Assembly: GCA_963762565.1 (NCBI GenBank)
Contig: CAVXLD010000009.1
Span: 96,001-160,000 of the forward strand
Direction: 5' to 3'
DNA: 64,000 nt
Origin: an uncultured Verrucomicrobiae bacterium
GTDB taxonomy: Bacteria > Verrucomicrobiota > Verrucomicrobiia > Chthoniobacterales > JAFAMB01
In this document: one piece after another, positions 1-64,000 of the stretch
How the letters are laid out: each line of letters starts with the position of its first letter
How positions within the stretch are numbered: position 1 is the first letter of the stretch
Program-made: the position numbers and the translations under genes
Notes under the pieces: generated by a model
Database searches by the model: none
What the model was told of the DNA's origin: nothing
What the model saw: the letters and a program-made list of their open reading frames with translations, nothing else

Positions 1-1
1 C

Positions 2-1582
2 GAAGTGGAAGCTTTCAATCAGGCGGCGGTCAGACTGACCAAAAAGGCTGCCGCTAATAAGGACATCTGGATCGCAGGAAGTGTCGGGCCGTTGGGCATC
101 TATGCGGACGAAGCGGAGGTCATGCAGATTGATCGCGGCGCGGTATTCACGGGTCAGCTGAAAGCGTTGTTAGAGGCAGAAGTAGACGCGATTTTTCTCG
201 AGACCTTCTTGGACTTCGAAGAGATCAAAATTGCACTAACCTCGTTACGCAAGCTTAGCTCCGATGTCCCCGTGATCTGTTCCATGGTCTGCTCAGAAGA
301 AGGGCGCCTGCCGTCGAGCTTGCCAGTCCTACAGGCTTTTCGGGAGTTGGTAAGACTCGGGGCCAATGTGGTCGGCGTAAACTGTGTCACCGGGCCGCAT
401 GCCATGGTTCGCATTTTGCGCAGGATTCCGACCGACTTTCTGATCAGCGCTTTCCCAAATGCTGGCTACCCGCGTTATCACGAAGGCCGTTTTCTGTACA
501 ACGCGGCGCCCGAGTACTTTGGTAAGGCAAGTCGCGAATTTGTGGCAGAAGGAGCGCGGTTAATCGGTGGATGTTGCGGAGTAGGGCCCGAACACATCCG
601 GCAGATGGCGCTGGCGATTGCCGGTATGAAACCGGTTACTTCAAAGCCGGCTATCCAACGCCTCGAAGAACCTCTGCAGCGCAGGCGTCCGGCAGAGACC
701 AGCTTGTTAGATCTGCTGAAGAGCGGCCATACGGTTATCGTTACGGAGCTGGATCCGCCAAAAACGTTAGATCTGGAACGATATTTCAAAGCAGCGCAGC
801 ATCTAGTTGACGCCGGTAGCGACGCGATCACGCTGGCCGACAATTCCCTGGCGATTTTGCGAGTTAGCAATCTCGCCATCGGAGCGATCCTCAAGCAGCA
901 GTACAACATCATGCCGCTGCTTCATGTTAGCTGCCGGGACCGGAATTTAATCGGTCTGCAAAGCGAGCTACTTGGGATTTCCGCACTTGGAATCCGGCAT
1001 ATTCTACCGCTCACGGGTGACCCGGCGAAATTTGGGGATCAACCCGGCGCTTCGTCGGTGTACGACGTGAACTCCATCCAATTGATGGAAATCATTTCCG
1101 GTTTGAACAAGGGGTACAATTTTACGGGCAAGAGTATCAAGTACCCTACCGATTTTGTAATGGGCTGTACGCTTAATCCGAATGCCAAAAATCTCGATGC
1201 TCAGATTTCGCGCTTAGAAAGAAAGGTTGCAGCCGGGGCCAGCTATGTAATGACCCAGCCGGTCTTTGATCCAGCGCTAGTCAAAACCATGTACGAACGA
1301 ACGCGCCACCTCAACGTTCCGATCTTCACCGGGGTGTGGCCGCTGCTAAACGGAAGGCAAACTGAATTTTTGCACCATGAGGTACCCGGTATTATCATCC
1401 CGGACATTGTGCGCTCAAAAATGACTGGTAAAGAAGGGGCGGAAGGCAAGCGCATGGGTGTCGACCTGGCAAAGCGGATTATCGACACCGTGCTAGAGTT
1501 CTTCCCAGGGGTCTATTTGATCACGCCTTTTCTTTCTTATGACACCACCGCCGAGCTCGCCCAGTTCGTCCGAGGCATATAG
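2..1582 (+). CDS. Bifunctional homocysteine S-methyltransferase / methylenetetrahydrofolate reductase (YitJ-like), 5'-truncated by the window edge
   Basis: HMT motifs (IAGSVGP, GVNC, IGGCCG) followed by an MTHFR-like domain (ELDPPK, HVSCRDRNLIGLQS, TGDP, MTQPVFD). Confidence 0.88.
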   Translation, partial: EVEAFNQAAVRLTKKAAANKDIWIAGSVGPLGIYADEAEVMQIDRGAVFTGQLKALLEAEVDAIFLETFLDFEEIKIALTSLRKLSSDVPVICSMVCSEEGRLPSSLPVLQAFRELVRLGANVVGVNCVTGPHAMVRILRRIPTDFLISAFPNAGYPRYHEGRFLYNAAPEYFGKASREFVAEGARLIGGCCGVGPEHIRQMALAIAGMKPVTSKPAIQRLEEPLQRRRPAETSLLDLLKSGHTVIVTELDPPKTLDLERYFKAAQHLVDAGSDAITLADNSLAILRVSNLAIGAILKQQYNIMPLLHVSCRDRNLIGLQSELLGISALGIRHILPLTGDPAKFGDQPGASSVYDVNSIQLMEIISGLNKGYNFTGKSIKYPTDFVMGCTLNPNAKNLDAQISRLERKVAAGASYVMTQPVFDPALVKTMYERTRHLNVPIFTGVWPLLNGRQTEFLHHEVPGIIIPDIVRSKMTGKEGAEGKRMGVDLAKRIIDTVLEFFPGVYLITPFLSYDTTAELAQFVRGI

Positions 1583-2303
1583 CAGCCATAGGGTCCCGTG
1601 GACCCTGATAATTCAAGTCGGCGGACTAGCGCTGGCAATCGTGGTGATCTTTTTATTAAGCTCACAGTATCCGGTCCTGAATTGGATTGGTGACGCCCGG
1701 AAACACATCGAAAGCCTCGGCATCTGGAGCGGCATCGTTTATCCGATTGCCTACGCGATCTGCAATGTGCTGCTTCTGCCCGGAGGAATTCTAAGCATCG
1801 GAGGCGGATTCATCTTTGGACTATGGTGGGGGTTTCTCATTGTCCTAGTCGGCAACCTGCTTGGCGCGACGACCGCCTTCTGCATTGCCCGGCGCCTTGG
1901 CCGCCGGCGAGTCGAGAAGCTAATCAACAATAGCCGCCGGCTCCGAGTCATCGATCGGGCGATCGAAAGGCATGGATGGAAAATTGTTGTTCTGTCCCAG
2001 TTGAACCCGTTAGCGCCGTCGAGCTTACTAAACTATTTCTACGGGCTGACGCGGGTCCCGCTTTATCGATGCCTTCTGTGGATCGCGCTCGGCCAAACTC
2101 CCGGGTTATTCCTTTACGCGTTTATCGGCACGTTAGGCCAGTTCGGCGTCGAAATGGCCCGCGGCACTAAACAACCGGGTCTCCATGATTATTTAGTGTG
2201 GGGTACCGGTTTCATCTTAACGATTTGTACCACCTACTTGCTCGGCCGCTTAGCCAAGCGCATCATGACAGAGGTGGAGGCTGAGATGGAGAGCCAAACT
2301 TGA
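1539..2303 (+). CDS. TVP38/TMEM64 (DedA/SNARE-associated, YdjX-like) membrane protein
   Basis: Multiple hydrophobic helices; LPGGILSIGGGFIFG and LNPLAPSSLLNYFYG motifs; start uncertain. Confidence 0.8.
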   Translation: MTPPPSSPSSSEAYSSHRVPWTLIIQVGGLALAIVVIFLLSSQYPVLNWIGDARKHIESLGIWSGIVYPIAYAICNVLLLPGGILSIGGGFIFGLWWGFLIVLVGNLLGATTAFCIARRLGRRRVEKLINNSRRLRVIDRAIERHGWKIVVLSQLNPLAPSSLLNYFYGLTRVPLYRCLLWIALGQTPGLFLYAFIGTLGQFGVEMARGTKQPGLHDYLVWGTGFILTICTTYLLGRLAKRIMTEVEAEMESQT

Positions 2304-2347
2304 CGGAAGACCGACTCCGGCTACCGTAGGCAGAGGTTGCAGCGCGG

Positions 2348-2710
2348 ATGAACTCCTCCACACCCGACAGCCGGGAAGCAGATATAGTCATTTATCTCGA
2401 CTACGGTGTCGATTGCGTTTTCGGCTATTACAGCGATATCCGCCTGAATGACCAAGGGCTAGTCTTTCGTTCCCGTTGGCGGTTCGATCTCGGAACTCAA
2501 ATATCGTTAAGGGTTTGCGCCAAACCGGAGTCACCAGATACAACGCCGGTTTGCGTCGATCTCACCGGGATCGTGGTCAGCTGCGATCGCATGTACTGCC
2601 GATCCGTGGCCTATGAAGTGACTTTGTTGTTCTTCGAGGAACAATCCGAAAGCGGCTGTGAGCTCAGTCGTTTGACTTGCCGGCCGGAATTAATGGGGAA
2701 TCTGAATTAA
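2348..2710 (+). CDS. Hypothetical protein, possibly PilZ-like beta-barrel
   Basis: 120-aa ATG ORF; GLVFRS...LGTQISLRV...GIVVSC...YEVTLLF pattern resembles PilZ-type barrels. Confidence 0.5.
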   Translation: MNSSTPDSREADIVIYLDYGVDCVFGYYSDIRLNDQGLVFRSRWRFDLGTQISLRVCAKPESPDTTPVCVDLTGIVVSCDRMYCRSVAYEVTLLFFEEQSESGCELSRLTCRPELMGNLN

Positions 2711-2922
2711 GGTGTGAATGGAACCCGGGAGAGAGCGCTCGTGGCGACTGCGCTTTGTGGTTCGGCTGCACCCTGTCGCCTTAGGCAACCTCTCGGACCA
2801 ATTAGGTCCATTGGCGTAACCGACAGTCGCCGTTACCGGAAACCACTCGTCATCGCCGGTTATTTGGGCAAGACGCCCAATAAGGCGCCGTGGCAAAACG
2901 TTGGTCGCGCGGGAGCCTCGTT

Positions 2923-3192
2923 TTACCCCTTCAGCTTCGCGGCCACCGCATGGTTGGCGCGGCTTTTCCGGCGAGCAGCGTAATTCTTGTGAATGACGCC
3001 ACGCTTCGCGGCCTTGTCGAGACTGGAAGCAAATACAGCCAGTTCAGCTTCGATTTTGCTCTTATCTCCTGCGGTGATCGCCGCACTCAGCTTTTTCTGC
3101 TGCGACTTGATTCCAGTGAGGACTGACTTGTTTTGCTGGGTACGAGCTACGGTCTGCCTTGCCCGTTTCCCTGCTGATCGCGTATTTGCCAT
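2923..3192 (-). CDS. rpsT: 30S ribosomal protein S20
   Basis: MANTRSAGKRARQ...LDKAAKRGVIHKNYAARRKSR is the typical S20 pattern. Confidence 0.97.
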   Translation of the reverse strand: MANTRSAGKRARQTVARTQQNKSVLTGIKSQQKKLSAAITAGDKSKIEAELAVFASSLDKAAKRGVIHKNYAARRKSRANHAVAAKLKG

Positions 3193-3255
3193 GAGCTTCT
3201 AAAAAAAGGAAACGGAGCCTCACATTGTTAGCTGACTGCGTCAACCGGGAATTTT

Positions 3256-3340
3256 TTCCGCCTTCGTCCCTGGTCTCCCCTAAACTACGGCGCGACAGGT
3301 TCCGCCTTCGTCCCCTGGTCTCCCCTAAACTACGGCGCGA
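3256..3340. repeat. Tandem duplication of a ~40-bp unit upstream of rpsT
   Basis: ttccgccttcgtccc(c)tggtctcccctaaactacggcgcga occurs twice in direct orientation. Confidence 0.8.
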
Positions 3341-3375
3341 GAAGCCGCTTCCGGCTTCGCTCCGCCCTGACAAGT

Positions 3376-3852
3376 TCACCCCTCGGGTTGGGTCTGCCGC
3401 TCTCGATCGTCTGCTTTAGAGGGCCGATTGAGTAAGGCGTTAAATACCCGACGAGGGAGGCTGTGTCCCTGCTCTTCAGTCTCGAGTTCGCCTGACGCTG
3501 CCTGTTTCGCCTGCTCCCAAACCGCAGGAAAACCAGGCGATTGCGAATTCATGTAGCGTTCGGCTCTGGCGTATACTTCCAGATCGCGTTGCTGTTTCCG
3601 GTCGGGTGTCTGGCTCAGACTCGCCACCTTCATTCTGAGATTTTCATTCTGCGCTCGCAGATTCTGCAAATCTACTTTTAACCGGTTAGTGGCGTCCGCC
3701 TCCAATTCTAGTTTGTCAGCTAGATGCCGTCGCAGGCGAATCACTTCGCGACGTGTTTCCCAAAGTCGAAGTATTGCTAAGCCGGTTCCAATAAGCCCAA
3801 GAAGTAATCCCACTCCTAATCCCCAGAAGAAGTGGTCATGTGTAAAGTCCAT
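3376..3852 (-). CDS. Hypothetical membrane-anchored coiled-coil protein
   Basis: N-terminal TM segment (FFWGLGVGLLLGLIG) followed by a heptad-rich helix. Confidence 0.7.
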   Translation of the reverse strand: MDFTHDHFFWGLGVGLLLGLIGTGLAILRLWETRREVIRLRRHLADKLELEADATNRLKVDLQNLRAQNENLRMKVASLSQTPDRKQQRDLEVYARAERYMNSQSPGFPAVWEQAKQAASGELETEEQGHSLPRRVFNALLNRPSKADDRERQTQPEG

Positions 3853-3911
3853 GGTGACGGGAAAGTAAACTGTGACGGACGTTGATCAAGTTCGCAGTTG
3901 GCGGTTTTCAG

Positions 3912-4982
3912 TTAAGCGGTGGCCGCGAACCGGGAATGGTGAACCCCCTCCTTGCCTAGGATGATACGAAGAAAGGTCGCATCGGAGAAAGGACCGTCGC
4001 GGCCCTGGCGAACGATGATCAGGTCCATAGAAGGGATGATGAACATGCGCTGATAACCAGATCCAATTGCGGCGATAAGATCTCGCGGCGCATCGCGGCA
4101 AAGACAGACGTGTTGCCAATATTCCCGTTGCCAAGGGATGTCTAACTCCTTTTCAACATCAATTTCGCTGGCGCCATCGCTGGCCGTCCGATTTATCCAG
4201 AATCCCATACCAAACATCGGATTCGCTCGACTGCCACGAAACAACTCTTCCAGCATACCGCTCGGAACGATTTGGCGGTGACCGTATTTCCCATCGTTGA
4301 GAATGAGTATGCCTAGCTGGGCCCACTGCCTGCAGCTCAATTTGAAACCGCTGGCAAGTAACGGATGTCCGACTTCATCTTCTCGAAAGTCGACACCGTA
4401 GATGCCGAGAGGACTCAGGATTCGTCGCTGAAGATATCCTTGAAGAGTAAGCTGCCGTCGCAGTAATTTTCGGCGGAGAACATCAGAAAAAATCTGGAGT
4501 TGACTCGGGCCATACATGAAGGTTTGGCCCGGGGGAGCGACTGCTCTCAAAGCAATGCTATAACGGTTGCGATCGGGGATCCTTTTGCCATGAAGAGCGA
4601 ATACGGGTTCGATGCCAGCGGTAAAGTTCAGGAGATTGCGAATGGTGATATTCTGCTTGTCCGGTTTATCGTCCCACTCGGTGATCGTATTCTTCACTGG
4701 TTCATCCAAGTCCAGGAGACCGTCTTGTTGGGCGGCGATAGCAGCCAGGCACCAGAATCCCTTCGTGCCGCTGAAGATCGAGGCAACCCTATCCTGGTCA
4801 TCCCCATGCGCATAAGACTCGTGGAGGATGTGACCATCCTGGATCACCAACAGAGACAGACCTTGGTGCGCCACCGAGTACTTCTGTGCTGCCGCGCAAC
4901 TGGCTACCGAGACATCTCCGTACGCGGAAGTGAGAACGACCATGCCGGCAGCCAAAATCACCAAAGAACAAATCATTCTCAT
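3912..4982 (-). CDS. Serine hydrolase, beta-lactamase/class C-like family, secreted
   Basis: Signal peptide; SxxK (SGTK), ITIRNLL, FMYG, IGSGYQRMFIIPSMDLIIVR. Confidence 0.88.
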   Translation of the reverse strand: MRMICSLVILAAGMVVLTSAYGDVSVASCAAAQKYSVAHQGLSLLVIQDGHILHESYAHGDDQDRVASIFSGTKGFWCLAAIAAQQDGLLDLDEPVKNTITEWDDKPDKQNITIRNLLNFTAGIEPVFALHGKRIPDRNRYSIALRAVAPPGQTFMYGPSQLQIFSDVLRRKLLRRQLTLQGYLQRRILSPLGIYGVDFREDEVGHPLLASGFKLSCRQWAQLGILILNDGKYGHRQIVPSGMLEELFRGSRANPMFGMGFWINRTASDGASEIDVEKELDIPWQREYWQHVCLCRDAPRDLIAAIGSGYQRMFIIPSMDLIIVRQGRDGPFSDATFLRIILGKEGVHHSRFAATA

Positions 4983-5142
4983 GAAGCCGCAACCACTACT
5001 GTTGCTGGCCGGAAAAGCAAGAGAGGAAGGAGTTCAGGAGTTGCAGGCCCGCCCGCATCGCTACGCGAAGCGTTGCGGGCGGGAGTTCGGGAGTTCAGGA
5101 GCCGGTTATTCGACAGATTTGGGCAATTCTCAATTCTTGGCC

Positions 5143-5793
5143 ATGGAGAGCGATCATTTCCAGACGCTTGAGCAGAGCAAGGAGGCGGTTCCGTTCCGAC
5201 TCTTTTTCTCCATCAATCCGCCTCCCGATGTGATCCATCATTTGTCGGCGATGCAGAGTGAAGTGAGAAAGGTTCTGGAAACCGGTTTCGACCCAAGGCG
5301 CACGGTGCGCTGGATCCGGCCGACCCAGTTTCACTTGACCATTCTATTTTTGGGGAATGTGCCGCCCGCGGAAATCCCGAGCTTAGAACTGGTAGCAAAC
5401 GAAATAATGGCGTCGTTCACCGAGCTGCCGATTTTGACCCTAGGCAATATCGGCAGCTTTCCTGCGTTTCATCGTCCCAGAGTCTTATGGGTCGGATGCC
5501 GTTCCAATGAAGTGCTAAACCAGCTCCAATCTCGGTTTTTAGCCGCGTTTTCCCGAAGAATTCCGCTTAAAGAGAACGAGCGTTCTTACCCTCACATCAC
5601 CATCGCTCGATTTCGTCACCTTCCTCGCAGGTTCGCAGAGAGAATGCGCGTGCTCTCAGAAAAGAATTGGTTCCCCGAATGTGTCTGGCGCGTACATGCG
5701 GTGAGCTTGATGCGGAGCGTACCTCGACCCGACGGTGTCGAATACACTTGTTTGTCGAATTTCTCGCCCGACATTGGCGCTGATGGACCCTGA
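5143..5793 (+). CDS. thpR: RNA 2',3'-cyclic phosphodiesterase (2H phosphoesterase)
   Basis: RLFFSI; two HxT motifs (FHLTILFLG, PHITIAR); FP...PRVLWVG. Start moved to ATG 5143 because the upstream part of the ORF is repeat DNA. Confidence 0.88.
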   Translation: MESDHFQTLEQSKEAVPFRLFFSINPPPDVIHHLSAMQSEVRKVLETGFDPRRTVRWIRPTQFHLTILFLGNVPPAEIPSLELVANEIMASFTELPILTLGNIGSFPAFHRPRVLWVGCRSNEVLNQLQSRFLAAFSRRIPLKENERSYPHITIARFRHLPRRFAERMRVLSEKNWFPECVWRVHAVSLMRSVPRPDGVEYTCLSNFSPDIGADGP

Positions 5794-6121
5794 AGAGCAG
5801 TTGCGGAACGATGCCTGGATCGGAGATGCAGTGCTGGCCCTTTTCGCGCGTTCTTGGCTTCTGCAAATTGGTCAAACAGAAAACTCCAAGGATCGCAATC
5901 GCTTGTTCGAATTGTGGGTTTCGAATCAGTTCCTCTCTTCTTTCGGTGAACCAACCTGTGTGGAGGCCGCGATTGGAAGGACCTATGCCAGCGGAGGATT
6001 GGACGCAGCTTTCGCGTTTATTGAGGGGAATCTCTTAAAGCGATTTCTCCAAACCGCCAGAAATCGCGGATTTAATTTGGCGGTGACGAAGAAGCATTCT
6101 AGCGGCGAAGCCGCGACTTAG
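5783..6121 (+). CDS. Small RNase III-domain-like protein
   Basis: DAWIGDAVL resembles the RNase III signature (xxxLGDAV); VSNQFL and VEAAIG match later RNase III helices; overlaps the thpR stop. Confidence 0.6.
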   Translation: MDPEEQLRNDAWIGDAVLALFARSWLLQIGQTENSKDRNRLFELWVSNQFLSSFGEPTCVEAAIGRTYASGGLDAAFAFIEGNLLKRFLQTARNRGFNLAVTKKHSSGEAAT

Positions 6122-6778
6122 CAGCGAAGCTGCGACTCAAAATAGCCTAGGGTGAAGCCCTAGGAACGTGAATAAATAGCGATTTAGCGCTGAAAGCGCG
6201 TGACAATAACGTATTTTCTTTATGTTATTACTGCGTGCCGCAATCGTTGGCAAGCCTTCTCACCCATTTAATCTTCTCTACCAAGAACCGAAAACCTTTG
6301 CTCTATGGCAAGGATCTCCAAGAACGGACTCACGCTTATCTGGCCACGGTGCTGAATGATTTGAAATGTCCAACCGTGATTGTCGGCGGCGTTGCGAACC
6401 ATGTGCATATCCTCTGTCAGTTGGCCAAAACCAAGTCGGTCTCCGACGTCATGGAGCACCTGAAGGCTTCTTCCTCAAAATGGTTAAAGACACAGGGAAG
6501 CCACGCCTTCAGTTGGCAACGCGGCTATGGCGTTTTCTCCGTCAGCCAGTCGCTGGTCGCCGCCGTTGTTCGTTACATCGAGCGGCAAGAGGAACATCAT
6601 CGCACAATCACATTCGAAGAAGAATATCGATCAATTCTCAAAGGTTACCGAGTCGTGTTTGATGAACGATACGTCTGGGATTAGCGCGGCATTGAAGCGC
6701 ACCTTCAGTGCGCGGCGCTTTGGGGGCGTTGTCCTAGGGCTTCGCCTAGGCTATCTTGAGTCACCGCTTCGCGGCTAG
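6101..6778 (+). mobile_element. IS200/IS605-like (possibly REP-associated) element: tnpA with palindromic inverted flanks
   Basis: Left flank agcgaagctgcgactcaaaatagcctagggtgaagccctagga...gcgctgaaagcgcg is an imperfect inverted copy of the right flank gcgcaccttcagtgcgc...tcctagggcttcgcctaggctatcttgagtcaccgcttcgcggct. Confidence 0.75.
6235..6684 (+). CDS. tnpA: IS200/IS605-family Y1 (HUH) transposase
   Basis: HLIFSTKNR, HUH motif NHVHIL, KASSSKW, FSWQRGYGVFSVS, catalytic Tyr in YIERQEEHH. Confidence 0.93.
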   Translation: MPQSLASLLTHLIFSTKNRKPLLYGKDLQERTHAYLATVLNDLKCPTVIVGGVANHVHILCQLAKTKSVSDVMEHLKASSSKWLKTQGSHAFSWQRGYGVFSVSQSLVAAVVRYIERQEEHHRTITFEEEYRSILKGYRVVFDERYVWD

Positions 6779-6824
6779 TTTGAGGCGTTCGCGCGCGCCC
6801 TCCCCGTCAGGGGTCGAACGACCG

Positions 6825-8660
6825 TTACACCGCTGCCAACTCTTCCACCCGGACCGCGACCGGTAGATCACAAAAGAACTCGGTTTGACCGTTGATCTCG
6901 CTTTTTACGCCGATGCGGCCGTCGTGCGCTTGAACAACCTGCCGGGCGATGGAGAGGCCCAAGCCTACCCCATCCCGGATACTTTGTTTTTCCGAGCGAT
7001 AAAACTTATCGAATACCTTGGCTTGCTCCAGATCAGATAGACCCGGACCATGATTGCTTACGCTAAAACGCACGAATTCTTCGCTGAGTTGCTGCACCCG
7101 GAGTTCGACTTGGGTGCCAGGGAAACTGTACTTGAGCGCATTGGACAGGAAGTTAGTGAGCACTAACGAAATACGGGTGCTGTCAACTGAGACTTCCGGT
7201 AAGTCCGGAGCAATATCCAACTCCAGATTCAGCGAAGCTTGATCGAAAAGTTCCAGAAAACGATCATAAGCGTCTTGCGCCAGTTGGGCAGGTGAGACTG
7301 GGCCAAGATCCAGTTGGTCTTGACCGCTCTCCATACGAGCCAGATCCAAGATACTCTTCAGCGTTTTCAGCAACCGCTCACATTCGTTGCAGCCAGTTAC
7401 GACCAATTCCTCCTGTGAGCTCGACAATTTGCCGGTGCGCTGTTCCAGCAACAGATGCAGGACCAGGCGTATCCCGGTCAACGGTGTCTTGATTTCGTGG
7501 CTTAAGGTCGCCAGCAAATCGGTTTTGACTTCGTCCAACCAACGGAACCGGGTCACATCAACCAGCATTACCGCACGCCCCGAGAATGTCCCATCTTCCA
7601 GGATGACCGGAAAGATTCGGGGCAAGAAATACGTTTCTTGCTCATTGATTCGAAAGAGCAAGGCTTGCTTGAGATCATCCATCCGATAGTCGGTCCCGGC
7701 TCGGGCCACATCCAATAACCGGCGTTTAACCTGTTGGGGTAAATGGGTTCCAGCGCCGAGATTGGCCATCAGACTTTCAGCGGCCGGATTCATCCGGGAA
7801 ATGCGGTCATGCTCGTCCAGAATGAAGAGCGGATAAGGCAACGTGGTCAGCAAAGCCCGGATCACCTGGTTTAACTCGATGAGCTTGCGATCCGTTTCTC
7901 GGTAGAAACTGCGGAGCTCCTGAGCCATGCGATTGAACTCATTGGTGAGTTCACCCAATTCATCCCGGCTCTGGACCGGCAGCAGATGGTCGAATTCTCT
8001 GGAACGCAGATCCCGAATGGAGTGGGTCAATCGACGGATAGGATGAATGAGCGAACGCCCCAGCCGGGTGTAAGTGAAAATGAAGACGATGACCGAACTC
8101 ACCATCGCGATCAATAGAAGCCGGATTGAGTCCGCTGCCTTACGGCGCGCTTCCTGGTTGGCCTGCAGCATTTGCTTTTCATTGATGCCGAGGATGGATT
8201 GACTCAGGTTCGTGATCTTGAGCGTCAACTCCGGAACCCGAGCCCAGGACTCATGGATGGCCGGGTCATGAGCGAAATATTGGCGAAACGTCTCCCGATA
8301 AACTTGGATGTAGTCTGTCGTCGCCTGCTTGAGCTGGCTCACCAGGTCTTTCTCTTCCGGCTCCCTGGCGTTCCGCTCCAGGACAGCAATAGCCGCCTGG
8401 AAATCCTTTTCTGTTCGATCTAACGGGCCGGTCTGGTCATAGGGCAGCGTCGGCCGGTCCACTCCGCGAGAATAGAAAATGTTAACTCTTGCGGTACCAA
8501 CCCGCATGGAATGGCAAGCCCGGATGCTGTCGTAATTCTTGCACATGACCCTGTCGACAGCTCGCCCGAGGTCATTAAACAGCCAGACACCGTAGATACC
8601 TACGGTGAGCAAAATGATCAGCGTGGCCAGCAGGCCAAGTGTAAGTCGCCAACGCAGCAT
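6825..8660 (-). CDS. HAMP/PAS-like sensor histidine kinase (KinB-like)
   Basis: Two TM segments, HAMP (DELGELTNEFNRM), H-box SHEIKTPLT, N-box NALKYS, G-boxes GVGLGLSI. Confidence 0.92.
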   Translation of the reverse strand: MLRWRLTLGLLATLIILLTVGIYGVWLFNDLGRAVDRVMCKNYDSIRACHSMRVGTARVNIFYSRGVDRPTLPYDQTGPLDRTEKDFQAAIAVLERNAREPEEKDLVSQLKQATTDYIQVYRETFRQYFAHDPAIHESWARVPELTLKITNLSQSILGINEKQMLQANQEARRKAADSIRLLLIAMVSSVIVFIFTYTRLGRSLIHPIRRLTHSIRDLRSREFDHLLPVQSRDELGELTNEFNRMAQELRSFYRETDRKLIELNQVIRALLTTLPYPLFILDEHDRISRMNPAAESLMANLGAGTHLPQQVKRRLLDVARAGTDYRMDDLKQALLFRINEQETYFLPRIFPVILEDGTFSGRAVMLVDVTRFRWLDEVKTDLLATLSHEIKTPLTGIRLVLHLLLEQRTGKLSSSQEELVVTGCNECERLLKTLKSILDLARMESGQDQLDLGPVSPAQLAQDAYDRFLELFDQASLNLELDIAPDLPEVSVDSTRISLVLTNFLSNALKYSFPGTQVELRVQQLSEEFVRFSVSNHGPGLSDLEQAKVFDKFYRSEKQSIRDGVGLGLSIARQVVQAHDGRIGVKSEINGQTEFFCDLPVAVRVEELAAV

Positions 8661-8661
8661 A

Positions 8662-8709
8662 AGCCTGGATTGTTGAAGAATCGCCTACGATTCTTCAACA
8701 ATCCAGGCT
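8662..8709. repeat. Perfect 22-bp-stem hairpin
   Basis: agcctggattgttgaagaatcg-ccta-cgattcttcaacaatccaggct. Confidence 0.85.
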
Positions 8710-8859
8710 ATTGCGTCGCGAGTCTTATATTTAAGAGCATTCACCATTAAGGGTACTCACAGCCGTTCGAGTTAGCCGATAGCCAGACGTCGATGTCTGG
8801 GTATCGGCTCATAGCGTGCCTCGCTGAAAAATGGCTAACCATTTTTCAGCGAGGCAGGC

Positions 8860-10194
8860 TTATTGGAGATTTAGCCGCTTCCGTTTTCGGTACAAGGTCG
8901 CTGGATCTATTCCTAAAGTCCTTGCCGCTGCATCGAGGCTGGATGCTCGCCCTAGAACGCTGCGGATATGAGCCTCCTCCAAAGTCTCCAGACTGACATC
9001 GCTCCCGATCGCAATCTTGGCGTCGAGAGGCGCCGGCGGGTTCTCTGGTATGAACCTTTCACCAATTAAATCATCCGGGGCCAGGATGACGGACCGTTCA
9101 ATCATGTTCCTCAGTTCTCGAAGATTACCCGGCCACTTGTAATTATTGAGTCTCTTCAATGCGCCGTCACTAAAGGCCACGCGCGGCCGGCCTAGCTGGC
9201 GAGAAAAGAATTCGAGATAAGATCTAGTAAGACGCGCTAAGTCAAGGAAACGCTCCCTTAAAGGCGGGATCCGGACCGAGATCACATCGAGACGATAGTA
9301 AAGATCTTCGCGGAAAGTGCCGGCTCGCACCCGCTCTTTCAGGTCGTTGTTTGTCGCCGCAATGATTCGTGCATCGGTAACCCGGATCTTATGTTCACCC
9401 AGCCGCTCATACTGGCGTTCTTGCAGCAAACGGAGCAATTTCGGCTGAATCTCGAGGGGAAGTTCACCAATCTCGTCGAGAAACAGCGTCCCCCCTTCGG
9501 CGGCCGCGACCTTGCCCCAGGTATCTCGAATGGCGCCCGTGAAAGCGCCTTTAACGTGCCCAAATAGGTCGCTCTCGAGCAGCTCGCGGGACAAACTAGG
9601 GCAACTCACCGTCACAAAAGGCGCGTCCCTCGCTCCGCTGCGGTCGTGGATGGCCTTAGCCAGGACACTCTTGCCGGTGCCGCTCTCGCCCAACAACAGT
9701 ATCGCGGCCTGCGTCGGCGCAGCTTTGAACAAAATTTCGACCGCCGACTGCATCGCCGGGTCATATGAAGAAAAGTCGAGCGTCGGATTCTGGAGATCGA
9801 TCTCCGTCTGTAACTCGACGATCTTGGTCTCCAGCTTCCGCTGCTTTTCCGCCCGAACCAAGATTTGGCGGAGGTTTTCCGGAGTAAAAGGCTTCTCCAG
9901 ATAATCAAAAGCCCCCTTCTGCATCGCCGTCACTGCCGAAGCCACGGATGCATAAGCGGTAAAAACGACGACTTGCACGTGAGGAAATCCTCGCTTGATC
10001 TCTTCGAGAACCTCCAGGCCGTCTTCATCTCCCAGCCGGAGGTCGAGAAAGACCAAATCGTAAGCGTCTTCCTGTAATTTCAGAAGAGCGACGGTTTTAC
10101 TGTCAGCGGATTCGGCGAAATGTCCTTCGGCACGGATGGCAATAACGGTGGAACTCCGAATGGCTTTTTCGTCGTCAATAATCAGCGCTCTCAT
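8860..10194 (-). CDS. Sigma54-dependent response regulator (NtrC/AlgB-like)
   Basis: Receiver domain (IIDDE, FLDLRL), Walker [31 protein letters not shown]-terminal HTH; ATG 10194 preferred over the upstream TTG. Confidence 0.93.
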
Positions 10195-10222
10195 GAAATC
10201 CAGGCTTTGAGATTGTCCTTTA

Positions 10223-10238
10223 AGCAAATTTTGCGCCT
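10223..10238 (-). promoter_or_regulatory. Putative sigma54 -24/-12 promoter for the regulator-kinase operon
   Basis: Minus strand AGGCGCAAAATTTGCT (GG-N10-GC with TTGC at -12); AT-rich tract and TGCAAATTGCA motif further upstream. Confidence 0.65.
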
Positions 10239-10582
10239 AAGTTGTAAGTTGCTCATTTGTAATTTCTTACGGAATTAGCGTTGCGCACACATATCTAATA
10301 ACGCAATCGAAGCACGACAGTTTCGTGCAAATTGCATTGAACGGCAAAGCCAAGTTATTCAAACGGCCATTGTGGCAGGGCCAGTGGCTCTATGCGGGAA
10401 GGCACCGGCGCCTTGGGAGTAACCACGCGCTCGGGATCCACACATGGGAGTCGCGGTTTTGGTGCCCGAAATACGTTGCGCTCGATGCGCTTTGCCCAGT
10501 AACTCGGTGACTCGGTGGTAGATTCGTTTATCTTCAGACACCTTACAGAATGGGACCTCGAGCGTTTTGAAGAAGGGAGCGG

Positions 10583-11845
10583 GTGACGGCTACCGGACAG
10601 AACTCAGATCGGATGAACGGGGCGACGGCGAGCGCAAGTTGGCTATTGTCCCAAGAAGTTCGTGAGCCGGGTGATGGCGGGAGCTATTGGCCCAGCCGCA
10701 GCGATCTTTCGCTCGAGGAAAAGTGCGACCTCTACTACGGAAACGCAGGGATATTACTGTTCCTGCGCGAACTCTATGAAGCGACTGGTCGTCCAGAATA
10801 TCGGGAGGCGATTCGGCGCGGCGTACGGTTCCTGGAAAGGAATATCTCGCGCGTGGGTCGCTACGGTCTCTACGACGGGTTGGCTGGGATAGCGTTTTCC
10901 TTGGCCCAATGGCCGGATGACCCAGAGGCGGTAGCCGGCTGTTCGCGGGCGGTCGACCGTTTGCTTCGAGAAAAGCAAGACCACGTGAACGCGGGCGTGC
11001 GATGGAACCAACACATCGATGTGATGAGCGGTTCAGCGGGAATCGGGCTGAGTCTGCTTGAGCTTGGACGAAAATTGCATCGGCCAGAGCTAACCAATTT
11101 AGCGGTTCGGGCCGAAGTCGATCTGACGGCTGTCAGCTCAAATTTGCCCCGGCGGCGCTATTGGGTTCAGCAATCCAACGAGCAAAAGCAATACCCGAAT
11201 TTTTCTCATGGCACCGCTGGAGTCGGTTATTTTCTACTAAAGCTCTACGAAGAAACCGGTCACTGCAGGTTTCTTGACGCAGCCAATGACGCCGCGAACT
11301 GTCTCCAATCGATCATGTCCACCGACCCGGGGACCGAATGCCTTATTCCCCATGACTTACCCGAAGGAAGAGAGCTTTTCTATCTTGGGTGGTGCCATGG
11401 GCCGGCCGGCACCAATCGTTTTTTTTATGAGCTTTTTAGCATTACCAAAGAAGTTAAATGGCAAAGCGTTGGCCAAACCGCGGCGGAGACTATCCTGCGC
11501 TCCGGGATACCGGAACAACAGACACCCGGCCATTGGAATAACGTCAGTCGTTGTTGTGGAGTTGTCAGCGTTGGCGAGTTTTTTCTGGGACTTTATCGGA
11601 AAACCAAAAAGGTATCTTATCGCCAATTCGCGTTCCGGCTCGGCAAACACCTGGAAAACACAGCTCAAGCCGACGGCCAAGGTCTGAAATGGATCCAGGC
11701 TGAAAACCGGATTGAGCCAGACCGGCTGATAGCTCAGACCGGCCTGATGCAAGGTGGCGCTGGTATCGGATTGTTCCTCCTCCACTTGGCGGACCCAGAT
11801 AACAAACACGGAAGAGGGTTGCTCTTTCCGGATTCTCCCTGGTGA
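10583..11845 (+). CDS. Stand-alone LanC-like (lanthionine synthetase C-like) protein
   Basis: Repeated GxxG motifs (LYYGNAG, LYDGLAG, MSGSAG), FSHGTAG, GWCHGPAG, CCG, LMQGGAG; start may be ATG 10613. Confidence 0.88.
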   Translation: MTATGQNSDRMNGATASASWLLSQEVREPGDGGSYWPSRSDLSLEEKCDLYYGNAGILLFLRELYEATGRPEYREAIRRGVRFLERNISRVGRYGLYDGLAGIAFSLAQWPDDPEAVAGCSRAVDRLLREKQDHVNAGVRWNQHIDVMSGSAGIGLSLLELGRKLHRPELTNLAVRAEVDLTAVSSNLPRRRYWVQQSNEQKQYPNFSHGTAGVGYFLLKLYEETGHCRFLDAANDAANCLQSIMSTDPGTECLIPHDLPEGRELFYLGWCHGPAGTNRFFYELFSITKEVKWQSVGQTAAETILRSGIPEQQTPGHWNNVSRCCGVVSVGEFFLGLYRKTKKVSYRQFAFRLGKHLENTAQADGQGLKWIQAENRIEPDRLIAQTGLMQGGAGIGLFLLHLADPDNKHGRGLLFPDSPW

Positions 11846-11890
11846 CACGAGGTGGAACGCGGTTGAGGCGTGTGATTGTGCCCAACGCCC

Positions 11891-12165
11891 GGAGGGGAGC
11901 CGCTTTGGATCGTATCCCGCCAGCCTCGCGACGTTCTTCTCAAGATTGGTCCAACCGGAACATGTTAAAACAGGCGGCTCCCGGGAATTACCCAGCGGTT
12001 TGCAGTTCCTGCAGGACGCGGCTTAACGAATCGGAGGCCATGAGGGTAAATGCATCACGTTGGGTTATTCCCGGGAGCCGCCTGTTGCCCAAATCTTTGG
12101 CCGACTCACACGCTAAGACAAAGATCACCAGGTCGTAAGATGACGCGCCAAAGCGGCTCCCCTCC
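11891..12165. repeat. Nested palindromic repeat, family A (REPIN/BIME-like)
   Basis: Outer IR ggaggggagccgcttt...aaagcggctcccctcc; inner IR ggcggctcccgggaa...ttcccgggagccgcc; 5 copies in the window. Confidence 0.85.
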
Positions 12166-12218
12166 GAGCGTTGGGACAAACACACCTCCTCAACGCGCCG
12201 GCTGCAAGGACAGGCGCG

Positions 12219-15200
12219 CTAGATGAAGCGGAGGTGCCGCAAGTCGGCAACGTATTTATTGATCAGCTCCGCTGACAGCTGCGGAATATCAAAGCCGGCG
12301 GCTTCCAGCGCCGCGCAAAACCGCTGGGCGGGGAGACGGGACTTTGCAACGGGCGTTTGGGGACTGCGAAAGGGCCCAAGAAGCGCAAGCAATGAACTCT
12401 GCCTTTGCTCTTCGGGGAGAGATCGCATCGCAGTTTCAAATCGCGACAGCCAATCGCCGTAATTGTCGATCCGTTCTATTCGGTGTCCGGCATCATTTAG
12501 CCAATCGACAAATGTATCGAGCGAGATGCCGTCGTCGTAAGGGGCCGATAGATTGTAGGTATGGAATCCCTCGGAATCCCGGGCGCCAACTTCCGTAATC
12601 GACTCGGCGAGGAAGTCGACGGGGGTGCCTTCGTATTGGGCGCGTGGCCGGCCGGCCCGCGTGTCGCGCGCGTAGAAGGTCGATGGCGCTATGCCGGTGA
12701 CGACCAAACTGAACAGCAGTCTCGTGAATATGTCAGGGACATTCAGCTGGCCGGAGTAGACGCGGTGGGCGAGGATCATGCCTGGCCGGAATACGGAGAC
12801 GGGGAGGTTGCACAAATCGTGGGCTTCTCGCAGGAGGACTTCGCTGGCCCATTTGCTGATTCCGTAGCCGTTGGCATACCTCTCGTTGATCTCACAGACA
12901 GGGATAGAGCTGCGGATATCGCTGTCTTCGTCAACCAGATGGCGGGCGACTGAGTTCACGCCGAGGGTCGAGATGTAATTCAGCTGCTTCAGATTGGTGG
13001 TTAGGGCAAGCCGGATAACTTCGGCAGTGCCGACAACGTTGGCAGCGAACAATTGGTTGTAGGGCAGAACATGATTGACATGGGCAGCGGGGTGCACGAT
13101 CAGATCGACCGTCCTAGCCAGGCGGGCCCAGCTGCTGGCGTCCAGACCTAGGTTCGGCGAACCGATATCTCCCGCCAGAACCTCGAGATGATCGGAAGCT
13201 AAAGCCTGAAAATGCTTGAGGAGCGTTGCATCTGTGTTGAACGCGGACTCGATCCGCTGACGCGCCTGACCTGCGTCGGACCCGCGAGCAATGCAGATCA
13301 ATTTACCGTCCCGATCGGCCAGTCGCTCGAGCCACGCCAAGGCGAGGAACCGGCCGAGAAAGCCCGTTGAACCGGTCATCAGGACAGAACGGAAGGGATC
13401 ACAGGGTCGCGGCAACGTGGCAGCGTTGGCGAGCACCTGTTTGTCGATGAATTTATCGAGCGTCAGTTCGCTGGCATACACTTTAGACGCGCCGGGCACG
13501 TGCACGGTCGCGAAACTGGGCCGCTGCGCGCCGAGGCTACGTTCGGTTTCGATATAGTCTGCCAGATGTTGAACCGTGCCCGTTGGGCCGACGATAACCC
13601 CAACCGGGACCTCGATGCCGAAAATCTCCTGGAGCAGGATCGAAAACGTCAGGGCTGAAAGTGAGTCTCCGCCCAGTTCGCTAAATCGGGAATCGGAGCA
13701 CACGTCCGCAGGCGAAACCCCAAGAGTAGCCTGCACCGCGCGGCACACCGTTTCCGATACTGGCTGATCTGCTCCTCCGGCCCTCAGGGATCGAAGTTCG
13801 TTGAATTGGTCTTGGGCGAGCTTGGCGTACAGCTGCTCTAGTTGGTCGCCGTACCGCTCCTGGAATTTCGGGCGCTGAGACTTCCCGAGTTCCGACAGGA
13901 GGCCGTTCTGCAAGCTGAACGGAACGGTCTCAATCAGGAAGTCACGCGGGATTTCATAGCCGTTGAGATGGTGCTCCTTTGCAATCTGCTGCAGCGAGCG
14001 ACGGATCGCCGATTTCATCTGGTCGGTCCCTCCGCCTTTGGCGTCGACCTGAACAGTCAGCTCCTCGGCGGGTACTACAACGGCGAGCAAGAACGCTCGC
14101 TCGCTGCTGGCATACACGTAAATCTGCCGGATAATCGAGCTCTGCGAATACAGCACCTCCAGGCGGGAGATAGCGACAAATTCGCCCTGTGACAGCTTCA
14201 CAACGTTGTTGCGCCGGTCGAGATACATCAACCGGTCAGGCCCAAGCTCGGCCATGATATCGCCGGTTTTGTAGAAGCCTTCCTCATCGAATCTATCCGC
14301 CGTGAGTTCGGGACGTTTGTAGTAGCCGCCCATCAATCGTTCGGATTTCACAAGCAACTCCCCCCGCGGGTAGGGCTTGTCGGTACTGAAATATCCCAAC
14401 TCCGGCACGTCCACGAGTTTGTAGGCGATCACGGGCGGACGCTGCACTTTCCCATCGAGGAGCACACTGCGACCGGTAAGTTCCGTGCCGGAGTAGCCGA
14501 TGGGAATCCTCATTCTCAGCATCGACTCCGTGAAGGCATGAGTTTCGGGAGCCAAAGAAGCCGAGCCGCAACCGACCAAGAGGAGGCGGCCACCCAGTAG
14601 GTGCTCGCGTAACTCGCGTTTTACTTCCTTTTCGACCACGTCGGAAGCGGCGCCGTTTGCAATCCTTCTGTCCACTTCGCCGAGGAAATGGTGATGGAGC
14701 AATTCGCAGACACGGGGCACCAGCGAGATCATCGTGGGACGCGCTAGAGACAAGTCCTCGAACAGCGTCGATAAATCGCTCTTCGGCGAGCAGTAACTTG
14801 TCCCTCCGTTTGCCAGCGCCAGCAACAAGTAGCTGCTCCCAACGATGTGGCTCATCGGCATGAAGCTCAGGGTGATGGCCGGTATGCGCGATTCATTGAG
14901 CCACGTGGTGAGGATGAGGCTTTCGGGGTACATCGCCCCCTTTGGTGTACCGGTGGAGCCGGATGTGTAGAACAGCCAGGCCAATGGGTTTTCGTCGGCG
15001 TTGGGTATATATAAGGGCGCCGCCGGCAACAACTTTGCCCGGTTCATCACGTCGTCGAGCGTATCGACCACAATCCGGCAATTCGCGTTTGCCAACCGCT
15101 GACGCGCGCCCTCAAGCTTCTCGCGTTGGTCGTCGTCTCGAGAGTCGTAGTCGAAGACCAACATGCGTTCTGGCCTCCTGCCGGAGAGCACAGCACTCAC

Positions 15201-15743
15201 GGCGGCGTCGAGGTATTCAATTCCTATGGCCAGAATGCGGGGCTCAGTCTCGGCGATGATCTCGGCGTACTGGGCGGCTCGGGCGCTTGTCTGTAAGGGG
15301 ACGATGACTGCACCAAGATGGATAGACGCCAACAGTAGGGTAGCGTAATCCGTACTGGTGAAGCCCAGAATGCAAACAGAATCGCCTGCTCTGAGCGGCT
15401 GTGAGTTGTCATTGTGCCATTCGCTGGCAACAGCGCGCGCGCGCGTCCACAAATCCCGATAGGTGATGGTGTCGAAGCGCGGCAGCAGCCTGAGAGTTTT
15501 ACGGCCCGTCGTCTGATCGCTGACCAACTCGCGCGCGCGTTGACCGAGCGCTGGTCTATCGGTGTAACCCTCCATGACGATTTGCACAACCTGAGCCAGA
15601 CGCAGTCCAGGCTCCCGTTTCGCCGCTACGACTGTCTCTAACGGAAAAGAGTCGCGGAACTGTGGATCCGCGGCCAGCAACCTCTCGAGGCGATTCGGTG
15701 GCCGCTTTTCGCCTCCGCTTGTGATTTGGGTTGCAGCGCTCAT
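12219..15743 (-). CDS. car: Carboxylic acid reductase (adenylation - carrier - terminal reductase, NRPS-like)
   Basis: A-domain YTSGSTGTPKGAMY, YKTGD and DRRNNVVKLSQGEFV; Ppant site LGGDSLSA; reductase TGSTGFLG and YGISKWASE; 1174 aa, the typical CAR length. Confidence 0.92.
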   Translation of the reverse strand: MSAATQITSGGEKRPPNRLERLLAADPQFRDSFPLETVVAAKREPGLRLAQVVQIVMEGYTDRPALGQRARELVSDQTTGRKTLRLLPRFDTITYRDLWTRARAVASEWHNDNSQPLRAGDSVCILGFTSTDYATLLLASIHLGAVIVPLQTSARAAQYAEIIAETEPRILAIGIEYLDAAVSAVLSGRRPERMLVFDYDSRDDDQREKLEGARQRLANANCRIVVDTLDDVMNRAKLLPAAPLYIPNADENPLAWLFYTSGSTGTPKGAMYPESLILTTWLNESRIPAITLSFMPMSHIVGSSYLLLALANGGTSYCSPKSDLSTLFEDLSLARPTMISLVPRVCELLHHHFLGEVDRRIANGAASDVVEKEVKRELREHLLGGRLLLVGCGSASLAPETHAFTESMLRMRIPIGYSGTELTGRSVLLDGKVQRPPVIAYKLVDVPELGYFSTDKPYPRGELLVKSERLMGGYYKRPELTADRFDEEGFYKTGDIMAELGPDRLMYLDRRNNVVKLSQGEFVAISRLEVLYSQSSIIRQIYVYASSERAFLLAVVVPAEELTVQVDAKGGGTDQMKSAIRRSLQQIAKEHHLNGYEIPRDFLIETVPFSLQNGLLSELGKSQRPKFQERYGDQLEQLYAKLAQDQFNELRSLRAGGADQPVSETVCRAVQATLGVSPADVCSDSRFSELGGDSLSALTFSILLQEIFGIEVPVGVIVGPTGTVQHLADYIETERSLGAQRPSFATVHVPGASKVYASELTLDKFIDKQVLANAATLPRPCDPFRSVLMTGSTGFLGRFLALAWLERLADRDGKLICIARGSDAGQARQRIESAFNTDATLLKHFQALASDHLEVLAGDIGSPNLGLDASSWARLARTVDLIVHPAAHVNHVLPYNQLFAANVVGTAEVIRLALTTNLKQLNYISTLGVNSVARHLVDEDSDIRSSIPVCEINERYANGYGISKWASEVLLREAHDLCNLPVSVFRPGMILAHRVYSGQLNVPDIFTRLLFSLVVTGIAPSTFYARDTRAGRPRAQYEGTPVDFLAESITEVGARDSEGFHTYNLSAPYDDGISLDTFVDWLNDAGHRIERIDNYGDWLSRFETAMRSLPEEQRQSSLLALLGPFRSPQTPVAKSRLPAQRFCAALEAAGFDIPQLSAELINKYVADLRHLRFI

Positions 15744-15753
15744 GTGCTGCTCC

Positions 15754-16518
15754 TTACTCGTTCAGCGTCCGCTTGATCCATTCCGCCGTGCTCGAAAAAA
15801 CGCCCGACACTTGTTCGTTGATCTGTTCGCCTTCTTTACTGACGGCGCCCGACAGCGTCACGCGCAGGCGCACGCGGACCTCGCCGATTTGCAGCAAATG
15901 ATCGGCCTTAAGAATCGCTTGCTGCCCAGGACCTAGTACCTGGTTATCGACTCGCACCACCGAACCAGGCTCTTGGGCTACCATCGCCACCCAATGAGAA
16001 CCACCACTCTGAAATCGAACTGGCCGAGCCGCGACTCCGGGTAGTCCCGCAAACAGTTCGGCGCCTAACGACCCCTCAGTCCCCAACGTGTCGCCATCTT
16101 TGCAAGACAAGGCCCGATCGCCAATTAGGATATCCAACTGGGGAGTCTCGCTGGGTGCCCGGGCTGGCTGAACCAATTGGGGTACTGCGGTGATGAGCTT
16201 CCCACCATAAGACCCGAAAATCTCACGGAATCGGATCACATCGAAAGTCTCTTGGGCATCGGTGCTGGGATTGACGATGGAAATCACTCCGCCCCGGGCA
16301 CGAACCCGGCGCGCCATCGATAGCAGCGAACGCAAGACGATGCCACTGACGAATGTTACTTCTGAGAAATCGAGCAGGAGGGTCGTGACGCTCCGGCTGA
16401 GCATTCGCTCGACCCACTGGGATAACTCTCGGTTGAACCTGGTTGCAGCCTCTTCGTCCAAACGCCCGTTGTAAACCAGGACCGGCTGATTCGCTCTGAT
16501 TTCCACTGTGACTTCCAT
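15754..16518 (-). CDS. STAS (anti-sigma-factor antagonist) domain fused to an FHA-like domain
   Basis: N-terminal GRLD...LLDFSEVTFVSG (STAS); C-terminal VRVDNQVLGPGQQAILKADHLLQIG (FHA-like, apparently degenerate). Confidence 0.7.
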   Translation of the reverse strand: MEVTVEIRANQPVLVYNGRLDEEAATRFNRELSQWVERMLSRSVTTLLLDFSEVTFVSGIVLRSLLSMARRVRARGGVISIVNPSTDAQETFDVIRFREIFGSYGGKLITAVPQLVQPARAPSETPQLDILIGDRALSCKDGDTLGTEGSLGAELFAGLPGVAARPVRFQSGGSHWVAMVAQEPGSVVRVDNQVLGPGQQAILKADHLLQIGEVRVRLRVTLSGAVSKEGEQINEQVSGVFSSTAEWIKRTLNE

Positions 16519-16656
16519 AGGTCATCCGGCAGGTAATAACCTCATCCGGCACTCACTTTTGGTCTTGTTTAAGCAATTTGGATCTGAGACAAAAGGACTT
16601 CCCTAAGCAGCGCCAAGCAACGATTCATCACGCGCTTTTTTGGGATCTTCTTCGCC

Positions 16657-18690
16657 ATGAAGCTACTCCACAACCCGTGTCTTCTTCAACGAAGCAAATT
16701 TTGCTGGGCGTCGCCACGAGCCCTAGCGGGCATCTCTTTACTTTTTTTGCAGCCTGCGTTTGGACAACAACCAACACCACAGACAAAGCCCGTTATTCCA
16801 CAAGCCGAACAGCCGACAGCAACTCCAAGTGCGGAGCCAATGCTGCCGACCGGGCCGAGAGAAGAAGCCAAGCCCTTGATCCCTGCGGCCGGTATTCCTA
16901 CTCCCAGTCCTACACCGACTCTCCCTACCGAGGTCCAATCCAAGCTGGATCAAGAGTTTGAGGAAGCAATGCAAGTGCATCGATTTCGCCCGAGCTTTTT
17001 TGCGCCGCTTTCGTTGCTCGATGCAGTACGTCTGACTCTCATGCAAAATTCGGACCTTCGCATGAGTACTGAAGACGCGCAGTCGGCCCGGGGTGCGCTG
17101 AAGAAAGCGACCGGAAATTACGATGCCCAATTCATCGGTGCTCTCGGTTATGTGAGGAGTCAGCTGTCCAGCTCGAACAGTAGTAACGCAGTCTCAGCTT
17201 TCTCAACGCAGAACCAAATTACTCAGGTCCTCACCCAGACGCTGACCCAAACCCTGACCCAGCTCAAAGCCAATCCGAGCGCCAACATCAGCCAGCTCGT
17301 GAGCATGAACGCCGCCCAATCCAGCGGGTCGGCATCAACGACTGACATACAAACCATTATCGCTACCGCAGACGCTTCCAAGACTTTGCGAAACGGGATA
17401 GACCTCAGCGTTGAGTACTCCCCCCAGTTCTTAAACAACCAGGATCAACTTTCGTGGCCTCCCGCGGTTCACCAAATCACTTTTTCAATGGGAATGTCTC
17501 TCACCAAATTTGGCACGTACTTCAATTCGGCTGACGAGACGGCTGCGCGTAAAGACTATCAAGCCGCCTTGTTGACTTTAGGGCACACCACCACCAAGGC
17601 AGTGCTCGACACGATACAGGCCTACTGGAAAGAGGCGGCAGCTCTCGAGAAGTTTTATTACGAGGACCGCACCTATCGGGTAAACGCCGCGGTACTTACC
17701 CTCACCGAGGAGCTGGCCAAGAATGGTGGCGTGGCTCAAACAGAGGTTCCGCTGGCTGTGGCTCACCGAGCGGAGGCCTTTGCGTCGCGATCGGCTGCGC
17801 TAATTGAGGTCTTGAATTCAGCGAAAGCCCTGGCGGCAACCTTAGGGTTAACTCGAGAGCAGTTGCGCTTCCTCCCGTTTCCGTCGGACCATTTCCCGGG
17901 CCTGAACGAAACCGCTCTCTCAAGAATCAATGAGTCTCAATTGATCGATGTGGCGCTGGGGCGACGTCTCGATCGGTTGGCCGCCATCGAGAAAGTCGAC
18001 GGAAAACGAGTGAAGTCCGACCATGCTAGAATCGATTTGCGGCCCGATGTTAAATTCAGTCTCGGGGGAGGCGCCGACATCGTTGACGGCCGGCAGACCG
18101 GAGCCGGTTCAGGCTATACCGTGGACCCGCAGGTTAATGCTAATGTCTCACTGAACTGGACGCCCGCCAACAATAAGAAAGAAGCCGCTTTGCTCGACGC
18201 GGAAGCAGATTTGGACAAGTCCCTTATCGGCCTGGACGATATTTCCAGAGAGATCGAGTTAAGCATTCAAAACGACATCTCCACAATGCAGGCTTACCAG
18301 GTCGAGATTGCCCAGTCAGATTTGGCCGTCGAAAACTACAAAAAAAGTATAACGGATCTGCGGGAGAAGTTCCGCGTGGGAGCCGCGACCCTCATCGACG
18401 TGTTTCAGTCCGTGGATCGACTCACCAGATCAGCAGAGTTGCTGGCGGATGCACAGTCGAGCATGGCGTCGACCATCGCTAAGCTTCGGTATGACACGGC
18501 GACAATGCTGACCAGAGGCACGGTTATGCGAACCCCGGGGTTTCCAAACCCGGTGGAGAAAATGCAGCTGAAAAGAGATGTTTTTGTTACTCTGCCGGAT
18601 TTGAACCAAGAGGCAGGTCCGACCGTAAAGGACCGGAATTATGAGCCTAATATCAAATACATCTCAGGCCACCCCCCCTGGCACCACTAA
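16657..18690 (+). CDS. TolC-family outer membrane secretion protein
   Basis: Signal peptide, Pro-rich N-terminus, LSLLDAVRLTLMQN, FRVGAATLIDV; first gene of a type I secretion operon. Confidence 0.82.
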   Translation: MKLLHNPCLLQRSKFCWASPRALAGISLLFLQPAFGQQPTPQTKPVIPQAEQPTATPSAEPMLPTGPREEAKPLIPAAGIPTPSPTPTLPTEVQSKLDQEFEEAMQVHRFRPSFFAPLSLLDAVRLTLMQNSDLRMSTEDAQSARGALKKATGNYDAQFIGALGYVRSQLSSSNSSNAVSAFSTQNQITQVLTQTLTQTLTQLKANPSANISQLVSMNAAQSSGSASTTDIQTIIATADASKTLRNGIDLSVEYSPQFLNNQDQLSWPPAVHQITFSMGMSLTKFGTYFNSADETAARKDYQAALLTLGHTTTKAVLDTIQAYWKEAAALEKFYYEDRTYRVNAAVLTLTEELAKNGGVAQTEVPLAVAHRAEAFASRSAALIEVLNSAKALAATLGLTREQLRFLPFPSDHFPGLNETALSRINESQLIDVALGRRLDRLAAIEKVDGKRVKSDHARIDLRPDVKFSLGGGADIVDGRQTGAGSGYTVDPQVNANVSLNWTPANNKKEAALLDAEADLDKSLIGLDDISREIELSIQNDISTMQAYQVEIAQSDLAVENYKKSITDLREKFRVGAATLIDVFQSVDRLTRSAELLADAQSSMASTIAKLRYDTATMLTRGTVMRTPGFPNPVEKMQLKRDVFVTLPDLNQEAGPTVKDRNYEPNIKYISGHPPWHH

Positions 18691-19957
18691 AGACGGGGCG
18701 CCGCCGGAAAAAACTATCTTCCGAAAAGCCGCCTTGGAGCGGCTTTCTTCTCCGGAACAGCTCGATTATCTGATGTCGGTCACGTCGCCCGTCGGATGGC
18801 TGGCGCTTTCGGCATTGGCGGGCGTCCTTTTCCTGATTGTGCTTTGGGGGTTTCTTGGACGAATTCCCGATACGGTTTCAGGAAGCGGGATCTTGATTCG
18901 CGGCGGCGCGGTTTACGATGTTTCTGCCGGAAGCGATGGATTCATTACTCAGGTGCTGGTGAAAACGGGCGATCAAGTTAAGGCCGGCCAAGTCGTGGCA
19001 AAGATGAGCCAGTCGCAGTTGGAGCTAAAGATCAAGTCAAGCCAGGCCCAGCTAAAGGTCTTGCAGGGGCAGGACGCCGACATGACCAGTCGGGAGGATA
19101 AGAATGACGCCGCCGCGCTGGCGGACTACAAGAAACAAGATCAGGCATTGCTCGATGCCATTGCCAGCTACAAAGTTCAGATCGAAGCCGACCAGAGAGA
19201 ATTCGAAACTAAAGAAAGCCTACTGCAAAAAGGCTTAACCACGCAGGCTGAAGTCAACAAGGCGCGCGATGCCCTTTACGGCGTTAAGGGTCAGGTCGCG
19301 GATACTCAAGTCAAGGAGAGCCAGATTGGGACGGACGAAATCAAGTTAGCCCGCGACACTCAGACGTCTAGAAACGCGCGCCTGAAAGAGATCAACAGCA
19401 CGAAGCTGCAGCTCCAGGAATATATCGCGGAGCGAGATGCCGGAGTTCAAGTGGTTTGCAATTATTCGGGACGAGTGATCGAAAAGCTGGTTGAACGCGG
19501 CTCACCGGTTGTCGCAAAAGACCGGGTCATCACCGTCGAAGCGGAGGACGCGCCGATGCTGGCGGTAATCTATGTCCCCGCCGGAGAAGGGAAGAAAGTT
19601 CTGCCAAACCAGGAAATTCGGGTTTCACCTTCTACAGTGAAGGCTGAAGAGTATGGATTTATTCTCGGGAAAGTGACAAATGTTTCCTATTTCCCAAGCA
19701 CTCCGGAGGGCATGAAAGTTGTACTCAGAAACGAAGAGTTAGTGAAGGACCTTTCTACGACGGGAGCTCCTATTGAGATCACGGGCGACCTCTATCAAGA
19801 TCGGTCGACTAAGAGCGGGTACCGATGGTCTTCTTCGCAGGGACCATCAACGGGGATTTTCAGCGGCACGCTGGCCCAAGCTTCCATTGTGGTTGACCAG
19901 AAGCCGCCCATCGACTTCGTGATTCCGAAAATCAAAGAAATCCTCGGGCTCAAATGA
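18641..19957 (+). CDS. NHLP/NHLM bacteriocin-system HlyD-family membrane fusion protein
   Basis: IFRKAALERLSSPEQLD N-terminus, TM segment, coiled coil, SPSTVKAEEYGFILGKV, SGYRWSSSQGP. Confidence 0.92.
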   Translation: MSLISNTSQATPPGTTKDGAPPEKTIFRKAALERLSSPEQLDYLMSVTSPVGWLALSALAGVLFLIVLWGFLGRIPDTVSGSGILIRGGAVYDVSAGSDGFITQVLVKTGDQVKAGQVVAKMSQSQLELKIKSSQAQLKVLQGQDADMTSREDKNDAAALADYKKQDQALLDAIASYKVQIEADQREFETKESLLQKGLTTQAEVNKARDALYGVKGQVADTQVKESQIGTDEIKLARDTQTSRNARLKEINSTKLQLQEYIAERDAGVQVVCNYSGRVIEKLVERGSPVVAKDRVITVEAEDAPMLAVIYVPAGEGKKVLPNQEIRVSPSTVKAEEYGFILGKVTNVSYFPSTPEGMKVVLRNEELVKDLSTTGAPIEITGDLYQDRSTKSGYRWSSSQGPSTGIFSGTLAQASIVVDQKPPIDFVIPKIKEILGLK

Positions 19958-22137
19958 GCGACGCCATCCTGCCGTCCGACGGGGCGCTCCCCGCTCGCGT
20001 GATGACGCCGACGCTGCTGCAGATGGAGGCCGTGGAATGCGGGGCGGCGGCGTTGGGCATCATCATGCGGTATTACGATCTGTGGCGCCCGCTGGAGCAG
20101 CTCCGAATGGAATGCGGTGTGACCCGCGACGGCAGCAAAGCGAGTAATTTGTTGAAGGCGGCGCGACGTTTCGGGATGGAGGCGAACGGAATCCGTTGCG
20201 AGCTGAACGCCCTGCTAAAAACCGAACCACCGGTGATTCTCTATTGGAATTTCAATCACTTCCTGGTGTACGAGGGCGTTAGCCAAGGAAAAGTTCATTT
20301 GAACGACCCGGCTACCGGTCCTCGTCGAATTAGCATCGAAGAGCTAGAGGCCTCTTTCACCGGGGTAGTGCTGAAGATCAGCCGCGGTCCGGCCTTCGTA
20401 CCGGGCGGGGAAAAACCTAGCCTGTTAACTGCCTTGCGCCGGCGCATTTCGGGGTTCGAAATCGGTTTGAGTTTTGCGTTTTTAACCGGCTTGCTACTGA
20501 TCATTCCGAATATCGTGAACCCATCATTCACCCGGGTGTTCATCGACCAGTACCTGATCGGAGACAAGACGAGCATTCTCCGCCCATTGGTCGCCTGCAT
20601 GGCGGTCTCAATTGGCTTCATGATTTTGCTGCTTTGGTTGCAGCGCCATTTTCTATTGCGGTTGGAGACTAAGCTCGCCCTCACAACTTCCGCTAAGTTC
20701 TTTACCCATGTGGTCAAGCTGCCCATGGAATTCTATTCGCAGCGCTATGCGGGAGAAATCGGATCACGGGTGCTCATCAACGATAAGGTTGCCAAGGTTC
20801 TCTCCGATAAGCTGGTCACGACCGGGCTCGACCTGATGGCCTTGTTGTTCTTTGCCCTCGTCATGATCCAATATGATTTTTGGCTGACGTTGATCTGCGT
20901 CACCTTTGCCTTCCTCAATTTGATTGCGATCAAGGCCGTTCAACGGCCCCGGACCGATGCAAGCTTCCGGCTGCAGCAAGAACGCGGAAAGATGACCGGG
21001 ACTTCGATGAATGGCGTGCAAATGATTGAGACGCTGAAAGCGACCGGCGGTGAAGACGAGTTTTTTGGGCGGTGGTCAGGTTATCAGGCAAAGACTATCC
21101 GAGCGGAACAGGACATGGATTTATACGGTCAAACCTTGTCTGCCGTGCCTCCGCTGACCAAAGGGTTAATCACGGCCACGATCCTCGGGTTTGGTGGCTG
21201 GAGAGTCATGGATGGTCATTTAACCGTGGGTTTGTTAGTCGCCTTCCAATCATTGATGGATGGGTTCACTAAACCGATTACCTCCTTCGTGACATTCGGT
21301 AATGCGCTCCAGGAGACCGGCTCCGACTTGAACCGGCTCGACGACGTCTTGCGTTATGAAACCGATCCTATTTACGCCAGCGATCGCACGGTCAGCCCTG
21401 AGTTCAAGGCCACCATCAAATTGACCGGACTGCTCGAGGTCCGCAATCTGACCTTTGGGTTTAACCCATTAGGCGCCCCGTTAATTGAGAACCTCAGCTT
21501 CAGGGTCCGGCCGGGTGAGCGGGTCGCTTTGGTGGGCGGTAGCGGCAGCGGTAAATCGACCGTTTCCAAACTGGTAGCCGGCCTTTTCAAACCATGGAGC
21601 GGCGAGATCCTGTTCGACGGGGTTCCGCGAACGCAGATCCCTCGGCGTTTGCTGCACAATTCGATCGGTATGGTTGATCAGGATATCTTCATGTTCGAAG
21701 GCACGATTCGCGACAATCTGACCATGTGGAATCCGACAGTCCTCGACTCTCATATCACTCTAGCGTGTAAGGATTCTGCCATAGCGGAGGACGTAGCCAG
21801 CAGGCAAGGAGGTCTTTCCAGCACCGTTGCAGAAGGCGGGGTCAACTTTTCTGGTGGCCAGCGCCAAAGGCTCGAAATCGCTCGAGCCCTGGTGAATTCG
21901 CCAAGTTTTTTGATTCTGGACGAGGCCACTAGCGCGCTAGATCCAACCACTGAGGAAGTGATTGATCGCAACCTGCGTCGACGCGGCTGTTCCTGTTTAA
22001 TCGTAGCACACCGCCTAAGTACGATCCGTGACTGCGATGAGATCATCGTCCTCGAATATGGAAGAGTGGTAGAACGAGGGACGCACGAATCGATGAAAAA
22101 CGCAGGTGGCCCATATTCGAGGTTAATCAGTCATTAG
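19954..22137 (+). CDS. NHLP-type peptidase-containing ABC transporter (C39 + TMD + NBD; LanT-like)
   Basis: TPTLLQMEAVECGAA (catalytic Cys), WNFNHF, NDPA; Walker A GGSGSGKS; FSGGQRQR; ATGA overlap with hlyD. Confidence 0.95.
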   Translation: MSDAILPSDGALPARVMTPTLLQMEAVECGAAALGIIMRYYDLWRPLEQLRMECGVTRDGSKASNLLKAARRFGMEANGIRCELNALLKTEPPVILYWNFNHFLVYEGVSQGKVHLNDPATGPRRISIEELEASFTGVVLKISRGPAFVPGGEKPSLLTALRRRISGFEIGLSFAFLTGLLLIIPNIVNPSFTRVFIDQYLIGDKTSILRPLVACMAVSIGFMILLLWLQRHFLLRLETKLALTTSAKFFTHVVKLPMEFYSQRYAGEIGSRVLINDKVAKVLSDKLVTTGLDLMALLFFALVMIQYDFWLTLICVTFAFLNLIAIKAVQRPRTDASFRLQQERGKMTGTSMNGVQMIETLKATGGEDEFFGRWSGYQAKTIRAEQDMDLYGQTLSAVPPLTKGLITATILGFGGWRVMDGHLTVGLLVAFQSLMDGFTKPITSFVTFGNALQETGSDLNRLDDVLRYETDPIYASDRTVSPEFKATIKLTGLLEVRNLTFGFNPLGAPLIENLSFRVRPGERVALVGGSGSGKSTVSKLVAGLFKPWSGEILFDGVPRTQIPRRLLHNSIGMVDQDIFMFEGTIRDNLTMWNPTVLDSHITLACKDSAIAEDVASRQGGLSSTVAEGGVNFSGGQRQRLEIARALVNSPSFLILDEATSALDPTTEEVIDRNLRRRGCSCLIVAHRLSTIRDCDEIIVLEYGRVVERGTHESMKNAGGPYSRLISH

Positions 22138-22224
22138 CCTGCGCCGTCTTTGAAAGCGCAGGCTTTCAAAGACGGCGCAGGCTATGGGCAGTTAGACCGG
22201 CGCTACCGCGCCGGTCTAACTGCC
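22135..22224. repeat. Two adjacent perfect hairpins (23-bp and 17-bp stems) between the ABC genes
   Basis: tagcctgcgccgtctttgaaagc-gcag-gctttcaaagacggcgcaggcta and ggcagttagaccggcgc-tacc-gcgccggtctaactgcc. Confidence 0.85.
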
Positions 22225-22343
22225 TGTGCGAAGAACTATGTGTGAGAAACTACCAACAAATTTTGGGAGTGCAGGAGAATGGTCCGGCGTAGCCGGGGCA
22301 TTCTCCTGCCATAGCCTGGATCGCTAGTAGATCCAGGCTTCTT

Positions 22344-25292
22344 ATGGCAGTCGTTGCCTCAGCTATCAGCAATGCACTCGTAGCAGCGGGACAGCTACAC
22401 CTTCTTCGTTTGAACGAAACCTTCGTGATCGAAGGGTCGGAGAACGTTTGGTTTATTGAGAGCGGCAAAGTGGACCTTTTCACGGTCCAGCTTCAGGGAA
22501 ACGATGCGACCGGACCGAGAACTCATTTCCTTTCCTTGGAAGCCGGGTCGCTGATCTTTGGGATGGATTTTGAAAGGCAGGAGCACGGATACTGCTTTCT
22601 TCTGACCGGTCAGGAAGGGACCCATCTAATCGAACTTGATCGGGAGAAAGTGAGGCGATTGGCTCGGGACCATGAATTTGCTGCGAGCATCGGCCAACTT
22701 ACCGATCAGTGGCTGGCTCATCTCTCCGCTAGCGTCACGCGAGATGTACGGCCACTTCCGAAAGCCGATGAGCTCTTGGTCGGAGGCAAGGAAATCTTGC
22801 TGCCGCGGGAGAAAATCGCGCGGGCCCGACGTGGCATCGTTTGGGTCCAGGTAATGCGAGGAGAAGCGTTGTATCTCGGAATGGAGGCCGTTTCCCGAAC
22901 GGGCGAAGGCGTGCCGGTCTTGCCTTTGTCGCCGGATACTTGGATCGAATCCTACGACGACAATCTCCTCTCCTGCTTTTCAACACCCACCGCGATCACT
23001 CAGGCCACATTTTGGATGGGCTTGGGTCTCTTCCATGAGGTGTTGTGCCAGTGTGAATTCATTAATAAGAAGCTCAGGATTGTCGATGATTTTAACCGGC
23101 TTCGCGCGCGGGAAGCATCGGGCTTGCGGTCGCGGGACACCGCCTTGCGCGAAATTGCTTCAGTATTGGAACCCCTCGCAGAAGGCCGTGACGGAGCTCT
23201 CCTCGATGCCTCGGCTAACCCGATACTGGCGGCTTGCCGGATAGTTGGTGAAGCCTGCGGAATCCCGGTTAAAGTCCCGCCTGACCTTCATCTGGTCGCC
23301 GACAAACTCGGAGCCATCGCTAAAGCATCGCGATTTCGCTACCGCGCGGTAGCGCTCCGAGGCGATTGGTGGGAGGTCGACCATGGCTCGCTTTTGGCCT
23401 ATCGCGAAGGAACTCGTGACCCGGTTGCGATCGTTAAGACCGGCCCCAAGAGCTACGAACTCGCAGACCCACGAACGCCGAACCGGATCCCAATAACTCC
23501 GGCGGTAGCAGCCACATTGGCACCCTTCGGTGTTTCATTTTATGCCCCCTTACCAGAGACCAAGTTAGGCGCTTGGGACCTGATTAAATTTGGATTGAGA
23601 GATTCTAAATCAGACCTTCGCACCATCCTTCTGATGGGGGTTTTGGTCGGATTATTAGGCATGGTAACGCCTTACTTCAGCGGTCAGATCTTCGATTCGA
23701 TTATCCCGTCCGCTGATCGCAGCCAGTTAACCCAGTTTGCGATCGGGTTATTTGCGGCAGCCCTGGCCACATTCGCTTTCGAGCTGACTCGTTCGATCGC
23801 CGTGCTCCGGCTCACCGGTAAGATGGACTACTCAGTTCAAGCCGGAGTCTGGGATCGCCTCCTGAACTTGCCGTCCACCTTCTTTCGAGAGTACACGGCC
23901 GGCGACCTCACCGACCGCGCGCTGGGCGTCGAACAGATTCGACAAGCGATCTCTCAATCCGGTACGCAGGCGATCGTCGGGGCAATCAGCGCTGTGATTA
24001 CGGGGATCTTTCTTTTCTCCTACAACCTCCAGATGGCGGCCATCGCTATCGCTCTGGTGGCGGTAGGAGTCCTGCTCCCCTGCTCTATCAATTTTCTGCA
24101 GTTACGCAATCAGCAACGCATGTTCAGAATGCGCGGGTTGATCACGGGCCTCGTTCTCCAGCTGATCAGCGGCGTCGCAAAGATCCGAGTTTCCGGAGCA
24201 GAAGACTCCGCATTCCGTGAATGGACTCGCAGATTTTCGGCTCAGAAGCGACTCGCCTTTCGGGTCGGATTCCTCGCCAACATTATCCAGGTCTTCAGCC
24301 GAGTATTTCCCGTCATTGCGACGGCGATCATTTTCTTCGCCTACGGCTGGCTACGAGACCAAGCCGCTGCGAACCATGATAAGTTCGGCATGACGACGGG
24401 CCAGTTCGTTGCCTTCAACGGCGTCTTCATGAATGTCCTCTCAAGCATGTTGGCGCTGAGCGGGGTTGTTCTCGATCTGCTGATCATCTTTCCGTTGTTT
24501 CAACGGCTACGGCCGATCATCCAAAGTGAACCTGAGATCGATGAAGCTAAAGCTCATCCTGGAGAATTGAGCGGTGAAGTGGAGGTTTATCATCTCTCAT
24601 TTCGCTACACCGAGGATGGGCCATTGATTCTGAAGGATGTCTCTCTCTTAATCCGACCAGGGGAATTCGTTGCGCTAGTAGGCGGCTCCGGATCTGGAAA
24701 ATCCACCCTGCTCCGTCTGCTCCTTGGCTTTGAGAAACCGGAGTCCGGAGCGATTCTTTACGATAGCCAGGAGCTCTCTTCTTTGGACCTGCGGGCGGTC
24801 CGGCGGCAAATCGGAGTCGTCCTGCAATCAAGCAAGCTGATGCCAACAGACATCTATCGGAACATCATCGGGTCGCATACAACTCTTACACTAAACGACG
24901 CTTGGGAGGCCGCCAGAATGGCTGGCCTCGATCGAGATATCAAAAATATGCCCATGGGCATGAACACCGTCGTATCCGAAGGTGGCGGCACGTTTTCGGG
25001 CGGTCAGCGGCAACGTCTTATGGTGGCGCGAGCGCTGGTGAATCGGCCTAGAATTGTTTTTTTTGACGAGGCAACCAGCGCGATGGATAACGAAACGCAA
25101 CGTACGGTCACTGAAAGCCTGGACGCCATGCAAGCAACTCGGATCGTTATCGCCCATCGATTGAGCACCATTATTAATGCGGACCGAATTTTCGTCCTGA
25201 AATATGGCGAGCTGGTTCAGACCGGTGCCTACACGGAATTGATGAATCAACCGGGGCCATTTGCCGATCTTGCCAAACGACAGCTGGCTTAA
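22344..25292 (+). CDS. NHLM bacteriocin-system ABC transporter, second (non-proteolytic) subunit
   Basis: N-terminal cNMP-binding-like region (WFIESGKVDLF), degenerate C39-like region (LRGDWWEVDHG), TMD, NBD with GGSGSGKST and FSGGQRQR. Confidence 0.92.
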   Translation: MAVVASAISNALVAAGQLHLLRLNETFVIEGSENVWFIESGKVDLFTVQLQGNDATGPRTHFLSLEAGSLIFGMDFERQEHGYCFLLTGQEGTHLIELDREKVRRLARDHEFAASIGQLTDQWLAHLSASVTRDVRPLPKADELLVGGKEILLPREKIARARRGIVWVQVMRGEALYLGMEAVSRTGEGVPVLPLSPDTWIESYDDNLLSCFSTPTAITQATFWMGLGLFHEVLCQCEFINKKLRIVDDFNRLRAREASGLRSRDTALREIASVLEPLAEGRDGALLDASANPILAACRIVGEACGIPVKVPPDLHLVADKLGAIAKASRFRYRAVALRGDWWEVDHGSLLAYREGTRDPVAIVKTGPKSYELADPRTPNRIPITPAVAATLAPFGVSFYAPLPETKLGAWDLIKFGLRDSKSDLRTILLMGVLVGLLGMVTPYFSGQIFDSIIPSADRSQLTQFAIGLFAAALATFAFELTRSIAVLRLTGKMDYSVQAGVWDRLLNLPSTFFREYTAGDLTDRALGVEQIRQAISQSGTQAIVGAISAVITGIFLFSYNLQMAAIAIALVAVGVLLPCSINFLQLRNQQRMFRMRGLITGLVLQLISGVAKIRVSGAEDSAFREWTRRFSAQKRLAFRVGFLANIIQVFSRVFPVIATAIIFFAYGWLRDQAAANHDKFGMTTGQFVAFNGVFMNVLSSMLALSGVVLDLLIIFPLFQRLRPIIQSEPEIDEAKAHPGELSGEVEVYHLSFRYTEDGPLILKDVSLLIRPGEFVALVGGSGSGKSTLLRLLLGFEKPESGAILYDSQELSSLDLRAVRRQIGVVLQSSKLMPTDIYRNIIGSHTTLTLNDAWEAARMAGLDRDIKNMPMGMNTVVSEGGGTFSGGQRQRLMVARALVNRPRIVFFDEATSAMDNETQRTVTESLDAMQATRIVIAHRLSTIINADRIFVLKYGELVQTGAYTELMNQPGPFADLAKRQLA

Positions 25293-25348
25293 AGTAGCGA
25301 AACTGGTAGCCAGCCATACCTCTACGGACCTAACGCGCGGCTCACCCT

Positions 25349-26497
25349 ATGAAGAGCGATAGCACGGCCAATGTAGTTCCGTTTCCAAACGCTACGGTCG
25401 ATCAGAAAATTGACGCCAACATGACGGAAATCGCCCTAGACATTCGGGCGAAGGCGCTGGAGAAATGGGGAGCAAATCAAGCCGTCGAAGTCGTGGGTTT
25501 CAGCCAGAAAATTAGGGACACGCTCGATAAGGTTCAGAAGTTCGCCAAGTTCAATCAAACGATCCTGATCACCGGTGAAAGCGGCGTTGGGAAGGAACTC
25601 TTTGCTAAAGCTTGCTATCTGCTCAGCGCTCGAATCAAGGCGCCTTTTGTCATCGTCAACTGCCCGCAATACAGCGAAGGTAATGTAACCGTCAGTGAGC
25701 TTTTTGGTCATGTGAAGGGCAGCTTCACCGGCGCGATTGCCGATCATAAGGGCCTGTTCGATGCTGCCGAAGGCGGCGCCGTTTTTCTCGATGAAGTCGG
25801 AGACCTTCCTCTCAATGCACAGACCATGCTGCTGCGAGCGCTCGCTGAAAAAGAAGTAAAGCCTTTGGGGTCGAACAAAACCTATTCCGTCGATGTCAGG
25901 ATCATTGCCGCTACCAATCGCCCACTACGGGATATGGCGGCGTGCGGTCAGTTCCGGCAAGACCTCTACTTTCGTCTCCGCTATTTTCCACTTGAAATCC
26001 CGGCGCTGCGCGATCGAGAGGAGGACTGGAAGGTCTTGATCAGTCATTTTGTCGATCGGCTAAACCAGGAATATAACCTGAAGAAAGCGTTCTCCCCTAT
26101 CTCCATCAAGTTCTTGGAGCGTTACCCCTGGCCGGGCAACGTCAGGGAGCTGAAAAGCATCGTCACCATTGGGTTCTCCATGGCCGACTCGAAGTACATC
26201 GAACCAGACCACTTTGTTAGCGACCTGCGACAGGCGAATTTGCCCGGTCCCGACACCGGTAAGAGCGAGTTATTCGAACATATGGTTGAGGACGGCGGAT
26301 CGTTTTGGGATGTCGTTCATCAGCCTTTTCTCAACCGAGATCTTAATCGAGCGCAGGCACGAGAGATTATTTCGCAGGGGCTATTGACCGCTAGAGGCAG
26401 CTACCGGCGGATGAGCGTTCTCTTCAATATTAAGCCGGATCAATATCAAAAATTCATGGACTTCCTCCGCCATCATCGGTTGAAGCCGGAGGAATAG
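25349..26497 (+). CDS. Sigma54 enhancer-binding protein lacking an N-terminal sensory domain
   Basis: GESGVGKE, ELFGHVKGSFTGA, FLDEVGD, WPGNVREL; only ~45 aa precede the AAA+ domain. Confidence 0.9.
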   Translation: MKSDSTANVVPFPNATVDQKIDANMTEIALDIRAKALEKWGANQAVEVVGFSQKIRDTLDKVQKFAKFNQTILITGESGVGKELFAKACYLLSARIKAPFVIVNCPQYSEGNVTVSELFGHVKGSFTGAIADHKGLFDAAEGGAVFLDEVGDLPLNAQTMLLRALAEKEVKPLGSNKTYSVDVRIIAATNRPLRDMAACGQFRQDLYFRLRYFPLEIPALRDREEDWKVLISHFVDRLNQEYNLKKAFSPISIKFLERYPWPGNVRELKSIVTIGFSMADSKYIEPDHFVSDLRQANLPGPDTGKSELFEHMVEDGGSFWDVVHQPFLNRDLNRAQAREIISQGLLTARGSYRRMSVLFNIKPDQYQKFMDFLRHHRLKPEE

Positions 26498-26700
26498 GCG
26501 TTTGGCGTTTGGCGTTCGGCGTTCGGCGTTCGGCGGGTTCGGGCGGGTGGCCCGGGAGGGATCCGCGTCCCCGCGATCCGTGGTTATCGAAGCCGAGGAC
26601 ATGCTGTAATCGCGGAACAAGAATATACCTCTAGGTGACGGCACGTCTTTCGCGGCGCGCAGGACGCGCGCCCTCCCTAACCGCCAACCGCCAAACGCGC
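26497..26700. repeat. Composite palindromic element bounded by heptamer arrays
   Basis: (ggcgttY)x5 on the left, aaccgccaaccgccaaacgc on the right, inner IR gggagg..gcgtcc / ggacgcgcgccctccc. Confidence 0.7.
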
Positions 26701-26749
26701 AAAATGGAGCCCCCGTTCCATTTTCGAGAATCGACGTTCCATTTTCGAG
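26701..26749 (+). promoter_or_regulatory. Candidate upstream activator sequence for the sigma54 promoter
   Basis: Exact 15-bp direct repeat cgttccattttcgag at 26714 and 26735 (21-bp period) plus an inverted half aaaatgga at 26701. Confidence 0.6.
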
Positions 26750-26829
26750 CCGGTTGCACACCGGCACAAAAACAGAGCATTTGACATAAATATCTTATAA
26801 TGAAAGACTTAAACCTCTATCCCCGATTG

Positions 26830-26845
26830 TGGCACGGCTGCTGCT
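26830..26845 (+). promoter_or_regulatory. Sigma54 -24/-12 promoter of the precursor operon
   Basis: TGGCACGGCTGCTGCT matches TGGCAC-N5-(T/C)TGC(A/T); 55 nt upstream of the NHLP ATG, which has a GAGGAG RBS. Confidence 0.8.
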
Positions 26846-26900
26846 TAATGGATTTGCAGACATGCCGGTGGCTGTCGAACTCCAGTAGAGGAGATTTGTA

Positions 26901-27215
26901 ATGGACCCCAACTCAACCGTCTCGCGTAAAGATATAAGGGAAGCCCTAGTGCGGGCGGCTTTGAAAGACGAGGCGTTTCGGGAGTCTCTTTTGGCGAACC
27001 CAAAGTTCGCAGTTGAGAGAGCGTTGGGTAGAACCTTACCGGATCGCCTACAAGTCGTTCTTTTACGAGAGACAGACAACCTCATGTATATCGTGTTGCC
27101 GAAGGATTTTCCTGATGACGCAGCACATCTCACGGATGCGGAACTCGAAAACGTGGCCGGAGGCTTCCTTAGCGCAGACAACAATATGCTGTCTCCTCAG
27201 GATCCGGCGTTCTGA
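26901..27215 (+). CDS. NHLP (nitrile hydratase-like leader) RiPP precursor-like peptide; tail FLSADNNMLSPQDPAF has no Cys
   Basis: ALKDEAFRESLLANPK...LPDRLQVVLLRETDNLMYIVLP...LTDAELENVAGG is the canonical NHLP leader with a double-Gly site. Confidence 0.92.
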   Translation: MDPNSTVSRKDIREALVRAALKDEAFRESLLANPKFAVERALGRTLPDRLQVVLLRETDNLMYIVLPKDFPDDAAHLTDAELENVAGGFLSADNNMLSPQDPAF

Positions 27216-27269
27216 GAATTCCAGTCCGATTAACACCAACGCAAACCAGAAAAATAAAAAACCACTACC

Positions 27270-27392
27270 ATGAGCGAAGAAATCCAGAAACCCGAGACGG
27301 TCAGCGACGAACAACTTGAAGATGTTGCCGGCGGTACGTTCGACAATAACTCCTGCAACGCCCTGATCGAGGCCACCGTTATCGTTGGGTAA
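27270..27392 (+). CDS. Lanthipeptide precursor copy 1: MSEEIQKPETVSDEQLEDVAGG-TFDNNSCNALIEATVIVG
   Basis: Translated by hand; double-Gly leader with V-12/L-7/V-4; core has Thr, Ser and Cys; lies upstream of lanM. Confidence 0.9.
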   Translation: MSEEIQKPETVSDEQLEDVAGGTFDNNSCNALIEATVIVG

Positions 27393-27471
27393 GACATTCG
27401 TCTTCCTTCCGATACCGGTTCAGATCAACTGCACACCCAACCCAACCCAAACCCACCAACTAGACCACCAT

Positions 27472-27594
27472 ATGAGCGAAGAGATCCAGAAGCCTGAGAC
27501 TGTTAGCGACGAGCAACTCGAAGATGTTGCCGGCGGCACGTTCGACAATAACTCCTGCAACGCCCTGATCGAAGCCACCGTCATCGTTGGGTAA
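27472..27594 (+). CDS. Lanthipeptide precursor copy 2 (identical protein)
   Basis: ATG 27472 to TAA 27594; only synonymous differences from copy 1. Confidence 0.9.
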   Translation: MSEEIQKPETVSDEQLEDVAGGTFDNNSCNALIEATVIVG

Positions 27595-27674
27595 GACATT
27601 CGTCTTCCTTCCGATACCGGTTCAGATCAACTGCACACCCAACCCAACCCAAAAACCACCAACTAGACCACCAT

Positions 27675-27797
27675 ATGAGCGAAGAGATCCAGAAGCCTGA
27701 GACTGTTAGCGACGAGCAACTCGAAGATGTTGCCGGCGGTACGTTCGACAATAACTCCTGCAACGCCCTGATCGAAGCCACCGTCATCGTTGGGTAA
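27675..27797 (+). CDS. Lanthipeptide precursor copy 3 (identical protein)
   Basis: ATG 27675 to TAA 27797; near-identical DNA to copy 2. Confidence 0.9.
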   Translation: MSEEIQKPETVSDEQLEDVAGGTFDNNSCNALIEATVIVG

Positions 27798-27874
27798 GAC
27801 ATTCGTCTTCCTTCCGATACCGGTTTAGATCAGCTGCACTGCCAACCCAACCAACCCACCAACCAAATCATAAT

Positions 27875-27997
27875 ATGAGCGAAGAGATCCAGAAGCCTGA
27901 AAACGTTAGCGATGAGCAACTCGAAGATGTTGCTGGCGGCACGTTCGATAACAACTCGTGCAACGCCCTGATTGAGGCCACTGTCATCGTTGGATAA
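27875..27997 (+). CDS. Lanthipeptide precursor copy 4 (T10N in the leader, identical core)
   Basis: ATG 27875 to TAA 27997; 7 synonymous and 0 non-synonymous core differences from copy 1. Confidence 0.9.
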   Translation: MSEEIQKPENVSDEQLEDVAGGTFDNNSCNALIEATVIVG

Positions 27998-28021
27998 CAC
28001 GATAGGCCAGAATTAAGTAAT

Positions 28022-28058
28022 GCCGCCGCCGGATTTCTTCGGCGGCGGCTTTATATTT
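28022..28058 (+). terminator. Rho-independent terminator-like hairpin between the precursors and lanM
   Basis: gccgccgccg-gatttctt-cggcggcggc followed by tttatattt. Confidence 0.75.
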
Positions 28059-28064
28059 GCTGCT

Positions 28065-31000
28065 ATGACGAGGGGATCGATCGCCTCGATATTGGCGCGC
28101 AGCGCTCCATTGCAAGAACGTCTGGCTGCTACCGATCCTCAGCAGAATCCCGGAGAGACACCCGCCCTTTTGGAGTGTTGGCGAGGCGCCTTGGATACCG
28201 CAACTCACCGGCTGTTCGATGAGCGGCTTGCGTCGCTCGGCCTTTCCTTGGAACAGGCTCGACTTCAGCTTGGGATGCTTGGGCGCGAACCAAATCGAGA
28301 AAGTAAATGCTTTGATGCATTCTTGAAGGCTTTCTCCTACCCGCCTTACCCCGGCTTTGTTGCTCTCAAACTCCCGTTTGTACCCCTCTGGGCGCCCGCA
28401 GCGTCCTTCGCGCATGACCTGGTCTTCCGAGGCGCAGAGGATAGCCGGCTCATTTCTGAGGATGCTTCTCGAAATTTGTCGCAATCGTTACTGGAGGAGC
28501 TCTGTCGCGTCGCCGCCGAGCCCGTTTATCTCTTGTTTCAAGAAGAGCGTGCCAAGGGGCAGTCGTTTGAGGAATTTGTCAGGCTATCCTTGAAATCGGA
28601 CGGAGAACGGATCTTTGGTCGCTTCCCGGCCCTTGCTCGTTGCCTCCTTGTTGTATTCAGGAACTGGATTAGTGGCACTCAGCTCTTTATGAGGCGGCTT
28701 GCGGCCGATTGGGCAGAGTTCCATGCGTTCCTTCCTGAACTGAAAAGCGATGATCCGATCCAGTCGATTTCGACAGGTTTTTCGGACCGGCACGACGACG
28801 GTCTTCAAGTCTTGCTTGTCGAGTTTTCGGACGGCTCCCGGGTGCTTTATAAACCCAAGGACATGTCGTTGGAGGCGCGGCTGCCCCAAATCAACGAATG
28901 GCTAGACGCGGAAGGTTTCCCGTTCAAACTGAGATTTCCGGTTTCGCTGCAAAAGGAAGGCTACGGATGGTCCGCATTCATCCGGCCGGAGCCCTGTCAC
29001 TCAATCGAAGAGGTAAAAACGTTTTTCGAACACGCCGGGGCTCTCCTCTGCCTCGCCCACACATTGAACGGCAAGGACCTTCTTCTAGAAAACATCGTCG
29101 CCTGTGGCAGCAATCCGGTTCCGATCGATCTCGAAACTTTCTTTCAGCCGCAAGCCCAAAGAGCGGATCGGATCGGTTCGCCTCCCGATCGAGATCCGCC
29201 AGAATGCCTGCGCCGCAGTTCCGTTCTCGAAACCGGAATGCTCCCGTATTGGCACATCGCCGGACTGGATATTCCCTGCGATCTCAGCGGCTTAAGCGGT
29301 TCCAAGGAAAATCTGTCCCAGATCAGGCAGCCCTACTGGGACGCCGTGAACACGGATCAGATGAAGCGTTCCGATCGCGGGTATAAGTCACCGGAGAAAG
29401 CTAACCGGCCCGTTTACCATGGTGCATTTCAACATCCGCGAGACTATGAGGGCGCGCTGGTCGATGGCTTCTGCCAGCTTTATCGGTTTCTGTGCGTCCG
29501 AAAGGAATCATTTATCAATTTCCTGCAAACGTTTTCGAACGCTCGAACGCGACTGATCTTCCGATCAACCCAAATGTACGGGTTGCTAGCGAAGCAATCG
29601 TTAAGAGCCGAAAACCTGACGGATGGAATTCTGCGGAGCTTGGTATTTGAAACCCTCTATCGGCCGGCGCTTAAGGGTAATTATCTATCCAACTTTCTCA
29701 AGGCGATCCTGGATCGGGAGGTACGCTGTTTGGAAAACCTCGATATCCCGAGGTTCTATATTCGCCTCGATTCGGACGCGCTGACGATCGATCACGGGCT
29801 TGAGATCCCGCATTTCCTTGTGGAATCACCCTTGGAAACAGTCAGGCAGCGAGTACTGGCGATGTCCTCAGAAATCGAAGAATATCATGTGGAAAATCTC
29901 CAGGAATCGCTCAGAAGGCAGCCCAGAATGGTTGGCCCGAGTCAGACCCGTGGCGAGATCCTCGACCTCGCTGGCAACCTGGTTGCCGAGATTCTGCGTC
30001 GGAGCAGAAATGACCCTGCAAAAAATCTGTGGCCACTGCCAACCTTCGTGAAGGAGCCTCTTCCCGAGCATGAACGTGACGGGCTCTATTTGGGAGATAT
30101 CGGAGTCGCGATATTTCTGGCGGCTTGGGATTGCGCGGGAGGGACTTCCATTTCAAAAGAACCGCTCGATACGTTGTTCTTGCGGTTGCAAGGTCGTCGA
30201 TTCCCACAAAACATCCCTCTAGGCATTTGCAACGGGCTTGGTTCATACGCCTATGGTTGTCTAGTCCTGGCAAAGCTCACCAAGCAGACCCGGTGGCTCG
30301 AGCTTTCCGACCGGTTTGGGGAAGAGATTTCCGTCGGACGTCTGACATCAGAAGCGGACCCCGATATCGTCTACGGTTTGGCGGGAGCAATTGTTTGCCT
30401 GGTTCGGCTACACCAAGCGACGAAAGACCAGAGTTTCCTGGAACGGGCACAGCAAGGTTTGGACATCCTTAGCTCCAGATTTATACACGGAACAGGGTGG
30501 GTCCGACCGAACGGAGAAGCTTTGGTCGGTTTCGCCCATGGCTCTGCAGGGATCGCTTTTGCTGCCCTGACGTTGGCCGAGGCGTCAAAAGAGGAGCGGT
30601 GTTTAGCACTGGCAAGAGATGCTTTTGCACTAGATCGTGGATTTTACTCGGAATCGGAAAAAAATTGGATGTCCACTACTCAATGCGAGGGAAATGCGTT
30701 GCGAGCTTGGTGCAGCGGTTCGCCTGGCATGACGCTAGCAAGACTAACAGCTCGGCGTCTCATGGAAGATCCGGTCTTAGGCGCCGAAATCGAACGGACG
30801 TGGCGGAGCTTTCCCGATCTGCTCGGCCTCGATCACTGGTGCTGCGGCAATTTAGGACTGGTAGAGCTTCTCTGGCATGCCGCCCGAAAACTCGACCGGG
30901 AAGACCTGCGCACGAAAGCCGACACTTTGCTTGGCAAAACTGTTCAGCGAGCGCTCAGGAGTGCGTTTTCTAGGTTCAATCCCGAGTTGGGCCACAACTT

Positions 31001-31106
31001 CTGTTTCCAACCCAGCCTGTTCCGCGGGTCCGCCGGTTTGGGTTATACGTTGCTGCGGTTTCTGCACCCCGATAAACTGCCTTGTATCCTCGCATTTGAG
31101 GTGTAG
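28065..31106 (+). CDS. lanM: Class II lanthipeptide synthetase
   Basis: Dehydratase motifs SDRH, YKPK, DLLLEN, IDLET and RLIFRSTQMY; LanC-like cyclase with GFAHGSAG, WCSG, WCCGNLG and SLFRGSAG; ATG 28065 chosen because ATG 28020 lies in the hairpin. Confidence 0.95.
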   Translation: MTRGSIASILARSAPLQERLAATDPQQNPGETPALLECWRGALDTATHRLFDERLASLGLSLEQARLQLGMLGREPNRESKCFDAFLKAFSYPPYPGFVALKLPFVPLWAPAASFAHDLVFRGAEDSRLISEDASRNLSQSLLEELCRVAAEPVYLLFQEERAKGQSFEEFVRLSLKSDGERIFGRFPALARCLLVVFRNWISGTQLFMRRLAADWAEFHAFLPELKSDDPIQSISTGFSDRHDDGLQVLLVEFSDGSRVLYKPKDMSLEARLPQINEWLDAEGFPFKLRFPVSLQKEGYGWSAFIRPEPCHSIEEVKTFFEHAGALLCLAHTLNGKDLLLENIVACGSNPVPIDLETFFQPQAQRADRIGSPPDRDPPECLRRSSVLETGMLPYWHIAGLDIPCDLSGLSGSKENLSQIRQPYWDAVNTDQMKRSDRGYKSPEKANRPVYHGAFQHPRDYEGALVDGFCQLYRFLCVRKESFINFLQTFSNARTRLIFRSTQMYGLLAKQSLRAENLTDGILRSLVFETLYRPALKGNYLSNFLKAILDREVRCLENLDIPRFYIRLDSDALTIDHGLEIPHFLVESPLETVRQRVLAMSSEIEEYHVENLQESLRRQPRMVGPSQTRGEILDLAGNLVAEILRRSRNDPAKNLWPLPTFVKEPLPEHERDGLYLGDIGVAIFLAAWDCAGGTSISKEPLDTLFLRLQGRRFPQNIPLGICNGLGSYAYGCLVLAKLTKQTRWLELSDRFGEEISVGRLTSEADPDIVYGLAGAIVCLVRLHQATKDQSFLERAQQGLDILSSRFIHGTGWVRPNGEALVGFAHGSAGIAFAALTLAEASKEERCLALARDAFALDRGFYSESEKNWMSTTQCEGNALRAWCSGSPGMTLARLTARRLMEDPVLGAEIERTWRSFPDLLGLDHWCCGNLGLVELLWHAARKLDREDLRTKADTLLGKTVQRALRSAFSRFNPELGHNFCFQPSLFRGSAGLGYTLLRFLHPDKLPCILAFEV

Positions 31107-31220
31107 GAATCAATCGTTTTTCGGGCTGCTGCTCGCGCTCGTCGTCGTCCTCGTCCTCCGAGCAGAACCCAGTTAGTTTACGGGGCTGATCTAATCGAGC
31201 GCTGTGGCGGAGCCCACGAC

Positions 31221-31454
31221 TGGAGGGAGCCGCTTTGTAGCATTGAAGCTCCATCGGTTGGCAGACAGGCGGCTCCCGAGAACGTCTCCACGTGCCGCAG
31301 TTCTATCGCCGTCGTGTCTCTCCGCCGTACCAAACCAAATGCGATGGGAAATTGCTGCCGCTGGGCAATTCCCGGGAGCCGCTTGTCTACCCCGAAAACT
31401 TTCGGTGGCTGCCAACTTGCATAACTGCCAAGCTACAAAGCGGCTCCCCTCCAG
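31221..31454. repeat. Nested palindromic repeat, family A
   Basis: tggagggagccgctttgtagc...gctacaaagcggctcccctcca with inner ggcggctcccg/cgggagccgc. Confidence 0.85.
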
Positions 31455-31479
31455 GCCCTGGGCGCCAAACGAGCCCTCC

Positions 31480-32352
31480 ATGGAACTTATCTACACCCTA
31501 CACCCCACACCGACGCCCGAAGAGCGGTATCGCATCGTTGATCCGCTGATCGCTTACAACGAGGCACAGGCAGGGCCAAGAAACTCGAAGGAATTCGCTT
31601 TTTTTGTGCGTTCTGAAACAGGTGAGCTCGTCGGAGGGTTATTGGGCTCGACTCACTTCAACCATTTCTTTGTCTCAGCGATTTTCATCGACCAGGAGTT
31701 TCGACGCGAAGGGATTGGGCGTGAACTGATCAGACGCGCAGCAGCTTTGGCGCTTGAGCGAGGGTGCGATATAATCTACCTGGACACCTTCGATTTCCAG
31801 GCACCCGGTTTCTACGAGAAACTCGGGTTCAAAGTTTTCGGGGCGCTGAACGACTATCCGACGGGCCACCGACGTCTCTATTTCGTGAAACGACTTGGTG
31901 CAGGCGGCGAGGCCCAAGGACGCACTACAAAACTGAACTTCACCCTTCAACCCCAGCCAACGCCGGACGAAAAAAAGCGCATCATTGATCCCTTGGTCGC
32001 TTACAACGAAGCGCAAGTAGGGCCTGAGGACTGGAGGGAATTCGCGTTGTCTGTACGCTCAGAGACCGGCGAGCCCGTTGCTGGGCTGTTAGGCTTTACA
32101 CACTGGAACCATTTCTTTGTGGCAGCCCTGTACGTCGAGCAACTATTCCGGAAAGAAGGGATCGGGTGTGAATTGATGAAACGCTCAGAAGCCTTGGCGC
32201 TTGAGCAAGGCTGCGATGTAGTCTATCTGGACACCTTCGATTATCAGGCGCCCGAGTTCTATGAAAAACTCGGGTTTAAAGTTTTCGGCAGATTGGAAGA
32301 CTATCCGCCCGGCCACCGACGTTTTTATCTAGTGAAACGGCTTGGGAGGTAG
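31480..32352 (+). CDS. Tandem-duplicated GNAT-family N-acetyltransferase
   Basis: Two highly similar ~140-aa repeats, each with FRxEGIG and YLDTFD(F/Y)QAPxFYEKLGFKVFG; ATG 31480 lies just downstream of the repeat element. Confidence 0.9.
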   Translation: MELIYTLHPTPTPEERYRIVDPLIAYNEAQAGPRNSKEFAFFVRSETGELVGGLLGSTHFNHFFVSAIFIDQEFRREGIGRELIRRAAALALERGCDIIYLDTFDFQAPGFYEKLGFKVFGALNDYPTGHRRLYFVKRLGAGGEAQGRTTKLNFTLQPQPTPDEKKRIIDPLVAYNEAQVGPEDWREFALSVRSETGEPVAGLLGFTHWNHFFVAALYVEQLFRKEGIGCELMKRSEALALEQGCDVVYLDTFDYQAPEFYEKLGFKVFGRLEDYPPGHRRFYLVKRLGR

Positions 32353-32478
32353 CAGCGTCAAATCCTCGGATCGGCGCGACAGAGAGCGTAGACAACGAAC
32401 AGCCCGTACCAACCATTTCGCCCCTGCTCACCACGGCCTCGCAAGCGAGGCAGCGCTCCACGGTCCCCGGCCTGCGCC

Positions 32479-32847
32479 CTACTGCCTCGCGGAAACGACC
32501 TTGTTACCGTGTCCCATGGTTTCGACTTTTGGCTCCGCTCCATTCAGTCCCCGACGATAGGTCAACAAGTTATTGTGGCCCGAGGCAACAATCTCGCCGA
32601 CCGCATCCAGCACGACTTTATTATCGTGCCCGAGAATCTGGACCTTCGAACATTCTCCAGTGATGGTGATTTCGTCATCGTTACCAACGATCACGAAATC
32701 TTTGCCGCCGCCTTTATATTTTAGCTTCTGCTGAGTTCCAACGATCTCCTCTACGTTGCCGGATCTACCGGTTGCCAGGTTTTGCCCCAGAACCAAAGGA
32801 GCCGAACAGGCAATCATTGCCAAGACAAACCAGGAAAGGGTTTTCAT
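32479..32847 (-). CDS. Secreted DUF3060-like beta-repeat protein
   Basis: Signal peptide; IVGNDDEITITGECSKVQILGHDNKV...GHNNLLTY pattern. Confidence 0.75.
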   Translation of the reverse strand: MKTLSWFVLAMIACSAPLVLGQNLATGRSGNVEEIVGTQQKLKYKGGGKDFVIVGNDDEITITGECSKVQILGHDNKVVLDAVGEIVASGHNNLLTYRRGLNGAEPKVETMGHGNKVVSARQ

Positions 32848-32871
32848 GCGGTTTGGACTTCTTGCGTTTCT

Positions 32872-34062
32872 CTAGCTCTTCGGTGACGGCGATGGCGCGT
32901 GTGCCGTTACCAGACCTTCCAGCACAAGGCGCTTTGCCAGAGTGAGCTTTCCTTCTCCATCCAAAGGCCCGGGAATCTGCGAGACCTGTACGATGTCATG
33001 GCTGAAAATGTAATCCAGCGATTGCCGGGTGGGTTCTGGAAACAGAATCTCGTTGTTCGAGCAGGTAATGCTGACACCGTCGGCCGTGTTGTCGAATCGG
33101 AAAATCAAATCTGGTCGTTTTTTGATGATACTTCCCGTCCCAAGGCGATCAATTTCGATCACGTTGAAAAGCTGGTCTCGGGTTTCTGGACCCTGGTTAC
33201 GAATCAGCTCGTTTGCGAAGCCGTTTAAGGTCGATTCGAAATCAATTTTATCTGGCAAGGCGTCCAGCAGCTTCCGGAGCTCGTTCTTGGCCTGGCTGAC
33301 GTCGAAACCGGGGTTGGCAAAACCGACAGGTAGCGAGCGGCGGAAGGAGACATCCTTAAGGCACGCTAAGGCCAGGGCTTCGAACAAGAAATCCGACCAA
33401 GTGATCGAGTTGGCGCCCAGGGTAATGTGCAAAGAAGTAGACTCATCCGAAATCGCTTCATGATACAACCCTCTGGGCATGTAAAGAAGGTCTCCCTGCT
33501 GGAGAACGAACTTATCGGAAAGCGCTCCAGGTTCCTGCTTGTAGGCACTGTAACCGCGCCCACGTGCCGGCAATTCGACTGGTGCATCATAGATTCTCCA
33601 ATTCTTGGAGCCGGCAATTTGAAGAATAAAAACGTCATGCGTGTCGTAGTGAAGCCTGAAGCCCTGGGACCTCGGGGGAGTTAAGTAAAGGTTCGTTTGA
33701 AACGGGATGCTAGTTTCTGCGGTCAACGATCGACACAGCGCCGTCAGTTTTGGGAGTTTGCGCTGCATGTTCGACAGAACGATTGAGGTTCCCTTAGAAA
33801 ACAATTTAAAAACTGCGACCGGATCTATGGCGCCGTCCGCAAAGGTAAATTCTGCAGCGCTGGTTACCTTCTCTCCGGTAGCCAGACTGATGTCTGGGTA
33901 GCGGGCACCCATCTCCGTGAGAGCGCGGTCAACATCGTCAAGGGAAAGGAGTTCCCGGTAGGTGTCCGGGGATTGGCGCGAAAGGACTAGATGCTTCTTT
34001 TCCCAGTAAGAAGAATAGAACTCTTGCGTCGTGAGTGGCTGGATCAGCTCAGCGAGTTTCAT
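32872..34062 (-). CDS. JmjC/Cupin_4-family 2OG-Fe(II) oxygenase (RoxA/NO66-like architecture)
   Basis: NLYLTP, HxD (HYDTHDVFILQIAGSKNW), distal His (GDLLYMPRGLYHEA), C-terminal winged-helix-like tail. Confidence 0.9.
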   Translation of the reverse strand: MKLAELIQPLTTQEFYSSYWEKKHLVLSRQSPDTYRELLSLDDVDRALTEMGARYPDISLATGEKVTSAAEFTFADGAIDPVAVFKLFSKGTSIVLSNMQRKLPKLTALCRSLTAETSIPFQTNLYLTPPRSQGFRLHYDTHDVFILQIAGSKNWRIYDAPVELPARGRGYSAYKQEPGALSDKFVLQQGDLLYMPRGLYHEAISDESTSLHITLGANSITWSDFLFEALALACLKDVSFRRSLPVGFANPGFDVSQAKNELRKLLDALPDKIDFESTLNGFANELIRNQGPETRDQLFNVIEIDRLGTGSIIKKRPDLIFRFDNTADGVSITCSNNEILFPEPTRQSLDYIFSHDIVQVSQIPGPLDGEGKLTLAKRLVLEGLVTAHAPSPSPKS

Positions 34063-34335
34063 ATGTTTTTCAACCGCTTTGGCAGATATCGAAGTGTTGA
34101 TCTGTGATGATGGTCTAAAGGTCCCATCGAGTCGCCGTTATCGGGCGTCCGATCGTTTGTTTGTGGGTTTAGCGGGTAATCCTCGCAAAACGCCGCCAGC
34201 TCCCAAAAAAAGAATATCGAGCGAGAGTAGGGGTAGCGTGCGGCGAGTAAGACGCGTCGTTTTGATATCCTGATCCTGGAGTTTCCACGCAATCCCTTGA
34301 CCTGGGGTTTGCTCCGGAGGTTGCCCGTCACTCAT
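34059..34335 (-). CDS. Small ORF upstream of the oxygenase, possibly frameshifted at a T7 run
   Basis: The ATG 34335 frame stops at 34138; a second frame runs to TGA 34059, overlapping the cupin ATG (ATGA). Confidence 0.4.
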
Positions 34336-34509
34336 ATGGTTCTTTGGGGAGAATTTTTTTAACAAGGGCGTCGCGCAGCGGTCAAGATTAAAAGGCTTCT
34401 CCTTGACGCCCCTGATCGACCGCGCCAAAAACCAGGAAGCGGGCGGCCGTAGCGGCCGCCCCGCTCTCTTGCTATTTGCTAATTCCTATTCGCGAAGCGT
34501 TGTTCCGGA

Positions 34510-36402
34510 ATGGCGGCGCGGACGGTCAAGATTCATCGGCGGGACGAAATTCCGGTCAGTGATACTTGGGACCTGGGGCAGCTGTTTCCGGTAGAGGAAG
34601 ATTATCAGCGGGTCCTAAATGGAGTGCGCGCCAGATACCTGCGGTATTCTGAGTACAAAGGGCATCTCGGCGGGTCGGCGGTGGGGTTGGCCGACTATTT
34701 GGAATTCGATGCATCGATTGATCGGGACCTGGAAAAGCTGACGCATTATGCTTCGCTAAAAAAAGCGGAGGATGGGTCCGAACCAGCGAATGTCGCTCGT
34801 TGGGCAGAATTACGGAATCTTGGGACCCGGGTCGCCGAATCCAGAGCTTTTGCGGCGCCCGAAATTCAACGCCTGACCGAAGATCAATTTGCGGAATTGA
34901 TCAGTGATCCGATCCTAGAGCCCTGGCAGATTTATCTGGAACGGATACGGCGTTATTTATCCTACACGCTGCCAGCCGGTGAAGAACGGTTACTCTCGCT
35001 CGCTGGTCCCGCTCTTTCCGGCTATAAAGAGATTTTTTCTCAACTGACCAATTTAGATATGAAGTTTGGCCGGTTGACGACGAACCATGGGGAAAGAATC
35101 GAGTTAACTCTTGGGTTAGCCGATTCACTTCTGGCTAACCAGGATCAGGGAACGCGCCGGCGGGCATTTCATAAACTTTATCGTCAAATTGAGAATCACC
35201 GGTTTACTTTGGCTAGCGCTCTGGCGGCCTCCGTGCGGGTTGACGTCTATTATGCTCGCAGCCGCAGGTATTCCTCGGCGCTGGCTGCTGCTCTATTCCA
35301 GGATAACATACCGGTAGCCGTCTACGATAATCTGGTGGCATCGGTCCGTAGCAATCTTCCACTGGTTCACCAGTACTATGCCTTGCGCCGACAGACGTTC
35401 GCCAGGGCTAAGCTTTACTATCATGACACGTTCGTCAGGATCGCACCGGACATCTATGTTCATACCCAATTCGATGAAGCGATCGATCTGGTATGCGAAG
35501 CCTTGGCTCCGTTAGGGAAGGAGTACGTCCAAGGGTTACGAAATGGTTTTAATGCTCGCTGGGTTGATCGGTATGAGACCCCGGGCAAACGGACGGGATC
35601 GTTCTCGTCATCGAGTTATCGTAATCCGCCGTTTATGCTGTTCAATTATCGGACGGCTACAATCTCAAGCGTGTTCGCAGTTGCCCACGAAGCCGGTCAC
35701 TCGATGCATACCTGGCTCTCGCAGAGTAGTCAGCCGTTCCGCTACTATAAACCGCCGGCTCTTCTGGCGGAAGTTGCCGCCATGGTCAACGAAGAATTGT
35801 TGACCGATTTTTGGTTGAACCGGACCACCGAACCTAATATCCGGGCTTTTCTGATTGACCGCAGTCTGGAACGACTGCGTTCGGTGTTGGTCCATCAAAC
35901 CATGTTCGCAGAGTTTGAACGCACAATTCATGAGACCGAGGAATCAGGCAGTGGACTTACTTTGGAGTTTTTTCGCCAGACCTATGGCGGGTTGCTGAAG
36001 GAATATCTGGGCTCAGAGATCACGATCGATCCGGAGCTGGAATTGGAGTGTTTACGGATTCCGCATTTTTATTCGGCCTTTTACGTTTATCGGTATGCGC
36101 TCGGGATTTCAGCCGCGACGATGCTGGCAACGAAGATCAAGAACGGAGAAGCGGAATGTCGGTGCCGGTATCTAGAGCTGTTGCGAGCAGGCCGGACTAA
36201 GTTTCCGATCGACGCATTGCTGGATGTCGAGGTTGATCTACGAAGTCCCGAGCCGGTAGCGCATACGATGGACGTTTTTGCTAAGCGGCTAGGTCAGCTG
36301 CGACAGCTCGTGGCCGGGTTCGAAAAATCTCCCACAGCGCAGCGCCCGCGGAACGCGATCAAGGCTGTAAACTCCAAAGGAATTGTGAATCCCTGCGCTT
36401 GA
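34510..36402 (+). CDS. Oligoendopeptidase F family (M3B) peptidase, paralogue 1
   Basis: TWDL, RWVDRYE..GKR, HEAGHSMH, AEVA, RIPHFYSAFYVY. Confidence 0.92.
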   Translation: MAARTVKIHRRDEIPVSDTWDLGQLFPVEEDYQRVLNGVRARYLRYSEYKGHLGGSAVGLADYLEFDASIDRDLEKLTHYASLKKAEDGSEPANVARWAELRNLGTRVAESRAFAAPEIQRLTEDQFAELISDPILEPWQIYLERIRRYLSYTLPAGEERLLSLAGPALSGYKEIFSQLTNLDMKFGRLTTNHGERIELTLGLADSLLANQDQGTRRRAFHKLYRQIENHRFTLASALAASVRVDVYYARSRRYSSALAAALFQDNIPVAVYDNLVASVRSNLPLVHQYYALRRQTFARAKLYYHDTFVRIAPDIYVHTQFDEAIDLVCEALAPLGKEYVQGLRNGFNARWVDRYETPGKRTGSFSSSSYRNPPFMLFNYRTATISSVFAVAHEAGHSMHTWLSQSSQPFRYYKPPALLAEVAAMVNEELLTDFWLNRTTEPNIRAFLIDRSLERLRSVLVHQTMFAEFERTIHETEESGSGLTLEFFRQTYGGLLKEYLGSEITIDPELELECLRIPHFYSAFYVYRYALGISAATMLATKIKNGEAECRCRYLELLRAGRTKFPIDALLDVEVDLRSPEPVAHTMDVFAKRLGQLRQLVAGFEKSPTAQRPRNAIKAVNSKGIVNPCA

Positions 36403-37558
36403 CGAGCCATTGATTATCGCTTGCCCGCACCTGCGCGCCGATAGGATAAACTTTGAGATCAAGAGAGGCGGCCGAAGGCATGCCTATTTCGACCCAGTGG
36501 TGTAGCCGTTCCAGCAACCGTTCTTCGGCTTTATGATTGCCGTACGTGATCAGCCAATCGTCTCGTGCAATTACCAGTGAGCCGCTGGCCGCGTCCCACA
36601 ACCCGAAATAATGATGCTCGGTTGAGTCTTCGAGTTTCGGGGTTTTGAATGCACGAAATGCCGACTCAGTTATGCCTAGAAAGGAGCGGATGCCAACTGT
36701 AGACCAAATTCGAGTGGTTTCTCCTTTGGCACCCCACCAGAAGCGTCTCTTACTGATCTCCCTATTCTGAAGCTGGCTCCACTCCGGTATTGCTCTGTCT
36801 AGCGTATTCGGCTCCAGATCATCGAATTGATATGAGCCCCTAAGTTGCACAAATCCGCACCGCGTCGACCACAAGGATTCGAAGTGATCCTCCGTTTTCC
36901 GCAGTAGAAACAAGTGGTCTCCGCCGCCTTCCGTCTTAATAACCACAAGCAAGAGCCCCTGATCTCGGAGCTGTTCGTAAAAATAGCGCGGCAAATCGAA
37001 GGTTCCGGCCGTAAAGACTGCACGGTCGTATGGAGCCGAATTGTGGCATCCTTGTGCCCCGTCACCGATGAGAATCTGGACGTTTGCGATTCCAAATGAG
37101 GCGATATTTTGGACCGCATTCTGCGCTAGTTCAGGAATGATCTCGACGCTAACGACGTGCCCTTTCTGGCCAACAATCCGTCCCATTAGAGCGGCGCTCC
37201 ATCCACTGCCCGCGCCCAGCTCGAGAACTCTGTCTCCTACCTTTAGTTCCAACAGGTCGAGCATTCTGAGAACTAAAGAGGGTTGTGAAATCGTCGAGAG
37301 AATATTTTGGTCGTCGTTTCCAAACAGAATAAGCGGGCGGTCTGCGTACAGTGTTGCGATGTGCTCCGCCAAACTCTCTGGCTCGACCACCTGCCATTCT
37401 TTGGTGCCCCATTCGCGATAGCGTCTGACAAAGCAATGCCGAGGAGTCGCAAGGTACGCCTGCTTGGTTGCTTCGCTAATCGGGGTGTCTCGATAGAGAC
37501 TCTGCGTCTGCTCCAAAAGTTGTTTCTGGTATTTCTCGATATTCTCCACCCGGCGCAC
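36359..37558 (-). CDS. Protein-L-isoaspartate O-methyltransferase-like protein with a long C-terminal extension
   Basis: TPRHCFV, STISQPSLV, VLELGAGSGWSAA, VSVEI, GDG, PYDR, QLRDQGLL; 399 aa versus ~210 aa for housekeeping Pcm. Confidence 0.88.
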   Translation of the reverse strand: MRRVENIEKYQKQLLEQTQSLYRDTPISEATKQAYLATPRHCFVRRYREWGTKEWQVVEPESLAEHIATLYADRPLILFGNDDQNILSTISQPSLVLRMLDLLELKVGDRVLELGAGSGWSAALMGRIVGQKGHVVSVEIIPELAQNAVQNIASFGIANVQILIGDGAQGCHNSAPYDRAVFTAGTFDLPRYFYEQLRDQGLLLVVIKTEGGGDHLFLLRKTEDHFESLWSTRCGFVQLRGSYQFDDLEPNTLDRAIPEWSQLQNREISKRRFWWGAKGETTRIWSTVGIRSFLGITESAFRAFKTPKLEDSTEHHYFGLWDAASGSLVIARDDWLITYGNHKAEERLLERLHHWVEIGMPSAASLDLKVYPIGAQVRASDNQWLVKRRDSQFLWSLQP

Positions 37559-37930
37559 CTATTCCTTAGCGGGAACGACCTGGTTGTTTTCGCCCGCGGT
37601 CTCTATCTTCGGACGCGCACCGTTCAGGCCTTGACGATAGGTAACTACATTGTCGTTCCCGACCAGCTGGATAATGCCAACGGCGTCCAAGGTGATCTTA
37701 TTGTTGTGGCCTAGGATCTCTACTTTGGAACAGTCACCGGTGATGGTGATTTGATCGCTATTGCCGGTGATCTCGAAATGTCTGCCTTCACCTTTATAAT
37801 CTAATTTTTCGCCCGAGGTGATCACTTCCACCTGACCTGCCGGGCCTGCGCCAGCGTTATGTCCGAAGAGAAGCGGGGCCGAAGCAATGGTTGCTAACAT
37901 CAAACGAAACAAGGCCGATCTGTTTTTCAT
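37559..37930 (-). CDS. Secreted DUF3060-like protein (paralogue of 32479-32847)
   Basis: ITGNSDQITITGDCSKVEILGHNNKITLDAVG closely matches the other copy. Confidence 0.75.
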   Translation of the reverse strand: MKNRSALFRLMLATIASAPLLFGHNAGAGPAGQVEVITSGEKLDYKGEGRHFEITGNSDQITITGDCSKVEILGHNNKITLDAVGIIQLVGNDNVVTYRQGLNGARPKIETAGENNQVVPAKE

Positions 37931-38151
37931 AGAATGATCCTGAACCGCAATACACGGTCTAACTGCTCCAAGTTTTAGCTAACTACATGTGGTGAAAATC
38001 ATTTTCGCGATTTCGCTGAATGATTCCCTGTCGAGTTTTATGAAAGCCGGCCGCGAGGAGCCGAATTTCATTACGGGTTCTATACAATGAATGGCAAACA
38101 ACAGAAAAGAACAATTGGTCGGGTTTTTTGTGTGATGGGGTTGGGGGACAG

Positions 38152-38401
38152 CTGGAGGGGAGCCGCTTTGGCGTTTGCCTCACCACCCGGTGCATTTATT
38201 CGAAGGTGAAGTGCGGCGGCAAACGGTGGTAAACAAGCGGCTCCCGGGAACTATCCAGCGTCCGCCATCTGCTTCGCCGCCCACGGTATGAAAAACCCTT
38301 GATACGGACGCCATGGGCAAATGCGCCGCGCTGGGTCCTTCCCGGGAGCCGCCTGCCAGCATCCGATAGAACTGCCGGCCTACAAAGCGGCTCCCCTCCA
38401 G
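38152..38401. repeat. Nested palindromic repeat, family A
   Basis: ctggaggggagccgctttg...caaagcggctcccctccag. Confidence 0.85.
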
Positions 38402-38422
38402 GCGCTTGCGCACCCGTTCTCC

Positions 38423-39130
38423 CTAATCCGCTTTATCTACGTCGTTATTCGCACCGTGTTGTTCTGAAACAACATCCCCTGAGCTAAGCGCCTGTTTGTA
38501 AGTCACATCGTTATTAGAGCCATGGAAAATCACTTTGCTGACCTGATCGATCTCGACGTCGTTGTTTGAGCCTTCGATCTCCAGCAGCTGGGCGACCCCG
38601 GTGAACACCACAGCGTTATTGCTGCCGATCAGCTTGACGTGTGGCTTATTGATCGCGCGAGTTTGGTTGTCATTGGTCAGGGTGACTAACTGAATGTCGC
38701 CATTGTTTTCCGCGATCGGGGCCGGGGACGCCGCTGAGGAGTTGTCAGAACCCAGGGCGGAGACCTGCTTGGCCTCGTTATCCTGCCCAATGTTCGCGAT
38801 GCTTGGAGTTTCGCCGCTGAGGGCATGGAGATACGCCACGTGATTCGAGTTGCCGATCATCTGGATGTCTCCCACCCGCTCCACCTCGACTGAATTGCCG
38901 TTGCCCAAAACTTTCAGACTCGAACAGTCCCCATGGATCTGCACCCGGTTATTGTTGCCGGTGATCACCTTGGGCTTGCCATCTCCCTCTAAGGATAGCG
39001 TCTGGTTATTGGACGCAAGAAGGGTTTGATTAAGAACTGGGACATTTTCAGTGACGGACTGCGCCAGGGTAATCGTCCCCGTCGCCATTAAGGCTCCAAT
39101 CGAGAGCACGGATAATACGGCTGTCCTCAT
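38423..39130 (-). CDS. Secreted protein with two DUF3060-like domains
   Basis: Signal peptide; repeated GNNN/GNSN/GSNN units in two blocks separated by a Ser/Ala/Pro linker. Confidence 0.75.
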   Translation of the reverse strand: MRTAVLSVLSIGALMATGTITLAQSVTENVPVLNQTLLASNNQTLSLEGDGKPKVITGNNNRVQIHGDCSSLKVLGNGNSVEVERVGDIQMIGNSNHVAYLHALSGETPSIANIGQDNEAKQVSALGSDNSSAASPAPIAENNGDIQLVTLTNDNQTRAINKPHVKLIGSNNAVVFTGVAQLLEIEGSNNDVEIDQVSKVIFHGSNNDVTYKQALSSGDVVSEQHGANNDVDKAD

Positions 39131-39229
39131 AAGGCTAAAAGTTCTGAGTGTTTGGTCTGTTTCGATCCTCGGCTTAACGCCTCATACCACCTACCCATCC
39201 ACTCGGCAAAAAGTTGCGGGTAAATTCAG

Positions 39230-41074
39230 TTATTTTGGCGCGGCGGGCAGCGATTCTGGCTGTAGCGTCTGCATTAACTCCCTAAGGTGTGAGAGACGCT
39301 CGGCGAAAACCTTCATCGTATAGGCCATCGGTTCCTCACTCCGAAGATCGATTTCAAGATCGAGCAGTGCTTCCGTCGCAAATTTTGTTCGGCCGGCGCG
39401 CAGAAGCTCGAGATAACGGTGCCTATACCCGGCATCACCACTCTTGAGTTTCTTCGCTAGCAGCATCGCCGCTGAAATTGCGATAGCATATCGATAGACG
39501 TAAAACGCTGTGTAAAAATGAGGAATCCGCAGAAATTCCAACTCCAGCTCCGGATCGATAGTGATCTCCGGCCCAACGTATTCCCTTAACAAAGAGCCAT
39601 AGGTCTTGCGGAAAAACTCCAAAGTAAGCCCGACGCCTGACTCCTCGGTCTCATGGATCGTCTTCTCGAACTCAGCGAACATTGTTTGGCGAACCAGCAC
39701 CGAACGGAGTCTTTCTAGACTTCGGTCGATCAAGAATGCCCGGATTTTTGCCTCAGATGTCCGGTTCAGCCAAAATTCGTGCAGCAATTCTTCGTTGAGC
39801 ATGGCGGCAACCTCGGCCAACAGAACCGGTGGTTTGTAATACCGAAAAGGTTGGCTGGCTTGGGAAAACCACGTGTGCATCGAATGGCCGCATTCATGTG
39901 CTACCGAGAACACGCTGGAAATCGTATCGACCCAATAATTCATCAAAATGAAGGGAGGATTTCGATAACTCGACGATGAGAAGGAACCGGGTCGTTTGCC
40001 TTGGGCCGCGTAGCGGTCCACCCAGCGAGCATTAAGTCCCTTTCGCAACGCTTCCACGTATTCCTCTCCTAAAGGTCTCAACGCCCCGCAGACCAGTTCG
40101 ATCGCTTCATCGAACTGGGTATGAACCAGAATCTCCGGCGCAATCGGAATGAAAGTATCATAGTAATAAAGTTTCCGGATGCCGAACGCCTGCCTCCGGA
40201 GAGCGTAGTACTGATGAACAGTGGGGAGACTATTCCGGACCGTCGCGATCAAACTATCGTAGACGGTGAGTGGAATGTTATCCTGAAACAAAGCCATCTC
40301 CCGCGCCGAGGCATACTGGCGGCTGCGTGCGTAGTAAACGTCGACTCGAACGGAGTGAGCCAGCGCGCTAGCCAGAGTAAACTGATGGTTCCTAATTTGT
40401 CGATAAAGCCGATGAAATGCGCGTCGGCGGGTTCCCCGGTCTGGGTTGGCAAGAAGCGCGTCAGCTAAACCTAGGGTTAGACCTATTTTTTCACCATGGT
40501 TTGTCGTCAAAGTGCCGAACTTCATGTCGGCATTTGTCAATTGAGAAAAGACTTCCTTGTACCCAGAAAGAGTGGATCCAGCGAGAGAAAGTATTCGCTC
40601 CTCGCCGGCGGATAACGTGTGTGGTCGATACCGCCGTATCCGTTCTAAATAGATCCTCCACGGAGCAAGGATGGGGGCTTGCATCAACTCTGTAATCTGT
40701 TCGTGGGCTAAGTTTTGAATTTCCGGGACCGCGAACGACCTAGAATCGGCGACCTGAGTTCCCAGGTGGCGCAGTTCTGCCCACCGGGCGATGTTGCGCG
40801 GCTCAGAACTATCTTCCGCTTTCTTTAGGGAGGCGTAGTGGGTGAGTTTTTCCAACTCGCAATCAATCAACGCGTCGAATTTCAGATAATTTGCCAGACA
40901 TGCCGCCGAGTCGCCAAGATGCCCTTTGAACTCGGGATACTTCTTGTAGCTCGTGCGTACATTTTCCAAAAGCCGCAGATATTCCTGCTCGCTTTGAAAC
41001 AGGTGACTCAGATCCCAAGTATCCCTAACCGGAATCTCGCTACGATATGGAACGCTGATCGTTCGTGGAGCCAT
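39230..41074 (-). CDS. Oligoendopeptidase F family (M3B) peptidase, paralogue 2
   Basis: TWDL, HECGHSMH, RIPHFY; colinear and highly similar to 34510-36402. Confidence 0.92.
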   Translation of the reverse strand: MAPRTISVPYRSEIPVRDTWDLSHLFQSEQEYLRLLENVRTSYKKYPEFKGHLGDSAACLANYLKFDALIDCELEKLTHYASLKKAEDSSEPRNIARWAELRHLGTQVADSRSFAVPEIQNLAHEQITELMQAPILAPWRIYLERIRRYRPHTLSAGEERILSLAGSTLSGYKEVFSQLTNADMKFGTLTTNHGEKIGLTLGLADALLANPDRGTRRRAFHRLYRQIRNHQFTLASALAHSVRVDVYYARSRQYASAREMALFQDNIPLTVYDSLIATVRNSLPTVHQYYALRRQAFGIRKLYYYDTFIPIAPEILVHTQFDEAIELVCGALRPLGEEYVEALRKGLNARWVDRYAAQGKRPGSFSSSSYRNPPFILMNYWVDTISSVFSVAHECGHSMHTWFSQASQPFRYYKPPVLLAEVAAMLNEELLHEFWLNRTSEAKIRAFLIDRSLERLRSVLVRQTMFAEFEKTIHETEESGVGLTLEFFRKTYGSLLREYVGPEITIDPELELEFLRIPHFYTAFYVYRYAIAISAAMLLAKKLKSGDAGYRHRYLELLRAGRTKFATEALLDLEIDLRSEEPMAYTMKVFAERLSHLRELMQTLQPESLPAAPK

Positions 41075-41262
41075 AGGTCACCGGAATTCTCCTAAGACGG
41101 CAAAAGTTTAAGTCCAAGCGCGAATGAACGCGAAGCAAAGGCAGAAATTCAACGGCAGGCCGATCTGCGTCCATCTGCGTTAATCTGCGGTTGGATTTGG
41201 TCTTCGTGTCCATTCGCGGTTGTTTCGGTTGCGGGTCCCGATTTGTCATTCTATTGGCTTCA

Positions 41263-42621
41263 ATGAGGATTCTCTACCTGGACTGCTTCTCCGGGATTAG
41301 TGGCGACATGTTTGTCGGAGCACTGACCGATCTTGGAGTCGCGCCATCGGTGTTCGAATGGGAGCTGGGCAAGATCACACTCGAAGATCATCACTTACAT
41401 TTTGAGCGCCAAGAGCGGAAAGGGATTGCCGGAGTCAAATTCGGGGTACACCCCGGCGCAGTCCATGTGCACTCAGAGCACGAACATCACGAAGACCATG
41501 ATCACGACCATGGAGATCATCACCATGGTCACCACCATCACGCGGACGGGAAGAGCCCAAACCAGTCGTCACCTGGACACACCGCAGCCGAGCACACCGC
41601 AGACGGGCAGGAGCACGTCCCTACCCTTCACCGCGCGTATCGGGACATCGTCCAGTTGATCAACGAGAGTGAGCTTTCGGATTTCACGAAGACGCATAGT
41701 CTTGGTGTCTTTCGTCGTCTCGCGGTCGCCGAAGCAAAAATCCATGGGTGTCCCATCGATGACGTCCATTTCCACGAGGTCGGCGCACTCGATTCTATCG
41801 TTGATATCGTGTTGGCCTGCGTCGGGATCGAAACCTTGGCAGTCGGCGAGATCCATTTTTCTCAACTGGTCGACGGGCAGGGTTTAATCCATTGCGCTCA
41901 CGGCGAATATCCAATTCCCAGCCCGGCGACCTTGGAAATTTTGAGCGGCTTGCCGCTCTCCCAAATTGCTGTCCCGTTTGAATTGATTACGCCCACCGGC
42001 GCTGCGCTGGTAGCCGAGTTTCAGAGCTCAGTCGGCAATCTTCCGTTAATCCGGCCCGTTAAAACCGGTTACGGTCTGGGTAGCCGAGATCTCCCCGAAC
42101 GCGCGAACGTGCTCCGGGCGATCCTGGGGGAGAAAATCGTCTCTTCCGCCCCGGAGCGGCTAGTCGAGGTCCAAGCGACCATCGATGACATGACCCCCGA
42201 ACTGCTCGGGGCAGCGATTGAGAAGATAAGGGAGGCCGGCGCCATGGAAGCCTTTTTCTCCTCAGTCCAAATGAAAAAGAGTCGGCCAGGCATTCTGCTT
42301 ACCGCCCTTTGCCGGCCCGACCAACTGGCTGAAATCCAAGAAGTCATCCTTCGCCACACATCGACCTTCGGAGTGCGTTACCGAGAAGTTGACCGTCTGG
42401 CCCTCGACCGGAGATTCGTCTCGGTAGCCACCTCCTACGGGCCTCTCCGAATCAAATTGGGCATACTGAGTGGCGAAGTGATCCAGGTCGCGCCCGAGTT
42501 TGAAGACTGCCGCAAAGCGGCGGAGAAGGCGAGGGTCCCGATCAAAACGGTTTCCGACGCCGCTCTACAGGCATACTACCAAAGTATAGGTCAGAAAGTT
42601 GTTGCAGTCGCTCAGCAATAG
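41263..42621 (+). CDS. larC: Nickel-pincer cofactor biosynthesis protein (Ni insertase)
   Basis: [16 protein letters not shown], His-rich insert, [35 protein letters not shown]. Confidence 0.95.
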
Positions 42622-42638
42622 GCGTTGGGTCTGATGTT

Positions 42639-43616
42639 ATGAGCACCGCCACCGTAGAGAAGCTTTCCCAGCTCGATCAGCTTAAAAAGTTCACGAAAGT
42701 CGTCGCCGACACTGGCGACTTCGAGAGCATCCGCGAATTCAAGCCACAGGATTCAACGACCAATCCAAGTCTTATTTTGGCGGCGGTTTCGAAGTCTGAA
42801 TACGCACCTCTGCTGGACCAAGTTATCGCCGATCTGAAGTCCTCGCCGTTATCTGGCGCCGCGAAGATCGAAGACGTCATAGACCATCTGTTGGTCACAT
42901 TTGGCTTGGACATTTTGAAGATCGTCCCAGGCCGGGTTTCGACCGAAACAGATGCGCGACTTTCCTTCAATACCGACGGCTCGATCAAGAAAGCTCGGCA
43001 GCTTATCGGTCTCTACGAAAAGAACGGGATTTCTCGCGAACGCGTGCTCATTAAGATCGCTTCTACCTGGGAAGGCATTAAAGCGGCGGAACAACTCCAG
43101 AAGGAAGGTATCAATTGCAACCTGACGTTGCTCTTCTCGTTCCCGCAGGCGGTGGCGTGCGCTGAGGCCGGTGTCCGGCTGATCTCGCCATTCGTGGGCC
43201 GGATTTATGACTGGTACAAACATTCGACAGGAAAAGAATATCACGGTGCTGAAGATCCCGGCGTTATCTCGGTAACCAAGATCTACAACTACTACAAAAA
43301 GTTCGGTCACGAGACCCAGGTGATGGGCGCCAGCTTCCGGAACACCGGAGAAATCGTGGAACTGGCAGGGTGCGACCTGCTGACGATCAGCCCCAACCTT
43401 TTGGCGGAACTCAGCAAGTCGACTGAGCCAATCACACGAAAACTCGTGCCGGAGACGGCAAAGGCAAGCGACCTTGAGAAGGTTACTTTTGACGAAAAAG
43501 CGTTCCGATTCGCGGTCAACGAGGACGCGATGGCGACTGAGAAATTAGCGGAAGGTATCCGTAAATTCTCGGCCGATATCGTGAAACTCGAACAGATGAT
43601 CGCGGCGAAGCTGTAA
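42639..43616 (+). CDS. tal: Transaldolase
   Basis: [50 protein letters not shown]. Confidence 0.97.
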
Positions 43617-43700
43617 GTCGGACGGGGTTCGACTCCAGTCTTGCTGGTCACAAGTTCGGATCACGCCGGAATCAACGGCTTGTCTCGAAGGCCCGACGTA

Positions 43701-43894
43701 TTTGGTGGGGCGAGGCTCCCGAATGTCCTAAAGGCGTTCTCGGCGTGATCGATATTCTATTACTGAAAGATTCGGGTAGGTCTTTACGCCTGCCGAGCCG
43801 GACCTGTGCGACCCACGGCTCGGCGCGGGGAATGGCCTCGCGTCACCACGTCTGCAGCAAAGCGTAACCCTTCGCGAGACTTTTGCGGCGATTC
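43701..43894. repeat. Palindromic repeat, family B (GTAG/GTGG-type REP doublet)
   Basis: ggtggggcgaggctcccg...ggagcctcgccccacc with inner gccgagccg/cggctcggc. Confidence 0.82.
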
Positions 43895-44042
43895 AGGAGC
43901 CTCGCCCCACCAAAAAGTCGAGCCGGGCGTTCGGGAAAAGTCGACAAGTGCGAGGGCCTTTGCCCCACTCGAAAAACCGCCTGGGAAATTGCAATCTCGC
44001 TTCGCGCGGAGTTTATTGGTGGTTTGATCCCGAAGCCTGCGA

Positions 44043-45335
44043 ATGACCCATCGGCTGCATAGTTATCTCGGCTACTCTTATCCAGGTCAATTAACCGAAC
44101 TGGTCAAGCGGGCTTGGCCGGCTGATCTCCTGACTTATTTGCCCAACGATTGGCAGCTCCGATTACTGCTCGACGTCGCCTATCATGCCAGCTTGCTGAG
44201 AGAAGAACAGCGCCCGGTGACATTCCGAATCTTATTGGGCCTCCCTGATGAAGTCGTAAAAGCCGATCAACCGCCGACCGCTCTGAGCGCGGTCTCGTTC
44301 GACCGGCCACGACCTTTTAATGAGCAGGAAGTGCGGCGGATCTCCATGGCTGCGGATTTCTTTCGTTCCCTCGTGGCGGTGGCTCCACACGGCGACGAAA
44401 AGCTCAAGATTTGGGGGATCCTTTTGTCCGGCACCAGGTGGGTTAATAGCGTGGACGGCGGTCGTTTCACCGGTTACCCGTTGCCAACGCGGGTGGTGAT
44501 CCATGCTCTTGGTCCGGGCCGAATTACGGTGTTTGTCGGCCACCGGCGGATTGCTGCCCTCAGCGGTGGACAATTGGAGGCCTATGCGTTTGACCTTTTT
44601 CAATCTAACTGGTTGCGGGAATCGTTCGCCGGTGTGCGCAAGCAAATGCAGCATTGGCTCGCCCAGGAAGAAGGCAATCACCCCTCTGTAAGGGTTGACA
44701 TCGACTTCCTTAGAGCGGTTTCACAGAATATCAGCCGCCGGACACTCAGCGTTGTAAGAAATGCCAAACACGGCGGTACGTTGGTTTTTATTGAGCCCGA
44801 GGACGAAGCTGCCTTTACGGCTCCGGGTGGTCCAATGCGTTTTAAGTATTTGATGGCTAAAAGCCCGCTTCGGACCCGGTACCGGCAACTCTTAGCCTCC
44901 GCCGTTAAGCGGCTTTGCCAATTAGCGACAATCAACCACGTTCAGAACATTGGTTGGACCGAATATCAAACCTTCGCTGACCGGCAACTTGGTGAGCTAG
45001 ATGAAGCCTTTTTCGAGTTCGCTCACTTTTTAGGCGACCTGATGTCGGTCGACGGGGCCTTAGTATTGACCAAGCAGTATGAACTCGTTGGCTTCGGCGC
45101 AGAACTCCTCTCAGAAGCCCCTTGTATGTCTAGTGTCCGGCGAGCAATGGACCTTGAAGGAACGATTTGGGCGAATGAATCGTTAGACGATGTTGGGACT
45201 CGCCACCGGGCGGTCTACCGGCTTTGTGATCAGAACCCTAAATGTCTCGCCATCGTGATCTCTCAAGATGGTTCGGTGAGGTTCGTTAAGAACCACAACG
45301 GTGCGGTCACTTATTGGAACCAGCTTTCTTGGTGA
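44043..45335 (+). CDS. Putative sensor protein with a C-terminal DisA_N/diadenylate-cyclase-like domain
   Basis: HGGTLV, VDGALV, GFGAE, GTRHRA and ISQDG motifs. Confidence 0.7.
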   Translation: MTHRLHSYLGYSYPGQLTELVKRAWPADLLTYLPNDWQLRLLLDVAYHASLLREEQRPVTFRILLGLPDEVVKADQPPTALSAVSFDRPRPFNEQEVRRISMAADFFRSLVAVAPHGDEKLKIWGILLSGTRWVNSVDGGRFTGYPLPTRVVIHALGPGRITVFVGHRRIAALSGGQLEAYAFDLFQSNWLRESFAGVRKQMQHWLAQEEGNHPSVRVDIDFLRAVSQNISRRTLSVVRNAKHGGTLVFIEPEDEAAFTAPGGPMRFKYLMAKSPLRTRYRQLLASAVKRLCQLATINHVQNIGWTEYQTFADRQLGELDEAFFEFAHFLGDLMSVDGALVLTKQYELVGFGAELLSEAPCMSSVRRAMDLEGTIWANESLDDVGTRHRAVYRLCDQNPKCLAIVISQDGSVRFVKNHNGAVTYWNQLSW

Positions 45336-46588
45336 CCTCCACTAGATCTAAGAGAACACGTGGACGGCTGGTGCTGTCGCTTGGCGAAGCCCGCCGAGCG
45401 GCATTAGCGGCCCAAGGTTTCGGGCGGCCAAGACCGGCCCGGGTCACCAAAAGACACTTGCTATCGACGATCCAACGCCTGGGGCTACTGCAGATCGATT
45501 CGGTCAACGTCCTGGTTCGAGCCCACTATTTTCCACCATTCTCCCGGATCGGGCCATATCCCACTGAGTGGTTGGACGATCTCGCCTACCGGAAACGCTT
45601 GCTCTTCGAATACTGGGGACACGCAGCTTCTTTGATTCCGGTGAGTCTGTTTCCCAGTTTCCGTTGGCGCATGGAACGAGCCAAAGAGGGGATTGGCGTC
45701 TACCGGGGCTTGGTCAATTTCGCGAAAGAAAACGAGGCCTTAATCGCGCAGATCCTGGAACAAATCCGGCAACACGGCCCGGCGGGGGCCGGCGATGTCG
45801 AGAAAGCAATCAGAGAAGAACAATTAGCCAGGAAAGCGGGTTGGTGGGAGTGGAGTGATTCAAAGGCAGTGTTGGAGTGGCTTTTTTGGTCGGGACAAGT
45901 CACCACCAGGACCAGACGCAACTTCGAGCGGGTATATGATCTGACTGAACGAGTCTTTCCGGATCTGCATAACGGGGCTATCCAAGATCGAGAGACCGCA
46001 CAGCGAGCTTTGGTAGCAACCGCTTCGCGCGCCCTTGGAGTTGCGACCGAAAATGATCTTGCTGATTATTTCCGGCTCAAGATTAACGACGCCCGTCCCC
46101 AGATACGCGAGTTGGTTGAAGCAGGTGAGCTACTCGAAGTACAAGTCGAAGGCTGGCGCCAGCCGGCATATCTCAGCTCAGCGGTTCGGATTCCTCGTTC
46201 GCTCCAGGCGGCCGCATTTTTGTCGCCGTTTGATCCGCTACTTTGGGAGCGGAAACGAACGGAGCGGCTGTTCGGATTTCGTTATCGGATTGAGATCTAC
46301 ACTCCCGCAGCTCAGCGCCAACATGGCTATTACGTTCTACCGTTTTTGTTTGGGCAAAACTTCGTTGCCCGGCTTGACTTGAAAGCGGATCGGGCAAGCC
46401 AGTCATTGCGAGTTGTGGGCGCGTTTGCCGAGCCGCAAACCGAGCCGAAAACCTTCATACACGCAGTGGCAATCGAGCTCCGATCCATGGCTGATTGGCT
46501 GGGACTAGAGAAAATCGTCATCAGCAAGAACGGAGATCTTGCCGGAATGCTGAGGTCAACGCTAGCGACGGGAAAGCGAGCGGCCTGA
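45314..46588 (+). CDS. YcaQ/AlkZ-like winged-helix DNA glycosylase family protein
   Basis: LLQIDSVNVLVRAHY, LFEYWGHAAS, LSPFDPLLWERKR, FGFRYRIEIYTP, GYYVLPFL; start uncertain. Confidence 0.88.
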   Translation: MEPAFLVTSTRSKRTRGRLVLSLGEARRAALAAQGFGRPRPARVTKRHLLSTIQRLGLLQIDSVNVLVRAHYFPPFSRIGPYPTEWLDDLAYRKRLLFEYWGHAASLIPVSLFPSFRWRMERAKEGIGVYRGLVNFAKENEALIAQILEQIRQHGPAGAGDVEKAIREEQLARKAGWWEWSDSKAVLEWLFWSGQVTTRTRRNFERVYDLTERVFPDLHNGAIQDRETAQRALVATASRALGVATENDLADYFRLKINDARPQIRELVEAGELLEVQVEGWRQPAYLSSAVRIPRSLQAAAFLSPFDPLLWERKRTERLFGFRYRIEIYTPAAQRQHGYYVLPFLFGQNFVARLDLKADRASQSLRVVGAFAEPQTEPKTFIHAVAIELRSMADWLGLEKIVISKNGDLAGMLRSTLATGKRAA

Positions 46589-46594
46589 ACGGCT

Positions 46595-46805
46595 TGGAGG
46601 GGAGCCGCTTTGTCGCGTAGCAGCTCTGTAGGTTCGCAGCAGGCGGCTCCCGCGAATAACCCAGCGTGATGCGTTTACCCAGCGGCACGGTTCTGAAATC
46701 TTCGACGCGCTGCGACCGATAGAGCTTACACGCCGCTGGACCGTTCCCGGGAGCCGCCTGCAAGCAACCGATAGACCTGCTACACGACAAAGCGGCTCCC
46801 CTCCA
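46595..46805. repeat. Nested palindromic repeat, family A
   Basis: tggaggggagccgctttgtcg...cgacaaagcggctcccctcca. Confidence 0.85.
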
Positions 46806-46856
46806 CGCCGTACCCCTTGAACTCCCCTCCCACCGCCCCCATATTGCCCGCCGAAA

Positions 46857-48032
46857 ATGAAGCAGGCTTTAATCGCTCTAGAGGATGGGCGGACCTTTAG
46901 CGGGGAATCATTTGGCGCCTCCGGCACCACGGTCGGCGAGATCTGTTTCAACACGTCGATGACCGGTTACCAGGAAGTCCTGACCGACCCTTCGTACCGA
47001 GGCCAGATCGTCACGATGACCTATCCGCTGATTGGCAACTACGGAACAAACGAACTCGACAATGAGAGCAGTGAACCGCATGTCCGCGGCTTTGTGGTGG
47101 GAGAATTATCTCCAATAACCAGCAATTGGCGCGCAGCCGGATCCCTCGATGATTATCTCAAACGTTGGAAGATCCCCGCTATCCAAGGAGTGGATACTCG
47201 CGCTCTCACCAAACATCTCCGGGTGCGAGGAGCTATGCGGGCCTGCTTGACGGATGAAGCTTTGTCACCGGAACAGGCTGTCGCCGCGGCCCGGAACGCC
47301 CCACCCATGGTTGGCTCCGATTATGTTCGAGAGGTCACGACCCCTCAAGCGTTCGACTGGGATCCGGAAGATCATTTGAGCCGCGAATGGACTCTCACCA
47401 AAGGTGCGGGCACTACAGTGATCGAGGAAAATGGTCAATCATTCAAATCATTGCCCCCGAAGCGGCACCATATCGTTGCCTATGATTACGGCATCAAAAC
47501 CAACATTTTACGGCGGTTGCGCCAGCATGGATTCGGGGTGCGCGTCGTCCCGGCCGGAACCACTGCCAAAGAGGTACTGAGTCTAAAGCCAGATGGTGTG
47601 TTCCTATCCAACGGTCCCGGCGATCCCGCACCGCTAACCTACATTCACAAGGAACTCGCCGAACTGGTCGGCAAATGCCCTATCTTCGGGATTTGTCTCG
47701 GTCACCAGCTATTAGGTTATGCCTATGGTGGGAACACATTTAAACTGAAGTTCGGTCACCGCGGAGGTAATCAACCGGTTAAAGACCTAACCACCGGCAA
47801 AGTGGCGATCACCTCACAAAATCACGGCTTTGCCGTCGATCCCGATTCTTTGCCCCCTGAGGTCGAGGTCTCTCACATCAACCTGAACGACGGTACGGTC
47901 GAGGGTCTGCGGCATCGAAACCACCCTGTGTTCAGCGTTCAATACCATCCGGAAGCGGCCCCCGGCCCACATGACGCCACCTATTTCTTCGATCAATTCA
48001 GTAAGCTGATCGACGAAGCGAAGGCAGACTAG
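46857..48032 (+). CDS. carA: Carbamoyl-phosphate synthase small subunit
   Basis: [44 protein letters not shown]. Confidence 0.97.
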
Positions 48033-48070
48033 TCGCCGTCTTCTGCGCGACAGGCCGCCTCGCCTTGCAA

Positions 48071-48746
48071 ATGACGGCGACAATGAGACATCAACCGACC
48101 AGCCTACCGGCGGTTACTTGTCCCCACACCGGGGCTTGGGACGGCTCGTCGTTGGATGGACTGGCAGATTGTTGGTCTACCGCCAGTCGCATTTTTCTGG
48201 CGGATAATAGGAGCGGCCGGCCCCCGCTCTGGGGCACGGAAGTCCGGACCGGCTGGCACCAAGACGAACTTCTGGCGCTGTTCATCTGCCAAGATCCAGA
48301 TCCCGCGAGCAACTTTTACCAAGCGCGATGATCCGCTTTGGGAAGAAGATGTGGTCGAGGTTTTCATCGATCCGTTCGGCGACCTGAACTGTTACTTTGA
48401 GTTCGAGGTTAATCCCTTGAATGCCGTATTGGACGTCTTTGTCCGGCGCGTTCGAGGTGGTATGCGGAAGGATTTCACCTGGAACTGCGAAGGGCTTCGT
48501 ACAGCGACGGGTTTATTGGCTTACGGATGGGTGGCGGGCATAGCTATCCCCTTCAAGAGTATGGGCGACTGTGATCGTTCTCAGTGGAGGATTAATTTTT
48601 GCCGAATTGAACGTCCTAAAGATCAACCTCGCGAGCTCTCGGCATGGTCTCCTACCTTCAGCGGGACTTTCCATTTACCCGAACGCTTTGGAGTTTTGAA
48701 ATTGGAGGAGCTAGGAGCTAGGAGAGGCGCGGCAGCTCGACGGTGA
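48071..48746 (+). pseudogene. Carbohydrate-binding family 9-like (DOMON-like) protein, frameshifted near 48302
   Basis: First frame ...TEVRTGWHQDELLALFICQDPDP continues in another frame as RATFTKRDDPLWEEDVVEVFIDP...YFEFEVNPLN...WRINFCRIE...SAWSPT...FHLPERFG; removing one base restores a single ORF. Confidence 0.75.
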
Positions 48747-48757
48747 TCGTCGTCGTC

Positions 48758-48989
48758 CTCGACTTTGGTGGGGCGAGGCTCCCGAACAGTCCCACGGTTC
48801 GAGCGAAGCGGTTGGTAGGGCCAGCCCCATCGTGCCGTTAGGCCTCAAATCGTGCCGAGCCGTGGTCTATCGTGGCCCACGGCTCGGCGCGTCAATCGGC
48901 CTTACTGATTCATCTCTCAGCGTTCGCGCGGTGCACCCTTGTTCATTCGCCGGGCTGTTCGGGGGCCTCGCCCCCAAAGTCGAGGACGA
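48758..48989. repeat. Palindromic repeat, family B
   Basis: ctcgactttggtggggcgaggctcccg...gggggcctcgcccccaaagtcgag, flanked by ggagcta arrays. Confidence 0.82.
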
Positions 48990-49092
48990 TTACGATTCGC
49001 TGCCACGCGCCTCCTGGCTCCTAGCTCCTGTTTTTTTCAGCAACCCCACCTATCCCGTTTGAAAACCGGAGCTTGTGAACACAATTTCCATT

Positions 49093-49311
49093 ATGTCCAA
49101 GGAGGAACCCCTGGTTATCCAAGGAACGATCACCGAAGTTTTGCCCAATACGATGTTTCGGGTGACTTTGCCAAACGGCCAGAGGGTTCTCGCCCATATC
49201 AGCGGAAAAATGCGAAAGAATTTCATCCGCATCGTCCCTGGCGACATAGTGGAGATTGAGGTCTCGCCTTACGATATGGGCAAAGCCAGGATTATTTTCC
49301 GAGAGACCTAA
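49093..49311 (+). CDS. infA: Translation initiation factor IF-1
   Basis: MSKEE...[13 protein letters not shown]...[32 protein letters not shown]. Confidence 0.97.
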
Positions 49312-49412
49312 GCGCGTCGAAGGGTTGATTTTCGAAATTAAAACCGGAAAGTGTTTTATCGTTCAGCGGTAACCCTCTCTCTCCATTTAGAAGATAAACT
49401 TTGGAACGAACT

Positions 49413-49739
49413 ATGGAAACTAGTCCAGATTCAGAAGCAGCGGCGGGTAGATCAAAGGACCATTTAAAAGCTGCGGCTGACGATTTTAAAACTGCAGCCA
49501 GTGCAAAAGCAGATGAAATTCGAAAGGCCGCGGAAAAGAAGGCAGACGAGCTCAGGGCCGCAGCGGCGGGCAGAGCTCAGGAATTTCGTGGAGCGGCCGA
49601 GACCGCGTGGTCAGACGCTCATTCGAAGGCAAAATATTGGCAGAGTGAGGGAGAAGCTTACGTACGAGAGAACCCCACTAAGGCGATATTGATGGCGCTG
49701 GGAGCAGGTTTTCTCCTGGGCCTATTTCTTCGCAAATAA
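49413..49739 (+). CDS. DUF883/ElaB/YqjD-like membrane-anchored protein
   Basis: Ala/Lys-rich helix ending YVRENPTKAILMALGAGFLLGLFLRK. Confidence 0.85.
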   Translation: METSPDSEAAAGRSKDHLKAAADDFKTAASAKADEIRKAAEKKADELRAAAAGRAQEFRGAAETAWSDAHSKAKYWQSEGEAYVRENPTKAILMALGAGFLLGLFLRK

Positions 49740-49742
49740 TCT

Positions 49743-50162
49743 ATGAGTTCGGATGCTCCGGTTGGAGCTGAATCGGAGCACTCATCGACCGCCGATTCTT
49801 TTAAAGACTGGGTCGCAACGTTTCTTCGTTACCTGGAGCTGCGACTCCAGCTCTTGGGCCTGGAAGCGAAGGAAGCCGGATTCCATCTTTTAATTCTCGG
49901 CCTTTTGGTCACTGGTGTACTGACGTTATTTGCCGGCTTCCTGGTCATGTTCGCGGTATTCCTGCTTTACCTGATAATCACGCTATTACATTGGGAATGG
50001 GGCTGGGGAGCTTTGCTCTGTGCTGGCATCCTGTTAGCCGGGAGCCTGGTTGCCGCGATTATCTTTCGCTACCGAGTAGTCCGGCCTGTGTTCCGTATGA
50101 CGTTGGAAGAGCTGCAAAAGGATAGAGAATGGCTTCGGTCAACGACGAGAAACGTCGAATAG
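49743..50162 (+). CDS. YqjE-like (phage-holin superfamily) membrane protein
   Basis: RLQLLGLEAKE, two TM segments, TLEELQKDREWL; syntenic with the DUF883 gene. Confidence 0.8.
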   Translation: MSSDAPVGAESEHSSTADSFKDWVATFLRYLELRLQLLGLEAKEAGFHLLILGLLVTGVLTLFAGFLVMFAVFLLYLIITLLHWEWGWGALLCAGILLAGSLVAAIIFRYRVVRPVFRMTLEELQKDREWLRSTTRNVE

Positions 50163-50488
50163 TCGAGGAAATCGAGAGAGCCCGCGGCGACCTGGGCGGC
50201 GTCAGCGTCACCTTGGGCGGTCAGCTCAATCTCCAACGACGTTTTTCTGTAGCTTGGCAAAAGAATCGCTGGGTCTGGCTAAGCTTCCTCGCATTTTTCG
50301 GCTGGGTACTCTCGCGCTTACCCAGACGAACAAAGAAGATCTATCTCGATAAGGCCGGCGCTCGTGTCCGGCCTCCTGGTAAAAGCCTTGTTAGTATGAT
50401 AGCAGGACAGCTTTGGTCCGTTGCCTGGTCGATCGCTAAGCCGGCTCTCACGGCCTATTTGGCGCGGAAGATGGCCAAGAAGGTGTAG
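50129..50488 (+). CDS. Hypothetical protein (YqjK-like position in the operon)
   Basis: Overlaps the preceding gene; amphipathic/TM segment; operon context. Confidence 0.6.
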   Translation: MASVNDEKRRIVEEIERARGDLGGVSVTLGGQLNLQRRFSVAWQKNRWVWLSFLAFFGWVLSRLPRRTKKIYLDKAGARVRPPGKSLVSMIAGQLWSVAWSIAKPALTAYLARKMAKKV

Positions 50489-50501
50489 GTCTTGAAGGGC
50501 C

Positions 50502-50700
50502 TGGTAGGGCGAGGCTCCCGAAAGGCCTAGACCTCTTCGCGAAGAAACGACGTTTTCCTGAACCGATCGTTAACAAGATCTACACGTGGCCGCGCGCAAC
50601 CCCCGGCTCGGCGGGCGTATCGGCATCTCGGACGAGGGATTCAAGAGAATATCGGCGCTCTGCGAAACGTTTTAGAACATTCGGGAGCCTCGCCCTACCA
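50502..50700. repeat. Palindromic repeat, family B
   Basis: tggtagggcgaggctcccga...tcgggagcctcgccctacca. Confidence 0.82.
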
Positions 50701-50704
50701 ATGC

Positions 50705-52579
50705 TCACACCTTCCGCCCGAATTTCTTCTCCAGCTCAGAATAGCCGATCTGGATCATGGTGGGGCGTCCGTGCGGACAGCAATAGGGTAACTCGCAGGC
50801 CAATAGATCCTTCACTAATTGACCAATCTCAGCGGAATGAAGCAGATCATTGGCTTTTACGGCGTAACGACAAACGGTCTTGGCAATGACGTCTTCTCCG
50901 AGGCGAAGACGCGACGTACTGGAAGTGAGAGAACGAAGCTCATCTACTAGCTGGCGGATGGTATTTGCAGGATCTTCCATCTTCAAAAACTGCGGAATTC
51001 CATCGATCTTCAAAGTTGACTCACCAAAAGGCTCAACCGAAAAACCCATCCGCTGCAAGCTAGGAGCATTTAAGAGCAGCCAGTCGAAGTCTTTTGGCGG
51101 CAGCCGTAGCACAATGGGAATTAGCAGGCGTTGACAGGGGACACCGGCAGTTTCGGTTTCCCGCCGAAGACGCTCGAACAAAATACGTTCATGAGCGGCG
51201 TGCTGATCCACCAGGACTAACCCCTCTCCATTTTCCATGAGGATGTAGAGTTTCCCTAACACCCCGAGCAATCGAAACTCTGACGACGGGGTTCCCTGGC
51301 CTTCCACCGGGAAAATGGTCGGAGATGCTACTGGCCGCAGGTCAGGCGAAACCGACACAGCTGTTTCTGGGCGAAAGATCGCCGGCGTGGCTAGTCCGTC
51401 CTGTTTTTGCTGTGGTTGTGGAAACTCGTGCCAATCTTTCCGCAGGGCGAACTGCTCCGCTACCGGTACGAGCGGGGCAACCGGTTCGCTCCTGGCCAAC
51501 GAAGCTAAAGGGGGGGACGGGGCGAAGTCTGCGCTATCCGTCGCGGGCGCAGACCGCGGACTTGTGAATGCCCGGCTCCAATTACCTCGGTCGGAATCGA
51601 GTGTTTTCCGAACCGTTTCAGCTAAAGCCTGTCGAATCACATCGGGATTGCGAAAACGCACCTCACGCTTGGCCGGATGCACATTAACGTCAACGTCGGC
51701 CGGATCCAGATCCAGAAACAGAAACACCAACGGATACTGCCCTTTCATTAAAGCCGTGTGGTAGCCTTCCCGCAAGGCGTGCTGGATGGTAAGGTTCTCG
51801 ACAGCGCGACCATTAACAAAAATGATTTGTTCCGCCCGGGTAGGCCGGCTGACACCAGCTTTCCCCAGAAACCCACGAATGGAGATGCCGTCCGTTGTGG
51901 TGGGCTCGATCTCGACCACCCGTTTTATGATCTCCTCACCTCGGAGATCGGAGATGCGGGTGGCTAATGACTGCGTCGGCGGCAACTGAAAGATGACCGT
52001 TTGATCTCGGAGAAAGACAAACCCGACCTCCGGGTGGCCGACCGCTTGGAGCATCAATTGATGCTGTACGTGGCTCGATTCGGTGTTTTCGGTGCGCAAG
52101 AATTTTCGCCGAGCGGGTAAATTGTAGAAGAGATGCTTGACCTCGATCAACGTCCCCGAAGCTTCTCCGCACGCTCTGACGGTATCTATTTTTCCCCCAT
52201 TCACCAAGATCTCGGTCCCTTCAATTGCATCAGCGGGACGGGTAGCCAATCGAAAGCGAGAGACGCTGGCTATGCTTGGCAAAGCTTCTCCACGAAAACC
52301 AAGTGTATGGATACTAGCCAGGTCGTTACCGGTCCGAATCTTACTAGTCGCATGCCGCTCGAGACTTAAGAGAGCGTCGTCTCGGTCCATGCCAATGCCA
52401 TTGTCTACCACGCGCACCAAGCTGGAACCGCCTTTAGCAACCGCGATTTCGATCCTGGTTGCTCCGGCATCCAGACTGTTTTCAACCAGCTCCTTGACCA
52501 CCGAAGCAGGGCGCTCCACGACCTCACCCGCAGCGACTTGTGAGGCCACTTCGTCCGGAAGCAAGGCAATGCGACCCAT
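50705..52579 (-). CDS. mutL: DNA mismatch repair endonuclease MutL
   Basis: AAGEVVERPASVVKELVENSLDAGA, GFRGEAL, DVNVHPAKREV, DQHAAHER, CPHGRP. Confidence 0.97.
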   Translation of the reverse strand: MGRIALLPDEVASQVAAGEVVERPASVVKELVENSLDAGATRIEIAVAKGGSSLVRVVDNGIGMDRDDALLSLERHATSKIRTGNDLASIHTLGFRGEALPSIASVSRFRLATRPADAIEGTEILVNGGKIDTVRACGEASGTLIEVKHLFYNLPARRKFLRTENTESSHVQHQLMLQAVGHPEVGFVFLRDQTVIFQLPPTQSLATRISDLRGEEIIKRVVEIEPTTTDGISIRGFLGKAGVSRPTRAEQIIFVNGRAVENLTIQHALREGYHTALMKGQYPLVFLFLDLDPADVDVNVHPAKREVRFRNPDVIRQALAETVRKTLDSDRGNWSRAFTSPRSAPATDSADFAPSPPLASLARSEPVAPLVPVAEQFALRKDWHEFPQPQQKQDGLATPAIFRPETAVSVSPDLRPVASPTIFPVEGQGTPSSEFRLLGVLGKLYILMENGEGLVLVDQHAAHERILFERLRRETETAGVPCQRLLIPIVLRLPPKDFDWLLLNAPSLQRMGFSVEPFGESTLKIDGIPQFLKMEDPANTIRQLVDELRSLTSSTSRLRLGEDVIAKTVCRYAVKANDLLHSAEIGQLVKDLLACELPYCCPHGRPTMIQIGYSELEKKFGRKV

Positions 52580-52680
52580 TTCCTAGGGTACAATATGGGA
52601 CGGGCTTCCACAATCGGAGTGGCGGGGGATGCTTCATTCTCGTCCTTCCAATGAACACGTCGGTGTTGCTGGCCCAGGGT

Positions 52681-52892
52681 CTGGAGGGGAGCCGCTTTGT
52701 AACTTGGCAGTTCTATCGGATGGCAGCAAGCGGCTCCCGGGAATTACCCACCGTCAGCCATTAGGGAACAACGCGTCGCTAGAGGCCATGATTGGAAGCC
52801 CCTGATAGAACTGCCTAGCTCTGGGAACGTTCTCGGGAGCCGCCTGCTGCCAACCTACAGAGCTGCCAACTTACAAAGCGGCTCCCCTCCAG
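52681..52892. repeat. Nested palindromic repeat, family A
   Basis: ctggaggggagccgctttgtaacttggcag...ctgccaacttacaaagcggctcccctccag. Confidence 0.85.
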
Positions 52893-52916
52893 GCGTTGGG
52901 CGGCTCGGACCAGGAG

Positions 52917-53483
52917 CTAATGGCTCGGCCGCCGATACAACAGCTCAACAATACCGGTCTTGTAAGCAATTACGTTCTTTAGACTCCATCTCGTTTCGGT
53001 AATGGAGTTGTCAAACAGATGCAGCCCATCACCTAACAGGACCGGGATAACCGCCAATCTGATCTCATCAACCAAGCCGAGCCTGAGAAAACTCTGGCAT
53101 AGCATCGCCCCGCCCACGAGCCAGACGCTTCCGTAGCGCGGCCCGAGACTTTCATCAACCAATCTCTTGAGATCGCCGGAATAGAACTCAACGCTTTTCC
53201 TCGTTGACGGCAGCTGTCTCTTTGTGACCACGACGGTCGGAGTATCGCCATAGGGCCAGCCGAGTTGGAGCGCGTGCTCGTAGGTGTGAGAACCGAGCAC
53301 AAAGCAGTCGATAGGCTCAATGATCTCTTCAGCACTATCGTCAGCAACGCCTTTTTCGTAGACGTCTCCAGGCGTGTCCAGCCACGAGACATTGTTGTCC
53401 TTCTTGGCGATGATGCCATCCAGGCTTGCGACAACGTGAAGCGTTACCGTCGATCTTCTTGGGTTCGCCGCGTCGCTTGACAT
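52917..53483 (-). CDS. Dihydrofolate reductase / RibD C-terminal domain protein
   Basis: ASLDGIIA, VWLVGG, GLVDEIRLAVIPVLLGDG. Confidence 0.88.
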   Translation of the reverse strand: MSSDAANPRRSTVTLHVVASLDGIIAKKDNNVSWLDTPGDVYEKGVADDSAEEIIEPIDCFVLGSHTYEHALQLGWPYGDTPTVVVTKRQLPSTRKSVEFYSGDLKRLVDESLGPRYGSVWLVGGAMLCQSFLRLGLVDEIRLAVIPVLLGDGLHLFDNSITETRWSLKNVIAYKTGIVELLYRRPSH

Positions 53484-53755
53484 ATGTCTTCCGGCATCTT
53501 CGTGAGCTCACTCGAGCGCTCCGCGATGGCGGACTAGAATTGTTCGTGTCGTTCTAAGACGGTCCACCAGGGCGCTGCAAGCCCTAAAAGCAACGCGCTT
53601 CGTTCTTGGATTGAGTGCATGCCAATCCCTCGGGAGTCCTCGCAGCGCGCGGGGACGCGCGCCCTCCCCGTGTCAGGGATCATTTCTCACCTCTCACCAA
53701 TCACCTCTCACACATTGACGTCCCCCGCAGTTACCGTTTAAGTTAGGCACGCCAC

Positions 53756-54094
53756 ATGATTAAGGTCACCCAAGCAGCTATTCGTCATCTCCAGGAGCTG
53801 GTCTCGACAGATCCGAGTTACAGCGACAAAGGGTTACGCATCCTTGTCGAAGACGGAGGCTGTGCCGGTTTGCAATACGGCATGCAGTTTGATTACCCGA
53901 AGGCGGATGACCATCGGATCGAAAGCAACGGAGTAGCTGTACTCATCGATCCGAAGAGCGCCGAGTTTTTGCAGGGATCAACCGTCGACTTTACTGATGG
54001 GTTGACCGGTTCAGGTTTTAAAATTGATAATCCTAACGTTGTCCGCAGTTGTGGTTGTGGAAGTTCATTCGAGGTGTCCGGGGAGAAACGCTGA
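53756..54094 (+). CDS. HesB/IscA-family Fe-S cluster assembly protein
   Basis: GGCAGLQYGM, FKIDNPN, SCGCGSSF. Confidence 0.95.
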   Translation: MIKVTQAAIRHLQELVSTDPSYSDKGLRILVEDGGCAGLQYGMQFDYPKADDHRIESNGVAVLIDPKSAEFLQGSTVDFTDGLTGSGFKIDNPNVVRSCGCGSSFEVSGEKR

Positions 54095-54118
54095 TCTCCC
54101 GAAATCAGCTGACTACCG

Positions 54119-55558
54119 ATGAAAGCAGTAGAGCTCGGGCGCACACGAGGTCGTCTGCCCCCACCTGAGGGCTCGGACGGTCTATTCGGTTGGACGGTGG
54201 TTATTCTATTACTCTGCGGCGTGGCCGTCGTGTGCTGGATCGGAACTTTCTACGTTTTCGATCACCCGGAACAGCCGTTCAACTACCAGCTACTGGCTAA
54301 GCTCAATAAGGTGTCGCCACCGAAACGTTTCGAATTAACGGCCGCTCCAGCCGGCGAATTCTTGGGGGCTGACAAATTGCTCGAGCGATACGGAGCGATG
54401 ACCAGCACCGGTCTCGTGGAAGAAAGCAACAACCTTCTTCGGTCATATCTGCGCAACTACGATCATCAGGTCGGCAAGGTCCCCTATGTAACCGGAAAAT
54501 ATACCGTTCTGGACGCCTTCCCCATGACCGAAAACCAATACTTCGGCACCGGGGTAGTAGCGCTGGCGCAATCAAACGACGTACCCACGATGTATGTGGA
54601 AGCGGTCTTTCCGGCGACGAAAGAACAGCTGACCAGCATGCAACGGGTGCTGGTCACCGGGTTAGGATTGGAATTGCGACGATCTTTTGACCTGACCGCC
54701 ATTGTTCATATAACGAACCTTGGAGGAGGACGTCTACTGTTTACCTGTATGCCGTTGCTTTACTCTTCGTATGGCCAGAGCGGCAACAGTTTCCAACTTG
54801 AACCTCCTTCATCTCTTTATGTGAAGGCTGGCCTGCCTTTGCTTAGCAACAACCAGTTTGAGGCGGCCGAAAACCGGTTCGCACAATATCGCCGCGCCGC
54901 CGGCTCACAGCTAGCGGCGACGAACACTCCTGCGGCGAAACCATCGGGCAACGCGTCGCCTGTTGCATCGGTTTCCAATAGCCCGACTCTGGTGGCCGCT
55001 TTACGCGCGGAACCAGTGTCATCCCCTACCCCATCTCTATTGGCGAAAAACCCACGCGCCAGCAGTACGCCAAAACAACCTGTTGCAGCCGTAACGCCCG
55101 CAAATCGTGCTAACGCATCGCCGACCGCTTCGGCCGTTGTTGTTGAAACAACTCCCCAACCCTTTTTGGCAGCTTCAGCCAGTCCTGGAGCAGGTAACCG
55201 AATTGGAAGCTGGCAGCTTTTTAAGCCGGGGTTGATGCCGCGGGGCCGGTTGTTAGATGTAAACCAGACAACCGAGATAGCGGATAAAGGAATCGGCACA
55301 GACCCAATCTACCTGAAAGGCGAGTTCACGGTTACTGCTGCAAGGGAGAATCGCGCGGTCTTGCGCCCTAAGGCGGAGTCAGGCAACGGACCGGGAGCGA
55401 GCGTCCGGATTATCGTAGAGTTCCCACGGGGCGGCACCGTACCTAAGGAGGGAGACGCTATTGCCAGAATGAGCGACCGTCCTTTCCAGATTGAAGACGT
55501 TCGAAAAGGTGCAGACGGTCAGGTGAATATCTACGTCCGGGAAATCACGGTCGAGTAA
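54119..55558 (+). CDS. Hypothetical membrane-anchored protein with a Pro/Ala/Ser-rich linker
   Basis: 479-aa ORF with an N-terminal TM segment and two globular regions. Confidence 0.7.
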   Translation: MKAVELGRTRGRLPPPEGSDGLFGWTVVILLLCGVAVVCWIGTFYVFDHPEQPFNYQLLAKLNKVSPPKRFELTAAPAGEFLGADKLLERYGAMTSTGLVEESNNLLRSYLRNYDHQVGKVPYVTGKYTVLDAFPMTENQYFGTGVVALAQSNDVPTMYVEAVFPATKEQLTSMQRVLVTGLGLELRRSFDLTAIVHITNLGGGRLLFTCMPLLYSSYGQSGNSFQLEPPSSLYVKAGLPLLSNNQFEAAENRFAQYRRAAGSQLAATNTPAAKPSGNASPVASVSNSPTLVAALRAEPVSSPTPSLLAKNPRASSTPKQPVAAVTPANRANASPTASAVVVETTPQPFLAASASPGAGNRIGSWQLFKPGLMPRGRLLDVNQTTEIADKGIGTDPIYLKGEFTVTAARENRAVLRPKAESGNGPGASVRIIVEFPRGGTVPKEGDAIARMSDRPFQIEDVRKGADGQVNIYVREITVE

Positions 55559-55630
55559 GGAGCTAGAATCTAGGAGCTAGTAGGGGCGCGGCAGCGAGTC
55601 GTAATCGTCCTCGTCCTTCGTCGTCGTCCT

Positions 55631-55868
55631 CGTCCTCGACTTTGGTAGGGCGAGGCTCCCGAATAGCCCGGCGAATGACCAACGGTGCAGCGTGTGAACG
55701 TTGAGAGATGAATCAGTAAGACCGATAGACGCGCCGAGCCGTGGCCCACGATAGACCACGGCTCGGCGCGATTTAATGCCTGACCACTCGATGCAGGCAC
55801 CAATTACCAGCCGCTTCGCTCGAACCCTTGAATTGTTCGGGAGCCTCGCCCCACCAAAGTCGAGGACG
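55631..55868. repeat. Palindromic repeat, family B
   Basis: cgtcctcgactttggtagggcgaggctcccg...cgggagcctcgccccaccaaagtcgaggacg. Confidence 0.82.
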
Positions 55869-55940
55869 AAGGACGAAGACGATTACGACTCGCTGCCGCG
55901 CCCCCCTGCTAGCTCCTAGCTCCTTACAAAACGCGTAGCG

Positions 55941-57092
55941 CTAGTACACATCCCGCTTATACCGCTTCTCTTTTCGCAACGCTTCGACGTACGCGGCGGC
56001 TTGTTCAGGAGTTTTACCTCCCTCTTTCTCCACAATCTGATGAAGAGCGGAATCCACGTCTTTCGCCATGCGAGCCTCGTCGCCGCAGACATAGAAATGG
56101 GCCCCGGCTTCCACCCATTCAAAGATGTCTTTGCTGTTGTCCAGCATTCGATGTTGGACGTAGACCTTATGCGCTTGATCTCTGGAAAACGCCGTGTCGA
56201 ATCGGGTCAAAACACCAAGCTTTTTCATCTCTTCAAGCTGGTCCTGATAAAAGAAATCGCACTTACACCGCTGTTCACCAAAGAAGAGCCAATTCTTGCC
56301 CGGAGCTCCTATCACCCGACGTTCCTCCAGGTACGCTCGAAAAGGGGCTAACCCTGTGCCAGGTCCAATCATGATGATCGGCGTTGAGGGATCTTCCGGC
56401 AGTCGAAATCCTTTCGCCACGTGCACGAACATCGGGATCTCCGCCCCCAGCGTGATCCGGTCCGCCAAATAGGTCGTAGCGACGCCTTCTCGTTGTCTGC
56501 CGTGAGTCTCGTAGCGCACCGAGGCAACCAGGAAATGGACTTCCTCGGGATGGGACCTCAGACTGGACGCAATTGAATAAAGGCGCGGCTGCAGCTTCCG
56601 CGACGTGCGCACAAAGTCCTCGACCGTGAAGCGAACAGAAGGGTTATCGAGGAGAAAATCGATCATCTCCCGCCCCCAAAGATAATGCTCGAGATCTTTT
56701 TTCCGTTCTGGATTCAGCAGTTCCTTGAGCTCACCCGCCGTCGGAGATTTTTCGGCGATTGCTTCTAGAAATTGTTTTGAAGGTTGTGTGATCTGGAAAT
56801 GCTGAAGCAATCCTTGGCGCAACGAAAAAGTCTCCCCTTCTTTAGTGGTAACCGTCTCGTCGCCACTGAAATGGAGCGCTTCCAAAAGATCCTCCACCAG
56901 TTTTGGATTGTTTTTCACAAAGATCCCCATTGAATCCCCCGGCTCATACTGCAGTCCGGACCCAGCCAACGAGAACTCGTAATGGCGCGTCTCTTTTTCT
57001 GACCCAGCAAGCGTCAACGTCCGGCTAACCAAAAGCTTCGCTGGGAATGGATTCTTTCGTGAGTAAGGAGACGCCTGAGCTGCTGTAGACAT
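55941..57092 (-). CDS. Sulfite reductase flavoprotein-like (CysJ FAD/NADPH module without the flavodoxin domain)
   Basis: YSRKNPF, RLYSIASS, MIGPGTGLAPFR, WLFFG, AFSRDQ, YVCGD, RYKRDVY. Confidence 0.88.
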   Translation of the reverse strand: MSTAAQASPYSRKNPFPAKLLVSRTLTLAGSEKETRHYEFSLAGSGLQYEPGDSMGIFVKNNPKLVEDLLEALHFSGDETVTTKEGETFSLRQGLLQHFQITQPSKQFLEAIAEKSPTAGELKELLNPERKKDLEHYLWGREMIDFLLDNPSVRFTVEDFVRTSRKLQPRLYSIASSLRSHPEEVHFLVASVRYETHGRQREGVATTYLADRITLGAEIPMFVHVAKGFRLPEDPSTPIIMIGPGTGLAPFRAYLEERRVIGAPGKNWLFFGEQRCKCDFFYQDQLEEMKKLGVLTRFDTAFSRDQAHKVYVQHRMLDNSKDIFEWVEAGAHFYVCGDEARMAKDVDSALHQIVEKEGGKTPEQAAAYVEALRKEKRYKRDVY

Positions 57093-57140
57093 AAACCGGC
57101 GACATTATTGGAGGAGTTCGAGGAGTTCAAGGGGGACGAG

Positions 57141-57432
57141 TGGGCGAAACGGCGAATGGGCGCACCGGCGAAACGGCGAAAGGGCGCCTCGCGGTCGCGT
57201 GTAGCCGCGCTGCCCGGCGAGATGATGTGTATTGGGTCCCGAACGGGATGAGATTTTATTAGACTCACAGCACTTATGGGCCGACTGGTCTGACCATATA
57301 AGTCCCATCGGTCCCATACGTCCCATTCGGTAGCGGAGTGTTTGTGCGATATCTCGCCCCGAGGCACGGCTACACCTGGACGTTCTCGCGCCCATTCGCC
57401 CTTTCGCCGGTGCGCCCATTCGCCGTTTCGCG
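57141..57432. repeat. Intergenic element bounded by inverted ggcgaaNN octamer arrays
   Basis: gggcgaaacggcgaatgggcgcaccggcgaaa versus tttcgccggtgcgcccattcgccgtttcgc. Confidence 0.7.
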
Positions 57433-57434
57433 CC

Positions 57435-58382
57435 TCATCCTACCGTCCTAACCAGCGGTCCCAGCAGGTCCTCGATTCCGACCACACCGATGGTGTGGTC
57501 CTCGCCGTCGACCACCAGTGCAAGCGTCTGCGGAAATGCGGCTCTCAACCGGTGTAATGCCAGCGACGCTGGCTCATCTTCGTGCATCACTAGCATGCGG
57601 TGAAGATACGTGTCAGCATTTTCTCCTGGCTTCTGATCCAGGATAACATCAAAGACATTGACCAAACCAACGATCTCCCCTTGGTCACTTGCCAGAGGCA
57701 ATGAGTCATAGCGCGTCTGCAAGAAGGTCTTGATAACGTCCTCAACGGGGGTGCCGATTCTTAGCGTCACTACCCGCTCACGTTTGACCATAACGTCCTT
57801 GACCCGCACGGCACGAAAATCGACGACGTTGTGGATCATTTTGCGCTCGATACTGCTCAGCATCCCCATCTTTTCGACCTGCTTGGTAACAGACTTCAGG
57901 TCCTCACGGGCCACAAACACCTCCTGAGGTCGCTTCAATCGAAAAATATGAACCGCACACCAAGAACCCACGGCCATCAAAGGTGTCAGTATCAGAGAGG
58001 CTATCTCCAGGACCACGGCAATGGAGGCAAGAGCCTGGTAGGGGAAGCGCCGGAAAAACGACTTCGGCAACATCTCCGTCAGGATCAAAAAAATCGGAAA
58101 AGCGACCAAAAGGGCGCAGAGATAGCCCCACCCTTTCAAAGCCTCGATAAACCAGGACGCCAGAATCAGGATGGCGATAATATTTGCGAGACCGGTAACG
58201 CAAAGGACGGTGATGAACAGCCGCGAAGGCTCCTCAACCAAGCGCCAGAGCCGGATCGCGTGTGCGTCTCCACTTCGCGATAACTGCCTTAGTCGCAGCC
58301 GGTTAAGTGATAATAGCCCCGCTTCAGTCCCGGAAAAGATAAACGAAACCGCCAGGCAAACGATGAATAAGAGCCACGTCAT
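57435..58382 (-). CDS. CNNM/DUF21 + CBS domain membrane protein
   Basis: FSGTEAGLLSL, EMLPKSF, CBS pair. Confidence 0.85.
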   Translation of the reverse strand: MTWLLFIVCLAVSFIFSGTEAGLLSLNRLRLRQLSRSGDAHAIRLWRLVEEPSRLFITVLCVTGLANIIAILILASWFIEALKGWGYLCALLVAFPIFLILTEMLPKSFFRRFPYQALASIAVVLEIASLILTPLMAVGSWCAVHIFRLKRPQEVFVAREDLKSVTKQVEKMGMLSSIERKMIHNVVDFRAVRVKDVMVKRERVVTLRIGTPVEDVIKTFLQTRYDSLPLASDQGEIVGLVNVFDVILDQKPGENADTYLHRMLVMHEDEPASLALHRLRAAFPQTLALVVDGEDHTIGVVGIEDLLGPLVRTVG

Positions 58383-59641
58383 GCCGCTTTCGCCGCCTCC
58401 TTTTTCTCCATACGCCGGAGTTTCACTTCGACAACTCGCCGGCGGGTGCTCTCACGAACTTCCAAATCCAATGGCGGCACTTGCACCTTTTCCCCGGCAC
58501 GCGGCACATACCCGAGTCGATTGAAAATCAGTCCGTTGAGGGTGTCGAACTCCTCTGTGTCAAAATCAAGATGAAGCGCTTCCTCGAGATCTTCCAAACG
58601 AACACTACCGCACGCCCGCCAGTTCCCGTTGCCCAGTTCTTCAAGGTAAAGCTCTTCGTCTCCTCGCGGCGCCACTTCAGCCAGGATCTCGTCCAGAATA
58701 TCTCCCATGGTAACGACGCCCTCCGTGCCGCCAAATTCGTCGATCACGATCGCGAGCCTTTGGGGGTGCTTTAGAAATGCGCGCAACAGATCCAATGCAC
58801 GCATGGTTTCCGGAACGAATGACGGGACATCGACCTTTTCCGCATAATGCTCGGAAGGGTCGGCCAGGAAAGCTTTTACGTCCAAGATGCCTAAGATCTC
58901 GTCCGGGCTCTCACCAAAAACCGGCACCCGAGCCCGCCGTTTGATTCGGAGTTGCTCGATGACTTCTTCATTCGTCAACGAGTCAGTGATGAAAAAGGCG
59001 TCGACCCGAGGCGTCATACAATCCTTAACCGACTTGTTTCCCAATTTGATGATTGATTCGATCATCTCTTGCTCGTCCGGCCGGAGTTGACCCTGTTCGG
59101 CGCTCAATTCTACCAGCGCGATTAGCTCTTCATCGTCGAATTGCTCCACTCTCTCGAGCTTTGCCGGCAGGAAAAAACTAGCAATGACTTCAGAGGTGCG
59201 TTGTGAGAGCCGCGAGACAGGCCCAAAGATCGGAAGCAACACTCGCAGGAGCATGATCGCCTGGCGGGCGAACCGAAACGGGTCGCGCAAGGCTAACATC
59301 TTCGGCACCAGATCACAGACGATAACAATCAATGCGAAGAGGAACAACGTCTTGACCCAGTACGGGAACGGAATCGCAATCGACCTGGCAATGGCGACGG
59401 TCAGAAGAATCAACAGGATGTTTACCAGGGTATCGACCAGCAGGATGACGCTCAGCACTTCCCGAGGCTTCTTCATCATGCCTTCATATTGCTCGACTCC
59501 TTTAGGATCCTTCTTTCGCCAACGATGCAATCGCCAGTCCTTCATCGAGAAAAGTGCAGTTTCGATCCCCGAGATAAAAGCCGACACCGCCGCGAGAATT
59601 AGGAGAACCACTACCGCGACCAGGGATAGTTCCAATGGCAT
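58379..59641 (-). CDS. Hemolysin-like HlyC/CorC family transporter (CNNM + CBS + CorC)
   Basis: SGIETALFS, MTPRVD, VIDEFGGTEGVVTMGD, FDTLNG; ATG 59641. Confidence 0.88.
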   Translation of the reverse strand: MPLELSLVAVVVLLILAAVSAFISGIETALFSMKDWRLHRWRKKDPKGVEQYEGMMKKPREVLSVILLVDTLVNILLILLTVAIARSIAIPFPYWVKTLFLFALIVIVCDLVPKMLALRDPFRFARQAIMLLRVLLPIFGPVSRLSQRTSEVIASFFLPAKLERVEQFDDEELIALVELSAEQGQLRPDEQEMIESIIKLGNKSVKDCMTPRVDAFFITDSLTNEEVIEQLRIKRRARVPVFGESPDEILGILDVKAFLADPSEHYAEKVDVPSFVPETMRALDLLRAFLKHPQRLAIVIDEFGGTEGVVTMGDILDEILAEVAPRGDEELYLEELGNGNWRACGSVRLEDLEEALHLDFDTEEFDTLNGLIFNRLGYVPRAGEKVQVPPLDLEVRESTRRRVVEVKLRRMEKKEAAKAA

Positions 59642-59978
59642 AAACAGCGTCAGCCTACATCGCTCAGTCAGCCCCCGGTCGCGGCCCAAGGCTTGGCGAA
59701 GGCGGAAGTTGCCGGGCCTCTGAATTTACAACCTAATTTTTGCATTTTGCAGGCCGGAGCCATCTGTCGCATTGTCAGTGTGTCTAAGCGCGATACAAGA
59801 AAAATTCGGTGGTCTTGAAATTTCTATTCAATCTCTCTTTAAATAGCCGCAGTCTCAATTTAAAGCGATATCTGCCTGGCAAACACGCATTGCTTCCGGC
59901 TGGGTTCGGCATTAGCAGAACGGTTGACGGTATGGTTCCAGCTGTGGTTCTGGCGGGTTAGGAATTGAGAGGTCACGC

Positions 59979-60428
59979 ATGAAAAAAGGAAATCGGATCG
60001 AAGCCTTGGCCCGCGAGCTAGGTGCGGGGGACGAGGACGACATCTATTTCCGTGGCTATTTCTTGCTATTCAATCGCCAGGACTACTACCAAGCTCACGA
60101 CTTGCTGGAGCATATTTGGCTGCAAACGGATGGGCCTGAAGCCGCCTTTTACAAAGGACTCATTCAATTAGCGGGTGCATTTGTACATCTGCAGAAGCAG
60201 TTTCGCAGACCCTACCATCCCACCGACGGTCGCCGGCTGAATCCGGCATGGAGACTCTTTAAGCTGGCAAAGAAAAATCTGAAAGAGTTCACGCCAGACT
60301 ACCTCGGACTAAAGGTCGATCAAATTCTTGGTCTCTGCGATACCCAAATCACGGCACTGGAACACTCCCACTTCAGGACGAACCCATGGAATCCAGACAA
60401 TGCTCCTAAGCTGGCGGCTCCTGTTTAG
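59979..60428 (+). CDS. DUF309 domain protein
   Basis: FNRQDYYQAHDLLEHIW...YKGLIQLAGAFVH. Confidence 0.85.
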   Translation: MKKGNRIEALARELGAGDEDDIYFRGYFLLFNRQDYYQAHDLLEHIWLQTDGPEAAFYKGLIQLAGAFVHLQKQFRRPYHPTDGRRLNPAWRLFKLAKKNLKEFTPDYLGLKVDQILGLCDTQITALEHSHFRTNPWNPDNAPKLAAPV

Positions 60429-60474
60429 CCAGCATCCCTTAAAAATGCCCGATCAAAGGAGTTCAAGCAGACAC

Positions 60475-60682
60475 GGTAGGGCGAGGCTCCCGAAAGATGG
60501 AAAGGGGGTCGCAGGGCAAAATAATGTTTCGCTGGTCTATCAGGAGCATCATCGAAGAGCCGCCGAGCCGCGGGTTGCGCGACCCCCGGCTCGGCAGCTT
60601 TCAGAAATTGCGGCCCATATAGCGGTGAAACGCGCCTTCGCGCCGTGACCCATTTTGGGTCTTTCCGGAGCCTCGCCCTACC
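60475..60682. repeat. Palindromic repeat, family B
   Basis: ggtagggcgaggctcccg...cggagcctcgccctacc. Confidence 0.82.
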
Positions 60683-60734
60683 ATGTCTTCTTGCACTCCT
60701 TGAACTCCGAAATAAACTGTGCGCGTCTTTCACC

Positions 60735-61691
60735 ATGGCAGCACTCTTTAGGACTTCTATTCTCAGGACTTCTCTTCTCTTGGTTGCAGCCTTATTGCCC
60801 GTCGGGGTTAAGGCTCAGTTAGCGGCCGCCTATATCCTCACGGATCATACAAGCGGTTACACTCTGGAAGCTTATAAAGCCGAACAGAAACGCCCGATCG
60901 CCAGCCTCACCAAGATCGCGACTGCTAAAGTCGTTTTAGATTGGGCTGCGAGTACCGGCACCGATCTAAGCCAACTGATTTCAATCCCACCTCAGGCGAT
61001 CCGCCCATACTCCACTAATCCTATCGGGCTCCAACCCGATGACCAAATGAGCTATCGCGATCTCATTTATTCGGCCATGATGGAGTCCGATGGAACGGCT
61101 GCTCAGGCTTTGGCCTATACTGTCGGCGCTTCTCTCCGGGCACGGGCAGCCGGTTCCTTAGGCGAGCTCGGAGCCGTCGAAGCGTTCGTTACCCAGATGA
61201 ATGCGTTAGCCCGGCAACTTGGGATGGAAAAAACTCTTTTCGTGAATCCGGATGGGCTGGAACCTGAAAAAGGGCCGCAACCTTATTCCACCGCAGCCGA
61301 CGTGGTGAAGCTGGTTGCCTACGCGATGAATGACGCCGGATTTCGCTTCTATGTATCTCAACCGGAACGGAAAGTGACTTTCATTCGCGGCGGCCAGACT
61401 CTGGGATATTTGCTGCGAAACACCAACGAGCTCTTGGGCAGCAACGGAGTTGACGGCGTTAAAACCGGCACGACCGCTCGGGCGGGTCAGTGTATCGCTT
61501 TGTCTTCGCAAAAAGACCCGGAGATTCGCAAAGACGGCGAGACCACCTATGTTACCCCAAGACGGGTCGATGTGGTGATACTAGGAGCAGCCGACCGATT
61601 TAGTGTTGCACAGCAGCTGTTGAGTAGAGGCTGGAGCCTATATGAACAATGGGCTGCCGCAGGCAGACCCACGCAGACTTCAAAGCACTAA
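60735..61691 (+). CDS. D-alanyl-D-alanine carboxypeptidase (peptidase S11)
   Basis: Signal peptide; ASLTK (SxxK), FVNPDGL, KTGTT. Confidence 0.88.
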   Translation: MAALFRTSILRTSLLLVAALLPVGVKAQLAAAYILTDHTSGYTLEAYKAEQKRPIASLTKIATAKVVLDWAASTGTDLSQLISIPPQAIRPYSTNPIGLQPDDQMSYRDLIYSAMMESDGTAAQALAYTVGASLRARAAGSLGELGAVEAFVTQMNALARQLGMEKTLFVNPDGLEPEKGPQPYSTAADVVKLVAYAMNDAGFRFYVSQPERKVTFIRGGQTLGYLLRNTNELLGSNGVDGVKTGTTARAGQCIALSSQKDPEIRKDGETTYVTPRRVDVVILGAADRFSVAQQLLSRGWSLYEQWAAAGRPTQTSKH

Positions 61692-61697
61692 TTGCTT

Positions 61698-62780
61698 ATG
61701 TACCTGAGGAGAATCGGCATACTGACCAGCGGAGGAGATTGTCCTGGCTTAAATGCCGTGCTCCGCGGTGTTACCAAGGCAGCAGAGAAACTGAACTGGC
61801 AAGTAGTCGGGTTTCGAGACGGATTCGAAGGCTTGCTTCCCCCTTGCCAATACACAATCCTCGACCGGGCCTCGACCGCCGGAATCATGCAACTCGGCGG
61901 AACAATCCTGGGCACCACTAACAAGGGACATTTCGTCGCCAAGATAGGCGGCGGCGAAAGAACGATGGTCCCAAAAGAGGTTGTGGAGACCGCACGGGCA
62001 ACACTTGCTGAGATGGGCATCGACGGCCTGATCGTTGTGGGCGGAGACGGTTCTCTGACAACCGCCCTGCAGCTTTTCGAACAAGGCTTTTCCGTGATTG
62101 GCGTACCGAAAACGATCGACAATGACCTGGAGGCAACGGCGATGACGTTCGGGTTTTACTCTGCGGTCAGCTGCGTCACCGATGCGCTTGATCGTTTACA
62201 CTCGACCGCTGCCAGTCACAAGCGGGCGATGGTGCTCGAGGTGATGGGAAGACACGCCGGCTGGATTGCCCTTCACGGTGGAATCAGCGGAGGCGCCGAT
62301 GTTGTCTTACTGCCAGAGATTCCATTCGATTGGGAAAGAGTCGCCGACGTTGTCCGTAGGCGCGACGCAGAAGGCTATCAAAGCACCATGATCGTCGTCG
62401 CCGAAGGAGCTAGGCCTAAAGACGGCATCCAACACTACCAGGCGACGCAGGGCGGTGAACATCATTTCGGAGGGGTCGGCGAGATCGTCGCCCGGGAAAT
62501 AGCGGAACGAACTGGCAAAGAGACTCGTTACTGTATCCTGGGCCATTTACAGCGCGGCGGCACTCCGGGCCCTCTGGACCGAATTCTGGCCACCCGATTC
62601 GGGGTCAAGGCTGTGACTTTGATCCAGGAAGAAAAATTCGGCCGGATGGTGAGCTACCAGCACTACGAGATTGCCGATGTGCCAATCGCAGACGCTGTCC
62701 ATCAGTTACGCGTGGTCGATCCCTCCAACCAGCTGGTGGAAATGGCACGCTCGGTGGACATCAGCTTTGGGGACCAATAG
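61698..62780 (+). CDS. pfkA: 6-phosphofructokinase
   Basis: TSGGDCPGLNA, GGTILGT, GGDGS, PKTIDND, EVMGRHAG, LGHLQRGG. Confidence 0.95.
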   Translation: MYLRRIGILTSGGDCPGLNAVLRGVTKAAEKLNWQVVGFRDGFEGLLPPCQYTILDRASTAGIMQLGGTILGTTNKGHFVAKIGGGERTMVPKEVVETARATLAEMGIDGLIVVGGDGSLTTALQLFEQGFSVIGVPKTIDNDLEATAMTFGFYSAVSCVTDALDRLHSTAASHKRAMVLEVMGRHAGWIALHGGISGGADVVLLPEIPFDWERVADVVRRRDAEGYQSTMIVVAEGARPKDGIQHYQATQGGEHHFGGVGEIVAREIAERTGKETRYCILGHLQRGGTPGPLDRILATRFGVKAVTLIQEEKFGRMVSYQHYEIADVPIADAVHQLRVVDPSNQLVEMARSVDISFGDQ

Positions 62781-62783
62781 GGC

Positions 62784-62927
62784 CAGTAAGCAGTAAGCAG
62801 TAAGCAGTGTGTCAGTCATCAGTGATCAGCGATGAGTAATCCAGGCAAAGGCAACCCGTCCCAGGAATTTCCTAAACCCATCGGGGATACTGATTACTGA
62901 TTACCGCTTACTGCTTACTGCTTACTG
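62784..62927. repeat. Intergenic element bounded by inverted heptamer arrays
   Basis: (cagtaag)x3 ... (cttactg)x3. Confidence 0.75.
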
Positions 62928-62976
62928 TTTGACCACCCCCTATCGCGCCTTAGCACCGACCGACCTGCCACCAAGA

Positions 62977-63558
62977 ATGGACCATTTGCTCGAACTTCTG
63001 CAGCAGAACTCAAAACTATCGCTGGCCGACCTTAGCAAGCTGCTCGGACTTCCGATTCCTGAAATCCAACAGAAGATCGCAGATTACGAGAAGAGCGGCG
63101 TCATCTTGGCTTATCAGGCCGTTGTAGACCCGGAAAAGCTCGATGCCGATGCTGTGACTGCCTACATCGAGGTGCGGATCACGCCGGAACGAGGCGGAGG
63201 ATTCGATCGGCTGGCTCAACGTATTGCCCGATTTCAAGAGGTCAAAAGCTGCTGGTTGATGAGCGGAGGCTATGATCTGGCAGTCATTGTAGAAGGAGAA
63301 AATCTGAGACAGATCGCCCATTTCGTCTCCGAGAAATTGAGCACGGTGGAAGGGGTCATCGCTACCGCAACTAGGTTTCGACTGAAGACCTACAAACAAA
63401 ATGGGATGCTGCTCAGCGAACCTCCGCCAGTTGAAAGGTTGCCGGTTACAAGCCATGAATCCCGCCGAGGATTTCTCCAGGTACATCGCGCAACATGTCG
63501 CGGCGATACCCAAGTCCGGTATCCGAGATTTTTTCGAAGTAGTCCAGTCGATGACTGA
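62977..63558 (+). CDS. Lrp/AsnC-family transcriptional regulator (C-terminus extends into the next gene)
   Basis: N-terminal HTH, IEVRITPERGGGFD, LMSGGYDL, TATRFRLKTYK. Confidence 0.88.
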   Translation: MDHLLELLQQNSKLSLADLSKLLGLPIPEIQQKIADYEKSGVILAYQAVVDPEKLDADAVTAYIEVRITPERGGGFDRLAQRIARFQEVKSCWLMSGGYDLAVIVEGENLRQIAHFVSEKLSTVEGVIATATRFRLKTYKQNGMLLSEPPPVERLPVTSHESRRGFLQVHRATCRGDTQVRYPRFFRSSPVDD

Positions 63559-64000
63559 CGTTATTTCGTTGGGTATCGGCGAGCCTGACTACGTCACCCC
63601 TTGGAGAATTCGCGAGGCAGCCATATTTGCCTTAGAAAAAGGTAAAACCGGTTATACATCGAACCTCGGGCTGCCCCGTTTACGCGAATCGATCGCGTCT
63701 TATCTCTCCCGGCGGTATCAAATAAATTACGACCCGAAGCAGGAAGTGCTGGTCACGGTGGGAGTATCCGAGGCGCTAGATCTGGCGCTGCGGGCGATTG
63801 TAAATCCAGGTGACGAGATCATTTTTCACGAACCGAGCTACGTTTCTTACAGCCCAAGCATCATCCTGGTTGGTGGGAAACCCGTTTCGGTTGCAACTCG
63901 AGCGGAGAATAACTTCAGCCTGCTGGCGTCCGACCTGGAATCGAAGATCACTCCCCGTACCAAAGCCTTAGTTCTGAGTTTCCCCACCAATCCGACCGGT
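63455..64000 (+). CDS. Class I/II PLP-dependent aminotransferase, 3'-truncated by the window edge (absent from the ORF track)
   Basis: Hand translation MNPAEDFSRYIAQHVAAIPKSGIRDFF...ISLGIGEPDYVTPW...GYTSNLG...VTVGVSEALDL...FPTNPTG. Confidence 0.92.
   Translation, partial: MNPAEDFSRYIAQHVAAIPKSGIRDFFEVVQSMTDVISLGIGEPDYVTPWRIREAAIFALEKGKTGYTSNLGLPRLRESIASYLSRRYQINYDPKQEVLVTVGVSEALDLALRAIVNPGDEIIFHEPSYVSYSPSIILVGGKPVSVATRAENNFSLLASDLESKITPRTKALVLSFPTNPTG

Follow-up and report, generated by a model that had tools for sequence, protein, structure and literature searches.

Several described systems come close to the locus reported here. The dpr cluster of Desulfotomaculum sp. (DprM, DprE1-7) combines a LanM with several precursors of at most one Cys each, a Cys-free NHLP precursor, leaders that end in Gly-Gly and are hydrophobic at -4, -7 and -12, C39 ABC export and a single (methyl)lanthionine product (PMC12537861), all of which are seen, or for the product predicted, in our locus. 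With prochlorosin-type clusters (ProcM, CCG-type LanMs, Nif11/NHLP leaders) it shares the CCG zinc site, Gly-Gly cleavage and the NHLP/Nif11 transport trio TIGR03794, TIGR03796 and TIGR03797 (PMC2887384), and with the npu/nostolysamide (Nostoc punctiforme pNPUN01) and other selidamide clusters it shares LanM, precursor, GNAT, HlyD, ABC1 and ABC2 genes (PMC8784127, PMC13060382). A preliminary description of this DNA did not recognise its gene combination from any characterised RiPP, but the claim that it is without precedent is not supported: LanM, GNAT and NHLP transport trio are already found together in npu, and the pha cluster has an Fe/aKG hydroxylase as well as a GNAT beside its LanM (PMC8784127).

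Within the window (the whole 64 kb stretch of DNA analysed) we read positions 16657-31106 as a self-contained class II lanthipeptide cluster under sigma-54 control and with export of the NHLP/Nif11 (proteusin-like) type, and the genes at 32479-41074 as its neighbours, with a probability of about 0.62. The DNA is probably that of a member of the Verrucomicrobiota. On the ORF map all genes of 16657-31106 lie on the plus strand with short gaps between them, and the features are:

16657-18690, plus strand: OEP/TolC-like protein, 677 aa, first gene of the plus-strand block (PF02321, 57.4 bits)
18641-19957, plus strand: HlyD-type NHLP bacteriocin system secretion protein (TIGR03794, 323.6 bits, cut-off 156.2)
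19954-22137, plus strand: ABC1, NHLP-family export ABC transporter with N-terminal C39 peptidase (TIGR03796, 1033.8, cut-off 853.3)
22344-25292, plus strand: ABC2, second NHLP export subunit (permease/ATPase), 982 aa (TIGR03797, 900.4, cut-off 709.4)
25349-26497, plus strand: sigma-54 activator of PspF-like architecture (PF00158, 198 bits)
26715-26749, plus strand: exact direct repeat of GTTCCATTTTCGAG (two copies, 21 bp apart), where the activator may bind
26830-26845, plus strand: predicted sigma-54 (-24/-12) promoter TGGCACGGCTGCTGCT, 56 nt ahead of the NHLP start codon
26901-27215, plus strand: NHLP-leader precursor, 104 aa (TIGR03793, 71.8, cut-off 50.9)
27270-27392, plus strand: mini-precursor copy 1, 40 aa, a 22-aa double-Gly leader and core TFDNNSCNALIEATVIVG
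27472-27594, plus strand: mini-precursor copy 2, same peptide as copy 1
27675-27797, plus strand: mini-precursor copy 3, same peptide as copy 1
27875-27997, plus strand: mini-precursor copy 4, leader T10N, core unchanged
28022-28049, plus strand: 12-bp G+C-rich hairpin (12 pairs, 10 of them G-C), then UUUAUAUUU
28065-31106 (ORF from 28020), plus strand: LanM, class II synthetase, 1013 aa (PF13575, 326 bits; PF05147, 153 bits)

The HlyD, ABC1, ABC2, NHLP precursor and LanM proteins all scored above the curated NCBIfam cut-offs and their Pfam domain content agreed, while OEP, at 35 bits, was under the TIGR01844 cut-off. The C39 domain (PF03412) occupies residues 19-144 of ABC1 and should cleave after Gly-Gly, judging by its family, and ABC2 is about as long as its Nostoc punctiforme homologue. 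By ORFs, Pfam and NCBIfam, every gene named in the preliminary description was recovered at or near the position given there, and its class II lanthipeptide locus with an NHLP export trio, four mini-precursors and a CCG-type LanM was borne out by Pfam, NCBIfam and motifs; its placing of all the genes on one strand holds as far as the GNAT gene, beyond which they lie mostly on the opposite strand. Not mentioned there were the lack of Cys in the NHLP core, the sigma-54 promoter, the hairpin that precedes lanM and, at 10583-11845, a LanC-like gene standing alone.

The sigma-54 activator has PF00158 at residues 49-215 and an AAA lid at 221-298, with 48 residues N-terminal of the AAA+ core and no receiver or sensor domain in Pfam. 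Its candidate binding repeat, found in two exact copies and nowhere else in the window, lies ~90-115 bp ahead of the -24 element. The pattern TGGCAC-N6-TGCW has a single match in the 64 kb window, the promoter at 26830, whose position and strand fit (chance level 0.21 expected matches, at least one match in 19 of 100 shuffles). Sigma-54-like sites with two mismatches occur in the window no more often than by chance (18 against an expectation of 26.75); one lies ~60 nt upstream of the GNAT start and is counted against the main reading. We propose that the sensor-less activator opens the promoter at 26830, which would drive the NHLP gene and the four near-identical 40-aa precursor genes.

These precursor genes form a tandem array (period 203, 3.6 copies, 92% matches) in which 19 codons vary among the four copies, 18 of them synonymously only and one as the leader change in copy 4, and all 8 variable codons of the core are silent. 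Silent changes are thus far beyond chance and the mini-precursors are under strong purifying selection. When all peptides encoded between the promoter and lanM were compared, Cys was found in the mini-precursors only. Their leader has the Gly-Gly end and the hydrophobic residues at -4, -7 and -12 that are C39 recognition positions (PMC12537861), and corresponds to the tail of an NHLP leader only, the alignment being limited to NHLP residues 77-88. All 15 database relatives are named 'hypothetical protein' and the core and leader strings were not found in the literature searched, in keeping with the earlier remark that the core was unrecognised. The product is likely, by analogy, to be the 18-residue core TFDNNSCNALIEATVIVG with one (methyl)lanthionine, whose ring position is not predictable in silico; a single ring was also the natural earlier prediction from the one Cys, and it has a precedent in DprM, which makes exactly one methyllanthionine, of 16-22 atoms, per one-Cys DprE core and leaves the Cys-free NHLP precursor untouched (PMC12537861). 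By family membership and the DprM example, LanM would phosphorylate and dehydrate Ser/Thr of the core and then join the single Cys7 to one dehydro residue, the candidate rings being Thr1-Cys7 (22 atoms) and Cys7-Thr15 (28 atoms). The C39 domain of ABC1 would then cut off the leader, and an ABC1/ABC2-HlyD-OEP assembly may carry the peptide through both membranes.

The hairpin between the array and lanM is more stable than expected (76 nt region, -31.1 kcal/mol, z = -4.17, 1 of 200 shuffles as stable) and is likely to act as a partial terminator or attenuator that fixes the precursor to enzyme ratio, passing only part of the transcripts on into lanM. LanM most likely starts at the ATG at 28065, since an 82%-identical relative of 1013 aa aligns over residues 1-1013 and the hairpin overlies the earlier ATG. 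It scored 591.5 bits against TIGR03897 (cut-off 304) and is of the CCG type from its HWCCGNLG sequence; its nearest solved structures are LicM2 and CylM. It belongs to a small, deep clade of nine rows (P0195-P0203; SH-aLRT 100, stem 0.95) and is at most 33% identical to every database match outside that clade. LanM keeps the P-loop Asp/His (SDRHDDG), the Lys (YKPKD), the catalytic-loop Asp and Asn, the metal Asp (PIDLET), the elimination Arg and Thr (TRLIFRST), GFAHG and the zinc Cys residues (WCSG, WCCG), with roles as given in PMC4550811. The His of the DxH motif is replaced by Leu (DLLLEN), and the clade has lost it, while the other catalytic and zinc residues are kept throughout. As CylM-H349A is slow yet active and still completes modification (PMC4550811), the activity of this LanM is possibly reduced or altered, which is counted against the main reading.

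Were LanM inactive or acting on another substrate, the mini-peptides could be unmodified double-glycine bacteriocins or signals that share the exporter, and the missing DxH His, a weak match of the mini-leader to the CTB bacteriocin family (NF038167, 23.9 bits, under the cut-off of 32) and one family member without Cys (P0136) would agree with this. However, the remaining catalytic residues are conserved, Cys and Ser/Thr occur together in 11 of the 12 aligned mini cores, the precursor genes adjoin lanM and the CylM mutant completes its reaction, so we regard unmodified peptides as very improbable indeed.

The core of the NHLP precursor after Gly-Gly, FLSADNNMLSPQDPAF, has no Cys. The profile of its family matches the solved NHLP leaders 9CJX and 8TB1, with E 2.7e-8 for the DprE2 structure 9CJX, and the predicted model (three helices, a hairpin and a tail helix) has DprE2 as its best fold match (probability 0.96), a further likeness to dpr. 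It has 58 relatives, with a Cys-free core in 24 of the 27 aligned, and the core pattern FLSA[ED]xN...QDPxL is kept among them. Leader peptides activate LanM enzymes when given separately or fused to the enzyme, which would suit a natural split leader, in which the Cys-free NHLP peptide gives LanM its folded three-helix domain in trans and is not, or not only, a product, the mini-precursors bringing only leader tail and core. In its favour the NHLP gene heads the operon, the mini-leader aligns to the NHLP tail only, the relatives are largely Cys-free, and one database protein (P0193) has NHLP residues 1-46 fused in-frame to a complete mini-precursor, although this protein is represented by one record, from a contig of 2.2 kb, and is possibly an assembly artefact. 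DprM depends on the folded N-terminal domain of the NHLP leader and does not accept tail-only leaders (PMC12537861), which, if the analogy holds, speaks for a split leader and, given the tail-only mini-leaders here, counts against the main reading; yet this LanM clade is distant from all other LanMs. Short leaders suffice for most class II synthetases, the mini-leader carries the Leu(-7) of a motif described for class II leaders (PMC7268733), Cys-free NHLPs are common beside LanM, a little over 60% of NHLPs there having Cys (PMC2887384), and the NHLP core pattern is kept as for a product. We therefore consider a split leader unlikely and, in the self-contained cluster that we prefer, the NHLP peptide would leave by the same export route, unmodified or only dehydrated.

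Beyond lanM lie the following genes:

31480-32352 (ORF from 31204), plus strand: tandem-duplicated GNAT acetyltransferase, two PF00583 stretches
32479-32847, minus strand: DUF3060 protein
32872-34062, minus strand: JmjC_2 protein
34510-36402, plus strand: PepF
36359-37558, minus strand: extended PIMT, 399 aa
37559-37930, minus strand: DUF3060 protein
38423-39130, minus strand: double DUF3060 protein
39230-41074, minus strand: PepF

The preliminary description saw an unusual tailoring set in the GNAT, JmjC, PIMT, two PepF and three DUF3060 genes. As dedicated tailoring, processing or immunity genes for a hypermodified product they would have in their favour their place directly downstream of lanM, an invariant Asp3 in the mini core, the occurrence of GNATs in ~8% of NHLP/Nif11 clusters and the pha precedent (PMC8784127). 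Against this, the genes at 31204-41074 form at least three units over both strands, mostly opposite to lanM. The GNAT gene, most likely starting at about 31480, is 374 bp past lanM on the same strand and its halves are 69% identical, but it scored only 24 bits against NpuN, the RiPP acyltransferase of the npu cluster, and the mini cores have no Lys (or Orn) to acylate as in selidamides. The JmjC protein groups with RoxA/uL16-hydroxylase-like cupins, each of the three DUF3060 proteins starts with a signal peptide and so is not a cytoplasmic enzyme, and a link of oligoendopeptidase F to lanthipeptide leader peptides was not found in the literature searched. Around 71 PIMT relatives from many phyla (29-72% identical, loci of 1.9-21.2 kb each), none of the loci had a match to LanM, NHLP, mini-precursor, GNAT, JmjC, PepF or DUF3060, generic ABC ATPase matches only were seen in 9 of 71, and no neighbour family was common to more than 6 of 66 loci, nor any small ORF family to more than 3 of 35. 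With the remaining candidates being separate transcription units with generic family assignments or secreted products, the tailoring set did not stand up and dedicated tailoring appears very unlikely; the genes at 32479-41074 show no sign of cluster membership and are probably neighbours. The GNAT gene may or may not belong to the cluster. The putative right-hand border is drawn only from the PIMT loci, the orientation of the genes and the families to which they belong.

The PIMT itself could methylate Asp3 of the cyclised core, leading to aspartimide or isoAsp and a class II 'lanthimiditide'. Asp3 is invariant in 12 of 12 aligned mini-precursor family members, which, with a PIMT 5 kb away, is counted against the main reading, and Asn is an n+1 residue seen in lanthipeptide cases (PMC13001092). 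At its C-terminus the PIMT is extended by a domain of ~150 aa, in which all 18 relatives aligned keep W355-x3-G-x-P361, a WxxxGxP motif known from RiPP-modifying PIMTs (PMC13001092). A poor model of that domain shows the b-a-b-b-b-b-a order of PAMTs (PMC10787088), and the best fold match is the long T. maritima PIMT (1DL5). However, the 71 PIMT relatives were never near a LanM or precursor, the PIMT fell far under the cut-offs of the RiPP-specific TIGR04364 and TIGR04188, its gene shares an opposite-strand operon with a secreted DUF3060 protein, and the unusual conservation of its family (more than 100 clusters at at least 59% identity) fits a general enzyme. Three members of the mini-precursor family have Val directly after Asp3, and Val is poorly suited to forming the imide. 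The PAMTs known to be linked to lanthipeptides belong to class I and go with a TxDGC motif, and a RiPP link is lacking for 70% of PAMTs (PMC10787088). We hold Asp3 methylation to be distinctly improbable.

The cluster is of a known general kind and its peptide is uncharacterised; the points of real interest are a mini-leader that is an NHLP tail only, a deep LanM clade without the DxH His and the invariant core Asp3. LanSA/PAMT-modified lanthipeptides of the OlvA type ('lanthimiditides') likewise have, near the lanthipeptide cluster, a PIMT homologue that bears WxxxGxP and an additional C-terminal domain, and a core with an invariant Asp, but the cases described belong to class I, come from Actinomycetota and show TxDGC and conserved co-localisation (PMC13001092, PMC10787088), whereas here the class is II, the motif TFDNN, the PIMT gene on the opposite strand and co-localisation absent in 71 of 71 relatives. 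Cyanobacterial CTB family bacteriocins (NF038167) also have a short acidic Gly-Gly leader and C39 ABC export, and mini-precursor residues 1-27 match model positions 1-28, but their cores are unrelated to the one here, where a lanM gene adjoins the precursors. This LanM and NpuM share only 29% identity, and compared with npu the GNAT is a tandem duplicate. ProcM acts on many different cores behind long leaders, whereas here there is one core four times over with a short leader, and the LanM stands apart from the prochlorosin type in its own long-stem clade. Compared with dpr, where cores are diverse, the Cys-bearing precursors here are four copies of one core, each behind a leader of 22 aa that matches only the NHLP tail; the LanM lacks the DxH His, and the locus has no radical SAM or RRE genes and is under predicted sigma-54 control.

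All of the genes that the preliminary description had named were found in the region by open reading frame, Pfam and NCBIfam analysis, and the NHLP export and LanM models (TIGR03794, TIGR03796, TIGR03797 and TIGR03897) all scored above their cut-offs. The features are as follows.

16657-18690, + strand: TolC-like outer-membrane protein (PF02321)
18641-19957, + strand: HlyD (TIGR03794, 323.6 bits against a cut-off of 156.2)
19954-22137, + strand: C39 ABC transporter (TIGR03796, 1033.8 against 853.3)
22344-25292, + strand: second ABC subunit (TIGR03797, 900.4 against 709.4)
25349-26497, + strand: sigma-54 activator (PF00158)
26901-27215, + strand: NHLP precursor, 104 aa (TIGR03793, 71.8 against 50.9)
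27270-27997, + strand: four 40-aa peptides (mini-precursors) in a tandem array
28020-31106 (ORF), + strand: LanM (TIGR03897, 591.5 against 304)
downstream of LanM, + strand: double GNAT
32479-32847, downstream of GNAT, - strand: DUF3060 gene
following this DUF3060 gene, - strand: JmjC_2 gene
34510-36402, + strand: PepF
36359-37558, - strand: PIMT (a methyltransferase homologue), 399 aa
37559-37930, - strand: DUF3060 gene
38423-39130, - strand: third DUF3060 gene, holding two domains
39230-41074, - strand: second PepF

The export trio TIGR03794, TIGR03796 and TIGR03797 is complete by NCBIfam and adjoins precursors with a Gly-Gly leader end, the leaders of the NHLP precursor and of the mini-precursors alike terminating in VAGG. 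By these tested features the system belongs among the class II lanthipeptide clusters of NHLP type and works like them. Its flanks look chromosomal by Pfam and NCBIfam, with a carboxylic acid reductase and a STAS-domain protein on the left and LarC, transaldolase, CarA, MutL and PFK on the right; GC, GC3 and codon-usage distance were flat along the whole window, so that composition says nothing on where the cluster ends. Both genes of the left flank, for the carboxylic acid reductase (12219-15743, - strand; NF041592, 1656 bits, cut-off 1300) and the STAS-domain protein (15754-16518, - strand), immediately adjoin the upstream end of the cluster and are read from the opposite strand. Further out, 4.8 kb 5' of the cluster, is a stand-alone LanC-like protein of 420 aa (10583-11845, + strand; PF05147, 146 bits) with GWCHG and RCCG motifs and 24% identity to the LanM cyclase domain, and its gene is adjoined by those for a histidine kinase (6825-8660, - strand) and a sigma-54-dependent response regulator (8860-10227, - strand). 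An Acido-Lenti-1 RNA motif (RF01687, 6120-6164, - strand; 41.8 bits against a gathering score of 37) adjoins an IS200-like Y1 transposase gene (6235-6684, + strand).

The mini-precursor genes form a tandem array (period 203, 3.6 copies, 92% matches) whose repeat takes in about 80 nt of upstream spacer. Three of the copies encode identically the leader MSEEIQKPETVSDEQLEDVAGG followed by the core TFDNNSCNALIEATVIVG, while the fourth has T10N in the leader; 18 of the 19 codons that vary among the four copies do so only synonymously, including all 8 of those in the core, and selection clearly acts on the peptide sequence. The leader carries Val at -4, Leu at -7, Val at -12 and the terminal Gly-Gly, and positions -4, -7 and -12 are those named for C39-domain recognition in passages of the DprM study (PMC12537861). 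Beyond the window's own entry, 15 relatives were found, whose cores run from near-identical ones to WFDVNHSTVLCIASGSSVV and FLDVKNSTILCIASGSSVV. Across the 12 family members aligned, neither core Asp3 nor the leader segment SDEQLEDVAGG varied, and 11 of these 12 had one Cys. Some relatives carry a precomputed Pfam label, PF28158, and a Pfam search with the peptides gave no match at E up to 10. The strings TFDNNSC and DEQLEDVAGG were not found in the searchable article text of the literature. For ring formation the single-Cys core would offer Thr1-Cys7 (22 atoms) and Cys7-Thr15 (28 atoms) as candidates.

The longer precursor belongs to the NHLP family, with TIGR03793 above its cut-off and a three-helix N-terminal domain in a low-confidence model, and the four 40-aa peptides do not, as the folded N-terminal domain is absent from them. 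The model of the NHLP peptide (pLDDT only 57) has helices at 9-22, 24-32 and 34-42, a hairpin, a tail helix at 79-85 and a disordered core; its best fold match, to be read with that low confidence, was 9CJX (DprE2; probability 0.96, TM 0.47/0.55), and the family profile matched the solved leaders 9CJX (E 2.7e-8) and 8TB1 (2.7e-6). At E up to 0.001 the peptide had 58 relatives, and for the few with a name it reads 'NHLP leader peptide family RiPP precursor' (Chthoniobacterales or Verrucomicrobia MAGs). In the 27 of these that were aligned the leader was strongly conserved and the core, of about 16 residues, followed the pattern FLSA[ED]xN...QDPxL; 24 of the 27 cores had no Cys, two had one, and one (P0193) was a fusion. 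P0193, an 86-aa database record from a 2168-bp contig, joins NHLP residues 1-46 in frame to a complete mini-precursor, and is either a natural deletion variant joining both precursor types or an assembly artefact. The NHLP core of the window itself, FLSADNNMLSPQDPAF after the Gly-Gly, is without Cys.

An account of the NHLP family by Haft et al. covers its transport trio and the loci where it adjoins LanM, and gives Cys in only slightly more than 60% of the NHLPs next to LanM (PMC2887384), so a Cys-free NHLP peptide next to LanM is not unusual. What the mini-precursors retain of this family is its tail, as they align solely to NHLP residues 77-95, the end of the leader and the first core residues (LTDAELENVAGGFLSADNN against VSDEQLEDVAGGTF--DNN, identity 10/19). 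Sections of the 2025 report on DprM state that natural one-Cys cores receive one methyllanthionine of 16-22 atoms with Thr preferred, that the Cys-free DprE6 is left untouched, and that the enzyme requires the entire NHLP leader, tail-only leaders (deletions 1-65 and 1-74) not being substrates (PMC12537861). Since DprM rejects leaders reduced to the tail, the short leaders of the mini-precursors stand out. Short leaders are read by most class II enzymes, and the alternatives here are that this distant LanM clade reads the short leader or that the NHLP peptide assists in trans. In a natural split-leader system, the conserved Cys-free NHLP peptide would supply in trans the folded domain for recognition by, or activation of, a divergent LanM lacking the DxH His, and the real substrates would be the four mini-precursors, whose truncated leaders retain the NHLP tail alone; we consider this improbable. 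If it were true, P0193 would be the unsplit form. The pairing of a full-length Cys-free NHLP peptide with tail-only Cys-bearing precursors bears on NHLP leader recognition, given the rejection of truncated leaders by DprM.

The synthetase of this NHLP-type class II cluster has the two expected LanM domains, PF13575 at 202-581 (326 bits) and PF05147 at 686-1024 (153 bits), and its nearest solved structures are LicM2 (E 8.4e-50) and CylM. Its closest relative (82% identity, 1013 aa) aligns over residues 1-1013 to the protein read from the ATG at 28065, and the start was placed there for that reason. An exhaustive search gave 11,446 relatives at E up to 1e-3; among the matches listed, only nine 50%-identity representatives lie far above the rest, one at 82% identity and eight at 36-43% (535-846 bits), the next match scoring 377 bits and later ones having at most 35% identity. 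In a quick maximum-likelihood tree of 40 rows drawn from the 150 matches listed (the nine closest full-length and 31 others, midpoint root, the careful search being unfinished) the window enzyme fell within a 9-row clade with an SH-aLRT of 100 and a stem of 0.95. The nearest LanMs in the plasmid collection had at most 29% identity and were therefore unusable for synteny inference.

For CylM, the passages on catalysis list Asp252/His254, Lys274, Asp347, Asn352, Asp364, Arg506 and Thr512 as kinase-like catalytic residues and call Asp347 and His349 conserved in LanM enzymes (PMC4550811). The kinase-like residues are kept across the clade in the motifs SDRHDDG (P-loop Asp/His), YKPKD (Lys), the D..N of DLLLEN (catalytic-loop Asp/Asn), PIDLET (metal Asp) and TRLIFRST (elimination Arg/Thr), and the cyclase site is likewise kept, with GFAHG (active-site His) and the zinc Cys of WCSG and WCCG making it of CCG type. 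The His of the DxH motif is Leu in the window enzyme (catalytic loop DLLLEN, residues 338-343 from the ATG at 28065), and most rows inside the clade share such a substitution (Leu, Gln or Trp in 9 of 10), whereas 11 of the 12 rows outside it retain the His. Judged from these alignments, the clade as a whole truly deviates from the family pattern at this residue. According to the account of the CylM-H349A variant, little product formed early but modification was nearly complete after 10 h (PMC4550811); because that variant is slow yet almost complete in 10 h, the missing His is compatible with activity, and the window LanM is probably active, perhaps with altered kinetics. Members of the clade, having lost this residue, thus constitute a natural test of its role.

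A match to the sigma-54 -24/-12 consensus, TGGCACGGCTGCTGCT, lies at 26830-26845, 56 nt 5' of the NHLP start codon, and is the sole match to the strict pattern in the 64-kb window, where 0.21 were expected and 19 of 100 shuffles contained at least one. The statistic alone is thus modest, and the case for a predicted promoter at 26830 lies in its position, its strand and the activator gene just upstream. This activator has only 48 residues ahead of the AAA+ core and no receiver domain by Pfam. About 100 bp 5' of the sigma-54 site GTTCCATTTTCGAG occurs as two exact copies 21 bp apart, with no other copy in the window, and this pair is a candidate activator site. Short tandem repeats also lie between the activator gene and the promoter, GGCGTTC x5.6 at 26497-26535 and, about 150 nt further on, AACCGCC x2.9 at 26679-26698. 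Directly 3' of the fourth precursor gene is a 12-bp hairpin (28022-28049, 10 G-C pairs) followed by UUUAUAUUU, the 76-nt hairpin stretch having a folding energy of -31.1 kcal/mol (z = -4.17), and it covers the first ATG of the long LanM ORF. By analogy with other lantibiotic operons, this hairpin may terminate part of the transcripts after the precursor genes and ahead of the enzyme gene. A further sigma-54-like site with two mismatches, TGGCTGCCAACTTGCA (31406-31421, + strand), lies about 60 nt 5' of the likely GNAT start. It is a mere lead for co-regulation of the GNAT, because sites of like quality were not enriched in the window (18 matches to the relaxed pattern against 26.75 expected).

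The GNAT, JmjC, PIMT, two PepF and three DUF3060 genes had been put forward in the preliminary description as a tailoring set, and this reading was not supported. A genome scan with the PIMT recovered 71 loci (1.9-21.2 kb, best identity 72%) from Binatia/Deltaproteobacteria, Chloroflexota, Verrucomicrobiota, Acidobacteriota, Cyanobacteria and others, and in tblastn with 20 window proteins none of the 71 carried LanM, the NHLP peptide, a mini-precursor, GNAT, JmjC, PepF or DUF3060, matches beyond the PIMT itself being to a generic ABC ATPase only (9 of 71). An HMM of the DUF3060 domain built from the window found none in these loci, and as a control it recovered all three window genes. No neighbour family of at least 70 aa was common to more than 6 of 66 loci, and no small ORF family within 1.2 kb of the PIMT was common to more than 3 of 35, which leaves no conserved neighbour or adjacent precursor at those levels.

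The PIMT family is itself large and widespread, with 915 relatives (E up to 0.001), the best 120 of which almost all have 59% identity or more and about 397 aa, and with 59-94% identity over more than 100 clusters from many phyla. The protein consists of PF01135 (130 bits at 69-240) and an extra C-terminal WxxxGxP domain, in which W355, G359 and P361 were invariant in 18 of 18 aligned rows; solved PIMTs match profile positions 57-243 only, and the poor model (pLDDT 50.1, pTM 0.43) had 1DL5 as its top fold match, a weak pointer at TM 0.20-0.24. WxxxGxP is described for RiPP-modifying PIMTs in the relevant passages of PMC13001092, and a section of PMC10787088 puts 70% of that enzyme clade outside any RiPP link, the lanthipeptide-linked members being class I with a TxDGC motif. 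On the RiPP-specific NCBIfam models for FxLD-system and ATP-grasp-system methyltransferases the window protein scored far too low (TIGR04364, 138.9 against 320; TIGR04188, 131.9 against 380). The stop codon of a secreted DUF3060 gene immediately precedes the start codon of the PIMT.

Of the remaining genes, the GNAT arose by tandem duplication, its two halves sharing 69% identity, and it follows lanM on the same strand at a distance of 374 bp. Judged by its score of only 24 bits against the npu (nostolysamide) GNAT, it is not close to the selidamide-type acyltransferases, and a Lys acceptor is absent from both the NHLP core and the mini-precursor core. The JmjC protein groups with RoxA/uL16-hydroxylase-like cupins, the DUF3060 products bear signal peptides together with Asn/Gly-rich repeats, and the two PepF genes are paralogues (73% identity) with HExxH motifs intact. 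The three DUF3060 genes (the first two 53% identical) are interleaved with the PepF paralogues, and the stretch looks like a locally duplicated module; a small-ORF search of the gaps at 34063-34509 and 37931-38422 found nothing peptide-like. In the plasmid collection DUF3060 occurred on two Deinococcus plasmids only, with unrelated neighbours in the one inspected. Literature searches returned a sole, unrelated mention of DUF3060 and nothing joining 'oligoendopeptidase F', 'lanthipeptide' and 'leader peptide'. On this PIMT-locus, family and strand/gap evidence the genes at 32479-41074 are treated as neighbours of the lanthipeptide cluster, and the GNAT before them as a possible member, a reading that rests on the loci of PIMT relatives and not on those of LanM. 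For genome mining, this means that flanking 'tailoring' genes should not be counted in a cluster without synteny evidence.

Compared with characterised systems, the PIMT shares the PAMT/LanSA architecture of a PIMT domain and a C-terminal WxxxGxP domain but differs in that its family co-localised with a RiPP enzyme or precursor in 0 of 71 loci, whereas the known lanthipeptide-linked cases do so. The combination of genes had not been recognised in the preliminary description, but it is not new, because the npu cluster likewise has LanM, GNAT and an NHLP exporter and the pha cluster, as laid out in the relevant part of PMC8784127, has LanM, GNAT and a hydroxylase. The core, in turn, had not been recognised from any characterised RiPP, and here the earlier view stands: the core family is new, being unnamed in databases and absent from the searchable literature. 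Also new are the small LanM clade without the DxH His and the co-occurrence of a full-length NHLP peptide lacking Cys with Cys-bearing precursors whose leaders are truncated. Through this cluster the NHLP-type class II lanthipeptides gain an uncharacterised core (TFDNNSCNALIEATVIVG with its relatives), from a lineage that has been little studied, and a LanM clade that is small and deep.

What the first reader, a model, noticed from the sequence alone, without database searches (positions are those of the whole stretch)
26901..27392. Possible split-leader design: a full NHLP leader with a Cys-free tail next to precursors that keep only the last leader helix
Seen: the 104-aa NHLP has an 88-aa leader ending LTDAELENVAGG and a 16-aa tail, FLSADNNMLSPQDPAF, that has no Cys and so cannot form lanthionine. 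The short precursors have only a 22-aa leader ending VSDEQLEDVAGG, with the same hydrophobic -12/-7/-4 pattern known to be read by C39 peptidases. Both cores contain DNN. Inference: the NHLP protein may act in trans as a scaffold or activator that supplies the folded leader for LanM or the transporter. Alternatively it yields a second, linear (possibly dehydrated) partner or signal peptide, with DNN as a shared tailoring site.
Basis: inference. Interest (0 to 1): 0.82.

Follow-up and report, generated by a model that had tools for sequence, protein, structure and literature searches.

The report
Cys-free NHLP beside short-leader lanthipeptides
A long-leader peptide gene with no cysteine is always kept in front of short-leader lanthipeptide genes in one group of soil bacteria, and it most likely makes a separate exported linear peptide and does not help the ring-forming enzyme.

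Summary
Window 26901-27215 encodes a 104-aa NHLP-family precursor: an 88-aa leader, a double-glycine site and a 16-aa Cys-free tail. Four tandem 40-aa precursors follow (22-aa leader, one-Cys core), then a LanM.

- **Operon:** a sigma-54 promoter sits about 70 nt upstream of the NHLP gene. A terminator-like hairpin separates the precursors from LanM.
- **Conservation:** all 8 related Chthoniobacterales/Verrucomicrobiota loci with enough flank have one Cys-free NHLP, 1-4 short-leader precursors and a LanM.
- **Selection:** the NHLP leader is under strong purifying selection (dN/dS 0.03-0.10). The tail is also constrained in the closest pairs.
- **DNN:** this motif is not conserved in NHLP tails.
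- **LanM loop:** all 16 LanMs of this clade have a 14-residue segment at the position that I infer matches the published bundle-docking loop of long-leader LanMs. It is 20-33 residues in the 8 LanMs that sit beside full-length NHLP precursors with Cys cores.

The "leader supplied in trans to LanM" reading is therefore disfavoured. It remains unexplained why an 88-aa folded leader is kept so strictly. A trans role at the exporter or regulator is not excluded.

The parts
16657..18690 (+). TolC-like outer-membrane efflux protein (677 aa)
   Evidence: Pfam OEP 2.1e-15; TolC family 7.8e-9, below cutoff. Present upstream in L001, L004, L005 and L006 at only 38-43% identity.
18641..19957 (+). NHLP bacteriocin system HlyD-type secretion protein
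   Evidence: TIGR03794, 323.6 bits against cutoff 156.2.
19954..22137 (+). NHLM ABC1: C39 peptidase / permease / ATPase exporter subunit
   Evidence: TIGR03796, 1033.8 bits against cutoff 853.3. Peptidase_C39 at residues 19-144, E 5.9e-32. Cys and His are visible in the N-terminal domain; calling them the catalytic motifs rests on recall.
22344..25292 (+). NHLM ABC2: permease/ATPase subunit without peptidase, with a ~290-aa N-terminal extension
   Evidence: TIGR03797, 900.4 bits against cutoff 709.4, matching residues 292-981. Model of residues 1-420 has pLDDT 82.8. Best PDB folds are tandem cyclic-nucleotide-binding domains of PKA regulatory subunits and CRP, E down to 4.9e-8.
25349..26497 (+). 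Sigma-54 enhancer-binding protein with no receiver or sensor domain (382 aa)
   Evidence: Sigma54_activat at residues 49-215, E 1.2e-58. Partial matches to NifA/PspF-type models, below cutoffs. Conserved next to the NHLP in L001-L005, L007 and L009.
26716..26747 (+). Two direct 11-nt repeats (TTCCATTTTCG), 21 nt apart; candidate activator-binding site
   Evidence: At -185 and -164 from the NHLP ATG in the window and in L001; one copy in L004 and L005; none in the other 6 loci. Function is inferred.
26830..26845 (+). Sigma-54 promoter-like site (TGGCAC-N5-TTGCT type), 70 nt before the NHLP ATG
   Evidence: A strict pattern hits 70-83 nt upstream of the NHLP ATG in 8 of 10 loci. L002 and L007 show one-off matches at the same place by eye. 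No sigma-70-like site in 26400-28100.
26901..27215 (+). NHLP-family precursor: leader 26901-27164, Cys-free 16-aa tail 27165-27212
27270..27392 (+). Short-leader lanthipeptide precursor, copy 1 (40 aa)
   Evidence: Weak match of the leader to NF038167 CTB family bacteriocin, 23.9 bits, below cutoff 32. Homologues.
27472..27594 (+). Short-leader precursor, copy 2
27675..27797 (+). Short-leader precursor, copy 3
27875..27997 (+). Short-leader precursor, copy 4
28022..28059 (+). Terminator-like hairpin (12 pairs, 10 G-C) plus a T-rich run, between the last precursor and LanM
   Evidence: one such site found, against a mean of 2.2 in shuffles of the region, so the count alone is not significant. 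Its position and strength are what matter.
28065..31106 (+). Class II lanthipeptide synthetase LanM; the ORF opens at 28020 but the likely start is Met16 at 28065
   Evidence: TIGR03897, 591.5 bits against cutoff 304. The closest representative, P0073, aligns from residue 16. The Cys-Cys-Gly motif is invariant in the 48-sequence alignment.
31204..32352 (+). GNAT acetyltransferase with two GNAT domains
   Evidence: A single-domain homologue follows LanM in L001, L003, L004 and L005 at 71-78% identity.
32479..32847 (-). DUF3060 protein
   Evidence: Conserved after the GNAT in L001 and L003-L005.

Best explanation
The 104-aa ORF is a real, translated NHLP-family precursor. It is the promoter-proximal gene of a sigma-54-dependent operon: NHLP, then four short-leader lanthipeptide precursors, then a terminator-like hairpin, then LanM.

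It is a fixed companion of this cluster type in Chthoniobacterales, but it is most likely not a helper of LanM. It is a second cargo of the adjacent NHLM exporter. The C39 domain of ABC1 would cut after the double glycine during export and release a 15-17-residue linear peptide that carries no lanthionine.

LanM works on the short precursors alone, through the C-terminal acidic/hydrophobic leader segment. This LanM clade has lost the loop that long-leader LanMs use to grip the NHLP helical bundle.

What the linear peptide does is not known. A signal or partner peptide is the leading guess.

Shown here:
- gene order, family memberships and the promoter-like and terminator-like sites;
- conservation of the trio in related loci;
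- purifying selection on leader and tail;
- the short LanM segment.

Inferred:
- cleavage and export of the NHLP tail;
- lack of modification of the tail;
- equivalence of the LanM segment with the published docking loop;
- any signalling role.
For: Family and transport link:
- NHLP scores above the TIGR03793 cutoff.
- The NHLP profile hits the solved NHLP leaders 9cjx (DprE2, E 2.3e-8) and 8tb1 (E 1.8e-6).
- HlyD, ABC1 and ABC2 all score above the NHLM equivalog cutoffs. ABC1 has a C39 domain.
- Passages of PMC2887384 say phylogenetic profiling ties NHLPs to exactly this three-gene transporter.
- Passages of PMC6363468 say a C39 domain needs only the last 13 leader residues and cuts Nif11, nitrile-hydratase-type and short leaders.

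The cleavage site and tail matter:
- L77, L82 and G88 are invariant and G87 nearly invariant in 41 sequences.
- 48 of 53 parsed homologue tails are Cys-free, 34 of 53 are exactly 16 aa, and 43 of 53 start with FL.
- Tail dN/dS is 0 in L004/L005 (0 nonsynonymous, 4 synonymous changes) and 0.05 in L006/L008 (3 against 9).

The tail is not a general LanM substrate:
- One homologue (P0014) has no Ser, Thr or Cys in its tail.
- In PMC12537861 (section 5 read) the Cys-free NHLP precursor DprE6 was not modified by its LanM.

LanM does not look built for the bundle:
- The segment F158-F171 is 14 residues in 16 of 16 clade LanMs.
- It is 20-33 residues in 8 of 8 LanMs beside full-length NHLP precursors with Cys cores, and the median is 28 in 42 non-clade LanMs.
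- PMC12537861 (section 9, parts 1-2 read) describes a 34-residue loop around DprM residues 201-209 whose hydrophobic side chains dock the bundle. It also shows that leader truncations abolish DprM activity.

The tail does not track LanM or core type: L004 and L005 have identical NHLP tails but different short-core types and LanMs only 55% identical.

Operon signals: the sigma-54 site is conserved 70-83 nt upstream of the NHLP, and a hairpin follows the last precursor.
Against: - The leader is conserved far beyond what a C39 site needs: dN/dS is 0.03-0.10 and 30 columns are invariant across 50-95% identity. This reading does not explain that.
- The neighbouring precursors manage with 22 leader residues.
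- The tail evolves much faster than the leader in more distant pairs (dN/dS 0.2-0.85, with saturated dS), and some homologues have shortened tails of 10-13 aa.
- No receptor for a signal peptide was identified in the conserved part of the loci.
- Cleavage, export and absence of modification are not shown.
- I mapped the LanM segment onto the DprM loop by position (residues ~172-251 in NHLP-context LanMs) and by character, without the DprM sequence.
- 3 of 42 non-clade LanMs also have 14 or fewer residues there.
Confidence: 0.45

Rival explanations
1. Split leader for LanM. The NHLP protein binds LanM in trans and supplies the folded helical bundle that the 22-aa leaders lack, switching on or speeding up modification of the short precursors.
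For: - Strict co-occurrence: one NHLP with 1-4 short-leader precursors and a LanM in 8 of 8 informative related loci.
- The leader is under very strong purifying selection.
- All 48 aligned LanMs, this one included, carry the invariant Cys-Cys-Gly motif. LanMs from NHLP loci are among its nearest outgroups, with tblastn E 1e-89 to 1e-101. A descent from long-leader LanMs is therefore plausible.
- DprM requires the whole NHLP leader (PMC12537861).
- NHLP is co-transcribed at precursor-like level, upstream of the hairpin.
Against: - All 16 of 16 clade LanMs lack the long loop found in 8 of 8 NHLP-context LanMs.
- An invariant cleavage site and a constrained tail are not needed for a pure scaffold.
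- An NHLP 95% identical (L004 against L005) serves LanMs only 55% identical with different core types.
- In the one published test seen, a long Nif11 leader given in trans did not rescue a leader-dependent hydroxylase (bioRxiv 10.64898/2026.10.04.756588, passages). That enzyme is not a LanM.
Confidence: 0.07
2. The leader domain works in trans on the exporter or the regulator, not on LanM. The NHLP bundle would engage the NHLM ABC1/ABC2 machine (for example the N-terminal cyclic-nucleotide-binding-like domains of ABC2) to prime export of short-leader cargo. Alternatively it would bind the receiver-less sigma-54 activator as a feedback sensor. In either case the tail is secondary.
For: - Leader conservation (82-83% identity to L001-L005) matches ABC1, ABC2 and the activator (79-84%), not LanM (37%).
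- NHLP and the activator share the same mosaic pattern: L004 against L005 is 95-96% for both, but 83-87% for ABC1, ABC2 and HlyD and 55% for LanM.
- NHLPs are tied to this transporter family by phylogenetic profiling (PMC2887384 passages).
- ABC2 carries a conserved extra N-terminal module of unknown ligand.
- The activator has no sensor domain of its own.
Against: - The shared mosaic pattern can be explained by the two genes lying side by side.
- L008 keeps NHLP, short precursors and LanM with no transporter or activator within 10 kb. L006 has no activator between ABC2 and the NHLP.
- The short leader is equally conserved while LanM diverges, so conservation level alone does not identify the partner.
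- No binding evidence of any kind was obtained.
Confidence: 0.2
3. The NHLP is still a LanM substrate, but for dehydration only. Ser/Thr in the tail would become dehydro residues, giving a linear dehydrated partner peptide.
For: - The window tail has two Ser. 52 of 53 parsed tails contain at least one Ser, Thr or Cys.
- The NHLP shares the C-terminal acidic/hydrophobic leader segment with the true substrates.
Against: - P0014 has no Ser, Thr or Cys in its tail.
- Ser positions are not conserved among tails.
- DprE6, a Cys-free NHLP with Ser and Thr, was not dehydrated by DprM (PMC12537861).
Confidence: 0.1
4. The NHLP is an evolutionary leftover: the ancestral long-leader precursor that lost the Cys half of its core when truncated-leader copies took over, and that no longer has a function.
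For: - P0042 and P0044 carry a full NHLP leader of this subfamily on a 23-aa one-Cys core that, by eye, resembles the short cores of L009 and L001.
- Some homologues have shortened tails of 10-13 aa.
- P0057 is a fusion of NHLP residues 1-46 to a whole short precursor, so recombination between the two gene types does occur or is produced by assembly.
Against: - Intact ORFs in 10 of 10 loci, with leader dN/dS 0.03-0.10 at synonymous saturation.
- The cleavage site is invariant.
- The tail shows 0 nonsynonymous against 4 synonymous changes in the closest pair.
- A functionless gene would not look like this.
Confidence: 0.04

Closest known systems
NHLP (nitrile hydratase-like leader peptide, TIGR03793) precursors with the NHLM three-gene exporter (Haft et al. 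2010, PMC2887384; passages seen)
   Same: Same leader family (above cutoff), same double-glycine site, and the same dedicated HlyD/ABC1/ABC2 transporter next door.
   Different: - There is one NHLP per locus, and its tail has no Cys.
- It shares the operon with precursors of a different leader length.
- In 14 distant NHLP loci that contain a LanM, 12 have at least one NHLP core with Cys. None of the 37 distant loci showed the pairing with ~22-aa leaders in a crude motif scan.
dpr proteusin cluster: DprM with DprE1-E7 (PMC12537861; sections 5 and 9 read)
   Same: - A LanM with three-Cys zinc ligands, NHLP precursors with at most one Cys, and a C39 exporter.
- One NHLP (DprE6) has a Cys-free core and is left unmodified.
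- The NHLP profile here matches the DprE2 NMR structure.
   Different: - In dpr all substrates carry the full NHLP leader, and truncated leaders are not accepted.
- Here the Cys-bearing substrates have only 22 leader residues.
- The LanM segment at the position of the DprM docking loop is 14 residues instead of about 34 (mapping inferred).
Canonical short-leader class II lanthipeptide operons (lanA copies, attenuator, lanM, lanT with C39); recalled textbook knowledge
   Same: Tandem lanA copies with about 22-aa double-glycine leaders, a hairpin before lanM, and a C39 ABC exporter.
   Different: - The LanM is of the Cys-Cys-Gly type, whose nearest relatives sit beside long-leader precursors.
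- The exporter is the two-ABC NHLM type with a TolC-like partner.
- The operon is sigma-54 dependent and starts with an NHLP gene.
Induction or pheromone peptides of class II bacteriocin and competence loci (double-glycine leader, same ABC exporter as the bacteriocins); recalled, not tested
   Same: A small unmodified peptide with a double-glycine leader, co-encoded with antimicrobial-type peptides and processed by the same C39 exporter. The mature part varies faster than the leader.
   Different: - Those peptides have short leaders and sit beside a histidine kinase and response regulator.
- Here the leader is an 88-aa folded domain.
- The adjacent regulator is a sensor-less sigma-54 activator. 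The only kinase/regulator pair in the window lies at 6825-10227, 16 kb away.

Membership tests
NHLP leader peptide family RiPP precursor (TIGR03793) | Profile score above the curated cutoff | tested here: met
   71.8 bits against 50.9, residues 9-88.
NHLP leader peptide family RiPP precursor (TIGR03793) | Double-glycine cleavage motif with hydrophobic residues at -4, -7 and -12 | tested here: met
   L, L and V at -12/-7/-4. L77, L82 and G88 are invariant and G87 nearly invariant in 41 sequences.
NHLP leader peptide family RiPP precursor (TIGR03793) | Folded three-helix bundle leader like the solved NHLP leaders | tested here: inconclusive
   - The model has three helices (9-22, 24-32, 34-42), a hairpin and helix 79-85, but mean pLDDT is only 56.6.
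- Top fold hits are 9cjx and 8tb1 with TM about 0.45-0.53 and E 0.013-0.05.
- The sequence profile hits the same two entries at E 2.3e-8 and 1.8e-6.
NHLP leader peptide family RiPP precursor (TIGR03793) | Linked to the NHLM HlyD/ABC1/ABC2 exporter | tested here: met
   All three genes score above the equivalog cutoffs, directly upstream.
Class II lanthipeptide precursor (LanA), asked of the NHLP ORF | Core contains Cys together with Ser/Thr so that a (methyl)lanthionine can form | tested here: not met
   No Cys in the window tail. 48 of 53 homologue tails are Cys-free. Of the five with Cys, one is the chimera P0057 and one is a 50-residue read-through tail (P0037).
Class II lanthipeptide precursor (LanA), asked of the four short ORFs | Double-glycine leader, core with Ser/Thr and Cys, next to a LanM | tested here: met
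   The core has one Cys, two Thr and one Ser. LanM starts 68 nt after the last copy. No modification was observed.
Type 2 lanthipeptide synthetase LanM (TIGR03897) | Profile above cutoff, with dehydratase and LanC-like cyclase domains and zinc ligands | tested here: met
   591.5 bits against 304. The LanC-like part matches at residues 624-1018. C883, C926 and C927 are invariant.
Long-leader (NHLP/Nif11)-dependent LanMs of the DprM/OspM/MppM kind (PMC12537861) | [quoted passage not shown] | tested here: not met
   14 residues in 16 of 16 clade members, against 20-33 in 8 of 8 LanMs beside full-length NHLP/Cys precursors.
Long-leader (NHLP/Nif11)-dependent LanMs of the DprM/OspM/MppM kind (PMC12537861) | Cys-bearing substrates carry the full-length structured leader | tested here: not met
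   In the window and in 8 of 8 related loci the Cys-bearing precursors have short leaders. The exceptions are P0042 and P0044, whose genomic context could not be seen.
Double-glycine pheromone / induction peptide | Small unmodified peptide with a double-glycine leader, exported by a C39 ABC transporter | tested here: inconclusive
   The sequence features fit. Export and absence of modification were not shown.
Double-glycine pheromone / induction peptide | Cognate sensor kinase and response regulator in the locus | tested here: not met
   No kinase was identified among the genes compared or annotated in L001-L009. The window has a kinase and NtrC-type regulator at 6825-10227, outside the conserved block.

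The most novel reading that the evidence does not exclude
The folded NHLP leader has been kept as a free-standing, stoichiometric adaptor after the real lanthipeptide substrates shed it. Substrates lost the helical bundle and LanM lost the matching docking loop. One Cys-free NHLP per operon is retained because the NHLM exporter (or the sensor-less sigma-54 activator) still needs a bundle-bearing protein to be switched on. This would be a split-leader design at the level of export or regulation rather than modification, with the 16-aa tail as a co-exported by-product or signal.
Probability: 0.17. Interest if true: 0.8.

Novelty: new variant of a known kind. Interest (0 to 1): 0.5.

Why it matters
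Long, folded NHLP and Nif11 leaders are a current puzzle in RiPP biosynthesis. A 2025 study showed that one LanM needs the whole folded leader.

This Verrucomicrobial cluster type looks like nature's own leader-minimisation experiment. The Cys-bearing substrates keep only the last ~22 residues, and the enzyme lacks the long segment found in LanMs of long-leader clusters. Yet one full NHLP with a Cys-free tail is kept in every locus under strong selection.

Three simple experiments would show whether the bundle has a job beyond enzyme recognition: LanM with and without NHLP, an NHLP deletion, and a search for the tail peptide in supernatant. They could also yield a naturally short-leader, broad-type LanM useful for engineering. 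If the NHLP is just a second cargo, the finding is a tidy but modest variant of known clusters.

Tried and rejected
- **Complex prediction.** No binding prediction of any pair exists.
- **Alignment of all post-cleavage peptides.** The resemblance between the P0042/P0044 core, the short cores and the start of the NHLP tails therefore rests on reading by eye.
- **Pfam on the short precursors.** No family found, even at E up to 10. The precomputed label PF28158 is not in the local Pfam copy.
- **Search for longer proteins carrying the short core.** Only the chimera P0057 and one 71-aa protein (P0223) were found.
- **LanM against PDB sequences.** The alignments (LicM2, CylM) start after the loop region, so they could not map the loop directly.
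- **L044 (a Desulfotomaculum genome).** Checked as a possible source of a DprM-like enzyme; it has no LanM within the 20 kb held.
- **Rows dropped.** LanMs of L012, L015 and L036 were requested but not recovered by my ORF filter, so '8 of 8' leaves them out. L006 has broken LanM and ABC1 frames and was left out of the LanM alignment.
- **Pfam on ABC2 residues 1-419.** Nothing found. The fold came only from the model.
- **Idea that NHLP belongs to the transporter/regulator module and not the LanM module.** Weakened by L008, where NHLP stays with the precursors and LanM and no transporter is nearby.
- **Literature.**
  - NHLP + lanthipeptide + Verrucomicrobia: 1 paper (listing only).
  - Chthoniobacter + lanthipeptide: 3 papers hold both terms, 2 listed (listing only).
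  - NHLP + leader + 'in trans': 9 papers.
  - Judged from titles and abstract starts, none describes this architecture.
Full report
**What is there**

The window (54.6% G+C) carries a + strand block with the following genes.

| Coordinates | Gene or feature | Evidence |
|---|---|---|
| 16657-18690 | TolC-like protein | |
| 18641-19957 | NHLM HlyD | TIGR03794, 323.6 bits against cutoff 156.2 |
| 19954-22137 | NHLM ABC1 with a C39 peptidase domain | TIGR03796, 1033.8 bits against 853.3; Peptidase_C39 E 5.9e-32 |
| 22344-25292 | NHLM ABC2 | TIGR03797, 900.4 bits against 709.4 |
| 25349-26497 | Sigma-54 enhancer-binding protein, AAA+ core only, no receiver | |
| 26901-27215 | 104-aa NHLP ORF | |
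| 27270-27997 | Four 40-aa ORFs in a 203-bp tandem array | |
| 28020/28065-31106 | LanM | TIGR03897, 591.5 bits against 304 |
| 31204-32352 | Two-domain GNAT | |
| 32479-32847 (minus strand) | DUF3060 gene | |

It covers only the first of the four short copies.

**Operon signals**

A TGGCAC-N5-TTGCT-type sigma-54 site lies 70 nt before the NHLP ATG. The same pattern lies 70-83 nt before the NHLP ATG in 8 of 10 loci by a strict pattern. L002 and L007 show one-off matches at the same place by eye. No sigma-70-like site was found in 26400-28100.

A strong hairpin with a T-rich tail at 28022-28059 follows the last short precursor and overlaps the first codons of the long LanM ORF. The nearest LanM representative aligns from residue 16, so LanM probably starts at 28065.

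The NHLP is therefore the first gene of a precursor-rich transcript that is partly insulated from LanM. That is the usual lanA/lanM layout (recalled).

**Relatives of the NHLP**

A search of the large protein collection gave 58 relatives at 56-95% identity. Those that carry names are Chthoniobacterales or Verrucomicrobia. Of these, 53 could be parsed at the double-glycine site:

- 48 tails have no Cys.
- 34 tails are exactly 16 aa.
- 43 tails begin with FL.
- 35 tails have an acidic-x-Asn triplet in the first eight residues.
- None of the 52 genuine NHLP tails has DNN. The one DNN among the 53 is in the chimera P0057, which carries the short core.

The five tails with Cys are:

- P0022, with a single substitution.
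- P0037, whose tail is a 50-residue read-through.
- P0042 and P0044, a full NHLP leader on a 23-aa one-Cys core that by eye resembles the short cores of L009 and L001.
- P0057, a fusion of NHLP residues 1-46 to a whole short precursor.

One tail (P0014) has no Ser, Thr or Cys at all.

The leader is far more conserved than the tail: 30 columns are invariant in 41 sequences, including the cleavage-site residues.

**Selection**

| Region | Pairs | dN/dS | Note |
|---|---|---|---|
| Leader | All pairs where dS could be estimated | 0.03-0.10 for most pairs (0.12 and 0.19 in two) | dS is often saturated |
| Tail | L004/L005 | 0 | 0 nonsynonymous, 4 synonymous changes |
| Tail | L006/L008 | 0.05 | 3 nonsynonymous, 9 synonymous changes |
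| Tail | More distant pairs | 0.2-0.85 | dS near saturation |

Both parts are translated and constrained, the tail more loosely. This rules out a dead relic. It also speaks against a pure scaffold whose tail is irrelevant.

**Related loci**

Nine are close (59-85% identity), all Verrucomicrobiota/Chthoniobacterales MAGs. L002 ends just after the NHLP.

The other 8 all show one NHLP, 1-4 short-leader precursors and a LanM. In L003 three extra short precursors, with their own sigma-54 site, precede the NHLP.

The short leaders are nearly the same everywhere, but the cores fall into several types.

The 37 distant loci are ordinary NHLP loci. In 12 of the 14 that contain a LanM, at least one NHLP core has Cys. 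In L012 and L015 none has. A crude motif scan found no pairing of an NHLP with ~22-aa-leader peptides in them.

The trio is therefore a lineage-specific, conserved architecture. The loci were found through the NHLP, so LanM loci without an NHLP could not be seen.

**Mosaic evolution**

Percent identity of the window's proteins to those of related loci:

| Comparison | NHLP | ABC1 | ABC2 | Activator | HlyD | LanM |
|---|---|---|---|---|---|---|
| Window vs L001-L005 | 82-83 | 81-82 | 79-82 | 81-84 | 73-75 | 37 |
| Window vs L006/L008 | 61 | n/a | n/a | n/a | n/a | 43 |
| L004 vs L005 | 95 | 87 | 85 | 96 | 83 | 55 |

- L006 and L008 carry almost the same short core as the window, although their NHLPs are only 61% identical.
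- L004 and L005 have identical NHLP tails but different core types.
- LanM and core type thus change together as a cassette. The NHLP does not follow them.
- The short leader is just as stable across LanM types, so this does not prove that the NHLP ignores LanM.
- In L008 the NHLP stays with the precursors and LanM although no transporter or activator lies within 10 kb.

**The LanM loop**

PMC12537861 (sections 5 and 9 read) reports the following:

- DprM needs the whole NHLP leader.
- Two N-terminal truncations of the leader (Δ1-65 and Δ1-74) abolish activity.
- A Cys-free NHLP (DprE6) is left untouched.
- DprM, OspM and MppM models dock the leader's three-helix bundle with hydrophobic residues on a short helix. 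That helix sits inside a long loop: 34 residues in DprM (around 201-209), 16 in CylM and 7 in LicM2.

I aligned 48 LanMs and later added 10 LanMs taken from loci. The segment between the nearly invariant F158 and F171 (numbering from 28065) has these lengths:

| Group | Number | Segment length (residues) |
|---|---|---|
| LanMs of this clade | 16 of 16 | 14 |
| LanMs beside full-length NHLP precursors with Cys cores (L013, L016, L020, L021, L024, L026, L029, L030) | 8 of 8 | 20-33 |
| All non-clade LanMs | 42 | Median 28; three have 14 or fewer |

The long versions carry a hydrophobic patch of the kind the paper describes and sit at residues ~172-251.

I take this to be the docking loop. That step is inferred, because I did not have the DprM sequence and the PDB alignments start just after this region.

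If the inference is right, substrates and enzyme have lost the two halves of the bundle contact together, and the NHLP bundle has no obvious seat on this LanM.

**Structure**

- The NHLP model is of low confidence (pLDDT 56.6). It shows three helices, a hairpin, a helix over the last leader residues and a disordered tail.
- Its best fold matches are the two solved NHLP leaders. The sequence profile hits the same entries.
- The first 420 residues of ABC2 model well (pLDDT 82.8). They resemble tandem cyclic-nucleotide-binding domains followed by a third domain. This extension is conserved in distant NHLM systems. Its ligand is unknown.

**Reading**

The most economical account is that the NHLP is a second cargo of the NHLM exporter. 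It would be cut by the ABC1 C39 domain, which needs only the last 13 leader residues (PMC6363468, passages). This would give a short linear peptide, while LanM handles the short precursors by itself.

The weak point is that this does not explain why an 88-aa folded leader is preserved so strictly next to 22-aa leaders that use the same exporter. I therefore keep a sizeable rival open: a trans role of the bundle at the exporter or at the sensor-less activator.

The one published trans test I saw involved a Nif11 leader and a hydroxylase, and it was negative (bioRxiv 10.64898/2026.10.04.756588, passages).

**Novelty**

- NHLP precursors, NHLM exporters, LanMs acting on NHLP substrates and even Cys-free NHLPs inside LanM clusters are all known.
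- What I did not find in print (searches, judged from listings) is:
  - the conserved pairing of one Cys-free NHLP with short-leader lanthipeptide precursors;
  - a LanM clade with the shortened segment.
- I rate this a new variant of a known kind, of moderate interest, and directly testable.

Noticed in passing
window 22344-23603 (ABC2 residues 1-420): The NHLM ABC2 subunit has a ~290-aa N-terminal extension that Pfam does not recognise. Its model looks like two cyclic-nucleotide-binding-type barrels plus a long helix, followed by a third small domain. The extension is conserved at 22-31% identity in distant NHLP loci (alignment A3).
   Followed up: partly
window 28022-28059: A strong terminator-like hairpin overlaps the first 15 codons of the longest LanM ORF. 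The real LanM start is probably the Met at 28065.
   Followed up: partly
window 26497-26535 and 26716-26747: A 7-nt tandem repeat (5.6 copies) starts at the activator's stop codon. Two 11-nt direct repeats lie about 115 nt upstream of the sigma-54 site and recur at the same distance in L001 (one copy in L004 and L005).
   Followed up: partly
protein P0057 (metagenome, 2168-bp contig): An 86-aa protein that joins NHLP residues 1-46 (the three helices) in frame to a complete short precursor. It is either a natural deletion or an assembly chimera. Single observation.
   Followed up: no
proteins P0042 and P0044: The same NHLP subfamily leader on a 23-aa core with one Cys that resembles the short cores of L009 and L001. 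This is a possible ancestral state. Their contigs could not be fetched.
   Followed up: no
window 32872-41074: A JmjC-domain protein, two M3 oligopeptidases, a PCMT-like O-methyltransferase with a C-terminal extension (36359-37558) and small ORFs lie between the DUF3060 gene and LarC/transaldolase. In L001 LarC and transaldolase follow the DUF3060 genes directly, and ORFs of matching size and order follow in L003 and L004, so this stretch looks like an insertion. JmjC homologues (28-30% identity) also occur in three distant NHLP loci (L015, L027, L028).
   Followed up: partly
window 6825-15743: This stretch holds a histidine kinase, an NtrC-type sigma-54 response regulator, a stand-alone LanC-like protein (10583-11845) and an adenylation/carrier/reductase protein (12219-15743). 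It may be a second small biosynthetic or regulatory unit. Its link to the lanthipeptide operon is unknown.
   Followed up: no
window 31204-32352 against L001, L003, L004, L005: The GNAT after LanM has two GNAT domains in the window (382 aa) but one in the relatives (142-196 aa). It is absent after LanM in L008. No hit to it was found in L006, L007 or L009, where L007 and L009 have little or no sequence after LanM.
   Followed up: no
L008 1-10000 and L006: L008 has the NHLP/short-precursor/LanM operon without any transporter or activator within 10 kb, and a DDE transposase lies upstream. L006 has frameshifted LanM and ABC1 and no activator between ABC2 and the NHLP.
   Followed up: partly
L007 2906-3061: A second short-leader precursor in L007 has a core with no Cys, so Cys-free cargo also exists on the short leader.
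   Followed up: no
window 27393-27874 (spacers between short precursors): The spacers are repeated with the genes and are C/A-rich with no Shine-Dalgarno-like motif, whereas the NHLP has a GAGGAG a few bases before its ATG. Translation of the two precursor types may be set differently.
   Followed up: no

Follow-up and report, generated by a model that had tools for sequence, protein, structure and literature searches.

Four tandem copies of one precursor gene in a probable sigma-54-controlled class II lanthipeptide cluster of a Verrucomicrobiota bacterium

In the window, by which we mean the whole 64,000-nucleotide (64 kb) stretch of DNA analysed here, four short open reading frames follow each other on the + strand in front of a gene for a lanthipeptide synthetase (lanM). 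We regard it as quite probable that they are tandem lanA copies in a class II lanthipeptide cluster under sigma-54 control, and that the promoter, the leaders of the copies and a hairpin after the last of them give an excess of precursor. The array, the pattern of selection on it, the gene content of the cluster and the regulatory motifs with their conservation were read directly from the sequence. The array itself supports a gene-dosage reading, and three conserved features, namely the sigma-54 promoter with its repeats, the A/C leaders and the hairpin before lanM, point to a high predicted output of precursor.

The four-copy array

The four genes, each encoding 40 amino acids from an ATG start, lie on the + strand at 27270..27392, 27472..27594, 27675..27797 and 27875..27997 (copies 1 to 4). 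An earlier note on this DNA had placed the ATGs at 27270, 27472, 27675 and 27875 with a period of 200-203 bp, and the ATG-to-ATG distances are indeed 202, 203 and 200 bp, with spacers of 79, 80 and 77 nt between the copies. Tandem Repeats Finder gives 27270-27997 as a single array (period 203, 3.6 copies, 92% matches, score 1202). The only + strand ORF of at least 60 aa in the array, 27385-27594 (69 aa), is copy 2 with an upstream TTG start, so the note was right that the ORF track holds copy 2 alone and with a wrong start.

Peptide comparison confirms the claim of a shared core: the 18-aa sequence TFDNNSCNALIEATVIVG follows ...VAGG identically in 4/4 copies, and the sole residue difference among the four precursors is, as claimed, T10N in the leader of copy 4. 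The genes themselves have diverged. Between copies 1 and 4, Nei-Gojobori counts for the core are sd=7.0 and nd=0.0, matching the seven synonymous and zero non-synonymous changes counted before, and for the whole gene sd=17.5 and nd=1.5 (pS 0.69 vs pN 0.016). There are 20 variable coding columns across the four copies, 19 at codon position 3 and one at position 2, a bias with a binomial P=1.2e-8 (vs 1/3). The outer copies diverged synonymously only, T10N apart, and this shows that each copy has been kept functional. Copies 2 and 3, on the other hand, are one base apart and spacers 1 and 2 are near-identical, which indicates that recent duplication or gene conversion accounts for how alike the inner copies are. 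The purifying selection claimed earlier is therefore evidenced, at the level of the sequence, by the outer copies and not by the inner ones.

Similar clusters occur in metagenome-assembled genomes (MAGs) of Verrucomicrobiota/Chthoniobacterales, and the syntenic relatives (loci L001 to L005) carry one to four short precursor copies each; any one locus has identical or nearly identical cores, and these vary from locus to locus. L001 and L005 have one copy each, so the array would not be required for the system, with the reservation that repeats may be collapsed in MAGs assembled from short reads. In L002, three identical-core copies differ by 2-8 synonymous and 0 non-synonymous core changes. Some diversification is also seen in the relatives: the core of copy 3 in L002 is at pN 0.24 to its neighbours, and V/I variants occur in L003 and L004. 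The claim of a homogeneous and not a diversified array stands for the window.

The precursor peptide and its synthetase

Double-glycine leaders have GG at -2/-1 and hydrophobic residues at -4, -7 and -12. The 22-residue leader of the short precursors, ...V(-12)SDEQL(-7)EDV(-4)AGG, shows all of these and a C39 ABC transporter is encoded in the locus; cleavage of the leader is predicted. The core TFDNNSCNALIEATVIVG contains T1, S6, C7 and T14, thus both the Ser/Thr and the Cys residues of a LanM precursor, and the last short gene ends 67 nt 5' of the lanM start. The 40-aa peptides matched no Pfam family, even with the E-value limit relaxed to 10, whereas the protein database lists a precomputed PF28158.1 for 6 of the 16 hits. 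Metagenome proteins, P0002-P0010, are the only relatives in which the core of the window recurs. The CTB family bacteriocin model NF038167 scores them at 23.9 bits, below its cutoff of 32, with residues 1-27 (the leader) alone matching. Against the NHLP model TIGR03793 there is no match at E up to 0.01, hence they are not members, and the likeness of their leader to the NHLP precursor of the same locus is limited to the last 19 residues of the leader-core junction of that precursor (10/19 identical). A full-text literature search for LEDVAGG, LEEVAGG and LENVAGG found no papers.

The common leader is carried by 43 distinct family cores, of which 27 have exactly one Cys and 12 have none; a Thr is found 6-7 residues past the Cys in 17 of the 27 one-Cys cores. 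The cyanobacterial loci L006-L009 have the same leader motif on Cys-free cores. Judged from these sequences, the conserved family scaffold may consist of Asp as the third core residue and of one Cys with a Ser/Thr 6-7 residues after it, an arrangement in which the Cys would sit N-terminal to its dehydro partner.

The other precursor of the locus, at 26901..27215 (+), has an NHLP leader (TIGR03793 71.8 bits, cutoff 50.9) and is 81-83% identical in L001-L004. Its core, FLSADNNMLSPQDPAF, is Cys-free, and an NHLP peptide without Cys is found in 6/6 loci, so that it does not combine Ser/Thr with Cys, which leaves only the short peptides as substrates in which a ring can form. A leader-motif scan of the whole 64 kb gave five precursors, the four with one identical core and this NHLP peptide.

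LanM is encoded at 28065..31106 (+) and scores 591.5 bits with TIGR03897 (cutoff 304). Its Pfam domains, DUF4135 (3.6e-97) and LANC_like (1.1e-44), give it both a dehydratase and a cyclase. The ORF opens at 28020, but translation probably starts from the ATG at 28065, because relatives align only from residue 15-32 onward and the L001 LanM begins right after its T-run. The protein is similar to LicM2 (PDB 6st5; 8.4e-50), with WCCG aligned to the LCHG (CHG) of LicM2. This CCG zinc-site motif is present in 6/6 loci, and the CCG motif, with its third Cys as zinc ligand, is described as a trait of ProcM-like enzymes (PMC8524650).

LanM identity tracks core identity. L003 and L004 have a core in common and LanM proteins 82% identical, L001 and L002 have a core in common and LanM proteins 68.5-70% identical, and the window, with a different core, has a LanM at 36% identity, while the exporter genes stay at 79-96% identity among the window and L001-L004. 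The short precursors are thereby tied to LanM, and gene content likewise upholds the claim that they are the precursor genes of the lanM cluster.

The surrounding cluster

The gene order is TolC-like outer-membrane protein, HlyD, C39 ABC, second ABC, activator, NHLP precursor, the four short precursors, hairpin, LanM and GNAT. The TolC-like outer-membrane efflux protein (16657..18690, +; Pfam OEP 2.1e-15) has syntenic counterparts in L001, L003 and L004 that are 39-40% identical to it. It is followed by a HlyD-type adaptor of NHLP bacteriocin export (18641..19957, +; TIGR03794 323.6 bits, cutoff 156.2), which is ~74% identical in L001-L004, and by an ABC exporter (19954..22137, +; TIGR03796 1033.8 bits, cutoff 853.3) that carries a C39 peptidase domain at its N-terminus (Pfam Peptidase_C39, residues 19-144, 5.9e-32), the predicted double-glycine leader peptidase. 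A second ABC permease/ATPase of NHLP export lies at 22344..25292 (+; TIGR03797 900.4 bits, cutoff 709.4).

Downstream of lanM, a tandem-domain GNAT acetyltransferase (31204..32352, +; Pfam Acetyltransf_1 in two stretches) is matched by L001-L004 in its second half only, at 67-72%. A DUF3060 protein on the - strand (32479..32847; Pfam DUF3060 6.1e-13) is conserved at the edge of the cluster, being 48-53% identical in L001-L004. A PIMT-like methyltransferase (36359-37558), a downstream JmjC protein and PepF were considered as tailoring or processing genes and left out of the cluster, since L001-L005 hold no counterparts of them. No immunity genes were recognisable in the cluster context, which therefore lends no support to a bacteriocin role. 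A search for Chthoniobacter together with lanthipeptide, judged by title, returned nothing on such a cluster.

Promoter, leaders and hairpin

Next to the precursors lies the gene of a sigma-54 enhancer-binding activator (25349..26497, +; Pfam Sigma54_activat at residues 49-215, 1.2e-58) that has no N-terminal receiver domain and is 81-84% identical in L001-L004. Between this gene and the NHLP precursor, a sigma-54 type promoter, TGGCACGGCTGCTGC, is found at 26830..26844 (+), with its -24 GG and -12 GC and one mismatch to TGGCAC-N5-TTGC; sigma-54 dependence is predicted from this site and the adjacent activator. A site with at most one mismatch occurs upstream of the NHLP gene in 6/6 loci; in L001-L004 the distance to the NHLP start is 72-74 nt. 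In L002, where three copies form a separate sub-array, a further site of this kind stands 109 nt ahead of it. Two direct repeats, CGTTCCATTTTCGAG, with 21-bp spacing at 26714..26749 (+), are candidate activator sites. The pair of GTTCCATTTT at 21-bp spacing, ~93-96 nt upstream of -24, is shared by the window, L001, L003 and L004 (4/6 loci), and a search for it in L002 and L005 did not find it.

Pattern scans by themselves gave sigma-54 sites with up to two mismatches (46 matches vs 58.7 expected) and terminator-like sites (2 vs 2.6 expected) no more often than chance, and the weight of the promoter and terminator calls therefore lies in position and conservation. There are no sigma-70 promoter-like sites in 26300-28400. 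A sigma-54 promoter in each repeat unit was considered and rejected, as the GG-GC distance in CCGGTTCAGATCAACTGCAC is 12 nt and not 10. Among the papers listed in a literature search, none unites sigma-54, lanthipeptide and enhancer-binding protein.

Each short gene is preceded by an A/C-rich, G-poor leader. Scanned in 40-nt windows, the + strand of the 64 kb reaches 85% A+C or more in just four clusters, and these are the leaders, at 27226..27269, 27419..27471, 27621..27674 and 27831..27874 (+). The 40 nt 5' of the four ATGs have 82-93% A+C and 3-5% G (copy 2, 93% A+C and 3% G; copy 3, 93% A+C; copy 4, 82% A+C), compared with a median of 52.5% and a maximum of 70% A+C upstream of the 34 long ORFs of the window. 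The leaders are unpaired in the predicted fold of the whole 849-nt transcript. The best generic anti-SD pairing of the four short genes is +0.5 to +2.4 kcal/mol, and the upstream NHLP gene, with an SD-like GGAG, reaches -9.1 kcal/mol; the spacers are thus as C/A-rich and as devoid of an SD as the note had stated. In L001-L005, the 50 nt upstream have at least 68% A+C in 10 of the 12 short precursor genes, the richness being weaker in L002 (58% for copy 2, 64% for copy 3). Good anti-SD pairing is found in only 8 of the 34 long ORFs of the window and some Verrucomicrobia are described as SD-scarce (PMC10783764); with SD use this low, an absent SD alone says little. A - strand A/C-rich stretch near 38110-38160 has no ORF start 3' of it and was set aside.

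CA-rich/ACA elements are described as translation enhancers in enterobacteria (PMC3879156), and both these and unstructured ribosome standby sites are likewise A/C-rich unpaired stretches immediately 5' of a start codon that raise initiation (PMC3879156; PMC5934652). The cases described are enterobacterial and work alongside an SD, whereas the window has 35-45 nt of nearly pure A/C and no SD. Because the leaders neither base-pair nor carry an SD, we propose that they may act as open ribosome landing sites.

A stem-loop spans the stop codon of copy 1 (27375..27419, +) and is repeated at 27577-27621 and 27780-27824, with MFE of -19.6, -17.6 and -17.6 kcal/mol and z of -3.05, -2.31 and -2.27. Nothing comparable was found in five spacers of L002-L004 (z -0.16 to -1.61), which leaves its meaning uncertain. 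An Rfam E-value scan of 25000-29000 gave no matches, hence no known riboswitch, leader or sRNA is recognised in the spacers.

The gap between the array and lanM holds a 12-bp GC-rich hairpin followed by TTTATATTTG (28022..28059, +), a candidate terminator-like attenuator. The hairpin (28022-28049) has an MFE of -30.2 kcal/mol and a z of -4.83, and none of 200 shuffles was as stable; a hairpin of 11-13 bp stands at the same position in 5/5 relatives and thus in 6/6 loci. The T-tract after it has interruptions in the window and also in L003 and L004, so that the hairpin could be simply a 3' stabiliser. In lantibiotic operons of the nisA-nisB type, an attenuator lies between the structural gene and the modification genes, so that only some of the transcripts extend into the gene for the enzyme. 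The arrangement in the window is similar; its hairpin, though, follows a four-gene array and stands ~15 nt before lanM, and its function is predicted from fold and conservation.

Discussion

A mechanism that would fit these features starts with the adjacent activator, which may bind the paired GTTCCATTTT repeats and fire the sigma-54 promoter at 26830. A single transcript would then carry the NHLP precursor first and the four short precursors after it, each of the short genes being translated from its near-pure A/C leader. The hairpin would stop or stabilise most transcripts, and read-through alone would reach lanM. In this way four genes, efficient initiation and attenuation could together supply many precursors per synthetase. 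LanM would dehydrate Ser/Thr and link the single Cys into one thioether ring, for which Cys7 to Thr14 is the family-wide candidate. The C39 domain of the ABC exporter would presumably cut after VAGG, and the HlyD and TolC-like partners would export an 18-residue peptide that is anionic and C-terminally hydrophobic. The array itself probably arose by tandem duplication. Gene conversion or unequal crossing-over would have evened out its middle, and purifying selection holds all four copies to one peptide.

One question is whether the number of copies matters at all. It may be a neutral by-product of unequal crossing-over, with four copies no better than one and the peptide kept by selection and conversion. 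The single base between copies 2 and 3, the near-identical spacers 1 and 2 and the range of one to four copies among the syntenic relatives all agree with such an origin. Yet copies 1 and 4 have reached pS 0.69 with one residue change, where a useless old copy should have decayed; the pattern recurs in L002, L003 and L004; and A/C leaders at each copy with a hairpin after the last one fit a design for output. We therefore hold neutral copy number to be unlikely. The near-identity of copies 2 and 3 and their spacers also bears on the assembly, as the count of inner units could be mis-assembled from short reads. An assembly artefact in the array or in the number of its copies is nevertheless hardly credible, given copies distinguishable at 20 coding positions, spacers of three different lengths (79, 80 and 77 nt) and independent MAGs with arrays of 3-4 copies. 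In addition, the independent metagenome protein P0003 (98% identical) has an N-terminal read-through that begins in the last part of the copy before it, which places a tandem pair outside the window as well.

Another option concerns what LanM does with these peptides. An enzyme of the CCG type, characteristic of ProcM-like enzymes (PMC8524650), could be substrate-tolerant and gather copies that will diverge, and the array would be an early stage of prochlorosin-like diversification. The divergent copy of L002 (core pN 0.24), the V/I variants of L003 and L004 and the 43 distinct cores with a common leader across the family would suit this idea, but 0 non-synonymous against 7 synonymous core changes in the window speak against it, and cores that are uniform inside each locus and vary from locus to locus along with LanM are the opposite of what one tolerant enzyme should produce; we consider it very unlikely. 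The short peptides could instead be unmodified double-glycine bacteriocin-like peptides that share the exporter, with LanM acting elsewhere, as the sub-threshold CTB family match of the leader (23.9 bits, cutoff 32), the Cys-free cores of L006-L009 under the same leader motif and the 12/43 family cores without Cys might suggest. This, too, is highly improbable, because the genes lie directly 5' of lanM in 6/6 loci, the Cys-free NHLP peptide leaves LanM no other ring-forming substrate in any of the six, 27/43 family cores have one Cys (17/27 with Thr 6-7 residues after it) and LanM divergence follows core divergence. A dosage array that serves its own LanM thus remains our preferred reading.

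Arrays of identical precursor genes are known from other RiPP systems. The rumA1A2A3 genes are described as an array of structural genes for the same prepeptide (PMC6071512), B. cereus has six identical cerecidin genes and strain FRI-35 has 3+3 identical genes (PMC3951391), and thurincin H is encoded by three identical genes, thnA1-A3, for a 40-aa precursor (PMC8172795). The explanation of identical copies as a means to a higher precursor-to-enzyme ratio is also already in print (PMC13343206). The window, with four adjacent genes, one core and one modifying enzyme, is an array of the same type and not a new principle, both identical-gene arrays and their dosage rationale having been described.

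The closest comparison is the ruminococcin A locus (rumA1A2A3 + rumM + rumT), in which several tandem genes again code for one and the same prepeptide; like the window, it combines a double-glycine leader with one LanM and a peptidase-ABC exporter (PMC6071512). That locus is from a Firmicute and has two-component regulation, immunity genes and a multi-ring product. The window differs in its sigma-54 promoter and enhancer-binding protein, a diderm HlyD and TolC-like outer-membrane protein, a CCG LanM and a core with a single Cys, and it has an NHLP precursor in addition. The clusters of cerecidin, of other B. cereus LanM and of thurincin H also have 3-6 identical tandem precursor genes per enzyme (PMC3951391; PMC8172795), and they differ in phylum, regulation and product, thurincin H being a sactipeptide made with a radical SAM enzyme.

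Prochlorosins are often small and contain few rings. Their ProcM-like systems in marine cyanobacteria share the CCG zinc-site LanM with the window (PMC8524650), and they likewise have NHLP/Nif11-type leaders and NHLM-type ABC/HlyD export genes. Unlike those leaders, the short 22-residue leader of the window is not of the NHLP/Nif11 kind. Prochlorosin genomes have many different cores per enzyme, whereas the five precursors in the 64 kb are four copies of one core and a Cys-free NHLP peptide, far from a hypervariable set. The contrast with prochlorosin loci drawn in the earlier note is apt, as the synthetase here is of the same ProcM-like CCG type.

The locus overturns nothing in current understanding. 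Its value is that of a clean natural case in which the precursor-to-enzyme ratio of a RiPP pathway would be set by four layers together: an alternative-sigma promoter with its activator, gene amplification, SD-independent open leaders, and attenuation ahead of lanM. The A/C-only leaders could become a portable expression element for SD-scarce bacteria. As a tentative and rather speculative extension, the cluster may be the high-output module of an uncharacterised Verrucomicrobiota family that makes a bulk non-antibiotic peptide, surface-active or signalling, and in which core plus LanM are swapped as a cassette in a conserved chassis of regulator and exporter. The suggestion in the note of a bulk compound with a structural, surfactant or signalling role is likewise conjectural. 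The locus is also useful for asking whether the CCG site truly accompanies substrate tolerance, since it extends ProcM-like (CCG) synthetases to soil Verrucomicrobiota, where the enzyme would serve one amplified core and not a library.

Four tandem precursor genes

Four ATG-started ORFs of 40 codons each lie in tandem on the + strand (copy 1, 27270-27392; copy 2, 27472-27594; copy 3, 27675-27797; copy 4, 27875-27997), and Tandem Repeats Finder reports them as a single array at 27270-27997, with a period of 203, 3.6 copies, 92% matches and a score of 1202. The encoded leader is MSEEIQKPE(T/N)VSDEQLEDVAGG, followed by the 18-residue core TFDNNSCNALIEATVIVG, which is identical in 4/4 copies; the sole protein change is at residue 10, Thr in copies 1-3 and Asn in copy 4. 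By the Nei-Gojobori method, copies 1 and 4 show 7.0 synonymous and 0 non-synonymous differences in the core, and 17.5 and 1.5 over the whole gene (pS 0.69, pN 0.016). Because 19 of the 20 variable coding columns among the four copies fall on codon position 3 and one on position 2 (P = 1.2e-8), we can determine that the + frame of the array is coding and that purifying selection acts on it. Only one base distinguishes copy 2 from copy 3, and spacers 1 and 2 hardly differ; the centre of the array is young or has been homogenised, and selection is evident from the outer copies 1 and 4, which have diverged. The feature is real, and the tandem genes, the common core with its single T10N change, the 7:0 count and the selection, all described in an earlier note, are confirmed. 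That note also saw copy 2 alone in the ORF track, with a wrong start, which is explained by the fact that the only + strand ORF of at least 60 aa in the array is a TTG-started 69-aa form of copy 2.

The spacers had been described as C/A-rich and without a Shine-Dalgarno (SD) sequence, and this holds: the last 40 nt before each short-precursor ATG are 82-93% A+C and 3-5% G, and generic anti-SD pairing of the four genes is +0.5 to +2.4 kcal/mol, compared with -9.1 for the NHLP precursor gene. Upstream of the 34 long ORFs of the window the A+C content over 40 nt has a median of 52.5% and a maximum of 70%, and on the + strand of the 64 kb, stretches of 40 nt reach 85% A+C or more in four clusters only, the A/C leaders of the short genes, which are unpaired in the predicted fold of the 849-nt array transcript. 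Just one other such stretch exists, at 38110-38160 on the - strand, and no ORF start was found directly behind it. In the related loci, 10 of the 12 short precursor genes have at least 68% A+C in the upstream 50 nt. Since anti-SD pairing reaches -4 in only 8/34 long ORFs (whose start codons are uncertain), SD use is generally low in the window, in agreement with the SD-scarce Verrucomicrobia reported in PMC10783764. CA-rich/ACA elements are described as translation enhancers in enterobacteria in PMC3879156.

The gene cluster and its regulation

Pfam and NCBIfam place the array inside a co-directional cluster, which on the + strand encodes a TolC-like outer-membrane protein (16657-18690), an NHLP-system HlyD adaptor (18641-19957), an NHLP-system ABC exporter with a C39 peptidase domain (19954-22137; 1033.8 bits), a second ABC subunit (22344-25292), a sigma-54 enhancer-binding activator (25349-26497), an NHLP-leader precursor (26901-27215; 71.8 bits), the four short precursors, the class II lanthipeptide synthetase LanM (ORF opening at 28020, ending at 31106; 591.5 bits) and a two-domain GNAT (31204-32352); a DUF3060 protein lies on the - strand (32479-32847). 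No immunity-type genes were recognised within the conserved part of the cluster. The GNAT beside lanM has 382 aa and two acetyltransferase domains, while the GNAT of the relatives matches its second half only (residues ~230-381); it could serve peptide acetylation or another role. Just upstream of the cluster lies a full-length carboxylic acid reductase (12219-15743, - strand; NF041592, 1656 bits, cutoff 1300), with no counterpart found in the relatives' flanks. A PIMT-like methyltransferase of 399 aa (36359-37558, - strand) scores below threshold with the FxLD-system and ATP-grasp-maturase-system methyltransferases (138.9 and 131.9 bits; cutoffs 320 and 380); because no counterpart was found in the five Chthoniobacterales loci (L001-L005), it is probably outside the cluster and was rejected as a member.

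The LanM cyclase domain has WCCG at the position of LCHG in LicM2 (PDB 6st5), and LanM is of the CCG type in 6/6 loci (window and L001-L005), a motif described in PMC8524650 as a hallmark of ProcM-like enzymes. A hairpin (28022-28049) overlaps the initial codons of the longest LanM ORF. Since LanM of the relatives aligns only from residue 15-32 onward, and that of L001 begins directly behind its T-run, the true start is most likely the ATG at 28065. This hairpin, located after copy 4, has 12 bp with 10 GC pairs and is followed by TTTATATTTG (MFE -30.2 kcal/mol, z -4.83, 0/200 shuffles as stable); one of 11-13 bp occurs at the equivalent site in 5/5 relatives, with a clean T-run in L001, L002 and L005. 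As there is no promoter room behind it, lanM transcription would have to read through the hairpin. The stop codons of copies 1-3 are spanned by a weaker stem-loop (z -2.3 to -3.05), for which no conservation was found in the relatives.

A sigma-54-type site, TGGCACGGCTGCTGC, lies at 26830-26844 with one mismatch to the consensus. The pattern with up to two mismatches is not enriched by itself (46 observed, 58.7 expected); a site with at most one mismatch stands ahead of the NHLP gene in 5/5 relatives, 72-74 nt before its start in L001-L004, and L002 has a further one, 109 nt ahead of its separate sub-array. GTTCCATTTT occurs twice with 21-bp spacing in the window, L001, L003 and L004, at a distance of about 93-96 nt from the -24 element on its upstream side, the expected place for candidate activator binding; the repeats were not found in L002 and L005. 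No sigma-70-like sites were found in 26300-28400 and no Rfam matches in 25000-29000. Heptamer repeats run directly past the activator stop (window 26498-26535, GCGTTTG/GCGTTCG; L001 8936-9009, GTTCACC/GTTTGCC; L002 7594-7670, AACGGCG-like), conserved in position and loosely in sequence.

Precursor families

The short leader has a double-glycine layout, and its end resembles that of the NHLP leader (10/19 identical). The short precursor reaches 23.9 bits with the CTB bacteriocin model, below the cutoff of 32, and has no match in a Pfam search. PF28158.1 is a precomputed Pfam accession on six related proteins (P0001, P0004, P0009, P0011, P0015 and P0016), yet a Pfam search of these peptides themselves returned nothing; therefore, a recent Pfam family may already include the short leader or peptide. 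With E up to 10, a word-indexed search gave 16 proteins (12 at E <=2e-10), all of metagenome origin, several with the same core and others with the same leader and other cores. Searching 1.84 billion representatives with a profile yielded 51 at E up to 1e-3. Among 61 collected family proteins there are 43 distinct cores, of which 32 have Asp at position 3 and 27 have exactly one Cys; in 17 of these 27 a Thr follows 6 or 7 residues past the Cys, and two family cores lack Ser/Thr ahead of the Cys. This pattern suggests a conserved single ring from Cys to a downstream Ser/Thr, which in the window would be Cys7-Thr14.

Four family proteins (P0034, P0046, P0049 and P0056) carry two leader-plus-core units per polypeptide (e.g., ...SDEQLEGVSGG-core-...SDEQLEGVAGG-core), an in-frame multiplication of product as opposed to separate genes. 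The NHLP precursor core has no Cys in 6/6 loci (e.g., FLSADNNMLSPQDPAF, FLSAENNTFLGPDSSL) and so cannot form a lanthionine ring alone; this precursor is conserved far better than LanM (62-83% versus 36% identity to the window).

Related loci

Scanning a single genome for each species gave nine loci, L001-L005 from Verrucomicrobiota/Chthoniobacterales MAGs and L006-L009 from cyanobacteria. The cyanobacterial loci have only the leader motif in common with the window; the leader is common to different phyla, with unrelated cargo. There, SDEQLEDVAGG (at 10001 in L006 and L007, 9192 in L008 and 3104 in L009) is followed by long polar cores that lack Cys and are internally repetitive, such as NKLQQQRLEHLDNQTKSVKDIQ..., and L007-L009 have a fragment of HlyD close by on the opposite strand.

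All of L001-L005 are syntenic with the window, which, judged by these nearest relatives, probably belongs to the same phylum. In L001-L004, HlyD, both ABCs, the activator and the NHLP precursor share 74-84% identity with it, but LanM only 36%; the values for L005 are 72% (second ABC), 66% (activator), 62% (NHLP precursor) and 36% (LanM). Short precursors number one in L001 and L005, three in L003 and L004 (each with one V/I variant) and four in L002 (three with one core and one diverged; 3/4 upstream of the NHLP gene), numbers that assembly of the MAGs may have lowered by collapsing repeats. Identical cores within a locus show synonymous differences only (in L002, 2-8 synonymous and 0 non-synonymous), whereas between loci the cores differ. 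LanM identity tracks core identity, with 82% between L003 and L004, 68.5-70% between L001 and L002, about 53-55% between these two pairs and 36% between the window and all other loci; the exporter genes of the window and L001-L004 share 79-96%. Over all pairs, the divergence of LanM exceeds that of the ABC exporter genes by 11-48 points. L001 and L004 share 96% in the activator, 94% in the NHLP precursor, only 87% in the first ABC and 54% in LanM, and L001 and L002 share 95% in the first ABC and 91% in the activator. With such conflicting gene-by-gene identities the L001-L004 clusters are mosaic, which suggests recombination among related clusters.

Proposed mechanism and known systems

The best-supported reading is an operon in which sigma-54 and the activator would drive one transcript with the NHLP precursor and the four short precursors, the latter translated from their open A/C leaders, and in which a leaky terminator would set them apart from lanM. 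Together this would give a high precursor-to-enzyme ratio. LanM would then install the single thioether ring, the C39 ABC exporter would cleave after GG, and the HlyD and TolC-like proteins would export the product from the diderm cell. The predicted mature peptide has two acidic residues, no basic ones and a C-terminal half that is hydrophobic; its role may lie in competition, in signalling or in surface activity.

Arrays of identical structural genes are on record for ruminococcin A (PMC6071512), for cerecidins and other B. cereus clusters (PMC3951391) and for thurincin H (PMC8172795). The window has its enzyme type, NHLP leader and exporter set in common with prochlorosin systems, but not their defining feature of many cores. 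The earlier note's interpretation, gene dosage for a single product, is partly supported: it is reasonable, yet not new, since PMC13343206 already argues that identical copies probably boost productivity by raising the precursor-to-machinery ratio. A search of the main texts in a limited collection of papers found none on this Verrucomicrobiota peptide family and none on sigma-54 control of any lanthipeptide operon. The locus is a known type of array with some uncommon regulatory details.
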